Assembly: GCA_044892525.1 (NCBI GenBank)
Contig: CM097885.1
Span: 78,244,001 to 78,308,000 of the forward strand
DNA: 64,000 nucleotides
Direction: 5' to 3'
Source of the DNA: Schmidtea polychroa
Taxonomy: Eukaryota
The notes beneath the pieces were generated by a model. That model did not search any database. It saw nothing but the letters and a program-made list of their open reading frames with translations, and was not told where the DNA came from. Shown here piece after piece: positions 1 to 64,000 of this stretch (positions within the stretch are counted from its first letter, which is position 1; each line of letters starts with the position of its first letter). The position numbers were made by a program, and so were the translations under genes.

Positions 1-880
1 TGAATATAATGTAAAAACAAATTTGTTTAAAATAGACTATTTTGTAATACAACTTTCTGACCAACGTTTTATTTCATTTGTTGGGGTTGTTAAATTTAAA
101 AGGATGTAAATAAAAATGGAATATTGAAAAATTCAAAATCAAGAGATCAACAAATTCTGGAATTAAAATTTAAAAAACGGGTCAGATGCAAATGAGAGGA
201 TGTGAAAGATCATGGCGAGAACGGAACATGTTCAGAAAGGGTCAATATGCAGGAAAATGTACAAAAACAGAAAATCATTAACTAATTATGAGTAATGGGA
301 AAACGTGAAAGAGATTATCGCAAGGGAGACGCATGGTGGGACAATTAATTATTTCTTTCGCAGAGGAAAAGATAAAAAAGGCCACGAGGCAAACCTCTTT
401 GTCGAAAGGAGACGATATAGTTGAAATACCATTAATCAAGGCGATTATTTCAACTATATAACGGAGCTCAAATTCAGAAACAATTGACATTTCTCCTCAG
501 GTAAGGAAGAAGAAATCGATAGTAGGGCTAAAAAGGAAAAATCAAAGATAGAATTAGAGGAAAGGGAATTAAAGGAATCAAGTTAAGTCAATGGAGTAAA
601 TATAAGAGGTGATTATTGTTGCAGAACGTGCAGAAGCAGAGCAGTTACAGCAGACTTATAGAATAGTCATAATAGGCATTGAATTGCAATATTCAGTGTT
701 TTGAAAATCGAATTTTATACGAATTTGATAACAAACATACGCTGTGTTGCATTTAGCTAATTGCTTTTACAGAACAGGTAGAGCCAGAAACACAAACGCT
801 AATAATAATCCAATTAAAATTTTTATATAAACATTACAAGCTTTGTGATACCCACTGGGTATTACCCAGTGCAAATCCTA

Positions 881-922
881 ATAGTAGACTAGTTTCAAGC
901 TTTTGGCTCTCATCAGTACTAT
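881..922 (-). ncRNA. Minimal type I hammerhead ribozyme (Penelope-associated type)
   Basis: Minus strand reads ATAGTA-CTGATGA-GAGCCAAAAGCTT-GAAA-CTA-GTC-TACTAT: both core boxes, stem I ATAGTA/TACTAT, stem II GAGC/GCTT, short palindromic stem III and a GTC cleavage triplet. A separate perfect hairpin CACTGGGTA-T-TACCCAGTG lies at ~853-871. Confidence 0.85.
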
Positions 923-1750
923 GCAGGAGACGCGAAAATTTCATTGTGTTTTACGTTATCCACAGTGTTAAGCATCTAATAATATATCAAATGTGCTCGT
1001 AAGTCGTTGTTCATTCGTAAATAATCAATCTCCGATCTCCTTAGTCAGTTTTGTCTCCTTTGATCCTCACATCTTTTTAAATATTCAAAGAAGCAGAAAA
1101 CTTATTTCAAAAGATAAATATCTACTAAAATAACTCTTTCAATAGTTTCGTGGAAATAATTGAAGATAAAGTGTAAGGTTATATTGCAGCTCTTTTTTTA
1201 ATATTTGGCTAGAGATGCTGCTTATGACGATAAAGCATCTAGAGTAATTATTAACCCTTTGCAAGCGAACATTTAAAATGATGATTTAATTAAGGAAATA
1301 GTTCATTATGTCTTCCTTTACTTCAAATCATTATTTCTTCCTAAGTAACACAAATTGATCAATAATTGTAATTAGAAGCTGCAAACACATCTTCTAAATT
1401 ATTTTTGAAATCCGGTTCAAAAGTTAACGTTATAATTCCAAGTATTTATTTTATGAAATATTGTATAATTTCCAAACAAATTTTCAGCGTTGAATAAAAT
1501 ATTTCAAAAACCATTTATTAAAATTTCGATATTTAAAATATATTTGTTTAAAAATGATTTACTAATAAAAGCTTGTTTAATTTTTTAATTTAAAAATTTA
1601 AAAATTTCAATTTAAAAAATTCAATTTAAAAATTATTTTATAAGTTATTTTAATAGTTAATTTTTTATCATTTAAAATTATCTTAATAAATCATTCGGTT
1701 TTTTCATGGGTGTGAATAATTATAATATTTTTCTGATATCTACTGACTGT

Positions 1751-1986
1751 TTGGAGGTTTTGACCGGATTGCACCATCTGGTTTCCATTTGTCGTGCTGA
1801 CATCAATGGAACCTAAAATATTTTCATCGACTGCGTTGAATGATATTTCCAGTTCTATAATTCAAGGAATTTAGTCATCATCTTTATTTTTAGCATTGCA
1901 TGATATTTATAGTCTTTTATTTCCGTGACATTGTTTTCACCACAACAAATAGAAACCAGACGGTGCAAACCGGTCAAAACCTCCAA
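1751..1986. repeat. ~41-bp inverted repeat pair, MITE-like DNA transposon derivative
   Basis: ttggaggttttgaccggattgcaccatctggtttccatttg (1751-1791) is the near reverse complement of 1946-1986. A piggyBac-like TTAA-CCCTTT start lies upstream at 1251; linkage is not shown. Confidence 0.6.
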
Positions 1987-2149
1987 AACAACTGACTTAT
2001 AACAATGTACTGTAAGTGCTAATGTTTTTTAAATGTGTTTCTATTTTAATTTTATTCCAAATGAAAAGATTCTTTGTTTTATTATCTTAGAAACTTGGCA
2101 AAATTCTGATAAAGGTGCCTCACAACATAAAGCATCATAAGCATTCATA

Positions 2150-3438
2150 ATCATTCATAAGCTTTCCTAGAACATCAGGACTGATGGACGTCGACTCCCA
2201 AATTAAAGGACTGAAACAATTAACATTTTTCATAACGTCATTATGTTTGATTTTCAATGTCCAAAAATGTGAACTCTTAAAGAGATAAAGGGTCTAGAAA
2301 TGGAATATAAGCCGGAGGAGAATAATGGGCAAAATTGTATTTAATTCAAGAGAGAAAAGTTAAAGAGAAATTCCACGGAATATATAAAAAGAAATGAATA
2401 TAAAATTCGTGAGAAATTCATCGCCTCTCTATCGTTAGCAAACTATTATTAAAATGATATTAAATGGCTCGAATTGTTTTTGTTTGTCAATTATGGGGAA
2501 ACTAAATATTATTTTATCCAACCCAAATGGGGAATAACAGTGAGAAATTCCAGTTTGCCAGATACCCGAGTTTTTGAATCAGGTAATTCTATATTCCAAA
2601 GGAAATAATTTTTGGAAAACAAAATGATAATTTATGGCTTGTTTATTTTTGTCAAATAATGTGCAACAATAATAATATGTCAGACTCCATGAATAAAAAT
2701 AACCCTTCTACACATTGATGCAATTAAACAAACATTTTGTGAACAAATATTCAGTCATAGACATAGATATAATTCTTTATTCGTATTTTTTCCACTCATC
2801 ATTTCATTTAATTGCATAAAGTAGACATTCGCTGATTGACTGACTGACTCGCAATCGATGATCTAACATCTGTTTCGGATTGTGATTCGGAAATTCATAT
2901 ATTCACAGCCATGAAGTCAAAGGTTTGTAGAAAGAATTTACCTTTACATTTACTCGACTTCAAAATCTTGAAAGAACTTAAACTCGCTGGCCTTCTATTT
3001 CGTATAGCACATTAATCTTGGAGAGAAGGTCTGGCAAATAACACAAAAACGGAAAACAATTACACAATGGAAAACTGCCAGACACCGAAGAGAATATGCT
3101 TTTGAAAAAACGTTGTCTATTGCATTACGATCAGTGTATGCAAAGAAATATACATTGGCAGTACTCTCAGGATCTTGCATCAAAATGGTTATATAGAACA
3201 TCTAAATCCTGGTGAAAAATCCTTGGTACACAGACATCTCCAACAATGTCAACTAAGTCAGGAAAGAAAAAATATTTTAATTGAAGTCTTTACCAATGGA
3301 AAAATCCAAAAGAAAAATGTCAGATTTAAAGACCCAATTGTCATTATAAACAGACGGCCAATAATAACACTAAAGAAGAAATCAATAAAATCATCAGTTT
3401 TATTAGTTGTTATTGACCTTGAGAATATCTTTTATTAA
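2150..3438 (+). mobile_element. Degraded Penelope-like retroelement (RT remnant plus GIY-YIG endonuclease)
   Basis: The frame of ORF 3175..3438 extends upstream as C..PKRICF*KNVVYCITISVCKEIYIGSTLR...EH...KSLVHRHLQQC, typical of PLE GIY-YIG domains. Decayed RT-like segments (YYFIQPKWGI) lie upstream. Many stops; left boundary approximate. Confidence 0.75.
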
Positions 3439-5101
3439 AAAATTAAAAAATAATAATTTTAAAATAATATAGAAAAACTAGATTAAATTTTAAGGAAATA
3501 AACTTTTAGAGAATATTACGAATAAAAATCAAAATATAAACATTTTTAAAATTTTTTTTTAATTTTTAAATTGTGCATGTATATAGCTATCGGAAACTAT
3601 ATTTTTATAAATATTTTATGATAATATTTATTTAAAGAAGTTTCTATGAGCTAATTATCGAAGCTTTAAAAACTTGAAAATTATTTTCATTGTTTTGTTT
3701 TCAGTTTTGTTTTAGAGGATAATTAAAAAAATATTTTTAAATTCTTCAAAAACTTTTATTTTTAACTAATGAGAACTAAGAAAAATGAAATGAAAGAGAA
3801 GATTAAAAAGAATTTGTAAATAGAATAAACTAAATTCCAGGAAATTGAAAAGGACTATTTTTATAGTTAAAAATTATTTCATTTTTACTAAATATATAAT
3901 TCGTTGCAAAAAGGCTTTAATTATCATTTAATTGTTTAATAATTGTTTAAATCAGTAAATATATGGATGTTTTTGATATTCACGAATTTTCGGCACTGCA
4001 TTTCTCAAGTGAATTTCAAGTTAAGTGAATTTCTTTTTAATAAATACAATGGAAAACAAAATCAGTAGTGAAATTNNNNNNNNNNNNNNNNNNNNNNNNN
4101 NNNNNNNNNNNNNNNNNNNNNNNNNNNNNNNNNNNNNNNNNNNNNNNNNNNNNNNNNNNNNNNNNNNNNNNNNNNNNNNNNNNNNNNNNNNNNNNNNNNN
4201 NNNNNNNNNNNNNNNNNNNNNNNNNNNNNNNNNNNNNNNNNNNNNNNNNNNNNNNNNNNNNNNNNNNNNNNNNNNNNNNNNNNNNNNNNNNNNNNNNNNN
4301 NNNNNNNNNNNNNNNNNNNNAAATGATTAGTTTAGTGTGGATTCATTGACCATGCCTTTGTCAAGCAATTCGTGGTCAAAGTGGCAAATTGTAAAATATT
4401 AAAGTACATCTCTGGAATATTGGTTTGTAATAGTTCTTTTTAATTTAAATAAAAAAAAATAATTGGAGTTTCACAAATATCATAGTTCGAACGAACTTAT
4501 AAGCGAGGAATGCAAGAGGAAATTAATAGAAGATTCACGACATCAATATTATGGGACAACAAATTTTTGCCGAGAAATACTTAGAAAATGTGAACTAAAA
4601 TAAAAAAAAATGTTTAATGAAAATGTGCATGAATGATGAATAAATAATCTGGTTTGTGACAAAACCTGTGTAGCTACTAGATGATTTGGCTTGGTGGTCC
4701 CGGGAAATGTTGTCGCATTATCTCCACGAGATAACTTGCCAACACGTGAAACTTAAATTAATAATTTGCAACAGTTATTCGCGTGTTTTAATGAAATAAA
4801 AGTCAAACTAAGCGCGGGAATTCAATCACATTAGACAGATGTCAACTGTATTATTTTTCTCACTGAATCGACTTGACAAAAAAGATGAAAAAGAAAGAAA
4901 AACTTTTATAATATTTTAATTTTTTGAATTATTTTATGTTTAAATATTTGAAATTTTAATTTTTAAGGGGTGCATCAAATATGGATAATATGATATTTTT
5001 TATTAACAACAAACACCAATTCCTACATTTCCAATTTCTACTTCAATATTCGACTTTACAAACGCGAAAGAGGATTTTTGATTTACTCTAAAAATTAAAA
5101 A

Positions 5102-5104
<3 letters not shown>

Positions 5105-5165
<61 letters not shown>
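5105..5165. repeat. (ATT)n microsatellite; other (AAT)n tracts at ~53990-54036 and ~55105-55140
   Basis: Direct inspection. Confidence 0.95.
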
Positions 5166-5539
5166 TTAAACAATTAAATGATAATTTAAGCCTTTAGCAG
5201 CGAATATATTTAGTACAAATGAAAAAAATTTTCAACTATAAGATAGCTCTTGTCAAATTGAATTTCTTTTAAAATTCAATTAATTCTACTACNNNNNNNN
5301 NNNNNNNNNNNNNNNNNNNNNNNNNNNNNNNNNNNNNNNNNNNNNNNNNNNNNNNNNNNNNNNNNNNNNNNNNNNNNNNNNNNNNNNNNNNNNNNNNNNN
5401 NNNNNNNNNNNNNNNNNNNNNNNNNNNNNNNNNNNNNNNNNNNNNNNNNNNNNNNNNNNNNNNNNNNNNNNNNNNNNNNNNNNNNNNNNNNNNNNNNNNN
5501 NNNNNNNNNNNNNNNNNNNNNNNNNNNNNNNNNNNNNAA

Positions 5540-6729
5540 AATAATTTTTTACGCCGGTTAATTCTAATCGTGACTTTTGTTACATACGTCCAACTTTTTA
5601 TAATAATTTTAGATTTATAACCTCAACACAACTAAAGATTATTTCTTAAAATGAAAGCCATGTTTTCATAATCTGGAACATATACAACTAGGATTTGGTA
5701 GTGCAGAAAAACGCTTGTAAAGACATCTTTCACAATTTCATATCGTATTGCAAAAGGAAGAAACCTGCGATGTTTGGCACTAAATCTGGTTTTGTGTTGT
5801 TGGTAAAAAAGAACTTAAATGATTTTTTTAAAAACAATTCTAGCCTGTTTATTTATTATCAATAGTTATTAAAATTGTGAATTTCATTAAAAAAGAGCTC
5901 TAAAAACATCGTTTTTTAAAAACACTGTGAATAAATGTAAGCAGAGCATAATGAACTTTTGAACAATACAGAAGTTAGATGGTTATCGAAAGGTCCGATT
6001 TTGAAACATGTTTTCATGTTAAGAACAAAAGCATCGCTTTTTCTAGAAGGAAAAAAGGACCTCTTTGAACATATCAAAGAAAAGGGTTTATATATAAATT
6101 CGCTTACCTGTCAGATATTTTTAATCAAATGAACGATATAAGTCTTTCAATTGAAGAGCCTGATGTTACCATTATGGATGCAACAGAAAAATTATTCTAT
6201 CAAATTTTTGACGAAGTGTTTCCTGAAAATGGGTGACGAACAGATAATTTATTTCTGAATAACTTGAAAAATGATGTTTGTGAACTCCTGGAAGTACTTC
6301 AAGTTTCATTTAAAAATTATTTCAATATGGATGGGATAAATTGAGCCTATTGATCTTAGAACAAAGTCCTTAAAAGAAAAATAGATTTCGATTCATAAAC
6401 ACTTAAAGAGTTCTGGTTGTCTGTGAGAAAACCCTTTGCTTGTAAAAAGAGCTATGGAAGCTATAATTCCATTTGCTACAGTTTATTTTGCGATATGCGC
6501 TTTCCTTTGTCAAAAGAATCTCACAATTCGATGTATTATATGAAAAAACAACAGCAGCTGTCGCAATAATAAATTGTTGATGATTTTGAAATATAAATAA
6601 TAAAATTAAATATTTTTTAATAATTGATGTTTTTGTATTTTTTTTGTTTTACATATTAAAGGGGGAGAGATTCGTTCTTTTAAAAATTATAAAAGGGGTC
6701 CATTACACGGAAAAGTTTAAGGGACACTA
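5540..6729 (+). mobile_element. hAT transposon remnant (Buster/Charlie-like), 3' end present
   Basis: Fragmentary frames ISYRIAK, PAMFGTKSGFVLLVKK, LKEFWLSV...AMEAIIPFATVY. Terminus aaaagtttaagggacactag resembles a Charlie-type right TIR. Confidence 0.75.
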
Positions 6730-6732
6730 GTA

Positions 6733-6945
6733 TAGACTTTCATCACTGTCTTACACCGCTCGCTGCAAAACAGCCTCTAGGCTCGATTTTCGGTAATCAG
6801 TCCTGTTCTAGTTTTCTCCAGCCGAAAAACCTTTTATTTAATTATTGGACCTGCAATGGAGTTAATCAGCTCGTTTGATGTCTATCAAGATTGGCTTTGG
6901 TTTGGTTCAGTTGTTTGCGCGAGTTTCTCGGTGTATCAAACGAGA
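6733..6945 (-). pseudogene. Unknown coiled-coil ORF family, copy 8 (3' end abuts the hAT end)
   Basis: Manual translation RKQLNQTKANLDRHQTS*LTPLQVQ*LNKRFF/RLEKTRTGLITENRA*...VMKVYT aligns with copies at 39395 and 44855. Confidence 0.7.
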
Positions 6946-7199
6946 ATTAAATAAAAATCAAACGTCGATTATTTGTAGGTTTTCAGAATTAAAGGAATCC
7001 AAAATCAAACAACAGTAAACAAAAATATATACGAGAACTCCTGGGGATGGAAACAAAATAATCAAAATGATCAAAAACAACATATATACAGCAACTTACA
7101 AAAAATACATACACAATCAAAAATCTACAGTAACAAGTCAAGTCTAAAATTTGGAGCATCCAGACCTGCGTTGAATCGTGGTGGAATTCAAGTTGCAGG

Positions 7200-8562
7200 T
7201 AATGATGCTGGAGGGTTAGACTAGTTAAATACTTGTATTTGAGGTTGGGCGAGGGTGGTCATTTGCGCGACCCACCATGCTTTAGCTCTTTGTCTACGCA
7301 TTTGGCCCGTTTTAGTAAAATGATTCTTTTTGGAATTTATGGAGACCTCAGTTGTGGATACATTTGGAGGAGTGACCTAATGTGAGATAGCAGCACTACT
7401 CTCATGAATTTGTGTCTCAAATTATATGGTTGACACTATATGGTGAATCAAATATCTTTGGGTCGGATATTTTCGGCAAAAGGCTTTCCAATTCGCCTTG
7501 GGTGTAGGTCTTACATATGGCGTAATGCTGTCATTTCAAAATATCGGCGGCGCTCGGCTTTCAGTTATTAGATCGTCGCGGCACTTCTATAAACTGGAGA
7601 TCTTTCGGTGAAGCTTTAAAGCTTTAGTTGATTGGAGCCAAGAGGCCTTCATTTGGTTTTCCTTTTCTGCAACTTTGAAACCTGTTCTTTAAATTTCCTT
7701 ATTTCGAATCGCGCAATTGTAATTAGCTTGGTTATTCGTCTGGGTTTTGGTGTTAGTTAAAGTGACCAGACGTCCCGGATTATGCAGGACTTTCCCGAAT
7801 TTAAATCGTATGTTCTGCATAAACAATTGTCCCGGAAAGTGTCTCGTATTGTACATTGTACCTAATTATTGCTATCTATTTGTGAAGTAACTTTTCCAAT
7901 TAAATAACACTTCTTTGGTTTAACTGGTAACAATTATTTAAATTCAAAAATTCAAATGTTTCAATTCAAGTATGTCATGAGCTTTTAACGAATTCATATT
8001 GCTTAACTATTTAAAAAAAATCTATTTCTATAATTGCTATTTCAGTTTCAAAAGAATAAGTGTACAAAACAAAAGTGCAAAGTTTATGTTTAAAATCAGT
8101 TTAATTTATTATTCATATATATAAATCACTTAGAAAAGGCTGCCGAAAATTCCTGAATATCAAAGAAAACTATCAAAGAAATTTAAGTGTTTTCATTTTG
8201 CTTATTTTTTTTCTGTTTCTTTTGTTTTTTTCTTTATTCGTCTTTTTTACCCATAAAATGTATAGTTATATAATAGAATATTGTACATTGTAAGTTGTGT
8301 ACAATATGATCAGCTGGGTTAAATAATCAGTATACAATCTTTATACAATTTAAATATGAAATATACACACATTCTTCTAGCGAAAAAACAAAAGTAGTGT
8401 TCTTGTCATAGTATTCCACAATGCACACGTTATTAGTGTGTATTCGTGCATAGGTTTAGTATAAATTGACCAGACGTCCCAGATTATGCGGTTTTAATTT
8501 GAAAATGTCCCGCATTCCAACAAAAAATATCTGGTCACTTTAGTGTTAGTTGAAGTGTTCAT
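7200..8562 (-). pseudogene. Unknown coiled-coil ORF family, copy 7 (split by a MITE)
   Basis: After removing the MITE at 7758-8542 and allowing frameshifts: MNTSTNTKTQ...KFKEQVSKLQKRK/MKASWLQS...L*KCRDDLITESRA...KTYTQGELE...KKNHFTKTGQMRRQRAKAWWVAQ. The C-terminal part closely matches copy 5 (NHYTRTRRMHR*RAKARWLAG). Confidence 0.7.
7758..8542. mobile_element. hAT-type MITE, ~785 bp
   Basis: 13-bp TIR TAAAGTGACCAGA...TCTGGTCACTTTA flanked by an exact 8-bp TSD GTGTTAGT (7750-7757, 8543-8550). Subterminal gacgtcccNgattatgc repeats; no ORF. Confidence 0.9.
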
Positions 8563-8685
8563 TCTTTACAAAGAAAAGACCAAAATCTTATTACTTTGTA
8601 ATGTAACGTTAATTGGTTGTATATAATTTTTTAATATAATTACAAATTTTAATATTTATCTTTCTTTTCAATCCAGCAAAATGAA

Positions 8686-8743
<58 letters not shown>

Positions 8744-9462
8744 TAATTTACTATAGAGAAATTACAAACTAAAAATCCAAAAACAAAATAGAGAAAAAAT
8801 CAATAACTCCATTATTTCGATACAATAAAAGGAAATACAATCCGAGAAGAAAGAGAAACATACAAAAAAATTTAATAGCCCAAAGCAATTACAATCCGAG
8901 AAGAAAAGAAATATATAAAGAAATAAATAGTCCAAAGCAATTCTTCTAGCTGACTAGTCGGAGAACCATATAATCTCAGAATCCTTTATTGGAATCCTAT
9001 AGTGTATTTTCACTGACGATTGTCCTACAAATATCGGAAGTTTGTCTATAGTAAATAACATTCAAGATCCACTTCCTCTGTCTATTTAAGAAGTATTTAT
9101 ATTCGTTAATAAATTTTGTTATTTTTCGTTAATAGTTAGTNNNNNNNNNNNNNNNNNNNNNNNNNNNNNNNNNNNNNNNNNNNNNNNNNNNNNNNNNNNN
9201 NNNNNNNNNNNNNNNNNNNNNNNNNNNNNNNNNNNNNNNNNNNNNNNNNNNNNNNNNNNNNNNNNNNNNNNNNNNNNNNNNNNNNNNNNNNNNNNNNNNN
9301 ACATACATACATTCCAGTTGTCCCAAAACATTTTTTAAAGGTGACTCTGCTGGGTCTGACAAATTTCTTAACCACATAGATAATAACATATCTACACATA
9401 TATGACAACGTAACGTTAATATTATACATTAAATGTTTAGTTAACTAATAAATTACTCATAT

Positions 9463-10261
9463 TGTTGGGTATTTTGTTAAGTCTGTATCTCGGTCTGACT
9501 CCTTTGTGTTCTTTTGAAAATTAAGTAAACAACCCAACACAAAAATCTTTATTTGAGACTAATACAGTTACACTTTGGTTATACTTTTTATTAATTCAAA
9601 CTCACTTGGTAAACCCTTTTTTGATCTGCACTTTTCAATGCAACTACAAATCTTACGTAGGGATAAATCTTCCAACGGGAAATGTTCCTTTCTGGTACGT
9701 TCGATTTAAATTATTCAATTGATATTAACTTCAAAGTTTTCTTTGTTACTCTAGCTATATTTCTCGTTTTCTTTTCTTGACCAACTGGCAATTCTGTTTA
9801 TTTGCCGGTCGCTTTTTGTAATTGATTTTACTTTGTCAAATTAGTCAAATTGAGGAATTTGCTCGTCTCCTTTGAAAGCTTGCCCCAATTTAATTTTAGT
9901 TGGCTGATTTAATTGTCTTTCCTAATTTGATTGATAATTCAGGTTCTCTCAAATCGCTCAGGTTTTTCATTGTCTTGGGTTTCCCATTAGCTCGGGTTCG
10001 TCACTAGTTAATTAATTTTTAATTAATTTTTGTTTTTTGTAATTTATTCCTTCTAGGGACCCCCCCCATTGATTTTATTTTATTAAAGTTGAACTCGTCT
10101 CATCATTCGGCATCCGCCCATACCAGTTTCCCTAGGAAAATATTCATTTTTAATTTTTTGATTATTTTAATTAATATTTTGTACTTTAAATTTTTATTGA
10201 AAATTTGGTGTTTTTATTGATTTTCACCTCATTTTTGTACCTCTCCTGTTTAACCCCAACA
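9463..10261 (-). mobile_element. Solo LTR (Gypsy-like family C)
   Basis: TGTTG...CAACA termini with 4-bp TSD ATAT on both sides. Homologous in reverse complement to ~62672-63446. Confidence 0.8.
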
Positions 10262-10419
10262 ATATTACGAAAACAAAATTTAACTCAAAACGAATTTAGT
10301 CATTTTTTTATTTGTGGAATTCCAAATTTTTATCCTACTTGTCTTATTAACCGTCAACCTCATTCTACTGTTTTCTCAGTCATTCTACATCTAGCAGCTT
10401 AAGAGGCCGGCATCAATTT

Positions 10420-11700
10420 TTAGGAAATTTAGAATAGTTAAATGTAATAAAACTATCAATTATGATATTTTAAATTAAAACTTATATTTTATTTATTTTC
10501 ATTAAATAAGTATAATTAATTAATTAATTAATTAACAAAATAAATTTGATATACATAAAAAATACAAAATAAAACTATATTATTTTCAATTCTTTTTTAT
10601 TTGATTCAAAAAATTATCACAAATCATTTTAGTATGATTATTACATGTATTTTGAGCGCAACTGGGGTATCCTACTTTTTGTTTCAATAAATGGCATTGT
10701 TTACATCGTTTATTTCCTGATGAAATGGAAGGTGCCGTAGAATTTTAGCATTTGTTTTTATAAAACAGTTTATACAACTAATTGATTCTTTCAAGTCTTT
10801 GTTACGTAAATTTTGATGCTGTCATCGCTGCAATTTCTTCCAAAAATGTATTTCTTCTGTCGTTCTTTTTTATATTCCAATCTTTATAAATATTTGTGTA
10901 TATAAAATTTGGCAACCAATGCACTGATATCTAAAATATTCCTAAAATATGGTAATTCCTTACGTGTTGGTAACTCTTCACTCTCATCGCTGTGGTAAGA
11001 GTTGACACTCAAATGATCAGTATCTTCTGATTCGTCACTACTGTTTCTTTATTATTCTTCCTAATTTTGGATTTTTGGTAGCAGACGAATTTCTCATCAT
11101 TCAAGAAGCGAAACCTTTTTAGAGATATTCAAGAATGTGACATAACTCGAAGAGTTCACCTGTCCACATCGCTGATCTCCACTTGGTCAGTCTACCAATA
11201 GGCTAATTTTGATAATGCTAAATTTTAATGAGTCGACAGTGGGCCGCATTTGGACATCCATGTGCAAAAGCATTCCAAAAACTACTAGGAAGTCAACTTT
11301 AGATTTTCACTTTGGCTTGTCACAACATCCAACCGATCTTCGATAAAATCTTTGGGCTGTCTCATAATAAATAAAAATAAATGACAATCAAAAATCAAAA
11401 TTATTTATGAAAATTTATTTAACATAAAAAAATTAAATGAAAACAGTAATCATAAAAATTTACACGTTCCCACACGGTACGGCTTTAGCCATCCAATTTT
11501 TGGTGATGTTATAGACAAATCACAACTATAGCCGACATAATTTTTTTTATTAAAAAAACAAATAACCCTAGTTAGCACAACGGGTACTAATGCATTAATG
11601 CAGAGTTACGACCAACAAAAAATGTTGTAACAGTCTGTATAACTTATTTATATTTACTTGTCATGACCCCTCCCCTAATAATTAGCATTGGCGTTTCGAT
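10420..11700 (-). mobile_element. piggyBac-like transposase remnant (C-terminal part)
   Basis: Minus-strand fragments FRNILDISALVAKFY...RRNTFLEEIA and a Cys-rich tail KRCKQC...CAQNTCNNHTKMICDN typical of piggyBac. Boundaries approximate. Confidence 0.65.
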
Positions 11701-11940
11701 AAAAAAAATTTCTGTTTTTTTTCATAAAATGATTATTATTTGTATAGTCAAAAATATTACTTTTTGTTTTTGTTTTGTTTTGAACAAGTCAGTTAGTTTT
11801 AACAGTCAGTTTAAAAGTCTTTTTCTGTTAGGATTAGTTGCTGTTATATATTGGATCGGTAAGTATATATTTTTAGTGAAATAAATACTTCTGGAGTATG
11901 TATATTCTCGCTTTATGTAGGATATTTATTAATCCTTGAA

Positions 11941-13000
11941 ATGGAATCTTCCGAAGAACAAATCATTGATGAATATCAAAGCCTTACTTCTGATACTGAT
12001 GGTGATTTTAGTGACGATCGTGATGAAAGCTGCATTCAAACTCTACGTCGGAAGAAAAGGTTTGTGATCGTATCATTCAAGGACGAAGAAACTGAAAGCG
12101 ACGATGATACTGATAGTGGCAATGGTGCAGTTTTCCCACCGGTAACGGAAGATAATAATAGGATTACAATAGGATTACTGTGGCATTACAATGAATGTAA
12201 ATATAAACTCCAGTGCTAAAGATATCGTCGGTTTAAAAGCAGAAATCACTAAGTCAAAAAACAACTTAGGAATTTCTGATTGTATTATAATAGCACGATT
12301 GACTTAGTGCAATAAATGTCCGCCTAAAAACCTCAACAATATCAATTTACGACTTATAAGATTTTGCCCATATAAAGTTGGCATTATAATGATTTAATTT
12401 AGTACAAAAAATCAAAATCTTGGAAAATGTACTTAGTGAATTTTGCTTGTAAACCAACGATATTTTCGATCAACTGTTGTCAAAAAGTATAATTGAGACA
12501 ATTATCGGTTGTTCTAATAAATATTATTTGAAATTTATTTGAAAAAAATCGGAGTTCAAAAAATATAATACAAAGTTTGATTTTGTTGAAACAAACGAAG
12601 AAGAGCTATTTGAAATTTTGGGAATTTGCTTGCTTCAAGATCAACAAAAGTTCCATCCACTTGACATATGTTTAGTAATAATCCTCTTTACTATTCACCT
12701 GTATTTGCATACAACATGTCTGAATGCCGTTTTGAAGAGTTATTACGCTGCATCAACGGGAATTATATTTGTGGTGCTGAGAATACGGAAAAATTAAAAA
12801 ATATATCCTCTCCTAAAGCCAATTCTTGCCAATTTTCAAGCTGCATTTTTACCATTGAAACCACTTTAATTGGACGAATCTCTTTCATGCCTTTTTCAAG
12901 TGAATTCACATATTTATAGTCATCAAGTTCTCTTTTTAATAAATTCAATGGAAAAAAATAATCAGTGGTGAAATTGGAAAAAAACGTTGGAAAAACTATT
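11941..13000 (+). mobile_element. piggyBac-like transposase remnant (N-terminal part)
   Basis: Acidic N-terminus (ORF 11941..12219) followed by PLYYSPVFAYNMSECRFEELLRCI (piggyBac P.F...MSR.RF..ILR motif). 12890-12975 resembles 4005-4075. Confidence 0.7.
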
Positions 13001-13154
13001 GATATTATTATGATTTTATAGATTTGATAGCGATTGTTTATTCCAAATATGATATGATTTCATAGATTTTATTAATTATTACAAATAAGTAAATAATTAA
13101 GACAAGCATAATGAAAAACATAAAATACACATAATATAAATAAATTTATACATA

Positions 13155-13300
13155 CAGGTATACCTCAGTAATACAGCGGGTATGGTTCCAGTTCGCTTGC
13201 TCATTTTTTACTCGCTACAACATATAAAAACCTTTAAACTTGTTTACACTATCATTTATTATTTGCGCAATAGCGCTAAGCTAAAAATAACAGTTTCAAT
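13155..13300. mobile_element. Possible pogo/Tigger-like terminus
   Basis: TA followed by CAGGTATACCTC, similar to Tigger TIRs; no partner end found. Confidence 0.4.
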
Positions 13301-13307
13301 TTAAAAA

Positions 13308-13813
13308 TTAAATACGTAATGAAGTGTAAATAAAATAAAAATAATATATTTTAGCTTTAAAAACTTTATTAATATCATTGAAGGAAGGTTGAAGAAGATA
13401 GTTGAGACTCGTCATCTGACCCTTCAACGAATCTACCACGCATCCTGAACATGCCGAGCCGAAAGTGACGGCAGGCTCTTTTGTCAGATGATGGGCAGGA
13501 AACACATCGTATTTGTCGAAGATAGGCAGCTTCCTGAGACGAGATGTAAGCTCCACTTGCGTGTAGATTTGGGATTGATTCTTTATTAGAATACTTTGTG
13601 CCCGGTTCTCTTCCAGGAGATTATCCCGGTAGTGTTCCACGCGTAGGATGGTTTTATTTGCGTCTTTCATCTGGAAAGGGGCAAACGATGTCCCCTCCAG
13701 ATGATCAATCTTTGCTCTCAGGAGCCTGATTTCTTCCTGATAGTTTTTGAGCAGAACATTTTTATCTGCGCAGGATTAGCACGGTTGTAGATTTGCTTTT
13801 TTTTGTTTGACAT
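13308..13813 (-). pseudogene. Unknown coiled-coil ORF family, copy 1
   Basis: tttttag-gt-ATG at 13813, a frameshift in an A-run, then LQPC*SCADKN...RAKIDHLEGTSFAPFQMKDANKTILRVEHYRDNLLEENRAQ...IYTQVEL...DVFPAHH...ACSGC. Clearly alignable to 44094..44855. Confidence 0.85.
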
Positions 13814-15103
13814 ACCTAAAAATGAAATGAAGTGGAAAATGAACACTATGGCATTAGTAGGTCTCGTTGGGGTAACCAAAACGTTACGTGGTTGAACTTA
13901 ACCAAAAACCAAGGGATCGATGTCTAAATGGGACATAGAACCTTGTTTTATCATTTAACTAGGACAGTAGTTTTACGTCGGCCAGGCGGGACCCTGAAAA
14001 AAATGGAACGAGCATATTCGTATTGATCATCCGAGATTTCTAAAAGGTGAAGAATACTTTCAATTATTGATTTAGATGAAGAATACCCATAATTTTCATA
14101 TTAAATTTTCAAGCGAGCAATGTATGATCATTTATTTATTTAACTAATTCATTAAATTAAAGTTTATATCTAATTATTTAATCTGATGAAATACTCGCGC
14201 GGGTTATTTGGGGTTTCTCAAACGAGCAATTTATGATCGATTACCTAACGAGAACGGTTATGTTATCCGTGCATTATTGATCAGAGTACATTACGGGCCA
14301 ATGGACCGAATCAACGTAATATAGCTAAGGTAATTCAGTGGTAGACGACTATTAGTTTTCTAGGACTGGCTATTGCATGTTCGGTAGAACGGGTCTAAGC
14401 CTGAATTAGTTCTAGTGTTAGGCAGAAATTTTATTAGTGTTCAATGCCAGATGGAACTGTGCAATACTACTCATCTCTCGGCACGTTTTGCTAAATTGTC
14501 AATGCACGATCTCTATTAAATCGCCTGGATTTAATGTAATAGTTCGTCAAATAGTCAAATTTATACAATTACCATTCCTCGTGGATTACGTTACGGGCAT
14601 ATTCACGGACCTCGACAATTGGAGTTCTATCTTATTTCGGATTTTGAAAAAAGGGATAAACAATTGTCATAAAATGAATGTACGGCTTCTGATTTGTGTT
14701 TTATGCAGAACTTTATAGGTAATTGGTTTTCCTTTTAGATGCACCTTTCATTAACAAAGATTTCTGAGGTTATGTCCAAAGACAAATAAAAGCGTGATCA
14801 TGCACAAAATTGATAGTAAAGGGGGGGGGGGGGAATAATTTATCTAAAATATAATTAATTAAATTGACTATTCTACCCGATAAAGAGTTATTGGGAGAAA
14901 ATTATCAAAGTTTGAATTGGCTAAGTCGCTCATTTAGATGTTCACAAAATGTACGAGAGAAAAACTTTGTAAAGATAAAAATATACTTATTTATTTAATT
15001 ATTTTCATTCCAGTTTATTTCGCTATAATTGGAATGGAGTCATCAAGAACATGTTTTAAAAAAATATATTTATGATATTTATGTATTTCAACTTATTAGG
15101 AGC

Positions 15104-15887
15104 TAGGGATGTTAAACGAGCAACGGTTAACCGGTTTCCGGTTCGCAAACCGGTTTCCGGTTCGCAAACCGGTTCCCGGTTTTCGTATTTACGAACCGGA
15201 AACCGTTTCCCCAAATTTGTAGCACACACTATTGCATTCCGAGTTTGATCCGGAAATCGGTTAACAAAATACAAGAAAAACCTGACGTTGACATTGACAT
15301 GATGAATTTATGCATTTGACCTTTTGTTGATTTCGCACTTTCAAATTCCGCGTATGACATTTTTAGAGTGACCTTTAATCACAAGTGGCGTCACTCGGCT
15401 TAACGAACAATGATCGTTTTCTTTCTATTTACGAACAATACATTAATGCCTTCAGGGAATTCACCCCATATTTCTAGTACTATCACTGCCACGTGGTTTT
15501 ACTAGATCTGTGTTTTAGGCGTTACGATATTGCGATATACTGAACAATTTTTATTGTACGATTTAGCCACCGCCGATCATGAATTGAAAACTTCTGATTT
15601 AGATATCTTCAATGTTATGTCAAATTAATTACATTTCGGGCATTTTAAATTGATATTATTAATAATTTTACCCTCGCGTTTGTGCCGACTGCCGATAGGC
15701 CTGATACAGACCAGCAATTAAGCGGTTTAGGGTTCTGGTAGAAATCCGCCAGAAACCGATTCTCGGATCAAAAGTCTAGTTTGCTATGCAGTATGCCCTA
15801 GAGTATAGTCAAAACGATGACCGGTTTCAAACCGGGTTTTCAGAAACGGTTACCGGTTTCGTATAAAATCCGGTTTTAACAACCCTA
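15104..15887. mobile_element. hAT-type MITE, ~784 bp
   Basis: Imperfect TIR TAGGGATGTTAAA / TTTAACAACCCTA, exact 8-bp TSD TTAGGAGC (15096-15103, 15888-15895), many subterminal AACCGGTT repeats. Confidence 0.9.
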
Positions 15888-16472
15888 TTAGGAGCTAACA
15901 AAAATAAGATTTAGGAATATTATATCTGTAAAAAAATAAAATTAAATCAAATGGGAAAACTGAAAGAACTAAAGGTTATATGAAAAATAATCAAATTCCA
16001 GTTGAATTTTCGAGAAAATTTGCGAAATTCATTATAAAGTCGCAATTAATAAAAATTAAATAAAATATTGAAAATTATGAAATAAATCTGATAATAAAAA
16101 TTGGTCATTAAAATTGATAAACATTAAATCAGAAAATAATTTGATTATTGGGAAAATATCGATTTTGGATGATAATATATAAAAAGAATAAAATAATAAA
16201 TTTATTAAAATAATGCTTTGTTGACACGATGCCAGAAGTCGATCCAGGCTTATGGAATGTAAGCATAAAGTAAAATAAAAATGAGTTGACAAAATAATCA
16301 ATATCCCGTTAAATTATTAACAAGCCTAATTAGAAAGAATTTATTCGGTCGGAAATTTTATCAGGAAAATGATGTTAAAATAAATAAAATCTTAAATAAA
16401 ATATTGTAAATTTGCGGAGAGGTCTAAAAACATGTATTTCGAGGACGAAAAATTTTTTTTAGGGGGGAGATA

Positions 16473-17526
16473 TGTTGAGGTCAGTAAATTAAAATAAATT
16501 TAAATGAAATTTAGGTTAATAATTTAAATATAAAGTAAGTGAAGAAAAAAGACAAATAAAAGCGTGATCATGCACAAAATTGATAGTAAAGGAAAGTATA
16601 ATGGAAGTGGTATTGGGAAATGGCAAAAGCAGTTGCGCGAAAGGCAAGAATCCCGAAATCCGTGGAAAATCGATAAATTGTAAAATCATCGAAATCGAAT
16701 TGGGAAAACGGGACATGTATAGATTAGCTAATGGTCAACAAGATAATAATTAGAGATTTATCAGAAAATGGTTAGGAAGGATCGAAAAGTATTCAAATGA
16801 GTAAAAACAGAAAACATTAATTAATTAATTAATTGGCTAATAGAAAACCCGAGCTAATGGGAAACCCGAGCCAATGGAGAACCCGAGAGATAAAGGAAAC
16901 CCGAGCTGGGTAAAAAAGAAGAAAAGTAAACAGAAGGAAGATTTGGGCCCATTAGCTTGGCATGATGATTAATTGGAAAAGAGCAAGGAGAAGATAGTGC
17001 GTGTAGAAAGGCCGGACCGGCCATTAATTATCTTTGTTCGTTGGACCATTACCGGTGACAGCCGAAGCAGATACGTGGAAGCAAATGTCAAGTGAAAGAT
17101 TGGCTCGGCAATAACCATTTGTCATCCCGATTTCAAAGAGTATATAAGGAAGGGGAAAATCAGAGCAAATCTGCATTTTGCCTCAGGTAGGGTAAGAAGA
17201 AATTAAGCTTAGGAAAAGGCAAAAACGAATTTAGGAGATTAGGGAAAAAGAAGAGAGAATAAGAATAAAAAGAATGAGAAAGGATCAAATCAAAGAAAAA
17301 AAGGGAAAACGTTGATCAAGAGAACCTAAGGGAATAAAAGGTGAATATTATCTTTATCAAAGCATCAACACCAAGCGGAGAATCGGTCAAATGTAACTTT
17401 GATTATTGAGTGTTGAGAAAAGATTGTGAATTTTGTTATTTCAATATACGTTGGGTCGTTATTGTTTTGATTTAAAAGACACGAGGAGTCAGAGGTAACC
17501 GACTTAAATTAACTAAAAACCCAACA
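16473..17526 (+). mobile_element. 3' LTR of a Gypsy-like element (family B) with upstream polypurine tract
   Basis: AGGGGGGAGATA directly before TGTTG; ends in CCCAACA. The terminal gagtcaga..ccgactt block is shared with the LTRs at 50822 and 61928. 45 bp of it recur exactly at ~14779-14823. Confidence 0.8.
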
Positions 17527-17637
17527 AAATTAGAAACTTTGAAAACTCCTTCTACTAAAAAAAATATAAAGTGTATAATTTATGAGAAAAGAGAATGAGC
17601 TCATTAGTTTAAAATGTTTTATTGTTTATGACACATA

Positions 17638-18060
17638 CTATTTGTGGTGGTCAATTGTTATAACCGTTTTCGACGGAGTAGTATTTAGATCGTCAGTTCC
17701 TATCCGTTGCGGATCTTCAAAGATGTTTGAGGGAATAGTGCTGCAGTTTAATTGGTTATTTATCCTTAAAGTGCGACCACGGCAATCGACATGTAGTTCG
17801 TTAGCGCTTAAAAAATCAGATCCTAATATGGGGATAATAACCTCTACTATATAAAATTTCCACTCAAATAATTGGTCGGACAAAAACGGCAACGAGAAAG
17901 CAATTGTCTTTGAACCTAACGTCTCAACAACCTTACCGTTTGCGGCCTTCAAAGAAATATCGACAGTGTTGAGGTCTGGAAGGTACTCATTAGGTAAGAT
18001 CGACAAGCTGGAACCAGTGTCGACAAGGAATTTTAGTCTGTTGGAAGGAGACGACAATAT
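17638..18060 (-). pseudogene. Ty3/Gypsy-type aspartic protease (retropepsin)
   Basis: KFLVDTGSSLSILP...LKAANG...PILGSDFL..L.VD: catalytic DTG and GxDFL motifs. Truncated downstream near the LTR ending at 17526. Confidence 0.9.
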
Positions 18061-18275
18061 ATTAAAAGCGTATGGTGTCACTCCGTAATCACCCAAGGTA
18101 CGACTGTCAGAAAGGATGTTGCTGTTGTACGACAAGAGAAAACGGCATTTGTGATTAGTTAATAATTTGTAATGCTATAATTTTGGGAAATACCTTCAAT
18201 TGTAGTATCTGTGTCAACTGGAACGGTGTGTGCCTTAATTGTTCCAGGATTTTCTATTAATATTTGGAACTTTTT
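18060..18275 (-). pseudogene. Ubiquitin-like domain (disrupted by a frameshift and a stop), in frame with the protease at its 3' end
   Basis: KKFQILIENPGTIKAHTVPVDTDTTIEGI / KCRFLLSYNSNILSDSRTLGDYGV aligns with ubiquitin MQIFVK...TLEVEPSDTIENV / [20 protein letters not shown]. No terminal Gly-Gly. Confidence 0.75.
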
Positions 18276-19127
18276 GGGCCCCGGTGCGGCGCTACCCTCA
18301 CGTGTGGGCTGATGCTTATTCAATTTTAATTTATTTAATAAGGGTAATTTATTTAAATAATTTATTGTAATTTTATATATAATATCAATAATAGTATAAA
18401 TCAATAATAATATAATAGTATAATTTAGAGATAATTGATCTAAGGTACCTGACGGTGCTGACACGGTCATTGCTTGATTAGTCTCATTGTGAAAATAGGA
18501 TGATGTTGACTGATGAGATTCATTCGTCCATACATTAGACTCGACGGTTGATCTGTTTCGTTGACTAGCTGATGACGGATTTCCTAATTCTTTACTGCAG
18601 GCTGCCGCAATCTCACCGTCAATCACCGACGGACTACTCTGGTCAACTGTGTGACTACCCCAGCCATCAATTCGATTAATAAGGTTCAGAAATTGTTCAG
18701 CTACTTCCTGTTTAACACCATCGTCATTTTTCACAGATGTTTGAAGGCCTTTTCCGGCAGCTTGAGCCCAAGTTTGGTGTTCGCTGTTTTTATCATTACT
18801 TCCTCTTGAATCTAGATTATTTAAGTCACTATCGTCTAAAGAACCGATATCATTAACAGCTGAGCTATTGAAAGCACTGAATAGAGGAAATTCGGATTTA
18901 ATATCCGATGATTCAGCTTGTAATTGAATACTTTTACTGATAAATTTGGAAGACGATTTATTTATCGGGTCAACAATTTGAAATTGACCATTTAGAATAG
19001 GGTTATTATCTATGATATTTGCAGAGGTTGAAATGGAATTACTTGATGATGTGGGCTGCTGAGTGGCGTATGTGATAACAATATGCAAATTGAAAGCTTC
19101 ATTCATCAACCATGTAAAACTCGACAA
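18159..19127 (-). CDS. 322-aa ORF: low-complexity Ser/Asn region with a GW182/TNRC6-like segment, ending in the start of the UBL domain
   Basis: Long open frame. TWAQAAGKGL...EQFLNLINRIDGWGSHTVDQ (~18630-18775) resembles, from memory, the invertebrate Gawky N-terminal WAQAAGK...DGWG..VNQ motif. An AT-rich stretch at ~18310-18445 may be an intron. Confidence 0.55.
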   Translation of the reverse strand: MSSFTWLMNEAFNLHIVITYATQQPTSSSNSISTSANIIDNNPILNGQFQIVDPINKSSSKFISKSIQLQAESSDIKSEFPLFSAFNSSAVNDIGSLDDSDLNNLDSRGSNDKNSEHQTWAQAAGKGLQTSVKNDDGVKQEVAEQFLNLINRIDGWGSHTVDQSSPSVIDGEIAAACSKELGNPSSASQRNRSTVESNVWTNESHQSTSSYFHNETNQAMTVSAPSGTLDQLSLNYTIILLLIYTIIDIIYKITINYLNKLPLLNKLKLNKHQPTREGSAAPGPKKFQILIENPGTIKAHTVPVDTDTTIEGISQNYSITNY

Positions 19128-20045
19128 AAGGTTCGTTTAATAATGTATAATAATTCGTTTCCATTCGATTTTCAAATTCTGTCTCTCAACTCATCTCATT
19201 TACTTCTGGTTCTCCAAAACTCTCAAGTGGATCATTATCTAATTCGTTATTTCGATTCTATTTTTCTGGAATTATTTCTGTGCCGCAGGACTTTAATTCC
19301 AATCGCTCTGATTGGTTGTTTTAATTTTACGTTTTAATTTAATGATTTATTTTTTAATTATTTCTTTTTTCTTTTGATCCTGCTTGGTCGATCCATTGCT
19401 TTTTCTACGCCATTTTTCGCCTTGACTCGCGGGTGTTTTTCTGTATTTTTGGATCTTTTTTCCATGATTTTTCGCTATTCTAATGGCAGAATTCTATGTT
19501 ACATGTGCAACTTCTTGCATTTTTCGATTTTATTATTTTTGTTTTATTTTTATTTTCTCTTGTGTTTCTATTTTTGTTTATTTGGTGTTTGGCATTTATT
19601 TTAAACAAACTTAAGGCTTTTTTTAAATGCTATTTTTTGCCTTCATCGACATTTCCCCTTAAGTTTCCTAATTTAAACAAGAAATAAAACAGAAGAACCC
19701 ATTCGGACCTATTTCAGAAAAACCTTCTAGTCCAACAATATAATATCTGAAAATAACTAGCCCCTTAAACCAGATATTTAAATATGGAAGTGACCGCTTT
19801 TAGACAGCGTTATATTAAAAGTAATCCTATTAATAATCCTATTAATCCTATTATTGGGATCTCGATTGTGATGGTGACGATTTACCATTCAATCAATTGG
19901 AATGAATAACCACTTTGCCTATGCCATAAATATTTCATGAATTTTCTCTATTTTTATTTTAGATCTGTAATTACTTTTCTGTTGTAAATTATTTAGAAAG
20001 CGTGCTCGTTATTTAATAATATGATTTATAGTTACTTGTTGTTTT

Positions 20046-21340
20046 ATGAGTTATAATGTAAATTTTGTCTTCATTCATTTTATTGTGAGCTTTTACTTAG
20101 ATCATTACAGGGTCTTGGCTGTGTTCTGTTCTGGTTTGGTACTGATTATGAGTAGAGTGTATGACAGGTTCCTATTCACGTCTTTCAACTGTAGGGGGTG
20201 CGACTTGTTATTGAATCATGCTGACGATGGTGATTGGTTGCAAAAGTACGTGAAAACCGAATTTGGGAAAGAGCTCATGTTGATTTTGGACTCAAAACAC
20301 GGTGGAACAGCTATGTTGGAGCGGTTCTTAAAATTGAAGTCAGCTATTCAAAAAGCTTTGATCGATATTAAATCAAGCTATCAGTTTTCGGTAAATGAAT
20401 TCAGCCTGCTGTCTGAAACTATTGGTACGCTTACTCCAATTAAATATGCCCTCGAAGCTATCTGCCGTCAAGATGCTAATCTATTGATTGCAGATGTAAC
20501 TTTGAAATTTCTAATTTGCACTCTGGGAAAACTAAACTGCGTTCTTGCGAACGACATGAAGAATGCATTAGAATTCCGAATTAAGGAAAGAAGAACCGAT
20601 TTATCAGGTTTGTTGCAGTATTTGCACAGTGGTTATGCTAATAGTTCATCTTCCTTCACTGACCTATTCCCTGCTTTGAAGAAAATCAAGATAAAGAGAC
20701 TCTTATTGAATATGGTGCAACGACTATTTATATCAGAATCATATAATGAAAATGACGAACTACGACAGCAGCATAGCGACGAAAATGTTAGTATGGAAGT
20801 TTCGATAGTAGAAGAAACCGAAAACGACGCCGATACGATGCAAAGAGCAATTGATCAGGTACACCTGACAAACTGAACACATTTTCTTCCACATCTTCAA
20901 TAATCGAAAAAACTTCAAAACGTGAGCTTGCTCAATTTGAATATGATGGAAATCACGGTAAATGGTTAGATTTTTGTTATAAAACCTTAAAATCCATTCC
21001 TCCTACCGGTGTGGAATCGGAGAGGGCGTTTTCCGTATCCTGAAACTTTTGTACAAAACTGAGATCACGATTAAGCGATGAAACGATTGATAATTTATGT
21101 TTTCTACGAGCTCATTTTAATAAAATTTAAAAACATATTTTTCCAGAATTTGTCTAATAAAAACGTTAATGTTGTTTTGTTAATGAATTATATAATTTTT
21201 TTATATTTTTAAATAAATATTATCTTTTTTATACATGAATTAAAATGAAAAAAAAGGTAAAATTGAAAAATTTTTACAAAAAATAGAAAAAAAACAGTTA
21301 CTTTTAAAACCCGATTAAAAACCGATTAAAATCAAAAAAT
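20046..21340 (+). mobile_element. hAT transposase, 3' half (Ac/ZBED-like) with dimerisation domain
   Basis: ORF 20046..20876 (MLERFLKLK...PIKYALEAICRQDANLL), then in a broken frame SIPPTGVESERAFS...LRSRLSDETIDNLCFLR. Subterminal aaccgatt repeats near 21310. Confidence 0.9.
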
Positions 21341-21479
21341 CGGTTTTTACTTTTACAATACTTCTTGCAATCACTAGTTTGCATAATATTAATTATTAAT
21401 ATTAATAATTAATACTTTGGTTAGTTGTATTAATTCCTATAAAACATCAAAGTAATTTATAAGCGTTTTTTATTAAAAC

Positions 21480-21900
21480 CCTAGTCTCAGCAAAAAAAAT
21501 CTGCAGTCTGGGGGTATTTCAAAAAAGATGTTGAAAATCGTGCTAGTTGTAGTTTGTACCCACAGAGGACACTAATTTCATGTAATCAATCCAATACAAC
21601 AATGGTGCGTAGACACTTAATCACTGTTCATAAAATTGAACTGTGCAACGATAAGACAGAAGTGGAAAAGAGAATGAAAACCATGGATTCTTTAATGACA
21701 AAATCTTAACTTGAGGAAATCGTTTCCAAACTTGCTGCTATTAATGTATTTCAATACAATTCATTACAAAATCTGAATTTATAAGACAGCCAATATATAC
21801 TCGAGGATAAAAACTTCCGAAATGTGAGTTCGATGTTATGAATCTTATTACAAATTTCGCCAAAAAAATTCAGAAAAAATAAAAGGAAATAAAAAAGAAT
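21480..21900 (+). mobile_element. hAT 5' fragment with BED zinc finger
   Basis: KKSAVWGYFKK....ASCSL....ISC..SNTT..RRHL..VH, then LEEIVSKLAA; degraded. Confidence 0.7.
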
Positions 21901-22851
21901 TCTCATAAAGAAGCAAACTCAGCAATGAGTTAGAGGAAACAATGGCCATGGTTATGGTAAAAATAAATTTCATCAGATTCACATTAAGTATCGCTTCAAG
22001 AAGGAACATTAAATTGTTGGGCTAGGAAGTAGGATTTAAACAAAAAATAAAAATTGAAAAAATCGAAAAGGAGGAGCACAATAAGTAACCATAAAAAGAC
22101 CTTGAAAAACAAAATAACGAAAAAATTAAAAATAAAATAGATGTAACAGCAAAATAAATAATGAAAATAAATAATAGAATTAGAATAAGATTAAGAGTTA
22201 GAAAAACATTAAATGTAGATAGAAATAGTAAATAACACCAAATTTATCAATTATCAATTAAAAATTTAGTGGATAACATTCGAATCGTTAATGACGATCG
22301 TGAAAGAATACACACTATCGAGATACATTTTTCTGAACAACTTTTAAACGTTTGGCCTGTTTCTAGTGACATTAATAGCCCAAATAGAATAGATACATTC
22401 GTTGCACGCAGACATTATCGATAAAATTTCCAAATAAATCTCATCATAGAAAAAATGCGCATTCAGAAATTGCGTCCAGATCCTTTCTTTCTAGTATTAA
22501 GCGATAGCAAACAAATCTACGTAGTTTAGGCGATAGGTGTTCATCGATGGAAATTTCCACTCTACCAGAACTAGTTAAACAGATTGCACGCTCATATTAG
22601 GCTCTGATAAGAACATACACCAACCGGCATTTGATTATCATCAAATGGCCATTCATTTGCATATTTAATAATATAAATATTAACTTACCTATAATAAATG
22701 TGTGTGTGTCATAGCCAGAAGGGACATTCAATTAGCTAGGTGACATTGAATTAGCTCTTACACTATAGAAAGATAGAAAAAATTGCTGTTGGAAGAAAAT
22801 TAATAAATACATACAAACACGGTTCACAAATTTTCTATAATATAAAATACA

Positions 22852-24193
22852 CACTATAGGACATTGATTTATCATAAGGACATTCAATAAGCTAAAAATT
22901 TTCATTTTTAAATCAAATTATTATCAAAATGTTCGAAGATATTTCAGAAGCTTCTTCAGAATCAACAATTCCATTTCAAGAAATTCATAGAAATGTGTAA
23001 GTTTTTCATTAAACTTTATTTATTTTTTAAAAATCGATATAGAATTACCATTAAAGATAAAGAAAGAATCATTAAATCCATGGAAGATGGCCATGATTAT
23101 TATGAATTAGGCCGTATTCTTGGAATTAAGCGGAATACAATAACCAGCATTATTTTGAAATATAAGAAGACTGGAATTTTATCCGCAGGAACAAGAGGAG
23201 GCAATCGACCAACAATTATCACAACAATTATTGGCCAGGAATTATTGAACTATGTCGAAAGAAATTATTATTCGACATTAAATCAAATGAGATTGTTTTT
23301 ATCTACAAATCACAATGTAGAAATTTCCACAAAATCAATATCCAGGTACCTGAAAAATCAATTATTAACCTTCAAAAGGATCAGGCCTTGTGTGGAAGAA
23401 AGAAATTCAGATAGAATATTGGATATTCGGCAGACATATGTTACACGTCTGCTTGAAGAAGGTTGGAGGAGCAGTAAATCTATTTATATAGATGAATGCT
23501 CTTTCAATACATGGACAAACAAGAGATTCGGAAGATCTCGAGTAGGCACTCGAATTTACAGCAATGTGCCAACAAATCGAGGTCCCAATATTTCATTAGT
23601 TTTGGCAATATCCAAAAATGGGCCAATCCATTCACAAATCATCATTGGCTCTTTTAGAAAGGAATCATACCAGTCATTTATAACAGAATTGACTGAGAAA
23701 CTGAATGGCTCTGGATTCATTTTGATACACGATAATGCATCCATCCACAATAATGTATTATCTTTGAACAATCACATAGAAAAGTTGCCTCCATATAGTC
23801 CATTTTTGAACCCCATCGAAAGTGTGTTCAGCAAGATTAAAAATGGGGTAAGGACTAAAGTTTCCTCGACTAATGGATTTTCCAGGATGAGTTTCAATGA
23901 CAGATTTATCGCAATATCCCAAGCAGTTATCGAGGAACTTAGCAAACCAGATTATAGTAATTTGAAAAATTACTATAATCATATTAAAAGGTTCTTCCCT
24001 AAATGCTTGAAGAAGCAGGATATTTTAGGTGAATTCTAAAAAATGTAATGTATATTATAATAAATAATTAAATATCTTACTTCTTTATTCATTATTTTTA
24101 AAAAAATCTTAAAATTAACTAAAATCCAGAACAAAGCTTATTTGACAAAGCTAAATGAATGTCTCATTTATGATAATTAAATGCGCTTTGGTG
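22852..24193 (+). mobile_element. IS630/Tc1-like DNA transposon
   Basis: Imperfect ~45-bp TIRs (cactataggacattgatttatcataaggacattca vs reverse complement caccaaagcgcatttaattatcataaaatgagacattca). TA at the right end; encloses the transposase. Confidence 0.75.
22929..24039 (+). CDS. IS630/Tc1-family DDE transposase, two exons (22929-22996, 23043-24039)
   Basis: HTH region, IYIDECSFN, LIHDNASIH, LPPYSPFLNPIE. The 46-nt GTAAGT...TAG intron (22997-23042) joins MFEDISE...RNV to ITIKDKER in frame. No stops. Confidence 0.9.
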
Positions 24194-25336
24194 TATACAG
24201 AGAGAATCGAACACACACTGTGAGTAGGTAAGAATTTTGCCGGTGATGATAGGAATTATCTGATCGTTATGTACTCAATTAGGGACGGAAAGCTGAATTC
24301 TCAATCAATTAGGTCATCAAATCTATTAAAACAAAATGTGTCTGAAAGTTTGATTGAGATATTCTATACGCAATTCTGACCGACGGAAATATTTGCAGAT
24401 CGTTTGAACATTATAGCTGATTAAATTAACCATTTGGCGTGCCTTAATTTCTCACTCACATTAGATATAGACAGACGTCTCATCCTAAATAAATGGTTTC
24501 ATCCTTAAGTTATTTAAAATTTAGGCGATTCGTGTACATTCATTATATTTCATAAAAGTTTAATTACATTGCTCAACCTTTGATATTGTACTAAATCGTT
24601 TCAGTTTTAGCGAAATCAAATTGAACTTAGTTTATTTAATTAGCATGATTATTCGCTTAAATTAAAATTGACTTAAATTCGAAATACATTACATAGCTAC
24701 ATTCTTAGGATATCTAGCATTTATTTAATGGCTAAACCTAGTTTGATCATCCATTTATAATCGTATGTACCATAAAAAATTAGCACCAAAGTGTTGGGCT
24801 CGAAGCCATAAAAGCTGGAGTGATGTTGTGAGAGTTGGGAACGGTGGGGAATCGTTAAAAATTCTGCTTTTTACAAATAACTTAAAAATTAGATACCACA
24901 TTAAATAAAATTAAGCGAAATAGCTAAGTGTGAAAGAAAATTAAATAATAAAAAGGGAAAAACAATAATTTAAAAATCAGCATAGAAAACCACGAATAAT
25001 GACCAACAAACCCCAAATCATGTAACCATAGCAAACACATAAATGAAAATAATTAAATGAGATAACAACAAAACAGCGGAGGATCAAAATAAATAAGAAA
25101 ATGAAAAAAACCAGCATAAAAAAATTAAATAAAAATAAAAGAAATTAAAATAACAAACCATACGCAGAATTATCAATAGAAACCCACCAAAATATAGGAA
25201 AATATAGAAATTAAATAAATGAATAGAATAATTAAATAAAAACAAATAAATGAATTAAGAAAAACAAATAAAAATCAAAAAATAAGGAAAATAGTGAAAA
25301 ATACACCCTAACTAAGTCCTGATTGGATGAAAGTAA

Positions 25337-25338
<2 letters not shown>

Positions 25339-25412
<74 letters not shown>
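25339..25412. repeat. (TA)n microsatellite; others at ~8688-8740 and ~41212-41268
   Basis: Direct inspection. Confidence 0.95.
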
Positions 25413-25418
<6 letters not shown>

Positions 25419-27163
25419 TTAATATTTCGAAGTATTTTTATGATTTATGATTTTATATGCCAATAGGGTTGAACAGTCTAGCATGGTCGTTCGATAATAG
25501 TCGGTACTTGTACCGGTGGTTTTCGAGTGAACCGTGAGAGGTGGAGAGACCGCGAGTAGATTGACAATTGCTAGAACGACAAAGAGAAATTGCGGTATCA
25601 TCTTCGAGGTGTGGGCAGGGTGGATATGCGAATAAACATCATCATAGACGATAAATCTAGGAAGATTACAATATTCTGTATGCATCGAATTTTTGAGCGT
25701 AAAACGGTCACTAAGAGCATTTTGCCGATCTTTTTCGTCCAAATTCAGCGGATAATCCGAAAATCCATTTCTGCTAATGATTAGTATATCTCTCCATTAT
25801 TTCTTAAAGATTCTGTTTGCTATTCGATAACAGTGATTCCACGGTCAGTGCTAAATTTTCCGCTTAGATGCCGTCGATAATCACATGTATATATAGATTA
25901 GCGGCAAATTTCGCATAGATTCAGTTTGCACATCAATCTCGTTTAAGCTACCGATTCGCTGTGAATATTTCATTGCCGTAAATTCTCCAATAGACACGAT
26001 CGTGCATTTCGTCGAGAAATAAACAAAGTTAGTTAATAGTTTTAGCATCACTTCCGTTTGTATCGAATTAATTTGGTTTATTGACATTGATGCCCTGCTG
26101 AGCGAAGGAGATGTGATGTGAGGAGGCGATTCGGCAAAAGTTCCTTGAACTGCTCGATAATTCTACTAGTAGCGGTTGATGACTCGTAATATTGTAAATA
26201 ACAATGTTTGAACTGCTGATTTGTTTTGCTGATTTCAACTACGTATTTTCTATTTGTATATTATAATAAACCTTTTGATAGTAATCGATTCTTGTTGTCA
26301 TAGTATACTAGAATGATTGATTTCGATAGCGATATGTACCTTGTTTGCTGAATGTGGAGTAATGTTAAAGTGATAGGGTAGGAGGAAAGGACTCTGAATG
26401 GGCCATTAATTGCGATATGGAGAGTTATTTGCCTATAACCGTGTGAGAAATTCACCTTGGCCAGTGATATTGAAATTTGAGTCTGAGATTCCGATCGTTG
26501 CGAATTTTAAACTGATTTCCCACCAGTATGTAGTAACAATCCTCGGTTCCGATTAGTTTTTGGATGTTCGGTAGCGTGATAAGGAAATGAGTGGGCTTGG
26601 ATCACGGTCTGGGATGCCATGTCTTTGGACCACAGGCGTGTAAGCGAACGTAAGAGATAAGACCTTCCATCGGCACTCAGGAACCCGCATTGTGAACATT
26701 GTGGAGAGTAGTCTTAACATAGAGGCTCACCTGTCCACAGGTTCCGACCTGCGTATACAGTTCCAACATGAACCATCTTCATGGGTATACGTACGGGAGA
26801 TGAATCGCAAACTATGAAGGGTACTTAGGGAAAGTGCTGAGCATACTAACAACCACCCTGAGTACCCAACAAAAGTAACCAATGACAAATTTAAATTATG
26901 AATGGAGGAAATATAGTTCATGATAGCAGTTTTCCGGTATTAGACATTTATAATTAAACTGAACACTTAATTGAATTAACTGATAAATATTGAGTTGCAA
27001 GTGGTTAACTTCCCGTTGGTATAATTTGATGTTATCAATATTTAATTCATTAACTTTATTGGAGAAAAGGATCCATCTAAAAATCCCTGTGCTTGTTTTA
27101 TTTCCTAATTTAGGTGTGTAGCGTCGATTATTGGTTGTTATAGCTTCGTTTTCGTTTTTAGGC

Positions 27164-27641
27164 ATGTCTAACAATCCCTCAACATCGACGATACTTTGGC
27201 CATGTTATTCTTGTACCGAGAAAAATGCAATCATCACAACCTTGCAAACCCAAATCGACTTATTGAAAAAGAAGGTGGACCATTTCGAAGGAATATGGTT
27301 CGATCGCCCACAAATGAAAGAGAAGAGGACAAAGCTGTTATGAGTGGAACATTGTCGAAATAGCCTCATCGCAACGGTTGCTCATCAAGGACCAATCCAA
27401 AGCCTTGCATAAAGTCTATGTGCAGGCTACCCTCACCAAGAAGATCACCTCGATACTCATTTCCGAAGAGGATAATGCGTTCCCAGCTCATCATTATCCT
27501 CTTGAACCGATCAAGTCAACGGGAAAATCATGTAAGAGTTGTGTGGATATGCTTCTATCGCCCACAACTCCGGAGGTCAGCATCAAGGGCATGCCATGGA
27601 CTTTTTCGACTTGGATGAGATCTTCACCATCTACTTTATGA
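27164..27641 (+). pseudogene. Unknown coiled-coil ORF family, copy 2
   Basis: tttttag-gc-ATG; MSNNPSTSTILWPCYSCTEKN...KKVDHFEGIWFDRPQMKEKRTKLL*VEHCRNSL / LIKDQSKALHKVY...NAFPAHH...SCKSC. The following non-coding tract (atattg..atcctaac.gtc.gt) matches that of copy 6. Confidence 0.85.
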
Positions 27642-27948
27642 AAGTCACGCGTAACTTACGAGTGTAAATGTGAACTGAGTGCACATTTTTTGCATATTGA
27701 TCCTAACTGTCGGTTTGTGTTATATTGATTAAATGACTTAGTGTAATTCTGTTTTTCCTAAATGCGTGTTTGTAAAATAAAACGATTCGGATTAACATGA
27801 GGTTGTGTTTGCTTTCAATCTTTATGATGTATTTTTGGCGGAGCGTGATAGTCGAGTAGCTGTATAGAAAGAGGAAGAGCGTAGACTAAGACTTAGACTA
27901 ACCAGATAAGACGTTTTATTTTTACTAAACTTGATCGAGTTTATAATT

Positions 27949-28500
27949 TTATAAGGCTCGATCAAATCTCGAGCTTATAAAAGCCGAGCTTTGCGAAACT
28001 CTAGATACAATATGTTTGTATAAAAAATAGCGGTAAAACTGTAAACTACTATTTAAATCATTAAGTAATGTAACTATATCATTTCGATGATGAAAGGCTA
28101 CATTGCCCATGACTAAGATATTTCGCCTATTTTGCTCAAAGTGAATTTTCAAATAATTGTTTGATGAACTCAATAAATAAAATCTCGGTAAATAAAACCC
28201 TTAACGCACTTCATGTGCAATTACTTCAGTATTACTAATTGCGACCATAAGGCTTAAATTTTTGTATTATAGAATTTTTTTAATGCTTATTAATAATTTT
28301 TTCAATTTTAAAAGTATTAGACCTTTACGAAAAAAAGACCAAACACGATTTTTTGAGGATTTTTCTGAGAAAAATGATTACAAAACATGTTTATCTTTCG
28401 AAGAAACACGGTATATTATAACCGCAACAAATCGATCATATATTTTGACATTATAAACGATGTCAACATACTGCAATCATACAAATTCTATTTGATGTAT
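27949..28500 (-). mobile_element. IS630/Tc1-like transposase remnant
   Basis: NILVMGNVAFHH corresponds to the second DDE motif (VMDNxxFH); the rest is degraded. Confidence 0.55.
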
Positions 28501-28679
28501 AATATTATATATTTAGTATACATATTTATTTTAAAATAAATCTATCGTCATATTTATCTGATATACCCGATATATTTTAAGTCAGGTAAAAGTTGGATAA
28601 TGGGTTATAAGGAAAGTCAGAAAGCTGAAAATGTATTGTAATATGCGCAATTTTCAAAAACTTTGATGTTACATGATTA

Positions 28680-28865
28680 ACTTTGTCTAAAAATACTGAC
28701 TATAGAAACATATACTCAAGATTTTGAAAGTGGTAATTACTGTGCTACAAATATGCAAAGTATTGTTAGAAATCTTGATTATTTAGATAAAAACTTTAAT
28801 TGTGGAATAACTCTTGAAAAATTTAAAATTAAATACCCATTTTTCACATTTGAAAATTTAAAATT
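28680..28865 (+). pseudogene. Possible Polinton/adintovirus-like major capsid protein C-terminal fragment
   Basis: QDFESGNY...MQSIVRNLDYLDKNFNCGITLEKFKIKYPFFTFENL resembles the recalled Polinton MCP motif P.F....Y...SL...L....NGI..E.F..GY.LF.FDL; short. Confidence 0.45.
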
Positions 28866-28960
28866 TAAAGCCGAAGAAGAGAGTACGCCGGAGCAATATT
28901 CAAACGGGTCCATCTGGCCAAAATGCCGACCTCAACAGAGAAGGAATTCATAAGTTGAGA
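28865..28960 (+). pseudogene. Unknown coiled-coil ORF family, copy 3 (basic C-terminus only)
   Basis: KPKKRVRRSNI/KRVHLAK resembles KPKRKRLGRNIREKLKRAKLAE of copy 4, and is followed by the same conserved downstream element. Confidence 0.55.
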
Positions 28961-29114
28961 AAACCAGAGATAATTGTACCTACAACGGGTGTCCTATTTA
29001 AATAAATACAATCTGTGTTTGAGTTAAAACTAAAGTTAGTATGTACTATATAAAGAATGATGACTGAATATGTTGAAAAGACATGATGGAATTTGGGAAC
29101 GCAATCTAACGACA

Positions 29115-29312
29115 GGGACCAATAAAAATCGGACATAGACCTTCTATCGGCAGTCCGTGGACACAGGTAAGCAACGGACAATTATAGTATGCGAATGCAT
29201 GCTCACTTCTTGCTGGTACTTAAACCCTTGATACATTACCAACGTTTATCGCTCAGTGCGTATCAAGTGGTAAAACACGTCATTGTCTCATGGGTTACGC
29301 TGAAAACAGCAC
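29115..29312 (+). other. Conserved structured element downstream of the ORF family (copy A)
   Basis: Aligns by eye along its length to reverse-complement 32958-33150. Stem CTTGATAC (29227-34) / GTATCAAG (29260-67) encloses TACCAACG. Confidence 0.8.
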
Positions 29313-29841
29313 GATAAGGTTAAATGTNNNNNNNNNNNNNNNNNNNNNNNNNNNNNNNNNNNNNNNNNNNNNNNNNNNNNNNNNNNNNNNNNNNNNNNNN
29401 NNNNNNNNNNNNNNNNNNNNNNNNNNNNNNNNNNNNNNNNNNNNNNNNNNNNNNNNNNNNNNATAATAATAATATGTGGGACTGAAACAGGCACAAAAAT
29501 ACGACAATCATTCGACGAGCTTTGTATATACTAGTTTAAAATAAAATTGATAAAATATTATTATATATAAAACATTTACATATTGAAGTTTAATTTGTTT
29601 GATTATTAAACAATAACATAAATCATGCAAACATTCTTAAAATATTTGTAATGTTTTATTTGATTATATTATTGTTTTATTTACCTTTTAAAACATTTTT
29701 TATTTACCATATTTTGTATTTACCACATTTACTCCACTCTGAGTATGTCATTTGGAAAATCACTTAAAAAGCGAAAATTAGAATGGAAAAAAACATTTCA
29801 AATTTTGTTTTATTTAGAATAAAGGTAGCATAATGTGTAAC

Positions 29842-29940
29842 GGTCAGTGTTTCGACCAGTCAGAGGGGGATTGCCTCTGACCGGCAGTTAGTTTGGTGGT
29901 TTTTCTAACGCGTCTGTGTGCGCGGTTTGGTTAGATTTTA
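29842..29940. repeat. Short stem-loop repeat family (also ~36540-36640 and 55138-55265)
   Basis: Shared gtttcgaccagtcagagggggattgcctctgac hairpin (29842 and 55138 copies) and cgcgtctgtgtgcg (all three). The 55138 copy has an internal inverted repeat cgcgtctgtgtgcgc...gcgcacacagacgcg. Confidence 0.75.
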
Positions 29941-30713
29941 ATAAAATTGTTGTCATCTTTATTAAATTTAATCATGGTTCTGATCTGATGTTCGTCAAGT
30001 TTAAACAGTCAGTGTTGAAAAAGATTATAATTTCAAATGGCATTTCGAAAGTAAACATTCAAATTTCAATTTTTTCATTTGAGGAAGTACGTCATCAGGG
30101 CAAGTTCTTATGAGAATAATTGCATTCAAGCATGAAATTAAATAAATCAGATTATAGATCAAGGTTAACTGAAAAACATATATATGAAGATTGTTTGTTC
30201 TGTTTTTTTAGTGTGACATGATCCGCATAAATCTAATCAGTCGTATTAAATGGCCTGTTGTTTAAATGATCTATACTATTTAAATCTTTAAAAAGTTAAT
30301 TTATTTTAAATAATGATCCATTACCATTCATATTAGTCATTTGTAAATTTTTTTTTGATAGGGTGCATATATGAATAATGATATTTACAATTTATTTACA
30401 GTAATTTACTTGCTCACTAACAATAATTGGTTACCTATTAATTTTAAAGAAATATTCTTTCATATAATTAGTTTAATCTTTTAACTGAAGAAATATGCCA
30501 CCAATAAATTTGAGTTTATTTATTACAATAATATCTACTAAAAACATTTTAGGTCAATTATATCCAAGATACAGTAGCAAAAGTGAATATGTCATAAAGT
30601 TTCATGTAGTTATGGTAATATAACTGTTTATTTAGAACCCTATCCATATTTCCACAAGAAAAAGATAGCTGCTGATGTTACCATCAACCCGCTAACGTTG
30701 AGATACTTTAAAT

Positions 30714-32915
30714 CAGTGGTTCATAACCGGGGGTCCATGCACCCCCAGGGAGTCCGCGAACGGGTTCCAAGTGGTCCGCTGCACTATTTCCAAAAAATCG
30801 TAAAAAAAATTTTTATGTTATCTTGATATTGTAACTAAAATAATAAGTAACATTTCTTTACTGTTTTGTAGCATCAAAATTCTAACATTTGAATTTTTAT
30901 GTTAAAAAATTTAAGTCTCAGTAGACACCTTTTTGTAAATATTTACTCGTTGCTATGATACTATTCTGTTTTTGCATTAATTCGAAGTTTTAATTGTTGC
31001 TATAATAAAGTTTAATTTAGTGGAAATTTTTTTTTAACTTGCGGGTGTTATTTAATTCTGTCAATTGTTCCTGCACAATTATATTTGGTAAGTAAAAGTA
31101 GTGTACTGCATATTTGGTATAAAATTATAAAAATCATATTAAAAATTAACCATTCAATTTACAGTATAATCTTGGCATGTCCAACAAAGAGAAAATTTAT
31201 CAATAGCTACGTTGAATATGGATTTACTTTCACTACTGATCGTGACGGAACTCGGAAACCTCAATGTTTTTTATGTGGAAAAGTGCTATGCAATCAAAGT
31301 CTGAAGCCTGCAAAATTACGGGAACATTTACAAAAGATGCACTCAGAAAATGTTAAAAATGAGTTATGACTTCGGGAAATCTACCGCCATTAGGTTTTGC
31401 ACAAACTCAAAAACCAGCTCTGGAGGCATCCTATTTAATCGCGAAAAACAAAAAACCACACACAATTGGTGAAACACTTATAAAGCCATGTGCTTTGGAA
31501 ATGGTTGAGTTGTTTTGTGGCAAACAGTCATACAATGCAGTTGAAAAAATTCCACTATCAAATGATGTAATTCACTCAAGAATTCAAGACATGTCATCTG
31601 ATATTTTAGAGAAGTTGAAATTCTCCGTTTTCCCATTCAGCATGCAGTAGGATGAATCTACTGATGTTGCCCAGTGTAGCCAGCTATTAGTTTTTGTGCG
31701 ATATGAATACAATAGTTCAATTAAAGAAGAATTCATATTTTGTAAACCGCTGGTAGCCACAACAAAGGCCGTGGATGTATTCAATCTTGTACAAAACTTT
31801 TTTGTGCAACATGATTTCCCTAATTGGAGTAAGAAGCTCGGCACAATTACCACTGATGATGCTCCAGCCATGCTTGGAAACAGATCTGGATTTGCATCTC
31901 TGGTTAAAGCAGAAACTCCTCACATTTCCGTAGTTCACTGCATGCTGCATCGTGATGCACTAGCCGCCAAAACATTACCACCAGATTTAAAAGCAATTAT
32001 GTCAACTTGCGTTAAAGTAGTAAATTTCATAAGAGGTCGCGCTACTAATCATCGCCTATTCAAAAATCTCTGTCAGGAACTTGGATCACAGCATAATGTG
32101 CTTTTATATCACACTGAGCTTCGCTGGTTATCAATGGGGCTAGTTTTATCTCGACTGCATGAACTTCGAGTGGAAGTTTCTATATTTTTCAAAGAAAGAG
32201 TGTTCTCTATGAAACTTTTAAGAAAACCGAATTCGTGATGGGTCTCGCCTACTTGGCAGACATCTTTCTTCATTTAAATGACTTAAATCGTTCTATTCAG
32301 AGACTTAATATGACACTTATGGATACCGGAGAAAAATTGAGATCATTTATAGAAAAGATACCCCTTTCGAAAAGGCGGTTGGAAAATAATAATTATGCAA
32401 ACTTCATAAATCTAGAAGAGCTACTCCTAGCAGGTACAAACATTCAAGAAAAAAAGACAAATCAGTTTAAAAACCTAATTTTGATATATTTGACCACCCT
32501 TGAAAATTCGTTTCAAAATTATTTTGTAGTAGAAGAGTTGAAACCTGCTGCATCGATTCGTAATCCATTTATTATTAACCTTGAGAGCGTCGACGATGAT
32601 GACATGGCCAAGGACGATTTAATTGATTAGCGAACTAAGGAAATTGTTAAACATGAATTTGAAACAAAGAATTTATCAGAGTTTTGGTGCTCATTGTTGG
32701 AAGGGTATCCTATTCTTGCCAAGAAGGCTTTACAGTCTCTGATTCCATTCGCAACAAGTTATTTATGCGAATCTGGGTTTTCAACACTTCTTATCATGAA
32801 AACCCAAACTAGAAATATATTGGATGCAGAACAAGATATGCGTATTGCGCTATCAATCACTACTCCTTGTATTAGCATCCTCGTTTAAACAAAACAGCAG
32901 CAACCATCACATTAA
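30714..32915 (+). mobile_element. hAT transposon, Buster/SCAND3-like, pseudogenised and lacking its right end
   Basis: Left TIR CAGTGGTTCATAACC. Fragments KPQCFLCGKVL..SLKPAKLREHL, KKPHTIGETLIKP, DESTD, TDDAPAMLG, HCMLHR, HTELRWLS, PFATSYLCESGFS; several frameshifts. Confidence 0.95.
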
Positions 32916-32957
32916 TCTTAATGGTGGGTTACTGATGATTAAGTATTTTGCTTTATA

Positions 32958-33150
32958 GTGCTGTTACCAGCGTAACCCAGGATACAACATTGTTTTACCT
33001 CTTGATACCAGTTGAGTAATCAACGTTGCTATTGTATCAAGTGGGTGAGTGCTCGCAAAAATTGAGCTCACTAATTGCACTATAATTGTAGGGCACTCTT
33101 TGGGTCCACGCACTATCGTTAGAAGATATGTGTCCGATTTACTCAGGTCC
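32958..33150 (-). other. Conserved structured element (copy B)
   Basis: Stem CTTGATAC/GTATCAAG (33001-33041) around TAGCAACG, plus a GTGAGCTC/GAGCACTCAC hairpin; homologous to copy A. Confidence 0.8.
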
Positions 33151-33235
33151 TTTACTTACTTTCCGTCATCAAACAATCATAAGTCATAGTAAAACATGAG
33201 TTAATTTATTAAAACCTGTTCATACAGTACACTTA

Positions 33236-33634
33236 TCACATCTGAGATGCTTTTGTCGATTTTGATCTCTCTCGTTGATCTTGCTCTGCCAGCTTGGCTC
33301 TCTTCAATTTTTCGCGAATATTTCGTCCTAACCGCTTGCGCTTCGGCTTGTTTGACGGAGCTGGTGGATATATCTCGGCCAGCTCTATGTCCAGCGGCCT
33401 GATTCGCATTGTTGCTTCGTTTATCACTTGTTGATTTTTCCTAGTCTCTAATGCGCGGATTTCCGCTTTGTCCCGTTCAGCCTGGGTCTGGAGTTGGAGG
33501 ATTTGTGACGTCCTTTTTCATTTCCACCGGGCTAAACCAAGTGCCTTCGAATTCCTCGACCCTAACTCGAAGGTCTTCCGCTTGTTGTTGGGCCTGCTCG
33601 CGGTCCCTCCGTAAATTCTCAAATAGCTTGAACA
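33236..33634 (-). pseudogene. Unknown coiled-coil ORF family, copy 4
   Basis: After ttttcatttag: VFKLFENLRRDREQAQQQAEDLRVRVEEFEGTWFSPVEMKK, one frameshift, then QILQLQTQAERDKAEIRAL...KPKRKRLGRNIREKLKRAKLAE. Confidence 0.8.
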
Positions 33635-33879
33635 CTAAATGAAAATTTAGTTTATACATACGTGTACGTGATAAAGGGGGATTCAATTATGCGAAAAGCG
33701 AATTTTATTTATGTGGACAAAGGTACGCCATATTACCCCTTGGTCATTTACGATCATAAACAGGCGATAAATCTCCCTCACGACTATTTCGATAATTTAC
33801 TAGAGTGCATCAGAACAAAACAAACAACACAAAGCAAAACAAAATCAAATTTAAAAAAATTTTAAAAAAAAGTCGAAAT

Positions 33880-34270
33880 TCAACGGTGTTTCGTCAGTCT
33901 GATTAATGAATCACAGTTTGGTTTTCGCGGTCTTCCGCGTTTCCTCGGGGGCTCATCTCCGCTCTCGACCTCATCCAGTGGGATTCCCTTCTCTTCTGCC
34001 CGAAGCTGGGCTTCGATAATCCTTAATTTGTACTGGGCGATTTCTACGGCCATTCGTGCCTGATCACGGGCCTCCACTAGCTGGTTGTTGTACGGCTCCG
34101 TTTTCACCCACGCCGGGGCTTCGGGTTAAGACCCAATCCGAATCACCGGGCCGTAGTTGTCTAAGTCTCGACCCCGGTTCCAGTCGTAAATTTCGTGAAT
34201 ATCTGGTCCGGAGTCGAGTGTGATTAGCTGCCGGTTTGCTTCTTCATCAAAATTGTTGAGATTGAGACAT
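33880..34270 (-). pseudogene. Coiled-coil ORF with AT-hook-like motif, upstream of copy 4
   Basis: After an acceptor-like caattag, ~130 codons with one stop: ...PAWVKTEPYNNQLVEARDQARMAVEIAQYKLRIIEAQL...PPRKRGRPRKP. Confidence 0.6.
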
Positions 34271-37200
34271 GCCTAATTGGATAAGCATAATTAAAAGGAT
34301 TGACAAATTTATTTTCGTCTTTAAATCCCAAATTCTTATTTAGCATTGTCTTCATCCGTCTAGGTCGTAGAAGAAAGGGTAGGTCGAAATATAAAGTATA
34401 TTATCATAATTCACGTTACAAACAAAATGGTAATTCAATTATGAATTTAATCAAATCAGAAAATTATAAATTAAATTAGTATAATATTTTTCTGCTTCTA
34501 TCTTACCCTGGAGTATTCTGAGTGCTAATTCGTAAATTTTATCATTTAATCTTACCACAATTTGTTGAGCTATTACCAAAATTAACTTACTAAAATCATT
34601 GTCAAAATATTTAGCAAAATTATTATCTTAATTAAAAACTTTCGAAAAAATTTAACTTTGTTTACCTGTATTAATTAGAAGAAATTAATATTTACTTTTG
34701 TTTTTATAATATTTCGGTTATATGATATGATTAACGATATTTTAATTAAAATCTTTCGGAAAAATTTAACTTTGTTTATCTGTATTATTTACAGAAGAAA
34801 TTAGTATTTACTTTTGTTTTTAGAATATCTCAGATCATATGCTTAACGATGTATGCTTAAAGCAGTGCATAATTATCGAATCAACCAGCTCCGTCGGTGC
34901 TGGGTGAGCTGTTGGAACCCTAGGTCCACACCTCATCCTCACTTAGACAGAGTTTTCGGGTTCGGTATGGTCGTCATTTAATTCTAACTCTGTCACCATG
35001 ATTCACTCCCAGAAGAACATTGATGAGGAAATTATGACAAGTTTGGCATCGGCTACTCACTTTTATCTATCAGGAATTCGTGGATTTATGTTTTATACAC
35101 AGATAATGTTTTATATTTATACACAGAGCCGAGGAAATGAGTCCTTATTTATGGCTTCCCTTTTTGGATTTCAGTTTGCTCTAGTCAATGATAAAGAAGA
35201 TTACCACCTTGCTAATATTTATGTTCTCTCGTTGGGATTTCATTTCCCTTCTTATGGTTAAATAATGGAAATTAATTCGGAATTTATGATTTATGAGCTG
35301 GGCAACAATCTGATCCAAGCTTTGTTATTATTCCGCTATTATCCTACTGTCTTTAATTGAATTTCTATATTATTATGATTTTAGGTTGTAAAATTCTTGT
35401 TTATTATTTCACTTTGAATTCGAAGGTTCAGTGGGAATAATTTGTAACAATCAGTTGTGCAAATAAATGATTATATACGTATTTTTTACGCACTGATGAT
35501 TTAATGTAGTTTTTCGGTTTTATTAGTTATTTTGTGATTCTTTTTACCTGTCTACATAATCACACCTTCCGGTTCCAAGGAATCCAATCAACTGTAACTC
35601 TGACTTCACTATTTCTAATAATCGCATATGACATAAAACCCTCTATCGGTCGTCCAGAAATTTTAGTACATCTTCCCTTTGGTATTCCGCCTATGTTCAC
35701 AGCGTCACTAAACCTCCTGGACGTGCAGGTTGTTGATACAACACTCATGCTCGACATTCGTGAGGTCTTATTTCCATTTCCCACGACCATATCTTTTTTG
35801 TCTACGCTCTTCATCTGAGTCAAGATCATTAACCCTCTCGAAACGCCAACATGATAAAAACACTAATAATAATTAAAAATAGTAATTTTAATAATAATTT
35901 TGTTTCAATAATAATTTATTCAAATAATTATTAATAAAGATGATAATATTAGTTTTTAGCTTAATTTTTTTAATAAGACATTTAAGTACTTTTATCGCAT
36001 TGACTAGCCCCATTTTCTTATTTTATATTTATTTACCAATATGTGTTGAGATGAGTTGAGAATTAAATACCATTTGACGGCAATTAGTCAAGTTATTTTC
36101 ACTTTTTAATAATGATTGTGTGAGATAGAAGCTTTTGCTGAGTTGTGTGAATTTCATTTCTCATCTGCTTCATTATGTAGTCGTTTTCAAATTCTTGTCA
36201 CTCTATCATTCGTGTCACTCACTGGTTTTTTCAAAGTTATATTTCCAAGACTGATACTTAAGTGAAACGAATTTTCTAGATTATTTTTAACTGGTGTTAT
36301 CGATCTTGTTTTTGTTTCATTCATATTTGCTAAGGATTCTGCTTTTGATTTTGTATTTTTTAAATTCAATTCCATTTTCATGATCTTTTTAGTCAATTCA
36401 TCAATCATAATACAAAAACTTTTCAAAAATTTACCTCTTTAAACAAAAACTTCCAATAACTTGACATAAATCCAAAACCGAAAAACTCCAAAATTCGATA
36501 ATAACAACTCGAATAACCAATTGTCCACGCCTGTCTGCGCACACAAAATAAATCCAATTTCCGAGCAACAAACGCACACAGACGCGACACTTCACCTCAT
36601 GATTCACCTCCACCCCCTTGACACCTTGGTGTCAATATCATATCCCCTTTAGCTTTTTCTTCTTTTATAATTAAAGTTGGTAGTAGAGCGTGTTTCCCTT
36701 CAGGGGGCTACGCACCAGGAAAGAGAACAATGGCGCAGATAATACAGCCTTGGTTGATCAATGGTGATATTTGTTTTTATTTTGAATTTTATGTGTAAAC
36801 ATTTAAAAATGTAAAATTAACCATGCTCCCTTCCTTTGCGAGTGTGAAAAAGTGCTGCTATGGGCCCGAGGGGAACAGTTTAAATGGAAATAAAATAAAA
36901 AAACTCAGCGTTTTTGCGAGCTAATTAAAGGTTGAAGGGATCTCCTTTTTCACTCCTATCAAAAATTGCAACAATTATTTCACTTGTTTTGCCACATCGG
37001 CTTGTTCTGGTTTCATGTCAAAAACCTTTTCACCAAAAGTTGTTAAATTATATGCTACAAATTTATTTCATGTATGTTCATTAATTATTTTCTTAATTTC
37101 GATTTTATTAAATTTTTTCCTGATTAATTCCTCAACATGGAAATCCCTAAATACTAAGGTAGGAAATTCTATACTCAGACAAAATTTATAAAATAAGATA

Positions 37201-37989
37201 ACATTAGATTTGAGAGTTGGTTGAGAACTTATTTATTTTAGCCCAACAATTCTGTACTTTATTATTTTTGATTTTTATTGATTTTAAACTGATTTTATTT
37301 TTGTACCTTCCTATATCAACCACAACAATATGCTGTTATGTAATTTCAGCATCAAATATGTTTGATCCTCGTTAGAGTATGCACGAGCTAGAGCTAGTCG
37401 TGCTGATTTCGAAGCACCTTCTCCGATTAGAGTTTGCAAAACAATACTATTTGTTCGTTTTGAAAAAAAATTTTGAATAATTACTTTTTCTAAAATTAAA
37501 TTAGAACTTCCTATTTTGTGTAATCTGAATTAAAATTTAAAATAAATTTTATAATTGAACTCCACCACAACTTTTTAGAAGGTAACAAATTCCTAAACAA
37601 GAAAATAAAAATAAGACCTAAAATAGGAAGCAATTGTCCATTAAGTAGAATTTTGTATATTTCAAACTGACAAAAAAACAAATAAAAGCAAATTGGTTAG
37701 TTATTCTTAATCGAACAACCTGAATAACTAAATTTATATAAGACAGCAATAACCATGATAAAAGTTTGGCAAACGGATATTATTATCGAATCAAAATTTA
37801 GATATCACACGACTTTAAAAATTATTTTGATTTATGTTGTTGTATATTATATGATAAGAATTCATTTATAAAACAATAATGTCTAAAAACGAAAGAGTGA
37901 TTGCAGATAATTTAAAATTTATTTTATTTTAGAATATTATATTGAAAATTGTTAAATTTTATCTAAATTTAGAAAACCAGGTAAAATGG

Positions 37990-38200
37990 CATGCACCATG
38001 CGATATAGTCGTAAATAGTGGAATACAAACGTAATACAGTTACCCAAGAGTCGGGGAAATAAGTTCCAATTTAAAAAAGCAGTTAATGATAGACATAGAA
38101 AATTGTACTGCACTTTCATTGTAAGCAGGCGAATCAACTGACGTGTCTGATATTTCGCAGTTTATAATTTTTATTCGAATGTATGGAGATATATATCAGA
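37990..38200 (+). mobile_element. hAT (SPIN/GTF2IRD2-like) transposase fragment
   Basis: LSL*AGESTDVSDISQFIIFIR matches the SLAxDESTDVxDxAQLxIFIR motif. Confidence 0.6.
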
Positions 38201-38699
38201 GGATAAATATTCAAACTTAATAAAATGCTTCGGAAATTCAACTTATTAATGTCAGTCTGCTTTTTCACATATGAAAATTATAAAGTGAAAATACCGAATA
38301 GCATTAACAGATGACCATTCGGAATACAGCCTAAGAAGTTGTCTTAGCACTTATATCCAAAACTACAAAAATAATGGATTCAATCCAATGTAGAGCATTA
38401 ACATCAAAAAATTCTATATCTGATTACTCGAAAAATTAATTTTCATTAAATTTGATTTCTTAACTTTTTAAAGTTATTTACATTTTTTAAAATAAAGTTA
38501 TTTAATTTTTATATTTTGACATATTTGTTTTATTGTGATGAATTTATTGCATTGTAAATAAATATTATGTAAGTACTAAAAAGTGGATCACAAACATATT
38601 TCAGATGTGAATGTAGCTCTCATACGAAAGTTAGTGGGCACCCCTACATTACACACATATCGAGCATCAAATTACGGAAACTAGGCCAATACACACCAA

Positions 38700-39300
38700 C
38701 ACAAAATACCCATTACAATAAACACTCCTTGATTAGACGCACACAATACAGAAGAAGAGTACCAACTATTCTATAACATGCAGGTAGAAAACTTGGATGA
38801 CCGACAGGTCGACCAGGCGGAGGAAACCCCATTTATAACCCCTCTAGAAAATTTCCGTTCTATTGAGTGGTAGACAAAGGAATAATCTGTCTCAATTTTC
38901 AACATTTTACAGAGTCAGAGTGACGATAGATCAGTACATTGCAGATAGCACACGAGTTAGGAAATAGAGATTTTTGGACGAAAAGACTACATTTAGATAA
39001 TTCACGAGTTTTTTCATGAATCGATCATAATCGATAATTTATAGGAAAACTTCACACTAGGAAATACAGACCTATGCGAATAGGATTAATGCATAGTACA
39101 GATAAGCCCAAAGAACTCATCAGGATAAAAATTGATTTAGGAAACTTTAACAAAAATTGATATCACCCCTTTTTTGTGTAATCATGAGATCATCATTAGA
39201 CGAATAAGTTCTGGTTCGAGAAATATATGCAGGTAACACCAAATTAGATAAGCTAATGACAAACACAAGTTCAACTTCATTTTTTTCTTGGATTAAAGAA
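38700..39300 (+). mobile_element. Heavily decayed non-LTR retrotransposon RT fragment
   Basis: Weak matches KYRPM (NYRPISL-like) and IYAGNTKL (YADDTKL-like); many stops. Confidence 0.4.
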
Positions 39301-39394
39301 ATAATCACCCCGGAAGGAAAATCCGTATTAATATTAACCGTCTTGTGGTAACCTTCTCTGTGGGTCTAAATCAGTCATCACTATCCTCTAGAAA

Positions 39395-39920
39395 ATGAAC
39401 GATTCAAATTCTACAACTAAACCTTCCGCTAAGGAAATACAATTAATCGAGGATGTGCGCAAGCTGCGCGACCGCTTAAGTCAGAAGCAGAAGCAGTTGA
39501 ATCGGGTGGAAGCCACTTGGCTCGCCCCACAGAATGCCCACGCTTTAAATCAGTGAATCTTCAGGTTGGAAAAGGCTCGCGACGAAATTGTAACAGAGAG
39601 CCGAACTCAGCTATTAGTGATTCGGCGAACACACGAGCTGTTGCTGAAAATATACACCGCAATTCAGCACCACGACCTCGATCTGCACAGCCGATACCAG
39701 TTCCTACAAGCTCTTCCGTTCCTACAGTCGTACCAAACGCATCAATTCCTCTAAACCCGAGTCAGAACCACTACACAAGGACTCGTCGAATGCACCGTTA
39801 AAGAGCCAAAGCTCGGTGGCTAGCCGGACTAGCCGCCCTGGCTCCTTCATCACTTTTGACAACTGCCTTCCAGCCAATCACTCAGCCAATGCGGACCTGG
39901 ATGACTCCAACTTTTATCTA
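39395..39920 (+). pseudogene. Unknown coiled-coil ORF family, copy 5
   Basis: ctctag-aaa-ATG; MNDSNSTTKP...VRKLRDRLSQKQKQLNRVEATWLAPQNAHALNQ*IFRLEKARDEIVTESRTQ...KIYT / NHYTRTRRMHR*RAKARWLAG. Confidence 0.8.
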
Positions 39921-40109
39921 GATTACTTATGACATTAGACTCTTATCATTACCCCTTGTAACATTCACCGAAAAAATGTTTAGTCTTTTTATCTTTTTAA
40001 TGAATTAAAGAGTGTACTTGTTTCTACTCGTATTTAATTTATCGTAAATCCGAATCCTTCTCTTACTCCATTCCAAAACCCTTAGTTTATTTATACAAAG
40101 TGTCTTCAA

Positions 40110-40389
40110 GTACCGTAGACGTAAGCCCTTCCATCAGCAGTCCTGCTTGTTAGGGAAAGTGTACCGTGAGAAGTCGGATTAAGCCAGCTCATCTTTACTC
40201 GAGCTTTCCGCCGCTATATACAGTACCAACGCGTTTCACACCCGCGTGTATACAGTGGATACCTTTAAATAGTCGTGTTTGGTTTTCTAGGCGTTACCCA
40301 GCAACAGAACTTCACCCCTAGCGAAAACATCATCCGAAAGTAAGTCTTTTTTCTGAGTCAGGATAGGTAACTCCCCTAGGACGCCAACA
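40110..40389 (+). other. Conserved structured element (copy C)
   Basis: CTTCCA, GCTCA hairpin (AGCTC/GAGCT), stem TATATAC/GTGTATA (40215-40252) around TACCAACG; ends CTCCC...GCCAACA. Confidence 0.7.
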
Positions 40390-41207
40390 TAATTATTTAA
40401 AGGTCAATTTAATAAACAGATTCATTTGTTATATAATTTCAGGTTTATTATATACTGTAAAGCTGTTAATAATTCCCCTGGAGAAATATTTATTACTTTT
40501 TCAAAAGAATAGAAATGAGGAATTATTAGGTTTTTCCAAAAAATGAAATTTAACAATTATTGTCAATAGAATTGATTTAGTATATCGAAAATCTGAGATG
40601 TAAAATAAATTTAATATGTTTATTGATGTTTTGGTTTAATACTGAATATAATCTAAAAATCATATAAACATTATAAATCCATTATAATCCATTAATTATA
40701 AATCCATTCTTATTTTTTTCAATTTTCATTTTTTTTTAAATTAATAGAAGATGAGGGATTATTAGATGTTTTACAGTTTAAATATTTATAACTTATATAA
40801 TATAGAATATAAATTATTTATATGCACCGACTATAAGTAAATGGGTCATAACTGAATATGAGTTATGTAGTCCGCTAGAGTTAAATTCGAATGAACTTTA
40901 ATAAAGTGCAAGATCTGACAGAAACTGTTTGAAAATTGCAAACAATCTAATATTGATAGTTTGAAATTTTAGAGGAAAATGTTATTATTCGAAATTGATT
41001 TATGTGTGGAGTAATATTTTTACAAAAATATTTCCTTTAATGAACCTGTCTGTTTGAGATTGCTGGTTTTTTGTGATTGATTTTTGGTTCAGGATCTTAC
41101 GGAAGGATTTTAGTGGAAATATTTCCTTTATCGTCATGATCAACTGTTGGATGACAGGGGTCGAGCAATTACAGAGTTCAAACTCACGAAATATTATAGA
41201 GCAGGCC

Positions 41208-41273
<66 letters not shown>

Positions 41274-43563
41274 CAATATTTACGTAGAGCCTCAGCAGTG
41301 TCCACAATCTAAACCAATCCAATCCAAAGAATAATGTCAGAAGATTAACCATTATAATGACTATATTGGTGTTCTGTTCATTTAATGACTTAATTTGACT
41401 TATTGATTATTTAATCTTGGTAGCTTATTTATTTTGATTTATCCTTTAGTATTGGGGTGTATTTTTATTTTTACGTGTATACATTTTAATAAAAAATATA
41501 TTGGGAATCAATTAGTTATAAATTGGCATATTGAAAAACAGATGTTTGAAAAAACAACAAATTAAGAATAGTAATGATTGCAATAACACATACTTTAAGA
41601 ATAATTATAAAAAAACACATTTTAATGCTTAAAGAAAAAAATAATAAGTTTACAGTATTACAAAATAACAAAACGCATACTTGAAAATAATTATACATTT
41701 TCTAAGAATAATTAATTTTTTGCAATATTACAAAATAACAATAATTAAGGATTTATGACACATTTTTTCTTATCATAATAATAATAATTAACATATTTTT
41801 GACAGTACTTAAATACAATTACAAAATATATTAATTTAAATTTAATAGAAAGAGGGAAACACAGAAAAAGTATAATAGCGACTTAAAATCATTATTATTT
41901 GCCCAAAAGTTAAACCACTTTTTACAATCTAAAAAGGTAAATCCTTATTAGATTACAAAATAAAACAGGCACAACAAAAACGTCTAGCAAATCGCAAGCA
42001 ACATAACACGAATCACACAACACTCACACAGACAATTTACACGCAGTAATTGTATTGAGCATTGGTATTCGAATATTGAGAAAATTGTTGAGATTTTATT
42101 TGGTAAATTTTCATTTTAAAATAAATATTCAAAAAACAACTTTGTCTTTTCATATTGAGTAAATATATATAAGAACCAGTAAAGTTGGGGTTTTCGAATA
42201 ACGAGACCTCAACACAAGTATTGGAAAGTTTAACACCACTTAGTTTCTCAGATAGTCGGATGTGATGATTAGTTAAATATCGGAAATTATTTTCTTCATT
42301 CCGATATATCGCAATTTTCGTAATCGATTTCGTTGACTTAAATTTTATAATTATCTGACAGGATTCTAATCAACTGTCATATTTTTATCAGTTTCAAATA
42401 TCGGATTCAGTGTGTGGTTTGGTGTTTTATTGATGTAATCATCAAGATGGCAGTGATTTGAACTAATATGCAAATCCATATTTTCGACTTCTTACAATCA
42501 TAATCAGAAAATTTTATTATGCACATAAGACCGTCTAACAGCTCACCACAAATTACTTGCTTTGTCTCATTAAAATATGTGTGTGTGTGTGTTGGGTTGG
42601 ACTCGCTCAGGGAGCAATTTTGATAGCCATATATTGGCTAGGGTTATTATTATAATAAAAATAAATATAAATTACTAAAAATAGAAATAATTACTATAAA
42701 TAAAAAATACTAAAATAAGTAATTTATAAATAAATATATAAATAGTAATATATAATTACTATAATTAAATAAGTTAGGAATTTATTAATATAAATATGTG
42801 AACTGTTACTCAAAAAAATTAGACAAATTTTGTTTTGAGCTGAATCAATATTGATTACAAGCTACTTTCAAAAGACAATAATTTCCGCTATAAATTCAAT
42901 AAGGGTTAATAGCGTTCATTGGAAATAAGCGACAACTGAAGTGGCAATAATACTATTCAATAGAAATTAAATGAGAATTCTTAACAGCTGCTACCAAGAA
43001 AATTCCGTATATAAATAACAGAAATTAGAAAATATAACAATTTTGAACAAGCAATATCAGCTTTGTCAAAAAATCAGAAGAATTTCTTAACCATAAGGTT
43101 ATCTGAATTCTTGTATTAAACTTTAAACTGCACAACCCAACCACGAGAAGCAGCAATTCGTTAAAGCTCTTGGGGATGTAGATTTTCAAATTAACAATAT
43201 TGGTAATATATCGAAATCCTCGCAGTTTGCAAAAACAACTATGGTAACAAGTTCTTTAGTGATTTTATATATTTTCGCATCGGTTTTATTTTTTTATAGA
43301 AATGAAATAAAACTATAAAATATTGTTTAGTCATAAAAGCGTCATATATAATTTTTACAAGTAAATGGATTGGGCACCACTAGACCACCCTCCCCCACCC
43401 CGTTATAACAATTTTTTTGTTATTATTATTAATATTATTATTATAAATAATGCTCAAAATGCTGAAATTATTAATAATAATTATTATCTATCTAATAAAT
43501 TATTATTGACAGCATGCAATTTGTTAATTGTTCTTTAGCCAAAGCTATGAAAATTCTTACTAC

Positions 43564-43835
43564 TGTTGGCATATGAGGGAGAAGAAAACTCACCCAACCA
43601 TTATCATACCGACCGCATTGGTTAGCTCAGACACCTCCCATGCATACGCCAAATGATCATTTACATATTCCCACGCATGAGCCCGTGGTGATGTTCCACG
43701 TTGGTAGTGCCCATACGGGTCGGAGCTGACTAACAGGTGAGCCCCTATCTTAGGACTACTGATAGCCCGCTCGCGGTTCAGGTTCACGGGTGCCTTAGAA
43801 GGACTTACCCCTATTCATGCTTCAGTCTTGGTTCG
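43564..43835 (-). other. Conserved structured element (copy D)
   Basis: CTTCTA, GCTCA hairpin, stem CGTATGGGC/GCTCATGCG (43674-43717) around TACCAACG; ends CTCCC...GCCAACA at 43564. Confidence 0.7.
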
Positions 43836-44093
43836 ATCCTGGTCCAAGGGAACGACCGTTAGCCTACTAGCTTTCCTTCCACAACACTAAATCATTTATT
43901 CTCAAAACCAAACATATGAAAATCTTTATAAAACGGAACCAAATAGACAAAATATATTAATACCGAAATGAAAAAAAAACATCATTACACTTATTAATGC
44001 AACATCATACGGACGGTTAGGATGCACAATATTAACGAAGTTTATCAGTCAATTCACGACTCGAAATACATTCGGAATCACTCGCAAACCGTT

Positions 44094-44855
44094 TTAGTTA
44101 AAGTTTTCTCCGTCGGCAATTAACTCGTCGATGTCTACCGGCAATCTACAATCCGCGATAAACTTGATGCCGTTAGCTGGAATGATACGGAAAACTTCTT
44201 TCGAGGGAATCGTATGAGTGGTGGATATCTCTGCTATTGTCGTCTGCGCTGCAAACAAAGAAGCCTCGAGCGCCTTCATTGCATTTCTTCGTTTCTTAGT
44301 CTTCTCGGCCCTAGTTGGGTGTTTGCGTTTGCGTGATGTCGGATTTCCTCCAACAGCAGTAGATACTGTGGGTGCCACTAGGATCGGGGCCAGAATTGGG
44401 TCAGATGGACCGCCTTTCATAGGTAAGTATCCTGACAGCACTGGGGCTGGAATGGGCGGTAGATGTGAACCGTGCCCTTGACAAGCTGTAGTGGGAGTTG
44501 TAGATGACTGATGATGGAGAGGAAAGACATTCGATCCATCCAATACGGGATATTCGCGTACCCGCTTTGCTATTTCTGCCTCCGTGTAGACCTTATGGAG
44601 GGCTTCTGATTGTGCTTTTATTGTGAGCCTTTGGCATCGGCTTTCTTCTAGTAGGCTGTCCCTACAATGTTCTAACCTGAGGATCTTAGCCTTTTCCTCC
44701 TTCATCTGTGGCGGGGAGAACCACGTTCCTTCATAAAGATCTATCCTCTTCTTGAGGGCCCCTATATATAAATGAAGTTGAGAGATGTCCGAGTTCTTGT
44801 CAGCGCAAGAGAAACACGGACGAAGTTCTTGGGCGTTGTTGGATGGTGTTGTCAT
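44094..44855 (-). CDS. Unknown coiled-coil ORF family, copy 6, intact 253 aa
   Basis: Open frame starting right after ttttctag. PCFSC, heptad region, EGTWFSPPQM, RLEHCRD, KVYT, FPLHH, Pro-rich linker, basic RKRK...KKRR tail. Confidence 0.85.
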   Translation of the reverse strand: MTTPSNNAQELRPCFSCADKNSDISQLHLYIGALKKRIDLYEGTWFSPPQMKEEKAKILRLEHCRDSLLEESRCQRLTIKAQSEALHKVYTEAEIAKRVREYPVLDGSNVFPLHHQSSTTPTTACQGHGSHLPPIPAPVLSGYLPMKGGPSDPILAPILVAPTVSTAVGGNPTSRKRKHPTRAEKTKKRRNAMKALEASLFAAQTTIAEISTTHTIPSKEVFRIIPANGIKFIADCRLPVDIDELIADGENFN

Positions 44856-47800
44856 CTAGAAAATTAACCATGGTTCAAACCGAATTGCGATACTTATTAA
44901 GGTATCCAGTACAAGAATTTATTGGTTATAATTCTGTAATTTTCACGAAGTGTTTTGATTCATAAATTTTATGTTTTTAATGTCTCAGCTAAGTTTTCTC
45001 TAGTAATCCGTTTTAACGGTTAAAATGTAGCTAGTTCCAAATTCTATCGAGTCACTAAACTCAAAGATTTCACTCATCATACCGCGCCACAGCATACAAT
45101 AAAACAACTTGTTTTCACACAATTCAACACTCCTCATTCACTCATTTAGGAAACAACATTCCGATCGATTTATTGATTCAAGATGATGGAGAGAAGAAAA
45201 CGGGGAATCCTCGATTTTAACTTGTTCGATGAAAAATCTATCTTTACCCTCGGGTCGGATAACTCATACTCATTGCATTTTAGTCGGCTGCTATAGTCAA
45301 ACATATTTACGTTCGTAATCCATAGAAGAGAATAGCATCCGATCGTTGGGGATTTCAGTTTATTAATTTGTACCTACTTCGTATTGCTAATTCGCATGAA
45401 AAATTCATCCCTCCTTATGGTGCATTGTTATTACGAATTTACATAAAGGACTTTAAATATATACTATTAGCTAATTATATTATAATTTAAATTCTAAAAA
45501 ATTCTTTTAAAAATCGCGCTACTTCTGTCGCCCTAGTGACGCCTACTTGTAGATGTGTGCATTATTCTTATATTTATTAACTGAGTCGGTATGCATTGTT
45601 GGAGAATCTCCATCTTGAGCTTTCATGTGTGTCTATTTCTATGTGATAGTGGAGAAAATTCGACGTCGTATTAAATCGCAGTGGAGACGATCTGCTCTGT
45701 TGTGCATACACACCAGCCTACCAACTCAGGGAATTACGAGTAGGTTACTACGTAATTATGACGTCACGGCCAAATTCCAATGCCAAGAGTACTCTGCTAT
45801 CCTACTGGGAGACGATTCACGATGGGGTGTGTGTGCAGTCACGAAACGTAACATATTAGCATTATCGCTAAGTGTTCTACGAGCATCACCATGGAATAGT
45901 ACGTAGTAATCCGATGAGCAATAACTAAGCTAGAATGTTTAATCTGCCTCGATCATTACGCAGCCAGTACAAGACAAGGTCTACCCACGCGTCAATTAGA
46001 TTATTCCTCGTGGAAATTTATTATCGGTATTATCTGGTTTCGTTGGTCATTCGATTCGATCAGTTATCATCTGCCGGCAATTCATTTCTCAAGTCACTGA
46101 TAACTCTTACAGTGGTTCCTCAATTCAGTCAGTGATCAATTGATAAATCTGTCAGCGATTTCTGTCATTTCTCCGTGAGTAATCTGATAACCTCTCCTAC
46201 TTATTTACATTCTTTTCAGGAAAAACGATGTTTATCAGCGATTCGAAGCTAATCACTTAACTTAAAAGTGCATTCGTCGACGGGTGTCATTGCTAACATA
46301 TCGACGGTTCAGATTCTGCTAGTATACCGAGGAAAACAGTACTCTACGAAATTTACTGGATTTATACTCCAAGCCTTGTCGACAACATTCTCGTTCACTA
46401 TCCCGACTGACGGGTTGACCGTTATGAAGAAATTTCGCCGAACTATATGGATTCTTAATGCGTTGATAAAATTGTCAATCTCAACTCCGAACTGTCTTGG
46501 GTTCGCAACTTAAATCTCCTCCGCTATTATCAGGTGTATCGATGTGACTTGTTGAAGCTATGGAACTTACTAAGAACGATGCGAGCTCGGTGAAGAAATT
46601 CCATCTTTCGGCCTGTTCTCCTAACCTACTGAGCCTCTACACCCCTCATAACACACCCAAGAAGGCAATCATCTCTGCCGCCATTCTCGGACGATCATGA
46701 GGGACCAGTCGACTCTTTCGCATTCAGCAATTTAAAAACAAATTTCAGATATAAATAATAAAAATGGAACAAATAATAATCAAGTAAATGAATCAAATTA
46801 CGGGCGACCATATCGTCTGAGTTCCAAGTATGATGCTTTCTCATTTCCAACCCAATATCCCCTTACAGTATTGGCATCGTATCCATCATTATCACTTGCT
46901 CCTGATCCAATATCCTCGCAACATCTCTTGGCTACTCTCTCCATTTGGCATCATACTTGAAATCATCAGAAGGTACAATCGTCGGCACCATGAAGAAAGG
47001 CAGGTTCTGTTTTTAAATAAATTTATTGAATAAATTTTCCTTGTTATTTACAAAATTTAATATCAATTATAAATATTTACTAAATTTCATCATATCTATC
47101 ATAAAATCAAACCTAAAAATATCCTACCATACCTTGAGATTGAATAACTGGGTTAAATCGGCTAAAGATTTCCTGAATAATACCGTTAATAGTTCGCTGT
47201 ATGTTTCTTCCTCAAATCAAATTAGTCTTCTTTGGATTAGCCTTCTGTAGTAGTTCGTGAATAAAGTCTCGAAACCTGTAGAGTTTTTGATTAAAGTGGT
47301 CAAACTTAACAAATTTTACCTGTAGAGTTTTTGATTAAAGTGGTACTCTACTGATTTTTAGCGTTTCTTATATACTATTTTTCGTCCAATCAGGACTTAG
47401 TTAGGTTGTAATTTTTAATATTTATTATTATTTTATGTTTTTATTATAATATATTAGCTTTTAATAACTTAATTTATTTCTTATTATTATTTTATTTATT
47501 TTTCCTATTTTTCTTATTTTTCTACTATTTTTTCTGCGGGTTCACTGCTACTTTATCATAATACAATTTTTGTTTTAATTAAACTTAAAGATATTTTTAT
47601 TTTTTATTTATTGCTTTAATTTCTCGTTTATTTTCTCTTACTTTTTTTGCTTATTCTATTTTTACTTTATTTATTGTGTTTTAACTCAATTTTCTTATAT
47701 CCTATTTCTAATTCTTAAGGGCTTTATTTATTTATCACTTATTCTTATTTCTTTTTATGGGTATTTTATTGTTTCCTTATTTATTATTGAGGTTTGATGG

Positions 47801-47929
47801 GGATTTATTTTTTATTATATTTCGTTTATATTTTTCGCGGCTCGTTTCCCGATTTAACCCAGTTTTTCTCTACTTCAAAACTTAGCCCAACACTACTTTT
47901 CCTTTAACTTCGTCTGTCTTTCAGGGGTA

Positions 47930-48830
47930 AATAATTCATTCGAAAGGTATCTTTCCGTATAATTTTGCAACTGTGAATGTGCTTGAGTCTACTTTGGTTG
48001 GGCTCTTAGTCAAAATCTTCAGTATGGTGATTTTTCTTGGATGAATGATAATCTGAATGATGTTTTCTTGAATGTATGAACATGGATATTGAAATCCTTC
48101 CATATGGGTACACTATAGAGGTTGATATCGATATTCCGGAATGTGTTTTCCACTTGTGCCGGAAAAGTTGTGCCTACCTAATTCAAAAGTTGAGAGGCTT
48201 ATGCTTACGCATTGGCCGAAGAGGAACAAGGTTCTTAATTGGAGGCTTCTCAAATTGTACATAGAATTAGGTGCCATTGTTGTATATATTCATAGATGTA
48301 TAAAATTTAATAAAGCACCTATATTTAAATCGTATATAGACACCAACACAACTTTAAGATCTCAATCTACTAGTGAAATATATAGGGACTTGTTTAAATT
48401 GTATAATAATAACCTGTACCGTAAATCCGTAGAGAACCTCAAGAAACAAATGAATTTGAGGTTATGTAATTCATCTGAAATGATAGCATACGCCTCAAAA
48501 CCGACTTTCAAAAAGCCCTTATTTATAGAAGGACTCTATATGCTTAGACAGACCTAGTTACATAGGTCAAACAGTACTAGATCTGACTAAACAGCGGATG
48601 TACCAGCTCCAATATATTGATTTGGCACCAATTTATTTACATAAAAAATATTTTAGCAGGTGATACCGACAGTTTCTTTCTAGAGATTAAAAATCTCAAG
48701 TTAGATATTTTATTACCAAGGGATTAGGATATTCAGAATATGTTTTCTTACGCCCGAAATGTTATAATCTTTTAGGCAGTAAGGAAACAGTTAAAGTAAA
48801 GGTGGTTAAATTATCTGGGACATCCATAAA
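47930..48830 (+). pseudogene. polB: Protein-primed family B DNA polymerase remnant (Polinton/adintovirus-like)
   Basis: Motifs in correct order: KGIFPY, GYTIEVDIDIP, PLVPE, IHRCIKF..PIFKSYIDTNT.LR, FKLYNNNLY.K..EN, GDTDSF (48659), EYVFLRPKCY; frameshifted and internally deleted. Confidence 0.9.
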
Positions 48831-49199
48831 TCACCAAAAATTAATAAGCACAACTCCCAACGTATATTTGTTTACTAACAATATTTTAGGTATAAATAGG
48901 CTTTAAGAATTTGGCATTTATTGAGCTTCAGCTATTTCTTAAAATTTTTAAATTTTAACTGGCAAAGAAAATTGTTACCAAAAATTATCTTGGATATTGT
49001 TGCCAAAAAAAGATTTTATTCGGAACTGAGATTTTAATTTGGCTTTGTGTTAGCCATTACAATTACATGACTGTATCGTCAAATTATCTACGCAACTTTA
49101 TTGGATGAAATTGAATTAAAAATTGGGCAGGCGGATTCAACTTATGCTAGAATTAAATGTATGATAACCGATGATGATATTATTGACGATTTGAAAGGA

Positions 49200-49650
49200 A
49201 ATATAATAATTTTTGTAATTGCCTATTTTTGACTTAATTGGTTTTGACTTCTTTGGTTATCATTCCCTAATTGGCTTTTTCTGTTGACCCTCTTCGTAAT
49301 TCCCCTTCTTTTGTTTACCCTCGTTTATCCGGCTGTTTGAATAATTGCCCTCTGAATTCCTAGCTTGTTTACCCTTCCAAATTGTCGTGTTCGGGTTTTC
49401 TTAATCACTCAGGTTCTCCATTGGCTCGGGCTTCCCATTAGCCAATTAACTAATTAATTAATATTTTACGTTTTTTCTTATTTGTCTTTTTTACGACCCT
49501 TTCTAAACATTTTCTAACAATTTCTTGCTCACTGTTTTCTTCACCATCCAGTAATCTACCCCTCTCTCGTTTTCCAGCTTCAATTTCGATAACTTTTCAC
49601 TTTATTCCACTTCCTCAGATTTGAGCATTTTCATAAATTTTACTTATAAA
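49200..49650 (-). mobile_element. LTR fragment related to 16473-17526
   Basis: ccattggctcgggcttcccattagccaatt is the near reverse complement of the repeats at ~16830-16890. Confidence 0.65.
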
Positions 49651-49705
49651 AAAAATATGGAGCTTTAATATTGCAATCCAGTATTTCCTGCAACATGAGG
49701 AAACT

Positions 49706-50477
49706 TTGCGAGGACTATGGGCAGATCCTAAGATCACAAAGTACTTTGTTGGTCAGGAGGAAATTGGCGAAGGCGGTTATAGGCATCTCCAGTGTATGCT
49801 CGAGACTATGCGGAATTATACAATCTCCGTTGTCCGCAGCCAATTCAAAATACCCTTTGTTAAAGGGCATCCGGCTTCTGAGCGTGCCACAGTACATGCA
49901 TATGCAACGAAACCAGAGACTCGGCAGTCGGACAGATTATCTTTATCATATGGCGAGCAGAGTAAGCGTTTTTTTGAAAATAACTTTAAAGCTATGTTAA
50001 AATTGTGATTCATACTCTGAGGCGATCCAAATTTTGAAGGATAAAGTACCTTTTCATTATTTAAAAAAGCGAAAGGTCATTGTTGAAAGTCTTCTTAATG
50101 AGTACGGGAAACCTACGACTCCCAATTTTATGGATTTTGTAATCGATACAATTAATATCAACGATCTTCGTAGCCATATTTTTCTTGGTAAAACTGGCAT
50201 CGAAAAAACCAACTTTGCTTTGAGACATTTCAAATGCCCAGTTCATGTCAAGCACATGCAGATGTTGGGACGTGTTTCGAGCGATATCACCAAAACAGAT
50301 GGTATCGTATTTGATAACTTATATTTTAGCAAGTTCTCGTCATCCGAATTTTTAAGTCTTGTCGGCTTAGCCTTTGAGAACTGCATTAATATTAAATACT
50401 CGGTTGCTCTCATACCTAAGTGTATGCCGAGAATCTTTTGTATAAACACACTAGAGAACTTCTTCCCGACAATATAA
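49706..50477 (+). pseudogene. rep: Endogenous CRESS-DNA-virus Rep (HUH endonuclease plus SF3 helicase), frameshifted, 5'-truncated
   Basis: GQEEIGEGGYRHLQC (motif II), YATKPETR (motif III), GKTGIEKT (degenerate Walker A), GIVFDN (Walker B), IKY...IP...PRIFCIN (motif C). Confidence 0.85.
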
Positions 50478-50821
50478 GCCCTGAGATTCACCACTTTAAA
50501 GAGAATCTTTTCAAAGAATATATTAATGAGACTCAAGTAAAAATTTTATTCATTTCAACTATACAGGACGTTCCTCGACGAGGAGGAAATCGATCATTCA
50601 CCTAATCACCTGCCGGCATTGCGGAAGATCAAATCGAATCTTCGTAAGAGTTTGCGACTCAAATTTCTGATTAAACTTTTCATTTACATTGTTTAGGTCT
50701 GATTATAACTTGGTTTAGCTTGTAGTTAAGAATAACATTAAATTTGTATTGAGTTATTGATTTTTTATTTTCTATACTATCTACTCATGTAATATAACTT
50801 TTTTATAAGAGTAAGTATATA

Positions 50822-51595
50822 TGTTGAGTTTTTATTTGTAAGTCGGTCCTTTCTCTGACTCCTCGTGTTCTTATTTTACCAAATCAATGGAAACTCAACA
50901 CAAAATAGCTTTATTTGATTTTTATCACAATTACAATTTGTCACTATTTGCACCTTGCTCTCAATTCAAATTTGTCTCGTTAAGGTATAGAACCCAAGGG
51001 GCAATTACCTTTTCTTGTACGAGTCTAGCTTCTTTATAATTCACAAATTTCCTCTTTGGACTTGTCCTTTCTGGATTTCTGTTTAGCTTTTTCATTTTTC
51101 TCTTCGACCAAATGGCGGCTTGCTCATTTCTAAGCTCTCCTTTTATACTGTGTCTAAGAGGCCAATTATCTAGCAAATTCAAATTAATTGTTTCCCCGGG
51201 CACCCTAAGTTAATATTGAAAGGTTTGACAATTATTTTAATTTGTTTACCCTGAAATTATAAATCGAATTATTATTACCTTATCTGGTGTCTCGGGTCTC
51301 ACTGCTCATCGGGTTTTCTTCAGTGCTCGGGTTTCCAATGGGCTCGGGCTTTCCATTGGCTCGGGCTTTCCATTACAGATTAATTAATTTGTTTTTCCTT
51401 ATTAACTTTTTCTATGATTACCCTATTACATTTTTATTATGCTTTCTAACCTCGTCTAACAATTTGGCATTCAACCATACCCGATATATTGATTTTTAAT
51501 TTTTATTAATTATGTACTTGTATTGATTTTACCAATTTTTGTTCTGCTTTCTGGTACCATGTGAAATTTATTTTGTTTTTGCTCTAACCCCAACA
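50822..51595 (-). repeat. 3' LTR of family A element
   Basis: TGTTG...CAACA termini; preceded on the minus strand by PPT AAAGAGGGGAGATA; left flank TATA. Confidence 0.9.
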
Positions 51596-53988
51596 TATCT
51601 CCCCTCTTTAATTAAGATTCGTCCTCGAATCTATTCAATTATTAATTATTTATTAAGATGGTAGAGTATTCTCAATACCATAATGATACTTTATAATAAT
51701 TTTATAATAGTATCACTAATAATAGCAGTGAATTAATAATAATAGTAATAATAGTGAAATAATAATAATATGATAAAAGTAANNNNNNNNNNNNNNNNNN
51801 NNNNNNNNNNNNNNNNNNNNNNNNNNNNNNNNNNNNNNNNNNNNNNNNNNNNNNNNNNNNNNNNNNNNNNNNNNNNNNNNNNNNNNNNNNNNNNNNNNNN
51901 NNNNNNNNNNNNNNNNNNNNNNNNNNNNNNNNNNNNNNNNNNNNNNNNNNNNNNNNNNNNNNNNNNNNNNNNNNNNNNNNNNNNNNNNNNNNNNNNNNNA
52001 TTAATATTAATAATGATGTTAATTAAATATAATATTAATAGTAATAATAATAACAGTAATAAATATAATAATGATAATAATATTAATATTAAAATTAATA
52101 ATAATAATATATTTTGGCAATTTTCGCCGATTTATTTACATAATGGCAATTTTGCCCTTTGAGCCGATAATCGGCAATTCATTTTATTTTCATTTTAGCC
52201 ATTATGCCATGATAATCAAATGGCAATTATGCCATTGGAGCCGATAATCGGTAGTCAATTTTATTTACTTTTGGCAATTATGCCATTTAAAAATTCCGAC
52301 GTTGGACAATTTTTGTTGGTCCAATTTGATTGTGGATATTTTGTGATTATTTATTCCCAGCTTTCAGGTTATTTTTCATTTTTAAATTTTATTTATTAGT
52401 TTTTCAGATTCATAATATGCCTGCATTTGAATTTTAAATAACATTTTCAGTAAAAACCGATGTCAGTTATATATCAAGTTGACAAGAGATCAAATGAAAT
52501 GGGGAGTTTGAATTTAAATATTTATGAAGCATAAATAAAACTAAGTTTATGGGAATATCTTGAAATTTGACACATTGTATAGATTTTAACTGTAAGAATA
52601 AGAATTTCCTTCATTCGAAAATGTTGGTGTTATCAAAATGTCAGAAATGAATGTGATAAAGAAAGTAGGAGAAAAGTAAGAGTATAATTAGAATAATCAA
52701 AATAAATAATTAAAGAACAATAAAAACCAAAAAGCAAATAATTTATTCAAAGTCCAAAGAAAAAGTAATTTTTCAAGAGCATATGATAAAAAGTAATAAG
52801 TTATCACAATAAAAACTCATTAAACTTATTTTGGAATAGTAAAATTTTTATAAAATTTGGATTTTCTAATTTAAAATATCGCATTATTGACTGGCAAACC
52901 AGAAGTAACAAACTTTTGACGCTAAACCACTAGAAAAGAAAGTTGGTGAGGTTTGTTACTTATATTATAAAATCTATTTATTTTTCTTAGTTATAGAAAA
53001 TGTTGTCCAGTGAAACCGGGTTAGGGTTTTGGTACTACAGTCGATTAGGCATAATTTTGGATTATATGTGTAAATTTTATTTAAGAAATAATCCCTGAAA
53101 CTGTAGTGTCGTAACAATCTGCTCGGTGCTTAAAGAGTATATTTTACATTATATTGTTTAGAAAGGATAAGATTTTGTAATTATTATTATTTAAATCGCT
53201 AAAAAGTAGTGTGAAAATAACATTAAGCAGATTCATAACAAAAGTTTCCGATGTCATGTTACTTTGATTTTGCCAGTGTCATAAAATTTAAGAAGTGGTC
53301 TGTTACAAAAATATATAACTTGTTAGTGAATTTTTGTGTCAGAAAACGTTGAATATCATTATATTAATGTAATGGAATATCAAGAATATTTAATTAAAAG
53401 TTGAATGATTAATCAATAAGTTAAAAAACAAAATTATATTAGACCTAACAGAAATGAGTCCAATTTAGATCAAATATTGTCAACATTTTTCATTATCAAC
53501 TCTTCAAGAGTTCGAAGAAATCAGGAATAAATAAAACAACTTAAATGACATAACAAATAAAGGTAAAAATTAATCTACTTCAAAAAATCAAGTTAAATAT
53601 TTTTATATGAAAACTTGAATTATTTATGTGATGAATTAATTAAATTAATACAATTTTGAGTTTATAGTTTAAATATGTAAAATTTTTTTTGAAAAAATAT
53701 TGATTATATAATTTGCAAATTTTTATTACTGTGCAAAACTTTGATCAGTTTGGAAAATTGATAATCTTCATTACCAAATGGCTAACATAAAAAAAAAGCT
53801 GTTGGAAGTTTTTTTTTAAAAGATTTATATTTAACAAAAAAATGAACATTTATCTTCAATAAAATGTAAATTTTATGAGATAACAAAGAATTGATAACAA
53901 TAACATCAATGATACAAATACAGCTTTCTGATAAAATATTTTTTTAATATCCCATCAAAAATATTCTACTACTAATAATAATAACAAC

Positions 53989-54038
<50 letters not shown>

Positions 54039-54189
54039 ATTACTGATGCGAAATAATAATTGTTAATAATACTAATTTTAACTACAATACTGACAATAAT
54101 AGTTACGTTTGGTTATTTAATTTTTTTTTGTTACTATTTGATTGTTTTATTTGATTATTCTATTTATTTATTCGTTTATTCACTTTGAT

Positions 54190-54716
54190 TATTTTATTTA
54201 TTTAATTCAATATTCAATTATGGGATGGGACGCCAAAATATATATATATATATAAAAGACGAGGGAAAGTTTTTATTAATCATGATATAATAACAATAAT
54301 CAATCAATCTTCAATTCTATTTTTCCCGCCTCACTCTTGTAGCGGATATATGTTTTGTCCCGATAATAGACCATTCCATTCACCATGATGGACTCGCTGG
54401 CTTCGATTTTTGTTGTTGATTTTCTTTTTCTATCCTCTAAATGAAGAATAGGCCCATGTTCAAATGATGCCGGAATTCTGTGAATAGATAAACTTATTAT
54501 CATTTCGAGGCTTTCATTGATCGGATCCAAATATTCTTCAGTTGCCCATTTCAACGGTGCTTCGTCAATTTCCATTTGTTCTTCAATTGTTAGATCGACT
54601 TGTTCAACTATCTCGAAGGATGTTCCACTCGTTTTTTGGTACTTTGTTCACCGCATAAAGTTTTTGATATTCTGCCAAAGAATATTTCTTTGATGGGACT
54701 ATTTTCTGGATTTTTA
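54190..54716 (-). repeat. ~530-bp duplicate of ~55420-55947 (3' end of exonuclease ORF)
   Basis: ORF 54300..54575 is nearly identical to the C-terminal part of ORF 55574..56056; the copies differ by scattered substitutions. Confidence 0.9.
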
Positions 54717-55104
54717 AATTAATTCACGTATTTGGACGTATTTCACGTTATATTTTGATGTTAATTAAATATAATAATAATAGTAACAGTAACAAATATA
54801 ATAATGATAATAATAATGATAATAATATTAATATTAAAATTAATACTTATCACAACTATCCAATTGGGATAAGATTATGTTATGAACACCGACAATTGTA
54901 CTGTATTAACAAATTTTACACCTAATATTTAAATGTGAGAAAGTATATACAATTTTATATTTTTATTTGCTTTTTTAGTTTGTTAAATTTTGATTACCAA
55001 AGTGATTCTGGTTGACTAGTAAGAAAAAATTTGAAATAAATTTGTAACCAGTGGAATCATTCATTAAAATGCAACATTTTATTATATTTTAATAAATAAT
55101 AACA

Positions 55105-55139
<35 letters not shown>

Positions 55140-55499
55140 TGTTTCGACCAGTCAGAGGGGGATTGCCTCTGACTGGCATTTATTCGGTTTCTTTTGTCTA
55201 TCGCGTCTGTGTGCGCGGTCTGGTTAGACCGAATATTGTTGGTGTGCGCACACAGACGCGAGCAATGGATTGTTGTTTGGAAGTAGGTTTTGATGTAATT
55301 TTAATGACAGTGTTAAAGAATAAAATTTTAATGATTTATTTGGATCTTATTCAATAATAATAATAATAATAATAGTAATTTGTTACTATTTTATTTGATT
55401 ACTTTATTTATGTGTTCATTTATTCGCTTTGATTATTTTATTTATTTAATTTAATATTCAATTATGGGATGGGACGCCAAAATATATATAAGACGAGGG

Positions 55500-56963
55500 A
55501 AAGTTTTTATTAATCATGATATATATAACAATAATTAATCAATTTTTAATTCTATTTCTCCCGCCTCACTCTTTTAGCGGATATATGTTTTCTCCCGATA
55601 ATAGACTATTCCATTCACCATGATGGACTCACTGGCTTCGATTTTTGTTGATTTTCTTTTTCTATTCTCTAAATGAAGAATAGGTCCATGTTCAAATGAT
55701 GCCGGAATTCTGTGAATCGATAAACTTATTATCATTTCGAGGCTTTCCTTGATCGGATCCAAATATTCTTTAGTTGCCCATTTCAACGGTGCTTCGTCAA
55801 TTTCCATTTGTTCCTCAATTGTTAGATCGACTTGTTCAACTATCTCGAAGGATGTTCCACTCGTTGTTGGTACTTTGTCCACCGCATGAAGTTTTTGATA
55901 TTCGGCTAAAGAATATTTCTTTGATGGGACTTTTTTCTGGATTTTTACATCATCTTCCCATAAATTCTCAATTTTCCTGTACACTCCGTACATTTTTGAC
56001 ATCTTCCAATGCTGAGTGAATACCAGTTTGTGTTTGTTCTCCGAATATTTCTTCAATCACTGTTTTGAGTTTAAAGAATTCTCCTCTCCTTGTTATTCCT
56101 TTCAGTTGGAGTGCCTGTGCTAGATCCCTAATTCCGTACAATTGATTTTTCCAGATTTTCAAATGTTCCAATTCTGCATGAAGATCATGTCCCACTAAAA
56201 TTTTTCCAACAGTTAGTTTTTGAACTTCTCGCATCTCCGTATACTGCTCGCATGGGTTTCTACTGGCAATCTCTGTGATACCATGAATGCTGGAATTGAA
56301 ATGACGCAATCTTCCTCTTGGTGTCAAATATGAATTTTTAATTATTTTTCCTTCGTAACTCATCATCGCTATTGACAACGGAATCATTTTATTATTTTCT
56401 GATGTTCCATATTCTGCATCCATAAACACGATTCGGTTCCGTATCTCCTCCAGACTCATTTCCCTTCGAATAAATGACAATCTTCTTCTCAGCATTTCTG
56501 TAGTAATTGGAAGCATTGTTGGATCATCTGGCAATTTTGAAGTGGTTTGTGGAATTTCATTTTTCTCGTTCGGGCTTCGTGTTTCCAAAACAATTCTTGA
56601 ATCTTCATTGGATGCTCTCAACTTCTTCCTCAAGGTTTCTTTCTACAGATTCCACGATGATCCTTGGTGTAATTCCCAATAGACTTTTTGTCCTTCGTCT
56701 ATCACCTCCACTTTCCCTTTGATCACGTGTAGCATGTACTCATTCCCATCCTTGATTTAATCTTCTATTATTTTCACCGATTTCCGGCTCACTTTAAAAA
56801 TTCGGGTTTTCATTTTTCTGTCAACCACCCTCAAGTAGTTTGGTATTTTTCGGTTGTCATTGATGGCGATGGCATCTTGTCCCACGTGGTTGCGGTGCAT
56901 CTTCAAATATCCGTCATAAATTGCTCTTGTCCTTTGGATTTGTTCCATTACTGAAATATTCAC
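55500..56963 (-). pseudogene. DEDDh 3'-5' exonuclease (REX4/ISG20-like) ORF within the Gypsy element
   Basis: IVFMDAEYG (ExoI), SIHGIT, ILVGHDL..E (ExoII), IRDL, HSALED (ExoIII). 56963-55968 is one frame with two stops; one frameshift continues into VYRKIENLWEDD. Confidence 0.9.
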
Positions 56964-57344
56964 TATTAAATTTGTTAGATTTTAAGATTGAAGTGATCAA
57001 CACGGTAGAGTACCCCAGGGGCACTGCCTTGGTGATAAAAAATAACTGTATAAATAATAAATATTAATAAAAATTTACCTATTCAATTTTGAAAGATTTC
57101 ATTTTCTTTGATTTAACTAATTAAACTGACTTTAATTATTTTTACGACCCCTTATGTACAGTTGTTAAATTTTCTTTCCCATAAAATTTTGTGTTCATAT
57201 TTTTTGTTTATTTTTATCCCTCTTAGCCAATCATATTTCTCTTTGATTGAAAGGTGCAAATTTTACAACTATCATAAAATAAAAGTTACTACTAATACAG
57301 TACTATTATAATATCATAATTGCATGCAAAATAAATGTATCTCA

Positions 57345-58602
57345 CTAGACCCATGTTTCTTCGTAGACAATCCCAAGTTTTGAGGTCTTGGATTGACATT
57401 CATATTGTCTGTTAAATCTTTGATAGTAAATCAGTAGAGTGAGAAGAATGATAATGGAAAATGGTGTCACACTGATGATGATAGATGACAAAATAACATA
57501 AGTATTTTCAAAATCATTTGATAATGAGAATGTAGTTTTGTTTCTTGGAATTTGTGTTCCATTAATAAGAGAAGAATTAATGTCATTTATGAGTTGATTA
57601 ATCACATTGGTTGATGAATTGTGCATGTATTTTGAGGTTTCTGCATCAGTTGTATCAAATTGTACTCGAATAGATTTACTTTCCACTAGAACGATTTTCC
57701 ATTGATCGGGATGAAAAGCACGTTGATAATATTTTATTTTTACAATAACAATTTTTGAAGTTGACTTTGAACGTATTTGTTGAAATATTAATATTTTAGA
57801 TGTAATATTACCTTGCAATATAGCTTGCAGTTTTCCGCAATAGTAAATTTCCACTTTTTATTGGTTATCGCTTGTCGTGTGGCTATCCATTTTTGATTAT
57901 TATATCGTAAAATAATACGATTTGGTTCATTTTCCAATTTTATGGATTTTCGAATAGAATTAATTTTTACCCACTGGTTATCGATTTCGGTACCATTTTC
58001 ACGCAAAAGCTTTTCATAACAACGATATCATACGTTTGATTTAATTTTAAATTATTGTAATGGACAAAGGGTTTTCAGATCTTTAATGTATCGATAATAT
58101 TATTTTGAAAGATTAATTTGACTTTTTGGGATTCGTGGGGTTCCCAATATACATCGATTCCATTCACTACTGGTTCTATTGAAACCAGACTGTTTAAATT
58201 TTTTGTTAATATTTCTATTTGGATTATATTACGTATTTTTGTATTATTATTTTGAAATAGTAACTCTGTTATTTGCCAAGGGTATTCATAATTGATTGTT
58301 AATTGACGAGTCACGAAAATATTTTTATTGAAATTCAACTTTACAGGTGGGTCAAAGTGATTTAATAAATTACTTATTTCTATTTCTTCCGTTGACCCAG
58401 AAAGATAAAACCATACTATTTGGGTACATGTTGAATATATATGAATTTTCTCCAATAATGGGACCCTTTTTATTGCATACTTTGGAAAAGATCGACCTGC
58501 ATTTGTTCCTAAAACATTTAGTAGCATTATTGTTGTTATTAATAAGACATTAGTGGTATATCCTAAGGGTACTGGGTTTTTAATAACCTTTTGCTTGACC
58601 AC
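57345..58602 (-). pseudogene. ORF3: env-position type I membrane protein, frameshifted
   Basis: N-terminal hydrophobic signal (VLLITTIMLLNVLGTNAG), C-terminal TM segment (VILSSIIISVTPFSIIILLTLLIYY) and a short tail; lies directly after integrase. Confidence 0.7.
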
Positions 58603-58634
58603 TTTTTCTTCTACTGATTTGTTCTTTTAAGATC

Positions 58635-61140
58635 TTAACGGATATCACTCTCCATTGCCGACACTTTCTTACAACGATTAGCATGAACTATAATTGTCCC
58701 AGCCTTTTTATTATTTTGTGGACGTAATTTCAGGTTGGTTTCTGTTGTATCACATACAATATACGGTCCTTTAAACGGTCGTTGTAACTTTGGTGACAAG
58801 CCCTTTTCTGGTTCTGGTTTATTTACATAGACTAAATCTCCTATATTAATATTATGAGCATGTGCTTTTCTGTCGTAGGATTCTTTATACGTTTCCTGGC
58901 TATGTCTTATTTTTAAAGCAGCTTGAGCCCACACTGACTGTAATCTCTCATGCATGATTACTTAATAATCGGATGTATCCATATACTGCGATATAAGTGT
59001 TTGAAATTTCAAATCAATTGGCATATTATTTCGCCGTAGATACATAAGATAAAGGGGTGTTTCACCAGTGCTTTCATTACCTGCATTTCGATATGCGATT
59101 TCGGTTTGATAAATAAATCCCAATCTCTTTGTTTTCGATTCACATAAGATGATATCATATTAATTAATGTTCCGTTAAACCTTTCTACTAAGCCATCTGT
59201 TTGTGGATGATATGGTGATGTACTAAGTTTTAATATACCAAATAGCTCCGATATCGAACTAAATAATTCACTTTGAAAATTCGTTCCTTGATCTGTAAGT
59301 AATTTCTTTGGTGCTCCATATCGGAAAATAATGCTTTCTACTAGTATTTTTGCAACTGTTTCTGCCTTTTGATTTTGCATGGCATATGCTTCTGGCCATT
59401 TAGTTAGATAGTCGCAAAATACAACGATATATTTTTTTGTCATTTATTGTTTCCGGCAATGGACCGACAATGTCCATTGCTGTCATTTCCATTGGCGCTG
59501 CTGGCACTGGCATAGGTCTTAGTGGAACTTTTATTTTCCTTCCTGTATTTCGTCTTGTCAAGCATACTCTACAAGTATGGCACCATTGATTGACATCTTG
59601 TTCCATTGTCTCCCAATAATACTTCAATTTCAATCTTGATAATGTTTTTCAAGCTGATAAATGCCCTCCTAGTGTTCCATCGTGGTAAATCAACAATAAT
59701 GCTTCTCGATGTTTTGCTGGAACTATAATTAGTAAATTTTCATTTTTTACACATTTTAATAAACCCTCGTGGATAATATATTTATGTTTTTCCTCAACAA
59801 TATGTTTCCAATCACTCTCCGTTTTAATTGTTACTGCATTTTTTCGTAATTGATTTAGTTCCTCATCATTTTCTTGATCATATTGTAATTCCTTTATATT
59901 ATTTGCTGATTTAATTACCATAAATATTGTATCATTATAGTTCGTTTTTTCATTATTATTATTATTTTCTTCAGGGATTCTCGACAGTGTGTCTGCATTT
60001 GCATTTGATTTACCCGTACGGTATTTAATTTCAAAATCATATTCTGTAGTGCGATTGACCATCTAATCAACTTACTTGTTGAATCTCTATGCTTCATGAG
60101 CCATTGTAAAGGGTTATGGTCCGTAAAGACAACAAATCCTCTCCCAACTAAATACTGTCGAAATGTAGTTATTCCATAAACTAATGCCAACGTTTCTTTT
60201 TCAATCGTAGAATAATTCTTTTCATGCGGTTTCAAAGTTCTACTCGCATATGCGATGACGTGATCTCTTTCTCCTTCAACCTGTTGTCCTAGCACTACGC
60301 CCAACGCAAAATTGCTCGCTTCTGTCATTAGGATAAATGGTATTTTAAAATTTGGACATCTTAATATTGGTTTTTTAATCAAAATTTCTTTCAGCGATTC
60401 GAACGCTTCCTGTTGTGTTTTGTCCATTTAAATTGAGTCTGCTTTTTTAATAATATGTTCAGGGGTTGTGCTACATGTGCAAAATTTTTAATGAATTTTC
60501 TATAATAACTGGCTAATCCGAGAAATTGTCTAACATGATCTACATTTTTTGGAATTGGATAATTTTTAATTTTTTCTACATTTTCGGGGTTTGGCTGTAA
60601 TCCACTTCGGGATATAATATGACCAACATAGACTAGCTCTGATTTCCCCCACTCACATTTTGAGGGTTTTATTTTTAAATTCGCCTTTAGCAATCTTTGG
60701 AATACTGTTTCTACATCTTCCAAATGTTCCTGAAAGTTATTCGAAAATATTATTATATCATCAATATAAACTAGTGCGTGTGGGATGTCTCTTAATCCAA
60801 AATTCATACCTCGCTGGAACGTCGCTGGCGCTCCCGTTAAGCCAAATGGTAACACATTGAATTCGTACAAACTTTTACCGTCTGAAAATGCCATTTTCCT
60901 TCTATCTTCTTTTACTTTAAATTGATTATATCCCTTATTCAAATCGATTACTGTGAAGAATTGTACTTCTCCCATGTGATCAAACATTTCCTGTGGAGTA
61001 GTAGACAAAAATTGGTCCTGAAGTAATTCTTTGACTTGCTTTGCCACTTCCTCTTGATCTGGCCTTACTTCGAACGCTTTCTCTGCAAGAGTAGTTAAAT
61101 TATAAGCAAACTCACTTATAGATTCATCGGGCTTTTGCAC
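58635..61140 (-). pseudogene. pol: Gypsy pol (partial RT, RNase H, integrase), frameshifted; protease absent
   Basis: IDLNKGY, LPFGLTGAPATFQR, YIDD, FLGLASYYRKFI, EASNFALG, YASRTL, FTDHNPL, HLS...YYW...C..C, MDIVGPL, TDQG, YHPQTDGLVER, KLQRPFKGPY. Confidence 0.97.
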
Positions 61141-61506
61141 TCAACTGTAAAACTTTTGACGCATCATTCTCTTTATATCTCCTCCAATCAACTTGGCTGC
61201 CAACGCATCTTTCAATCTTGTCCAATCATTTGCTATAGGTCGTTTATCAATCTGTTGCCAAGCCTCTCGCGCAGCTCCCTTTAAATATAATGGTAGACGT
61301 TGTACCATAGTTGCTTGGCTCCATCCATAAGCTGTAGCATACATGTAATAATCTGCCATAAAGTCAACAAATTCGACTGGATCTCCTCCATATTGCTCAA
61401 CTGGTAATTTTTGACAACTGGCATAATCTTTTCCATTGTTCGCTTGAATAGTAGACACTGAGATTTGTTCATTGATATTTGAGTTGCTCGTCGCCATATT
61501 TTCCAA
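61141..61506 (-). pseudogene. gag: Gypsy gag (N-terminal part)
   Basis: YGGDPVEFVDF...YGWS...LPLYLKGAAREAW...W..LK..L, continuing after a stop as QKPDESISEFAYNLTTLAEKAF. Confidence 0.85.
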
Positions 61507-61906
61507 GTGTTTTTTACTTCTCAGATTGTATAATTTCTCTTGGACAACTGTTTCTCGTCTAAATTTTAAAAAATTACAATTTTTAACTTTACCTTTTGTT
61601 TTAATTTTGAATTAATTTCCAATAATAGTTTTTATAAATTTTGTAACTTTTCCACAACTTTATTTCAATATCTTTTAAATTTTGTTAACTTTCACTCTTT
61701 TATTTCAACTGCACAATTTGTTCAATTTCTCTTTTTTCAATTTAATTTCTCTTTAACGAATTTAATTTCAATTTTTTCTTTTCTTTTTCAATTTAATTTC
61801 TCTTTAACAAATTTAATTTCAACTTTATATCTCGGCAATTTTATTCAACTTTCAATTATATTTAATTTTCTCTTTTCACTTTTCCACAATATTCACTGCC
61901 GACTTG

Positions 61907-61924
61907 ATCACGTCGGGCTCACCA
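61907..61924 (-). promoter_or_regulatory. Primer-binding site, tRNA-Trp type
   Basis: TGGTGAGCCCGACGTGAT, 3 nt inside the LTR end; one mismatch to the classical tRNA-Trp PBS TGGTGACCCCGACGTGAT. Confidence 0.85.
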
Positions 61925-62671
61925 AAATGTTGAGTTTTTATTTGTAAGTCGGTCCTTTCTCTGACTCCTCGTGTTCTTATTTTACTAAATCAATGGAAAC
62001 TCAACACAAAATAGCTTTATTTGATTTTTATCACAATTACAATTTGTCACTATTTGCACCTTGCTCTCAATTCAAATTTGTCTCGTTAAGGTATAGAACC
62101 CAAGGGGCAATTACCTTTTCTTGTACGAGTCTTTATAATTCACAAATTTCCTCTTTGGACTTGTCCTTTCTGGATTTTCTGTTTAGCTTTTTCCTTTTTC
62201 TCTTCGACCGAATGGCGGCTTGCCCATTTCTAAGCTCTCCTTTTATACTGTGCCTAAGAGGCCAATTATCTAGCAAATTCAAATTAATTGTTTCCCCGGG
62301 CACCCTAAGTTAATATTGTTATAGTTAATTTCCTTATTAACTTTTTCTATGATCACCCTATTACATTTTTATTATGCTTTCTAACCTCGTCTAACAATTT
62401 GGCATTCATCNNNNNNNNNNNNNNNNNNNNNNNNNNNNNNNNNNNNNNNNNNNNNNNNNNNNNNNNNNNNNNNNNNNNNNNNNNNNNNNNNNNNNNNNNN
62501 NNNNNNNNNNNNNNNNNNNNNNNNNNNNNNNNNNNNNNNNNNNNNNNNNNNNNNNNNNCTCTGAGTAAAATTGATTTGTACTACTTGAGTACTTATGGCT
62601 GTCATAGACAGATGTGATCGGTTGGGTATTAGTAAACTTCGATGGGGATGGGGGTACACGGGTTTCCTTCC

Positions 62672-63446
62672 AAATTCACAATAAAAATTTAAAGTACAAA
62701 ATATTAATTAAAAATCAAAAAATTTAAATTTTCCTGGGGAAACTGGTATGGGCGGATTCTAAATAATGAGACGAGTTCGTCTATTATAAAATAAAATCAA
62801 TGGGGGTCCATAGAAGGAATATATTTCAAAAAACAAAAATTAATTAACTAATGTAGAACCCGAAATAATGGGAAATTCGAGACAATGGAAAACCCGAGCG
62901 ATTTAAGTGAACCTGAATTATCAATCAAATTAGGAAAGGCAATTAAATTAGCCGACTGAAATTAAATTGGAGCGAACCATCAAAGGAGACGGACATTTCC
63001 TCAAAGCGAATTAGAGCTACAAGAGAATGCCCGGGGGGAAGTTATATCCAGACTAATTTGACAAAGTAAAATCAATTACAAAATGGGTATAAAAGCGACC
63101 GGCAAGAAAACAGAATTGCCAGTTGGTCGAAGAAAAAGAAAACAAGAAGTTTAGCGAGACCGACAAAGAAAACATTAAAGTTAGTAGCAATTGAATAACT
63201 TAAATCGCACGTACCAGAAAGGGACACCTCCCGTTGGAAGATCCATCCATAATGTGAGATTTGTAGTTGTATTGAAAAGTGCAGACCAAAAAGTGTTGTA
63301 TCAAGTGTGGTTGAATTAATAAAATGTGTAACTTAAGTGTAACTGTATCAGTCTTAAATAAAGATTTTGTGTTGGGTCGTTTATTTTTTTTGAAAAGAAC
63401 ACAAAGGAGTCAGACAGTAATACCGACTTGCACAAAATACCCAACA
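62672..63446 (+). mobile_element. LTR of family C (5' boundary not resolved)
   Basis: Reverse-complement homologue of 9463-10261; ends CCCAACA followed by ATAT. Confidence 0.8.
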
Positions 63447-64000
63447 ATATAAAATAATGGAATTTTTTTTTATTTTTAGTTCGATTTTTGCAACTGTTTG
63501 TCTATGAAACTGACACACACAGACAATTTTCTAATCTTTCATCACACAGGTTGCTTCGACACTGGTTTTTTATTATTTTCATTTGTGAAAATAGCTGTTC
63601 ACAAATATAAGTACTATCAAGTAGTCTCATAATTTGTTTTGCATTTATAGTAAGTATCGGGAACTTATTAACACTAAAACATTTTTCATAAAAATCAATT
63701 AATTTAGCATGCTGAAAATTATTTTTAAGTTCAGTGTTGCACTACAAATCGATAAGTTCCATTTGATATTTTTCTGGCACCTCATCAATATTCAAAATAA
63801 AAGATGAAGCAAACAGATCAAAATATATTTGATTCTTACGTTAACATTGAAATCGAGAACTGAATTCTTCTATTAAACTTTCTTTTTCTAACGTCGAAAA
63901 GTGGAACATGTTATTGCATTCTAAATAATTTTTAAATATTTTAAGCTTTTTTTCAAATATCTCATTAATAAATTTTTCTTTTCCTTTAAGCCTAATATTT

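Follow-up and report, generated by a model that had tools for sequence, protein, structure and literature searches.

The open reading frames scattered over the window (the whole 64-kb stretch of DNA analysed here) belong to a conserved intron-bearing gene located in the LTRs of giant Burro-like Ty3/gypsy elements, and we tentatively favor the reading that its protein is a Rev-like switch acting on the element RNA. The window contains solo LTRs and LTR scraps, with copy 8 representing a solo LTR and copies 5–7 representing scraps. Solo LTRs are usually seen as non-coding scars or as promoters of their neighbors. Those of the Burro-like kind likely keep a whole selected gene, and a large share of the genome's solo LTRs could thus make a nuclear regulator.

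Carrier elements of the LTR gene

The gene is present in both LTRs of five independent full-length Burro-like Ty3/gypsy elements of 28.5–36 kb, and the carrier is therefore of a known, autonomous kind. The two LTRs of each element are 97.5–99.98% identical, and the identity of the LTR-gene protein across carrier lineages is only 22–76%. Eight paired regions had been fetched: regions D and G were rejected as LTR pairs because they are duplications of the surrounding DNA, and region B is the same insertion as region A on another contig. As in other Ty3/gypsy elements, the direct terminal repeats have the form TG..CA and are accompanied by a short target duplication, and the domains follow the order PR-RT-RNase H-integrase. 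The target duplication is 4 bp long in all five independent full elements and at the window's solo LTR; among 20 further loci, a simple pattern resolved it in six, and one more locus proved to be a 5' LTR. A conserved GGGGGCTCAGCCGGGAT, which we take to be a match to tRNA-Pro, stands right behind the 5' LTR in 5/5 elements as a candidate primer-binding site.

A single stop-to-stop frame of 4,811 codons in a 30.6-kb element encodes, in order, gag, CCHC knuckles, env, protease, RT, RNase H, integrase and ankyrin repeats. Pfam identified Monjiviricetes_fusion (E = 2.5e-44) and Ank_2 (E = 1.5e-17) in this polyprotein and MATH (E = 3.5e-25) in a downstream accessory ORF; the accessory ORFs include RING-TRAF-MATH and RING types. 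Neither BIR nor BCL2 was reported by Pfam in the element stretches scanned; PMC6431247 used more sensitive profile searches for its elements.

The preliminary description, made from the window alone, had proposed that a mobile or virus-like element carries the family as cargo, and this part is borne out by the position of the gene within the LTRs. It had called the element undescribed and non-autonomous; the carrier is of the known Burro-like kind and possesses gag, env, protease, RT, RNase H and integrase. A rapidly turning-over host gene family, its other proposal, is unsupported in view of the paired-LTR structure. The remark that no RT is linked to any copy holds inside the window, whereas elsewhere in genome G000 the gene flanks gag-pol on both sides. 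A host family or a new non-autonomous element, to which the lack of an adjoining RT in the window would be congenial, is scarcely tenable: paired copies bracket gag-pol, with LTR ends, target duplications and a candidate primer-binding site, and this paired-LTR structure already refutes such a reading.

Copies in the window

The copies were tested with a main profile built from 34 copies outside the window, with 10 reversed or shuffled windows as controls. Copy 8 scored 357 bits, copy 3 149, copy 4 84 + 72 (split by a frameshift), copy 7 50, copy 6 21 + 15 + 6, copy 2 8.6 and copy 1 7.4, against −2.5 bits for the best control. A second profile, made of 14 rows resembling copy 7 and likewise all from outside the window, gave higher scores of 31.7 bits for copy 2 and 15.2 bits for copy 1 (best control, −1.3). 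Copy 5 was missed by both profiles; its protein shows 36% likeness across 25 aa (E = 0.04 in a stretch of 830 nt), and an LTR 3' end with 72–74% DNA identity lies just downstream, so that its support is mainly positional. The claimed family of at least eight copies is therefore real: all eight intervals were translated, and seven of the eight exceeded the reversed and shuffled windows in these profile tests. The three subtypes described for it were also seen, with the copy numbers wrongly assigned; in coordinate order, the CxxC/FPxHH type comprises copies 3, 4 and 8, the KPKxKR type copies 5 and 6, and the remainder copies 1, 2 and 7.

Copy 8 (44094..44855, minus strand) is an intact 253-aa LTR gene with CxxC, two long helices, a basic helix and an acidic-hydrophobic tail. 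It lies in a Burro-like solo LTR of 4,329 bp (43564..47892, minus strand) that begins with TGTTGGGCT and ends with CCAACA. This LTR is 94–96% identical to both LTRs of an element at G000:C1:168.37-168.40 Mb, and its ends are flanked by a 4-bp target duplication, GTAG. Copy 7 (39395..40389, plus strand) is a gene broken by an in-frame stop and subsequent decay, followed by an LTR 3' end that also terminates in CCAACA (LTR-end profile, E = 3e-25 at 40111-40389). The frameshifted copy 6 (33236-33634) and its LTR 3' end occupy 32919..34275 on the minus strand; this region of the KPKRKR lineage is 60–80% identical in DNA to the LTRs of full elements, which are 5.5 kb long, and carries an AT-hook ORF remnant upstream of the copy (33922-34257). 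Copy 5 is the weak remnant, with its LTR end, at 28865..29325 (plus strand) and belongs to the same lineage. Copy 4 (27164..27641, plus strand) is broken by a stop and a frameshift and retains an acceptor before its ATG. A related solo LTR (24792..26870, plus strand), 2.08 kb long, lacks the gene and has the target duplication AAAG.

Copy 3 (13308..13813, minus strand), from an old lineage, is likewise a broken gene; the window yielded no LTR end for it, and the LTR-end element is present in 6 of its 11 closest relatives. Copy 2 (7200..8562, minus strand) is a decayed gene with its core at 7551-7751; 7753-8549 of the interval given for it is an unrelated 800-bp interspersed repeat that splits the gene and has 85–89% identity to many places. 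Copy 1 is a short decayed fragment (6726..6945, minus strand). A weak profile match at 62127-62222 was dropped as basic low-complexity sequence.

Organization of the LTR

What seems new is the order in which the LTR is built: a conserved CCAAT-TATA-initiator motif, a 0.2-kb leader exon, a 2.2-kb intron with covarying RNA stems, the gene and covarying hairpins near the end. In the solo LTR of copy 8, all on the minus strand, the predicted promoter with an inverted CCAAT box, a TATA box and an initiator-like site is at 47341..47391; the predicted leader exon (47133..47341) ends at a GT donor; a GT..AG intron of ~2.2 kb (44856..47132) has its acceptor directly before the ATG; and a candidate poly(A) signal, AATAAA, lies at 43895..43900. 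Three of the 12 LTRs examined, the KPKRKR lineage among them, yielded no promoter motif. AATAAA or ATTAAA follows the stop in 8/13 LTR rows, a count taken without a chance control.

Judged from genomic junctions, a GT..AG intron separates the leader exon from the ATG. Exactly this intron is absent from two independent insertions (L002/L004 and L184; 78% alike), which are joined at the same exon end, and in one of them both LTRs are without it and share a common target duplication. Of 40 non-redundant copies, 29 have an acceptor no more than 14 nt from the ATG, compared with 407 of 5,395 control ATGs (7.5%). Since the intron persists in 28 of the 30 closest copies, the packaged RNA would normally retain it. 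A junction-pattern search in the C subfamily found nothing, and the other two junction patterns returned only the already-known intron-less insertions; 1 of 20 loci picked for odd frame length or short spacing was intron-less, which owing to this choice is not a frequency. In 8/12 KPKRKR rows, the first in-frame Met precedes the apparent acceptor, and the start of these rows is therefore ambiguous. Spliced-leader trans-splicing is not needed for the acceptors of the LTR gene because both natural junctions are cis joins. Contigs of three sequencing runs, presumably of RNA, cover parts of the gene at ~85–87% identity; among the joints listed in these contigs, the intron joint did not occur, and gaps in the cover were given no weight.

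Conserved RNA stems in the intron (46630..46985, minus strand) begin ~350 nt past the predicted start and are a candidate response element. Both sides change in 20 of 57 pairs, and the covariation is 0.360 versus 0.243 after shuffling, in eight related sequences of one lineage group, two of them nearly identical, for which kinship alone can exceed shuffles. Near the LTR 3' end (43669..43809, minus strand), a donor-like motif is accompanied by two covarying hairpins, in which 21/30 pairs change on both sides (0.533 versus 0.224 shuffled; 18 sequences). The motif was not accepted as a safe donor, having GT in 16 of 18 rows and being absent in the KPKRKR lineage. Rfam returned one chance match only on six loci (E = 0.29).

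From these motifs, transcription would probably begin around LTR nt 550 and stop around nt 3,930; such limits would put the gene inside an R of ~3.4 kb and allow mRNA to be made from a solo LTR alone. Taken together with the two insertions without the intron, this anatomy makes each solo LTR a likely self-contained gene. We consider it rather unlikely that the gene instead lies in U3, like nef or MMTV sag, with the main start near the LTR 3' end; it is equally doubtful that the motif at nt 500-550 is then an internal promoter or that splicing from the 5' end gives access to the gene. Such a placement would accord with the final 250 nt, where a donor-like motif and RNA structure recall a retroviral leader, and with the internal accessory ORFs, which have a YAG within 5 nt of the first ATG in 16/21 cases (17.6% of control ATGs); splicing in the 3' copy could also give intron-less LTRs. 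However, a conserved TATA near the 3' end was not found, CCAAT and TATA are conserved at nt 330-540 in 9/12 LTRs, and the natural intron-less junctions use a donor near nt 764.

Properties and possible role of the protein

Purifying selection, suggested earlier from motif persistence, is supported by pairwise dN/dS values of the core of roughly 0.03–0.1: they were 0.027–0.066 in four unsaturated comparisons with copy 8, with a median of 0.097 over 51 pairs and every pair below 1. By this measure, the LTR gene was under strong purifying selection. According to structure prediction, the protein forms a dimer through a parallel coiled coil and also has a basic helix and an acidic tail. The homodimer model scored 0.61 (best of three controls, 0.31), and the runs agreed in at least 90% of contacts with a partner pLDDT of at least 78; the mark used was reached by 21/30 solved pairs and 0/23 single chains (eukaryotes, 17/29 and 0/30), counts that are only approximate with zinc riding along, and coiled coils dock readily in models.

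Pfam assigned none of 36 family members to a family at cut-off; the match to gag, ORF1 or a host family that the preliminary description had named as refuting its view thus did not turn up. A Gag or LINE ORF1 identity was ruled out, as these members contain no capsid, zinc-knuckle or RRM domain and gag is a separate gene of the element. A bZIP transcription factor was likewise rejected, because the coiled coil comes first and the basic helix (residues 182-213 in copy 8) follows ~75 aa later, with no Pfam match. The best PDB sequence match had E = 0.81; word-index searches left 0/555 and 0/7 candidates standing; none of 18 pattern matches in viral contigs was confirmed; and a viral fold search gave nothing at E = 0.001, a weak search given the query model pTM of 0.28. 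Atlas rows, bZIP-like ones among them, were all below 0.9 and are leads only. On the practical side, some gene models in databases contain the LTR-gene exon joined to host domains that are unrelated to it.

For the Rev-like reading that we tentatively favor, the covarying stems located inside the retained intron are a supporting point, as are the arginine-rich runs of remote homologues (9–10 R in 14 aa in P0003, P0004 and P0007) and the leucine-rich, export-like patterns in two of them. The protein is predicted to dimerise via its parallel coiled coil and to enter the nucleus by its basic helix. A short spliced RNA might yield the protein first, which could then bind the conserved intron stems; binding would perhaps let the intron-retaining full-length RNA escape splicing or early polyadenylation and exit the nucleus. 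Read-through from the 5' LTR would be aided by the donor-like motif that lies past the poly(A) signal. Against this reading, copy 8 and the rows of the C, H and KPKRKR lineages showed no leucine-rich export signal after the basic helix, such patterns being scattered in other rows, and Pfam REV matched 0/36 members and 1/17 remote homologues below cut-off (E = 0.0013; 19.1 bits versus 22). This single match may reflect arginine bias. Copy 8 counts 3 R and 5 K in 14 aa; in the G000 copies, lysine makes up about half of the basic stretch, which may be a nuclear localisation signal only.

With gene and anatomy unchanged, the protein could also activate transcription from the LTR promoter, in the way of foamy virus Tas, HTLV Tax or HIV Tat, which we regard as possible but doubtful; nor do we give better chances to the details of such a role, a dimer with the basic helix on DNA or nascent RNA and a tail that recruits coactivators. 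The failure to find a conserved export signal suits an activator, as do conserved Cys/His residues and a last stretch of 20 residues that is acidic-hydrophobic (net −3 to −7) in 17/28 non-KPKRKR rows, most others being truncated or frameshifted. The KPKRKR lineage lacks this tail and has a second LTR ORF ending in an RGRP motif, presumably AT-hook-like, which also fits. However, the conserved stems are not at +1, and neither a DNA-binding family nor a fold match was found. It is improbable that the protein targets the host as a coiled-coil decoy and so dampens silencing or cell death, in the manner of the TRAF/MATH and RING cargo on the same element. The LTR gene does diverge far faster than RT (76/37/22% versus 99/98/87-89% identity), and Burro RNA rises upon loss of SMEDWI-2, as a passage of PMC8532177 states; nevertheless, no likeness to a host family was found, the core is under purifying rather than diversifying selection, and a decoy leaves the intron stems unexplained.

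A wider proposal extends the Rev-like reading: Burro would be a complex retroelement outside Retroviridae, its LTR a complete spliced gene in a 3.4-kb R, and its product a Rev-like regulator of independent origin that binds a structured element of the intron and is supplied in trans by hundreds to thousands of solo LTRs. We advance this with considerable reserve. If this is true, a gypsy element with in-frame env has a Rev- or Tat-like system, complex-retrovirus regulation arose more than once, and solo LTRs are protein-coding regulators of full-length elements.

Among known systems, the carrier resembles Burro/GYPSM1, planarian giant gypsy-like LTR retrotransposons of ~30 kb with one ~4,800-aa polyprotein (4,873 aa), in gag, CCHC knuckles, PR-RT-RH-IN, ankyrin repeats, TRAF/MATH cargo and an in-frame env between gag and pol that resembles mononegavirus fusion proteins; it differs in having MATH in a downstream ORF and in the domains that Pfam did not detect (PMC6431247). 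The Burro section of that paper names no LTR gene, intron or long R, and its Figure 2A, the original Burro paper, the Repbase entry or supplements may show the ORF.

From Rev, Rex, Rec and Rem, the protein differs in that a family match at cut-off and a conserved export signal were not found, that the coiled coil is long, that the gene lies wholly within the LTR and that the carrier is a Ty3/gypsy retrotransposon. Shared with these regulators are a small protein from spliced RNA, a basic helix, self-association (here predicted) and structured RNA retained in unspliced RNA only; Rem and Rec are described in PMC7828637 and PMC12789967. Tat/TAR, Tax and foamy Tas are similar as small nuclear-type regulators with basic and acidic parts and structured LTR RNA (PMC12789967, in part), whereas no homology to them was found and the conserved stems lie away from the predicted start.

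The MMTV sag and HIV nef genes reach into U3 and are, as here, protein genes within LTR sequence with spliced RNA; in our case, however, a single LTR spans everything from the promoter motif through leader exon, intron and gene to the poly(A) signal. The MMTV sag RNA is singly spliced, and retroviral R is given as 15–250 nt (PMC12789967, in part), more than 10 times shorter than the R predicted here, which raises the question of how strand transfer and the suppression of the 5' poly(A) signal can work with so long an R. The ta-TRIM solo LTRs of taeniid flatworms are small and non-coding, unlike the LTRs studied here, and resemble them in that solo LTRs start transcripts, some of which end inside the LTR, according to a passage of PMC4558846.

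Occurrence of the coiled-coil gene and its carrier element

The coiled-coil ORF family that the preliminary description had placed in the window was examined interval by interval: all eight intervals, 6726-6945(-), 7200-8562(-), 13308-13813(-), 27164-27641(+), 28865-28960(+), 33236-33634(-), from 39395(+) and 44094-44855(-) (copies 1–8, the last being intact with 253 aa), translate as described there. In a formal test, a profile built from 34 copies outside the window scored seven of the eight intervals higher than any of 10 control windows. Copies 1 and 2, the two weakest, were confirmed by a second profile (14 outside rows); copy 5 gave a weak protein match but is positioned directly before an LTR end. 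Four protein searches of the genome (G000) each returned at least 150 matches from 2,616–6,330 first-look candidates, and the family thus has at least hundreds of copies.

Many of the matches in G000 are same-strand pairs with a spacing of about 26.4 kb. Eight paired regions were fetched, which comprised five independent elements (A, C, H, F and I), one repeat of A and two duplications of flanking DNA. The paired copies sit in direct repeats in all five elements, with LTRs of 4.24 kb (A and C), 4.0 kb (H) and about 5.5 kb (F and I) that start with TGTTGGGCT and finish with CA; each element has direct-repeat ends, a 4-bp target duplication and an identical primer-site-like sequence. An A-subfamily solo LTR in the window (43564-47892) likewise has a 4-bp duplication, GTAG. 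Between the LTRs of element C, a single frame of 4,811 codons encodes gag, CCHC knuckles, a mononegavirus-like fusion domain, protease, RT, RNase H, integrase and ankyrin repeats, and the accessory ORFs of the elements include RING-TRAF-MATH. This make-up fits that of planarian Burro/GYPSM1 as given in PMC6431247, and the carrier of the LTR gene is an already known element type. A planarian is a likely host, judging from the element. Burro RNA is abundant when PIWI is depleted. The LTR pairs and target duplications thus support the mobile, virus-like carrier proposed earlier, whereas the idea that it was undescribed and non-autonomous does not stand, given the fit to Burro/GYPSM1 and the gag, RT and integrase between the LTRs of C.

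LTR 3' ends come after copies 5, 6 and 7, and for copies 1–4 no LTR end of their own was found within the window. Among 11 relatives of copy 3, 6 have the LTR-end element, and among 8 additional relatives of copy 7, 5 have it. Another solo LTR, at 24792-26870(+), has lost the gene, keeps the 3' hairpins and carries a long TA run at the place of the TATA box.

Selection, splicing and RNA structure

Identity of the encoded protein to copy 8 ranges from 77% down to 21% among 35 other rows, unlike the RT of the elements, which is 87–99% identical. Past purifying selection had been supposed from the persistence of protein motifs, and pairwise dN/dS agrees: over residues 11–115, it is 0.027–0.066 against copy 8 in 4 of the 16 rows listed, the others being saturated. 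The median for the same residues is 0.097 in 51 unsaturated pairs, which share ancestry and are not independent, and values of 0.07–0.30 were obtained within the KPKRKR lineage, i.e., that of the 5.5-kb LTRs, which includes copies 5 and 6. Judged from these substitutions, the LTR ORF is a real gene. Between elements A and C, synonymous divergence is 0.26 for RT and 0.62 for the core of the LTR gene, which hints that subfamilies have exchanged LTRs or that the LTR changes faster.

Around LTR nt 500, 9 of 12 LTRs have conserved an inverted CCAAT box together with a TATA box, and in most of them an initiator-like site follows about 33 nt further along. Past the stop codon, 8 of 13 rows have a poly(A)-like hexamer, a count with no chance control. 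If, as these motifs together suggest, transcription starts near nt 550 and terminates around nt 3,930, the gene would lie within an R of roughly 3.4 kb. In retroviruses, R spans 15–250 nt (PMC12789967). The gene may instead be located in U3.

Of 40 non-redundant copies, 29 have a pyrimidine-rich YAG that ends no more than 14 nt from the ATG (25 of 28 copies outside the KPKRKR lineage and 4 of 12 within it), compared with 7.5% of control ATGs. In 2 of the 30 closest copies, nt 765–2945 is exactly absent, from GT to AG, and the leader is joined to the ATG. Both are LTRs of one insertion with a single target duplication, and a second intron-less insertion, 78% alike to the first, has the identical join. 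A deletion across the AG microhomology of 2 nt could account for one such event, but this is unlikely because two events hit the same splice pair. On the evidence of these genomic copies, the gene is spliced inside the LTR.

The final 250 nt of the LTR contains two hairpins, with paired changes on both sides in 21 of 30 pairs (18 sequences; three rows omitted as partial, junk or redundant), and the intron contains stems in which 20 of 57 pairs changed on both sides (8 sequences). When scored on the very alignments from which the structures were derived, a bias in their favour, covariation was 0.533 for the hairpins versus 0.224 after shuffling and no more than 0.173 after sliding, and 0.360 for the stems versus 0.243 after shuffling and no more than 0.121 after sliding, with one of five measures for the stems failing to beat the shuffles. 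Rfam gave no named family for either structure.

Other reading frames in the elements and the window

In the internal accessory ORFs of G000 elements A (L032-L034), C (L042-L044), H (L094-L096) and F (L083-L086), of which A, C and H are kin, YAG occurs at most 5 nt before the first Met in 16 of 21 and before the first or second Met in 19 of 21, the control being 396 of 2,251; the pattern looks as though every one of these ORFs were expressed from a separate mRNA, spliced or trans-spliced. The 5.5-kb LTR lineage has a second conserved ORF just upstream of the coiled-coil gene (L083:7558-7989; window 33922-34257(-)), which has no Pfam match and finishes in an AT-hook-like RGRP motif. Next to element C lies a 4.3-kb inverted repeat (L044:9923 to L045:6268) in which a 352-codon frame occurs twice; by motif, the beginning of this frame resembles a cyclin-dependent kinase.

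The window also contains a Tc1/mariner-type transposase with an unbroken 375-codon frame at 22912-24039(+) (DDE_3, E 5e-19), and fragments at 48126-50477(+) that match protein-primed DNA polymerase B (E 8e-7) and, weakly, Viral_Rep (E 0.008). At 55574-61611(-) lies another gypsy-type element, decayed and with additional ORFs downstream; a 224-aa frame at 55968-56642 had no Pfam match but looks exonuclease-like by motif.

Predicted protein and its possible role

The model of copy 8 (pTM 0.28) has helices at residues 18–44 and 49–101 (high confidence), a basic helix at 182–213 and a short acidic helix at 242–247. For residues 8–128, the prediction is a parallel dimer, with a score of 0.61 against 0.31 for the best control, contact agreement of at least 90% between runs and pLDDT of at least 78; this dimer mark was attained for 21 of 30 solved pairs and for 0 of 23 single chains (17 of 29 and 0 of 30, respectively, for eukaryotes). 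In this model, two CxxC motifs come together at the coil start, and so may share a zinc.

Family, solved-structure, fold, word-index and viral-contig searches gave no matching family, solved relative or fold. A full profile search yielded 17 remote homologues (P0001-P0017), one of which was checked by profile comparison (probability 99%); several have an arginine-rich run. In most of the 17, the LTR gene exon is joined to host domains with no relation to it (transporter, phosphatase, actin, ankyrin and others); these are likely gene-prediction chimeras over intronic LTRs, although real exon capture may also have occurred.

The element has to produce a short spliced RNA for the LTR gene as well as a full-length RNA, which must retain the intron because 28 of 30 close copies have it. 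Translation of the spliced RNA into a basic protein that dimerises, together with the covarying stems in the intron, fits a Rev-like switch, the reading that we favour, at somewhat less than even odds. A conserved export signal was looked for in the protein and is missing; the protein thus cannot be filed as a Rev member, and the view that it is an activator, to which its acidic tail also points, gains weight but is still somewhat less likely. A host-directed role appears improbable. In the literature covered, mainly open-access and including PMC6431247, PMC11410931, PMC8532177, PMC4558846, PMC7828637 and PMC12789967, nothing described the Burro LTR as gene-bearing or a gypsy element as having a Rev-like factor; the ORF itself may already be drawn in the original Burro paper or in Repbase.

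The full-length RNA must also read through a poly(A) signal while still within the 5' LTR, and LTR A has a donor-like motif about 90 nt behind this signal. In HIV-1 and foamy viruses, as described in PMC12789967, U1 bound to a downstream donor gets the RNA past the 5' LTR poly(A) signal.

What the first reader, a model, noticed from the sequence alone, without database searches (positions are those of the whole stretch)
17638..19127. Chimera: GW182/TNRC6-like segment + ubiquitin-like domain + Gypsy retropepsin
Seen: one minus-strand run, broken by one frameshift and one stop. A 322-aa ORF with WAQAAGKGL...INRIDGWGSHTVDQ runs into a ubiquitin-fold sequence that is contiguous in frame with a DTG protease of Gypsy type. 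Established: GW182 N-terminal GW motifs bind Argonaute, and UBL+retropepsin is the Ddi1 architecture, although Ddi1 has a DSG motif and an intervening helical domain. Inference: a retroelement captured host RNA-silencing and ubiquitin modules (possible Argonaute decoy), or a new chimeric gene arose. The GW182 match is from memory and only about 45 aa long.
Basis: partly seen in the sequence, partly recalled or inferred. Interest (0 to 1): 0.8.

Follow-up and report, generated by a model that had tools for sequence, protein, structure and literature searches.

The report
Retrotransposon wearing stolen host mRNA pieces
This stretch is a broken, dead copy of a young, multi-copy jumping gene whose capsid protein is written behind a patchwork of spliced host messenger-RNA pieces (a real GW182 fragment among them) and a ubiquitin-like spacer that likely lets the cell cut the patchwork off, so the GW182 piece is likely a passenger rather than an Argonaute decoy.

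Summary
The three parts are real but are not a new gene. The window is an LTR-less relic of a Ty3/Gypsy family of about 100 copies. The in-frame UBL-protease junction is a private 1,136-bp deletion of Gag (1 match in the genome). In intact copies ORF1 reads: host-derived leader, ubiquitin-like domain ending GG, Gag; Gag has no Met of its own.

The GW182 match is real: 537 bp, 94.6% identical to the single host exon. But the motif's invariant Trp is lost in 10 of 11 full-length pieces, and 19 of 20 sampled young copies keep only a Trp-free part. An Argonaute decoy is unlikely.

The family serially captures spliced host mRNAs: adhesion GPCR, TRIP12 and GW182 in the leader, and 5' ends with start codons (TGR, ENGase, isochorismatase) inside the LTR. 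All six traced pieces are in native frame. Cleavage at GG is inferred, not shown.

A distant relative (P0063, 35% identity) has the same layout. This scan found the layout before on other DNA, in BEL/Pao elements of this genome; I checked one. No RNA or protein evidence was obtained.

The parts
19060..19129 (-). Last 70 bp of a captured adhesion-GPCR (7tm_2) mRNA piece; the 5' end of the relic
   Evidence: 94% to a host exon at G000:C1:199.17 Mb; sister copies carry the same piece spliced across at least five introns; Pfam 7tm_2 E=3e-13 in sister L022
18515..19051 (-). Captured piece of the host GW182/TNRC6-like first coding exon (179 codons; 4 of the exon's 19 Trp in the host; motif Trp changed to Ser here)
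   Evidence: 94.6% over 537 bp to the single-copy exon at G000:C3:1.33 Mb; motif conserved in flatworm homologues; Trp status
18423..18517 (-). Remnant of a captured TRIP12-like E3 ligase mRNA; overlaps the GW182 piece by 3 nt
   Evidence: 92.6% over 95 bp to a host exon at G000:C1:132.03 Mb; that exon matches TRIP12 at E=1.7e-48; an older copy lacks the about 50-nt intron that follows
18344..18425 (-). AT-rich stretch coding a hydrophobic run, in frame; source not traced
   Evidence: Open in intact copies; shared variants show no constraint, omega 0.73-1.48
18286..18343 (-). 58-bp piece probably from another host transcript (not traced)
   Evidence: A 1,216-nt contig of run X4 matches it with 2 differences and goes on unlike the element at both ends
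18070..18275 (-). Ubiquitin-like domain, broken by an 8-bp insertion (about 18172-18165) and cut before its last strand and di-glycine
   Evidence: intact sister UBL PF00240 E=1.9e-9, its GG aligned to ubiquitin's C-terminal GG
18069..18070 (-). Junction of the private 1,136-bp deletion that removed the UBL tail, all of Gag and the gag-pol frameshift site
   Evidence: 1 match in the genome; other copies hold about 1.1 kb between the two halves
17638..18069 (-). 5' part of pol with the retropepsin (DTG at 18021-18013); similarity to the element ends at 17638
   Evidence: 96% to pol of intact copies; Pfam RVP

Best explanation
The window is a dead, internally deleted copy of a young Ty3/Gypsy family whose first reading frame is a mosaic of spliced host mRNA pieces, then a ubiquitin-like domain ending in GG, then Gag; the pieces likely came in by reverse-transcriptase template switching, and a host or element protease likely cuts after GG to free Gag, which would make the GW182 piece a tolerated passenger. 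Shown: the layout, the host sources, the missing introns, the frame, the private deletion. Inferred: host mRNAs are co-packaged and RT switches onto them at a few shared bases. Gag has no Met of its own, so only captures that keep the frame open survive. When the switch happens next to the primer site, a host 5' UTR with its AUG ends up inside both LTRs and would start ORF1. Cleavage after GG would give Gag a fixed N-terminus whatever sits upstream.
For: Intact copies have TG..CA LTRs, 5-bp target duplications in 13 of 13 checked, and ORF1 open from inside the LTR through GG to the Gag end in 13 of 23. LTR pairs are 98.7-100% identical in 16 of 20 sampled loci. Domain order is UBL, DUF7041 Gag, PR, RT, RH, IN. 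Six traced leader pieces are all sense and in native frame: TGR (44-nt intron gone), ENGase (48-nt intron gone), isochorismatase, adhesion GPCR, TRIP12, GW182. Shared bases lie at the GW182 ends (3 and 7 nt, read). The first Met after GG is about 135 residues into Gag. Shared variants: leader 65 N/27 S against Gag-Pol 16 N/56 S, p=5e-10. GG is kept in 32 of 34 copies that reach it. P0063 shows an LRRC47 piece, UBL-GG and a related Gag, and P0008 begins where P0063's GG ends. An unrelated BEL/Pao-type ORF reads phosphatase piece, two ubiquitins, GG, Gag. Ubiquitin insertions act as cleavage signals in pestiviruses (PMC8310069, passages).
Against: No RNA or protein evidence for the chimeric ORF or for cleavage. 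The UBL's shared variants (16 N/9 S) look like the leader's (p=0.63), not like Gag-Pol's (p=4e-4), so its sequence is weakly constrained, and GG retention inside a family only about 5% diverged is weak evidence. The tail is LPLSGG, not ubiquitin's LRLRGG, so recognition by ordinary deubiquitinases is not assured. The full GW182 piece shows some constraint in older copies: variants shared by 2-6 copies are 11 N/10 S against 64/17 for private ones, p=0.024. A Met in the TRIP12-derived piece could start a shorter ORF1. The variant counts are not independent events. P0063 is one record whose DNA context I could not see.
Confidence: 0.7

Rival explanations
1. Argonaute decoy: the older subfamily kept the GW182 piece because the released leader binds Argonaute and dampens silencing.
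For: The piece holds a motif conserved across flatworm GW182 homologues. Of the three other Trp codons, 30 of 33 are kept across 11 copies. Variants shared by 2-6 copies have omega 0.29 (p=0.024 against private ones). One copy (L035/L036) holds a longer, 97%-identical piece with the motif intact, probably a second capture. Plant viruses use WG/GW mimics (PMC4615383, passages).
Against: The invariant motif Thr and Trp are changed or deleted in 10 of 11 full pieces. The breakpoint cuts off the most conserved Trp-rich block just after the piece. Only 4 of the exon's 19 Trp were taken. Only 14 element copies hold the 3' half, against about 100 candidates for the 5' part; 19 of 20 sampled young copies keep only the Trp-free part. 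Repeated capture from host alleles could mimic purifying selection. GW182 is one of at least seven unrelated captured genes.
Confidence: 0.08
2. New chimeric or Ddi1-like gene: the window locus makes a UBL-retropepsin protein.
For: The UBL middle and the protease are in one frame.
Against: The junction is unique. The UBL is frameshifted and lacks its last strand. No LTR or primer site flanks the relic. The protease is 96% identical to pol of mobile copies.
Confidence: 0.03
3. The UBL is itself an old passenger or a stability tag. The leader stays on Gag or is removed by the element's own protease, or Gag is made from a shorter message.
For: UBL constraint is no stronger than the leader's. The tail is non-canonical. 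A Met lies about 135 residues before GG.
Against: The UBL-GG sits directly before Gag in this family, in P0063 at 35% identity and in an unrelated BEL/Pao-type element, while everything upstream turns over.
Confidence: 0.17

Closest known systems
LTR-mediated retroposition in metazoans (Tan et al. 2016, PMC5131818; passages read)
   Same: Partial, spliced, sense-strand host mRNA pieces inside LTR elements, short shared bases at the junctions, chimeras of several genes, further rounds of copying.
   Different: In the passages read, the retrocopy replaces part of the internal ORFs and the loci act as non-autonomous elements. Here gag and pol stay whole in many copies, captures stack up in front of a UBL-GG, and host 5' ends enter the LTR itself.
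Bs1 of maize (as described in PMC5131818 and PMC13317346; passages)
   Same: An LTR element with pieces of three host genes joined in one chimeric ORF.
   Different: Bs1 has 1-5 copies with fixed switch points. This family has about 100 copies and many interchangeable leaders and LTR ends. No ubiquitin spacer is mentioned for Bs1 in the passages read.
Ubiquitin insertions of cytopathic pestiviruses, e.g. BVDV CP Rit (PMC8310069; passages)
   Same: A captured host fragment plus a ubiquitin moiety sits before a viral protein; there, host hydrolases cut after it to give the authentic N-terminus. This is the working model here.
   Different: An RNA virus with near-canonical ubiquitin and cleavage shown by experiment. 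Here the UBL is diverged and fixed in the family, and cleavage is untested.
Burro/GYPSM1 giant Gypsy elements of planarians (PMC6431247; passages)
   Same: A Gypsy element with host-like extra domains, including a Ubi2/SUMO-like one.
   Different: Burro exceeds 30 kb with Gag at the N-terminus of one huge ORF. This family is 7.6-8.8 kb, with the extra pieces and the UBL before Gag. No sequence comparison with Burro was made.
CsRn1-clade Ty3/Gypsy elements (PMC2582038; passages)
   Same: CX2HX9CX3C Gag signature (twice here), DTG protease, -1 overlap of gag and pol.
   Different: 5-bp rather than 4-bp target duplication; the primer site does not look like tRNA-Trp (recalled); no RT tree was built.
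Ddi1/DDI2 shuttle proteases (recalled)
   Same: UBL followed by a retropepsin fold.
   Different: Here an accidental product of a deletion: DTG motif, no helical domain, broken UBL.

Membership tests
Ty3/Gypsy LTR retrotransposon (the family of the window copy) | Paired TG..CA LTRs with target-site duplication | tested here: met
   13 of 13 checked copies have 5-bp duplications; the window relic itself has no LTR
Ty3/Gypsy LTR retrotransposon (the family of the window copy) | Gag, then PR-RT-RH-IN order | tested here: met
   Pfam on L033/L034
CsRn1 clade | CHCC (CX2HX9CX3C) Gag signature | tested here: met
   Two tandem matches read in ORF1; definition
CsRn1 clade | tRNA-Trp primer site | tested here: inconclusive
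   The site after the LTR looks like a tRNA-Leu type from recall; no tRNA comparison was run
CsRn1 clade | 4-bp target duplication (as in PwRn1) | tested here: not met
   5 bp in 13 of 13
CsRn1 clade | RT phylogeny | not tested
   No tree built
GW182/TNRC6 (the host donor gene) | Trp-rich disordered N-terminus with conserved motifs | tested here: met
   19 Trp in the exon; motifs shared with 7 flatworm proteins; all 10 Atlas rows shown for homologue P0002 are Gawky/TNRC6 clusters, best 0.93, a lead without E-values
GW182/TNRC6 (the host donor gene) | UBA domain | tested here: inconclusive
   Below-cutoff UBA hits (E 0.03-0.05) in 1 of 7 and 3 of 6 homologues; the exon was not located in the host locus
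GW182/TNRC6 (the host donor gene) | Q-rich region and C-terminal RRM | tested here: inconclusive
   Q-rich exon present; a last exon resembles the homologues' C-terminal block by eye but has no Pfam hit
GW182/TNRC6 (the host donor gene) | Binds Argonaute | not testable with these tools
   No complex job was run
Ddi1/DDI2 | Intact UBL, helical domain, DSG retropepsin in a host gene | tested here: not met
   Broken UBL, no linker domain, DTG, 96% identical to mobile pol
LTR-mediated retrocopy (Tan et al. 2016) | Intron-less partial mRNA with shared bases at the junctions | tested here: met
   Introns missing in 4 of 6 traced leader pieces; the GW182 and isochorismatase pieces lie within one exon, so they give no test
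LTR-mediated retrocopy (Tan et al. 2016) | Replaces internal ORFs, leaving a non-autonomous element | tested here: not met
   ORF1 and the 1,129-codon pol frame are both open in at least 6 copies
Ubiquitin-like processing signal | Ubiquitin-family sequence ending in di-glycine before the mature protein | tested here: met
   PF00240 E=1.9e-9; GG aligns with ubiquitin's GG
Ubiquitin-like processing signal | Cleavage after GG | not testable with these tools
   Needs protein work

The most novel reading that the evidence does not exclude
A ubiquitin spacer before Gag has arisen at least twice, in Gypsy and in BEL/Pao elements of one animal genome. It uncouples the capsid from its own start site, so that still-autonomous retrotransposons swap in host 5' ends (start codon, perhaps core-promoter sequence) and 3' ends as interchangeable LTR modules and keep sampling the host transcriptome.
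Probability: 0.4. Interest if true: 0.8.

Novelty: new variant of a known kind. Interest (0 to 1): 0.58.

Why it matters
The window copy itself is ordinary debris. The family behind it is a young, countable natural record of serial mRNA capture by an autonomous animal retrotransposon, with donors, breakpoints and layers readable. If cleavage at GG holds, it explains how such an element tolerates hundreds of foreign residues on Gag, and it parallels the pestivirus ubiquitin trick. It also warns that host-gene hits in this genome (GW182, TGR, ENGase, lipin, TRIP12) can be transposon cargo, which would confound annotation, RNAi design and small-RNA mapping.

Tried and rejected
Ddi1-like gene: rejected. 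Intron at about 18310-18445: rejected. A functional transmembrane helix at 18344-18425: no constraint seen. RNA: no RNA holder listed. Four contig runs were laid, three only guessed to be RNA and one of unknown kind. No listed piece bridges the 18069/18070 junction, and the deepest cover of the GW182 piece comes from contigs that continue into the host gene. One low-depth X1 contig crosses the GW182-TRIP12 join, but X1 also covers the flanks, so it may be DNA. None of this is evidence on expression. Single-sequence AlphaFold of the UBL gave pLDDT 48, so no fold search was run. A metagenome scan for relatives found none. The host source of the 597-bp Q/N-rich segment of young copies was crowded out by element copies (40 of 90 scored). 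The supplement of PMC5594548 (1 file searched) did not confirm the trematode ids as GW182. PMC2714752 is not held. No tRNA genes in the window. No complex prediction and no RT tree were run. Literature: five searches found no paper on a host-leader/UBL-GG/Gag Gypsy family. The library lacks most subscription papers and repeat databases, so this does not show absence.

Full report
Observation. The minus strand holds a 325-codon frame (19136-18159) and a 178-codon frame (18174-17638). Pfam finds a retropepsin and a weak ubiquitin hit in the second and nothing in the first.

The locus is a repeat. A genome search (781 Mb, 40 of 242 candidates scored) returned two kinds of hits: query 1-1067 and query 1063-1496, about 1.1 kb apart in other copies. 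One intact natural copy (L033/L034) has 1,343-bp identical LTRs, a 915-codon ORF1 and a 1,129-codon pol in the -1 frame. Pfam gives ubiquitin (E=1.9e-9), DUF7041, PR, RT, RH and IN in that order. Against it, the window has an 8-bp insertion in the UBL and a 1,136-bp deletion from inside the UBL to just before the protease. The junction pattern matches once in the genome at up to 2 mismatches. No LTR of the family flanks the window copy. The Ddi1-like layout is therefore an accident in a dead copy.

The family is young. Of 20 further loci taken from the top 40 hits, 16 have LTR pairs of 98.7-100% identity. All 13 copies checked have 5-bp target duplications. ORF1 is open from inside the LTR, across the primer site and GG, to the Gag end in 13 of 23 young copies, and in 12 of these the first Met lies in the LTR. 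Three searches gave 102, 104 and 90 candidates. These are estimates, since only 40 were scored each time. The Gag has the CX2HX9CX3C signature of CsRn1-like elements (PMC2582038 passages), but the duplication length differs and no tree was built.

The GW182 piece is real. Window 19051-18515 is 94.6% identical to one exon at C3:1.33 Mb. Sequence beyond the breakpoint is single-copy, and 13 of the 14 element hits end at the same base, the other 4 bases short. The exon's 7 database homologues are flatworm proteins (6 named, 1 unnamed), two labelled UBA-containing, and they share three motifs. All 10 Atlas rows shown for one homologue are Gawky/TNRC6 clusters. A profile search found 52 proteins without names. 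UBA hits stay below cutoff. A divergent flatworm GW182 is described in PMC5594548 (passages and one supplement file). I call the donor GW182-like with good but not complete support. The host is likely a planarian; this is inferred from the flatworm homologues.

The decoy idea. I examined 11 of the 14 copies with the 3' half, leaving out a near-duplicate of one, an interrupted copy and a 43-bp remnant. The motif Trp that is invariant in the alignment is Ser in 9 (the window included), deleted in 1 and kept in 1; the invariant Thr is changed in 10. The capture stops just before the most conserved Trp block and takes 4 of 19 Trp. Of the 20 sampled loci, 19 keep only a Trp-free 197-209 bp and one keeps a single Trp. 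In favour of the decoy: the other three Trp codons mostly survive (30 of 33), and variants shared by 2-6 copies have omega 0.29 against 1.0 for private ones (p=0.024). One copy looks like a second capture from the host, so host alleles may contribute to that signal.

GW182 is one of many captures. The window starts in an adhesion-GPCR piece that sisters carry across at least five missing GT-AG introns. After GW182 come 95 bp of a TRIP12-like exon, and an older copy lacks the next intron. About 20 nt of TRIP12-like sequence also precede the GW182 piece (E=0.027), with 7 and 3 shared bases at the two ends. LTR variants share a 5' core and end in different host 5' ends with the native ATG: TGR (44-nt intron gone), ENGase (48-nt intron gone) and isochorismatase. 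One variant holds 806 bp of the lipin 3' end. All six traced leader pieces are sense and in native frame; several other pieces were not traced. This fits template switching onto co-packaged mRNA as modelled by Tan et al. (PMC5131818 passages), followed by selection for an open frame.

Why the element tolerates it. The first Met after GG is about 135 residues into Gag, so Gag must be read from upstream. Shared variants are 65 N/27 S in the leader and 16 N/56 S in Gag-Pol (p=5e-10; young copies alone p=7e-7). These counts are not independent events. The GG aligns with ubiquitin's C-terminal GG and is kept in 32 of 34 copies. P0063, 35% identical, reads LRRC47 piece (E=3e-19), UBL-GG, DUF7041 Gag. 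P0008 starts where that GG ends, and the 6 near-length relatives are Gag-only. Earlier notes of this scan describe the same layout in BEL/Pao elements of this genome. I checked one: phosphatase, two ubiquitins, DUF1759, with no similarity to this family's ORF1. In pestiviruses such insertions are cut by host hydrolases (PMC8310069 passages). Against: the UBL is no more constrained than the leader (p=0.63), its tail is non-canonical, and nothing here shows expression or cleavage.

What I saw of the papers: passages of PMC6431247, PMC5594548 (plus one supplement file), PMC5131818, PMC13317346, PMC8310069, PMC4615383 and PMC2582038; other papers only as search listings. The Ddi1 features and the tRNA-Leu label are recalled. 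Five searches found no description of this layout; repeat databases and subscription papers were not searchable.

Verdict. The window is a relic. The family is a new variant of gene-capturing LTR elements, with a likely ubiquitin spacer. Interest 0.58.

Noticed in passing
window 22912-24039 (+): Open 375-codon Tc1/mariner-type transposase frame (DDE_3 E=5e-19).
   Followed up: no
window 20025-20876 (+): 283-codon frame that reads like a hAT transposase piece by eye; no significant Pfam hit.
   Followed up: no
window 19295-19707 and 16755-16832: The flanks of the relic belong to another repeat (315 candidates, 72-87% identity). One related locus matches both flanks in opposite orientations, hinting at an inversion around the relic.
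   Followed up: partly
L034:1982-2787 (LTR of the C4:90.67 Mb copy): 806 bp of the host lipin gene's 3' coding end and 3' UTR, 98% identical, inside both LTRs of two copies.
   Followed up: yes
L054-L070: 17 fetched loci hold an LTR variant ending in the thioredoxin-glutathione reductase 5' end without internal sequence, likely solo LTRs.
   Followed up: partly
window 18668-18590 and sister copies: Seven amino-acid changes and no silent change shared by 7 or more copies cluster in codons 140-155 of the GW182 piece, starting at the conserved motif. This could be chance, host drift, or selection to disarm the motif.
   Followed up: partly
L035/L036 (C1:226.52 Mb): A copy with a longer GW182 piece, 97% identical to the host, with the same 3' breakpoint and two in-frame gaps; likely a second capture guided by homology.
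   Followed up: partly
L110, L109, L034 LTR ends: Further LTR 3' modules that open ORF1 and whose host donors were not traced; the captured 5' ends tend to begin right at an AATAAA.
   Followed up: no
L164/L165 (C1:1.93 Mb): My fetch aimed at earlier finding e1-7907883 showed only a GPCR-like frame of 300 codons or more and no LTR pair, so that note was not tested.
   Followed up: no

Follow-up and report, generated by a model that had tools for sequence, protein, structure and literature searches.

The window, by which we mean the whole 64-kb stretch of DNA analyzed, contains solo LTRs and LTR fragments of a family with giant LTRs, and two of its units, D and E, are solo LTRs that end in a copy of a structured RNA element. 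Our data support the view that the structure of this RNA is under selection. We give a probability of roughly 0.5 to the proposal that, located at the U5 or R-U5 of a multi-kilobase LTR of Ty3/gypsy type, it would serve in priming or packaging as a leader structure without catalytic activity.

The initial annotation had described four copies carrying CTTCYA, GCTCA and TA[CG]CAACG in that order, all of which were found in place, and a fifth, copy E, was recovered with nhmmer (E 1.6e-11; Table 1). Pairwise identity among the five is 42-69%, and the spacing of the motifs is constant in all of them, with 58-61 nt from CTTCYA to GCTCA and 34-35 nt from GCTCA to the bulge described below. HMMs built from four copies, using sequence only, regained the omitted fifth in every case (5/5; E 6e-7 to 3e-12). 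The evidence for a possible sixth copy is weak, with a covariance-model E of 1.5 and local scores equaled by 1-2 of 200 shuffles. The covariance model gave no further full copies in the window, and the element is likewise absent from the window's small-LTR gypsy family. At least 120 loci matched the three-motif pattern, but none of the 80 scored by the covariance model passed (best 7.7 bits, off-motif), and such matches can therefore be taken as chance and used as a negative control.

Table 1. Coordinates of the RNA element, its domains, the ORF copies and the LTR features in the window
Feature	Position	Strand	Remarks
Element copy A	29115..29327	+	stops at N gap from 29328
Element copy B	32922..33150	-	terminal hairpin GGGUUAC/GUAACCC, then ACCA
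Element copy C	40110..40389	+	complete through GCCAACA; 5' end of its LTR and TSD not found
Element copy D	43564..43850	-	complete, H1-H4; final ~290 nt of LTR D
Element copy E	26625..26871	+	fifth copy, complete
Possible sixth copy, degenerate	35625..35851	+	H1-like hairpin, C-like terminus GCCAACA; middle not alignable
H1 of D	43788..43811	-	3-5 bp stem (4/5 copies) around conserved 18-19 nt loop
H2 of D	43720..43775	-	irregular long hairpin
H3 of D	43672..43718	-	stem, 8-nt bulge ANUWSCAA, stem-loop
H4 of D	43566..43652	-	terminal hairpin; 3' strand extends into LTR end
Solo LTR D, 4,329 bp	43564..47892	-	TGTTGGG...GCCAACA; 4-bp TSD 47893-47896 and 43560-43563
Solo LTR E, 2,080 bp	24792..26871	+	TGTTGGG...CCCAACA; 4-bp TSD 24788-24791 and 26872-26875
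Intact LTR ORF D, 253 aa	44094..44855	-	
Decayed ORF copy ahead of C	39395..39930	+	stops and frameshifts
Decayed, divergent ORF copy ahead of B	33236..33650	-	frameshifted; Lys/Arg-rich tail
B-type ORF tail remnant ahead of A	28865..29010	+	DNA level only
Decayed ORF copy 3' of E	27164..27640	+	its element seemingly cut off near 27918
Decayed ORF copy F	13130..13813	-	only pre-element segment follows; element lost
ORF copies G and H, strongly decayed	6730..7750	-	without element; E 0.02 and 0.007
AATAAA	43895..43900	-	99 nt upstream of CTTCYA in D
Promoter-like block, inverted CCAAT and TATA	47368..47400	-	also in LTR E, 25312-25345; putative function
5' splice-site-like motif	47132		in LTR D; motif resemblance

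The predicted fold comprises four domains, H1-H4. Within the loop of H1 lies a smaller one, UUCYANY, of 7 nt (6 nt in D), and in H2 an invariant stack of A-U, G-C and U.G adjoins the GCUCA internal loop. Covariation is strongest in H3, the bulge of which shows 79% identity between copies, while H4 was found in B, C, D and E with a different sequence in each. On the sequence-only alignment A1 of the five copies, which both yielded the structure and was used to score it, 90% of 110 cells pair, both sides vary at 13 of 22 pairs, and none of 500 shuffles, which ignore kinship, did as well, bearing out the covarying stems and the selection on structure that had been proposed. Sliding the partners on A1 lowered pairing to 23-47%, and a wider set of 27 pairs is 88% paired, with changes on both sides at 18. 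One stem proposed for copy C, TATATAC/GTGTATA, does pair, but in an alternative register, the homologous partner being CTATATAC/GTATACAG. The advantage of the stems over shuffled controls lies in pairing and covariation and does not extend to folding energy, neither for the whole element (z -1.04 for D, -1.60 for E and -0.02 for C) nor for H1 by itself (z -0.9 to +1.8), and a search for a covarying pseudoknot gave only 3-bp candidates. With 14 G.U against 2 A.C among 135 cells, the ORF-sense strand is favored. Conservation amounts to 68-79% in the loops and bulge, 55% in paired columns, 46% in apical loops and 33-39% in linkers.

Rfam 15 returned nothing at the gathering threshold across the 64 kb and nothing relevant up to E 10 in whole-window and focused searches. 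In the literature searched the element is undescribed; the primary Burro paper and Repbase, which may already annotate the LTR, lay outside that search. Hairpin-ribozyme loops were rejected by eye against the consensus, and tRNA genes were rejected after search.

The initial annotation had read CTCCC-N5/6-GCCAACA in C and D as a candidate element end; the motif is as described in D, where it is the end of the LTR, but the spacer in C is N7. The suggestion of an LTR/U5-like end proved apt, as D and E share homologous starts (TGTTGGGCT), both terminate in CCAACA, and in both the 4 bp that precede the start are repeated directly after the terminus. Such TSD matches were seen at two of four tested ends, against a chance level of 1.6% per pair at three candidate starts each. 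Relative to the LTR integrase signal TGTTRNR...YNYAACA, as given in PMC3601003, D fits at 7/7 positions at its start and 6/7 at its end, and E at 7/7 at both. LTR E has no ORF and shares homology with LTR D in its 5' part, at 75% over 166 bp; it probably inserted into an older LTR (candidate start 22015) that held the ORF copy now lying 3' of it, and the cut-off element assigned to that copy is a weak match, 26 of 300 shuffles being as good. A TSD was found neither for A (which meets the gap) nor for B, C or the sixth copy. For B, a span of 4.3 kb would be suggested by a TGTTGGGCT start at 37248 (-), yet the flank there is mismatched, and neither B nor C has a sure 5' end. Copy B ends directly beside a Buster/hAT transposase gene, at its stop codon.

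Polarity was set by a gypsy provirus elsewhere in the window (RT match E 1e-24), in which the PPT is directly followed by TGTTGGGG and an A-rich tract, and CTCAACA is directly followed by the PBS; by these termini the A-rich end is U3 and the element end is U5. From the same neighboring termini we infer a Ty3/gypsy-type parentage for the family. Since the CCAACA terminus of D and E is the LTR end, the structure would be U5 or R-U5, just ahead of the PBS of a full element; within the window this LTR flanks no full element, and no PBS, gag or RT is linked to it.

Its location at the LTR end suggests a replication or packaging signal. We propose that the element makes up the 3'-terminal ~300 nt (U5 or R-U5) of a multi-kilobase LTR of a Ty3/gypsy-type family, and that a full element would carry the transcript of its 5' LTR copy in the leader of its genomic RNA, right ahead of the PBS. 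There the RNA would fold into its four domains, and the conserved loops and bulge, without catalytic activity, would form a platform recognized by an element-encoded protein and/or the tRNA primer; the outcome would be the start of reverse transcription and the choice of full-length RNA for packaging. Transcription, the assignment to U5 or R, and every functional step are what we infer. Retention of the RNA element in LTR E despite the absence of the ORF argues for such a leader. Against it, the loop nucleotides are invariant despite the low overall identity, a pattern closer to that of a catalytic core or a protein site than to the variability typical of U5; moreover, AATAAA sits upstream of the element, although it is one of 21 in the LTR. 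An A/T-hexamer lies 85-140 nt upstream of CTTCYA in A, B, C and D, with none in E, and the promoter-like CCAAT/TATA block lies ~500 nt into the LTR.

The element had been described as always lying 3' of the ORF, which holds for B, C and D, and for A by way of a remnant detected in DNA (score 42, against a top of 38 in 300 shuffles; 0/300) and not significant as protein, but fails for E. The ORF copies at 13.3, 7.5 and 6.8 kb are without the RNA element. The ORF D protein has N-terminal helices or coiled coil, a GTW-x-P motif and a Lys/Arg-rich segment (175-194), and its ATG comes straight after a pyrimidine-rich, acceptor-like ...TTCTAG; an acceptor-like AG immediately precedes the ATG in four of six ORF copies inspected. 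Identity per codon position (0.59/0.71/0.37) follows the pattern of purifying selection. ORF D alone, searched against 5.8 billion proteins, gave 0 of 593 candidates, whereas a profile gave 18 matches, of which 16 were retained as homologues, P0035 and P0037 being dropped as long coiled-coil repeat proteins. An Arg-rich window was found by script in 9 of the 16 and is visible in a tenth, and 13 are gene-model chimeras carrying unrelated host domains, as expected of an exon-like cassette within a mobile element. No Pfam domain was assigned to the protein, prokaryotic genomes held no relatives among 147 candidates, and searches by PDB sequence, PDB fold and viral fold gave nothing at E <= 0.001, with a structure model of mediocre quality (pLDDT 65.7, pTM 0.31). 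Comparison with Atlas families gave weak leads only.

These properties raise the question of whether the Arg-rich coiled-coil protein and the element might form a module of Rev/Rex type, with the element as response RNA, which we consider rather unlikely. A short spliced mRNA for the protein would end at the AATAAA ahead of the element, and the protein would oligomerize on the element, which only the full-length read-through RNA would contain, and promote the export or stability of this RNA. The acceptor-like sites, the codon pattern, the Arg-rich homologues and their chimeric gene models are all consistent with this, and there are precedents in the RexRE of the HTLV-1 3' LTR and in sag and rem exon 2 in the MMTV U3 (PMC12789967). 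The ORF protein has a basic motif and long predicted helices. Pfam REV matched one homologue (E 0.0013), but at 19.1 bits against a cut-off of 22, and none of 11 aligned members carries it. An export-signal pattern follows the basic motif in some homologues only and is promiscuous, in one case also matching the neighborhood of the two unrelated coiled-coil proteins; the basic motifs could be nuclear localization signals, and the fold searches gave no match.

Another reading is that of a self-cleaving ribozyme, either of a new class or related to twister-sister, with a candidate cut between GCUC and A in the H2 internal loop, onto which the 7-nt loop of H1 or the H3 bulge would dock; read-through transcripts would be cut past the poly(A) signal, or RNA ends would be set as in retrozymes. 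GCUCA is invariant in 5/5 copies, as are its U-A and C-G pairs, and one position, U/A, is extruded. In all five, this strand and its pairs match the L1 strand of a twister-sister-like LINE-1 ribozyme, G7-C8-U9-C10 and, across the cut, A11, with pairs U9-A39 and C8-G40 (PMC11620745). Conserved unpaired nucleotides are spread over three separate domains at fixed spacing, and ribozymes within LTRs are known from retrozymes. The opposite strand, however, reads (A/U)(G/A)(U/A)AG and lacks G36 and C37 in 5/5 copies, its G sits in an invariant U.G pair instead of a bulged triple, and the H2 loop is 1x3 between covarying pairs. No Rfam ribozyme matched even at E 10, and an integrase-type element would be expected to lose by a cut that falls between its cap and its PBS. 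We regard catalysis as unlikely.

In hepadnaviruses a primer is templated on the bulge of epsilon and then transferred, and the H3 geometry, together with the identity of bulge CCAAC and terminal CCAAC in C, D and E, would allow H3 to template a short primer that moves to the element end. This is most improbable: an integrase att site flanked by a TSD accounts for the terminal CCAACA, the bulge of B is GCAAC, and no terminal-protein RT is linked. We give hardly any credence to a genome-integrated H/ACA snoRNA-like or deltavirus/viroid-like RNA. ACA follows the terminal hairpin, and ANANNA follows H3 in some copies, but that ACA is the LTR end and att site, there are four domains instead of two hairpins, and the sole snoRNA match (snR81, 12.6 bits) is on the wrong strand. 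Of the named Atlas families, delta antigen comes nearest with 0.79, a value at chance level per the Atlas calibration, and rod-like self-complementarity is absent in 8/8 loci.

A giant animal LTR that ends in a deeply conserved, covarying fold of several domains and encodes an orphan basic protein provides a defined RNA with a defined candidate partner, and the fold may serve for the element RNA to be recognized, exported or cut. Somewhat against the odds, the giant LTR could be a self-contained regulatory module, either with a Rev/Rex-like protein and its own response element or with a new ribozyme class around a twister-sister-like half-site; literature searches found no such module among invertebrate retrotransposons. 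If the protein binds the element, Rev/Rex-type control arose outside vertebrate retroviruses, as an independent invention in a Ty3/gypsy lineage, and an element that cleaves would be a ribozyme of a new class. Even on a modest reading, the element is a marker with which to locate these LTRs, and the family accounts for a set of chimeric gene models that stand in protein databases in error.

Among known systems, retrozymes share a conserved RNA motif within the LTR, but theirs is a hammerhead, which is absent here, and the present LTR is far longer and coding. Twister-sister and TS-like (lantern) ribozymes share the GCUCA strand, the U-A and C-G pairs and the extruded nucleotide, whereas the present loop has no G36/C37 equivalents, a U.G in place of the G triple, another topology and no Rfam match. 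HTLV-1 Rex/RexRE, MMTV Rem/sag and HIV Rev/RRE are alike in an Arg-rich protein, here putatively helical, an apparently spliced message, an LTR-located structured RNA and an ORF within the LTR; they differ in that no sequence or fold homology is detectable and that the present, candidate pair belongs to an invertebrate-type retrotransposon. The giant gypsy elements of planarians called Burro, likened here by description, share multi-kilobase LTRs, a Ty3/gypsy type (presumed for the present family), accessory ORFs and an AT-rich host, and the excerpted descriptions mention no LTR-internal ORF or RNA fold (PMC6431247). Structured R-U5 leaders, namely the retroviral U5-IR/leader and the Ty1 and Ty3 5' RNA domains, occupy the same place, at the LTR 3' end and, as proposed here, ahead of the PBS; retrotransposon leader structure has, in the accounts excerpted, been mapped chiefly in yeast Ty1 and Ty3, and conservation of stem-loops in LTRs is described in PMC3601003. 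Compared with these leaders, the present element has no Rfam family, and it is distinguished by a four-domain fold of 250-290 nt, by loop nucleotides that are invariant at 42-69% identity, and by an LTR of 4.3 kb.

Four copies of a folded RNA element had been described in the initial annotation, and all four carry the three motifs CTTC[TC]A, GCTCA and TA[CG]CAACG in the order claimed there. A fifth copy (E) was found, and the spacing of the motifs is constant, at 58-61 and 34-35 nt, in all five. The cores share just 42-69% identity, and each copy was recovered by an HMM built without it (E 6e-7 or better). Identity is 68-79% in loops and the bulge, 55% in paired columns, 46% in apical loops and 33-39% in linkers. 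As a control, the three motifs were found together by chance at no fewer than 120 prokaryotic loci; the covariance model was scored on 80 of these and matched none. The Rfam scan proposed in the annotation returned no relevant family for the element.

RNAalifold, run on a sequence-only alignment of the copies, predicted the inner stem of the second hairpin domain (H2) and the stem-bulge-stem of the third (H3); three long-range pairs in the same output were treated as spurious. The covarying structure originally claimed was borne out by 22 core pairs, which have 90% of their cells paired and include 13 with both-side changes; none of 500 shuffles equals the observed pairing, and slid partners drop to 23-47%. 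These values come from five sequences, with pairs drawn from the alignment on which they are scored and a shuffle null that ignores phylogeny. A 27-pair set gave 88% paired cells and both-side changes in 18 pairs. Folding energy of the whole element was not unusual (z of -1.04, -1.60 and -0.02 for copies D, E and C); H3 by itself gave z of -1.6 to -3.0. Given that G.U pairs stand to A.C pairs as 14:2, the folded strand is the ORF-sense strand.

The first domain, H1, has a 3-5 bp stem in 4/5 copies, scored in the register proper to each, that closes a conserved 18-19 nt loop; inside lies a 7-nt UUCYANY loop, which may resemble a T-loop or anticodon loop. H3 comprises a covarying 7-8 bp stem with a bulge of 8 nt and, above it, a stem-loop. 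In B, C, D and E the fourth domain, H4, forms a terminal hairpin that differs entirely in sequence between copies and whose 3' strand extends into the final bases. H2 is a long irregular hairpin in which an invariant A-U, G-C, U.G stack adjoins the GCUCA internal loop. Self-cleavage by a variant core of a twister-sister-like loop, which would make the element a candidate ribozyme, appears unlikely; the H2 loop agrees with one strand and two pairs of that catalytic loop as described in the accessible text of PMC11620745, but it falls outside the family because it lacks equivalents of G36 and C37 and its G is paired. Epsilon-like, H/ACA and deltavirus readings of the element are weak.

Copies D and E close units of 4,329 and 2,080 bp, each with a TGTTGGGCT start, a CCAACA end and a 4-bp duplication on its flanks, in line with the earlier suggestion of an LTR/U5-like end. 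A 4-mer flank match has a chance probability of 1.6% per pair, given three candidate starts for each, and two of the four ends tested showed one. The starts are homologous (A-rich tract, 75% identity over 166 bp), a CCAAT/TATA-like block near +500 is common to both units, and their ends agree with the LTR integrase signal TGTTRNR...YNYAACA given in the available text of PMC3601003. In the gypsy provirus of the window, one LTR end has a polypurine tract, TGTTGGGG and an A-rich tract, and the opposite end has CTCAACA and then a PBS-like sequence; this layout sets the polarity of the D/E-type LTRs. Because of these termini, duplications and polarity, we conclude on sequence grounds that the two units are solo LTRs and that the element is the final ~300 nt of the LTR, U5 or R-U5. 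The other copies (A, B and C) are fragmentary, and no 5' end could be fixed for them in the window; the two smaller-family LTRs lack the RNA element. Ty3/gypsy parentage of the D/E-type LTR can only be inferred, because no internal region in the window is tied to it.

By position, the element would sit in the genomic RNA leader immediately 5' of the PBS. In LTR elements the leader just before the PBS holds priming and packaging signals, according to the accessible part of PMC12789967. Given this PBS-proximal location, the reading we prefer, at about even odds (roughly 0.5), is a non-catalytic platform of the priming or packaging type.

The LTR ORF, encoding an arginine-rich coiled-coil protein, occurs in at least seven copies in the window, with that of D intact (253 aa). 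Identities of 0.59/0.71/0.37 by codon position show coding constraint, and a pyrimidine tract and AG precede the ATG in four of six copies. A protein database search with ORF D alone gave no match; a profile search with the family gave 18 proteins, 16 judged real, and 13 of the 16 have unrelated host domains fused to the homologue. We read these fusions as the LTR exon spliced into host genes by gene predictors. Proteins P0022-P0041 are chimeric gene models that join the ORF to a large variety of unrelated host genes, likely a systematic artefact of how the source genome was annotated. Family members combine a helical domain at the N-terminus (GTW-x-P, ESRxQ) with a disordered linker and a segment rich in arginine; this segment was detected by script in 9/16 homologues, and K/R make up 11 of 20 residues in it in ORFs D and B. 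The predicted model has long helices at modest confidence, and a fold search with it gave no match.

In copies A-D the element is preceded, at 85-140 nt, by an A/T poly(A) hexamer. The LTR order of putative promoter, putative intron, ORF, AATAAA and element would yield two RNAs, a spliced mRNA for the protein that lacks the element and a read-through transcript that includes it, as in Rev/Rex logic, where the protein would bind the element; we hold this reading to be unlikely. Pfam REV gave one sub-threshold match in the family, which was not reproduced.

The DNA of the window is eukaryotic and most probably from an invertebrate, and its composition and repeats hint at a planarian. It has a GC content of ~30%, contains microsatellites and N gaps, and is crowded with transposon remains (Tc1 transposase, Buster/hAT, gypsy protease and RT, a protein-primed polB fragment), alongside a weak viral Rep match. 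Burro polyproteins have been reported with a Ubi/SUMO-like motif.

Element copies, LTRs and neighbouring features in the window
Feature	Position	Strand	Remarks
Element copy A	29115-29327	+	
Element copy B	32922-33150	-	
Element copy C	40110-40389	+	
Element copy D	43564-43850	-	
Element copy E	26625-26871	+	
LTR D	47892-43564	-	ORF 44094-44855
LTR E	24792-26871	+	no ORF
Probable older D/E-family LTR	22015-27918	+	TGTTGGGCT start; nests Tc1 element (ORF 22912-24039, intact 375 aa) and LTR E
Further TGTTGGGCT start	37248	-	4.3 kb 5' of copy B end; no matching TSD
Gag-like fragment	36966-37055		200 bp inside start at 37248
Decayed ORF	33883-34250	-	5' of B ORF; contains KRGRPRK, resembling an AT hook; possible second ORF or exon of the LTR
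Buster/hAT transposon	30714-32915	+	right end absent where copy B adjoins transposase stop codon
tRNA B box-like sequence	43829-43841	+	5' of copy D, that copy only; resembles the B box consensus; probably chance
MITE-like element	15110-15880		repeated AAACCGGTT-type ends; shares 12 nt with the 3' arm of H1 in copy A, probably by chance
Gypsy provirus	50822-~62400	-	PPT, decayed gag-pol, 775-bp LTR (51595-50822), PBS-like site ~61925, presumably tRNA-Trp
Possible env-like ORFs of provirus	57348-58626		no Pfam match
ORF of provirus	55971-56642		DEDDh-exonuclease-like by eye; no Pfam match
Gypsy gag-protease fragment	17641-19136	-	weak ubiquitin-like match (E 0.008) directly before aspartyl protease
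Solo LTR, smaller family	9463-10261		799 bp, 4-bp TSD; 79% identical copy at 62670-63446
Broken CRESS-virus Rep endonuclease and helicase-like ORFs	49637-50477	+	Viral_Rep E 0.008
DNA related to CRESS Rep-like ORFs	16646-16904		opposite orientation
Protein-primed family B DNA polymerase fragment, Polinton-like	48126-48554	+	E 8e-7

Structured LTR leaders are already a known kind. The element is real, and its fold and the LTR ORF family were not found in Rfam, Pfam or PDB; Repbase may name the LTR. Full-text literature searches found neither fold nor ORF family described in the text they cover, and subscription papers and supplements may name the LTR; the accessible parts of PMC8532177, PMC13524379 and 10.64898/2025.12.11.693146 hold nothing on the element. 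S. mediterranea, at >70% AT, has giant Burro elements (PMC11410931, available text), and Burro elements carry multi-kb LTRs and accessory ORFs in the portion of PMC6431247 available. By description, the D/E-type LTR is like Burro in both these features.
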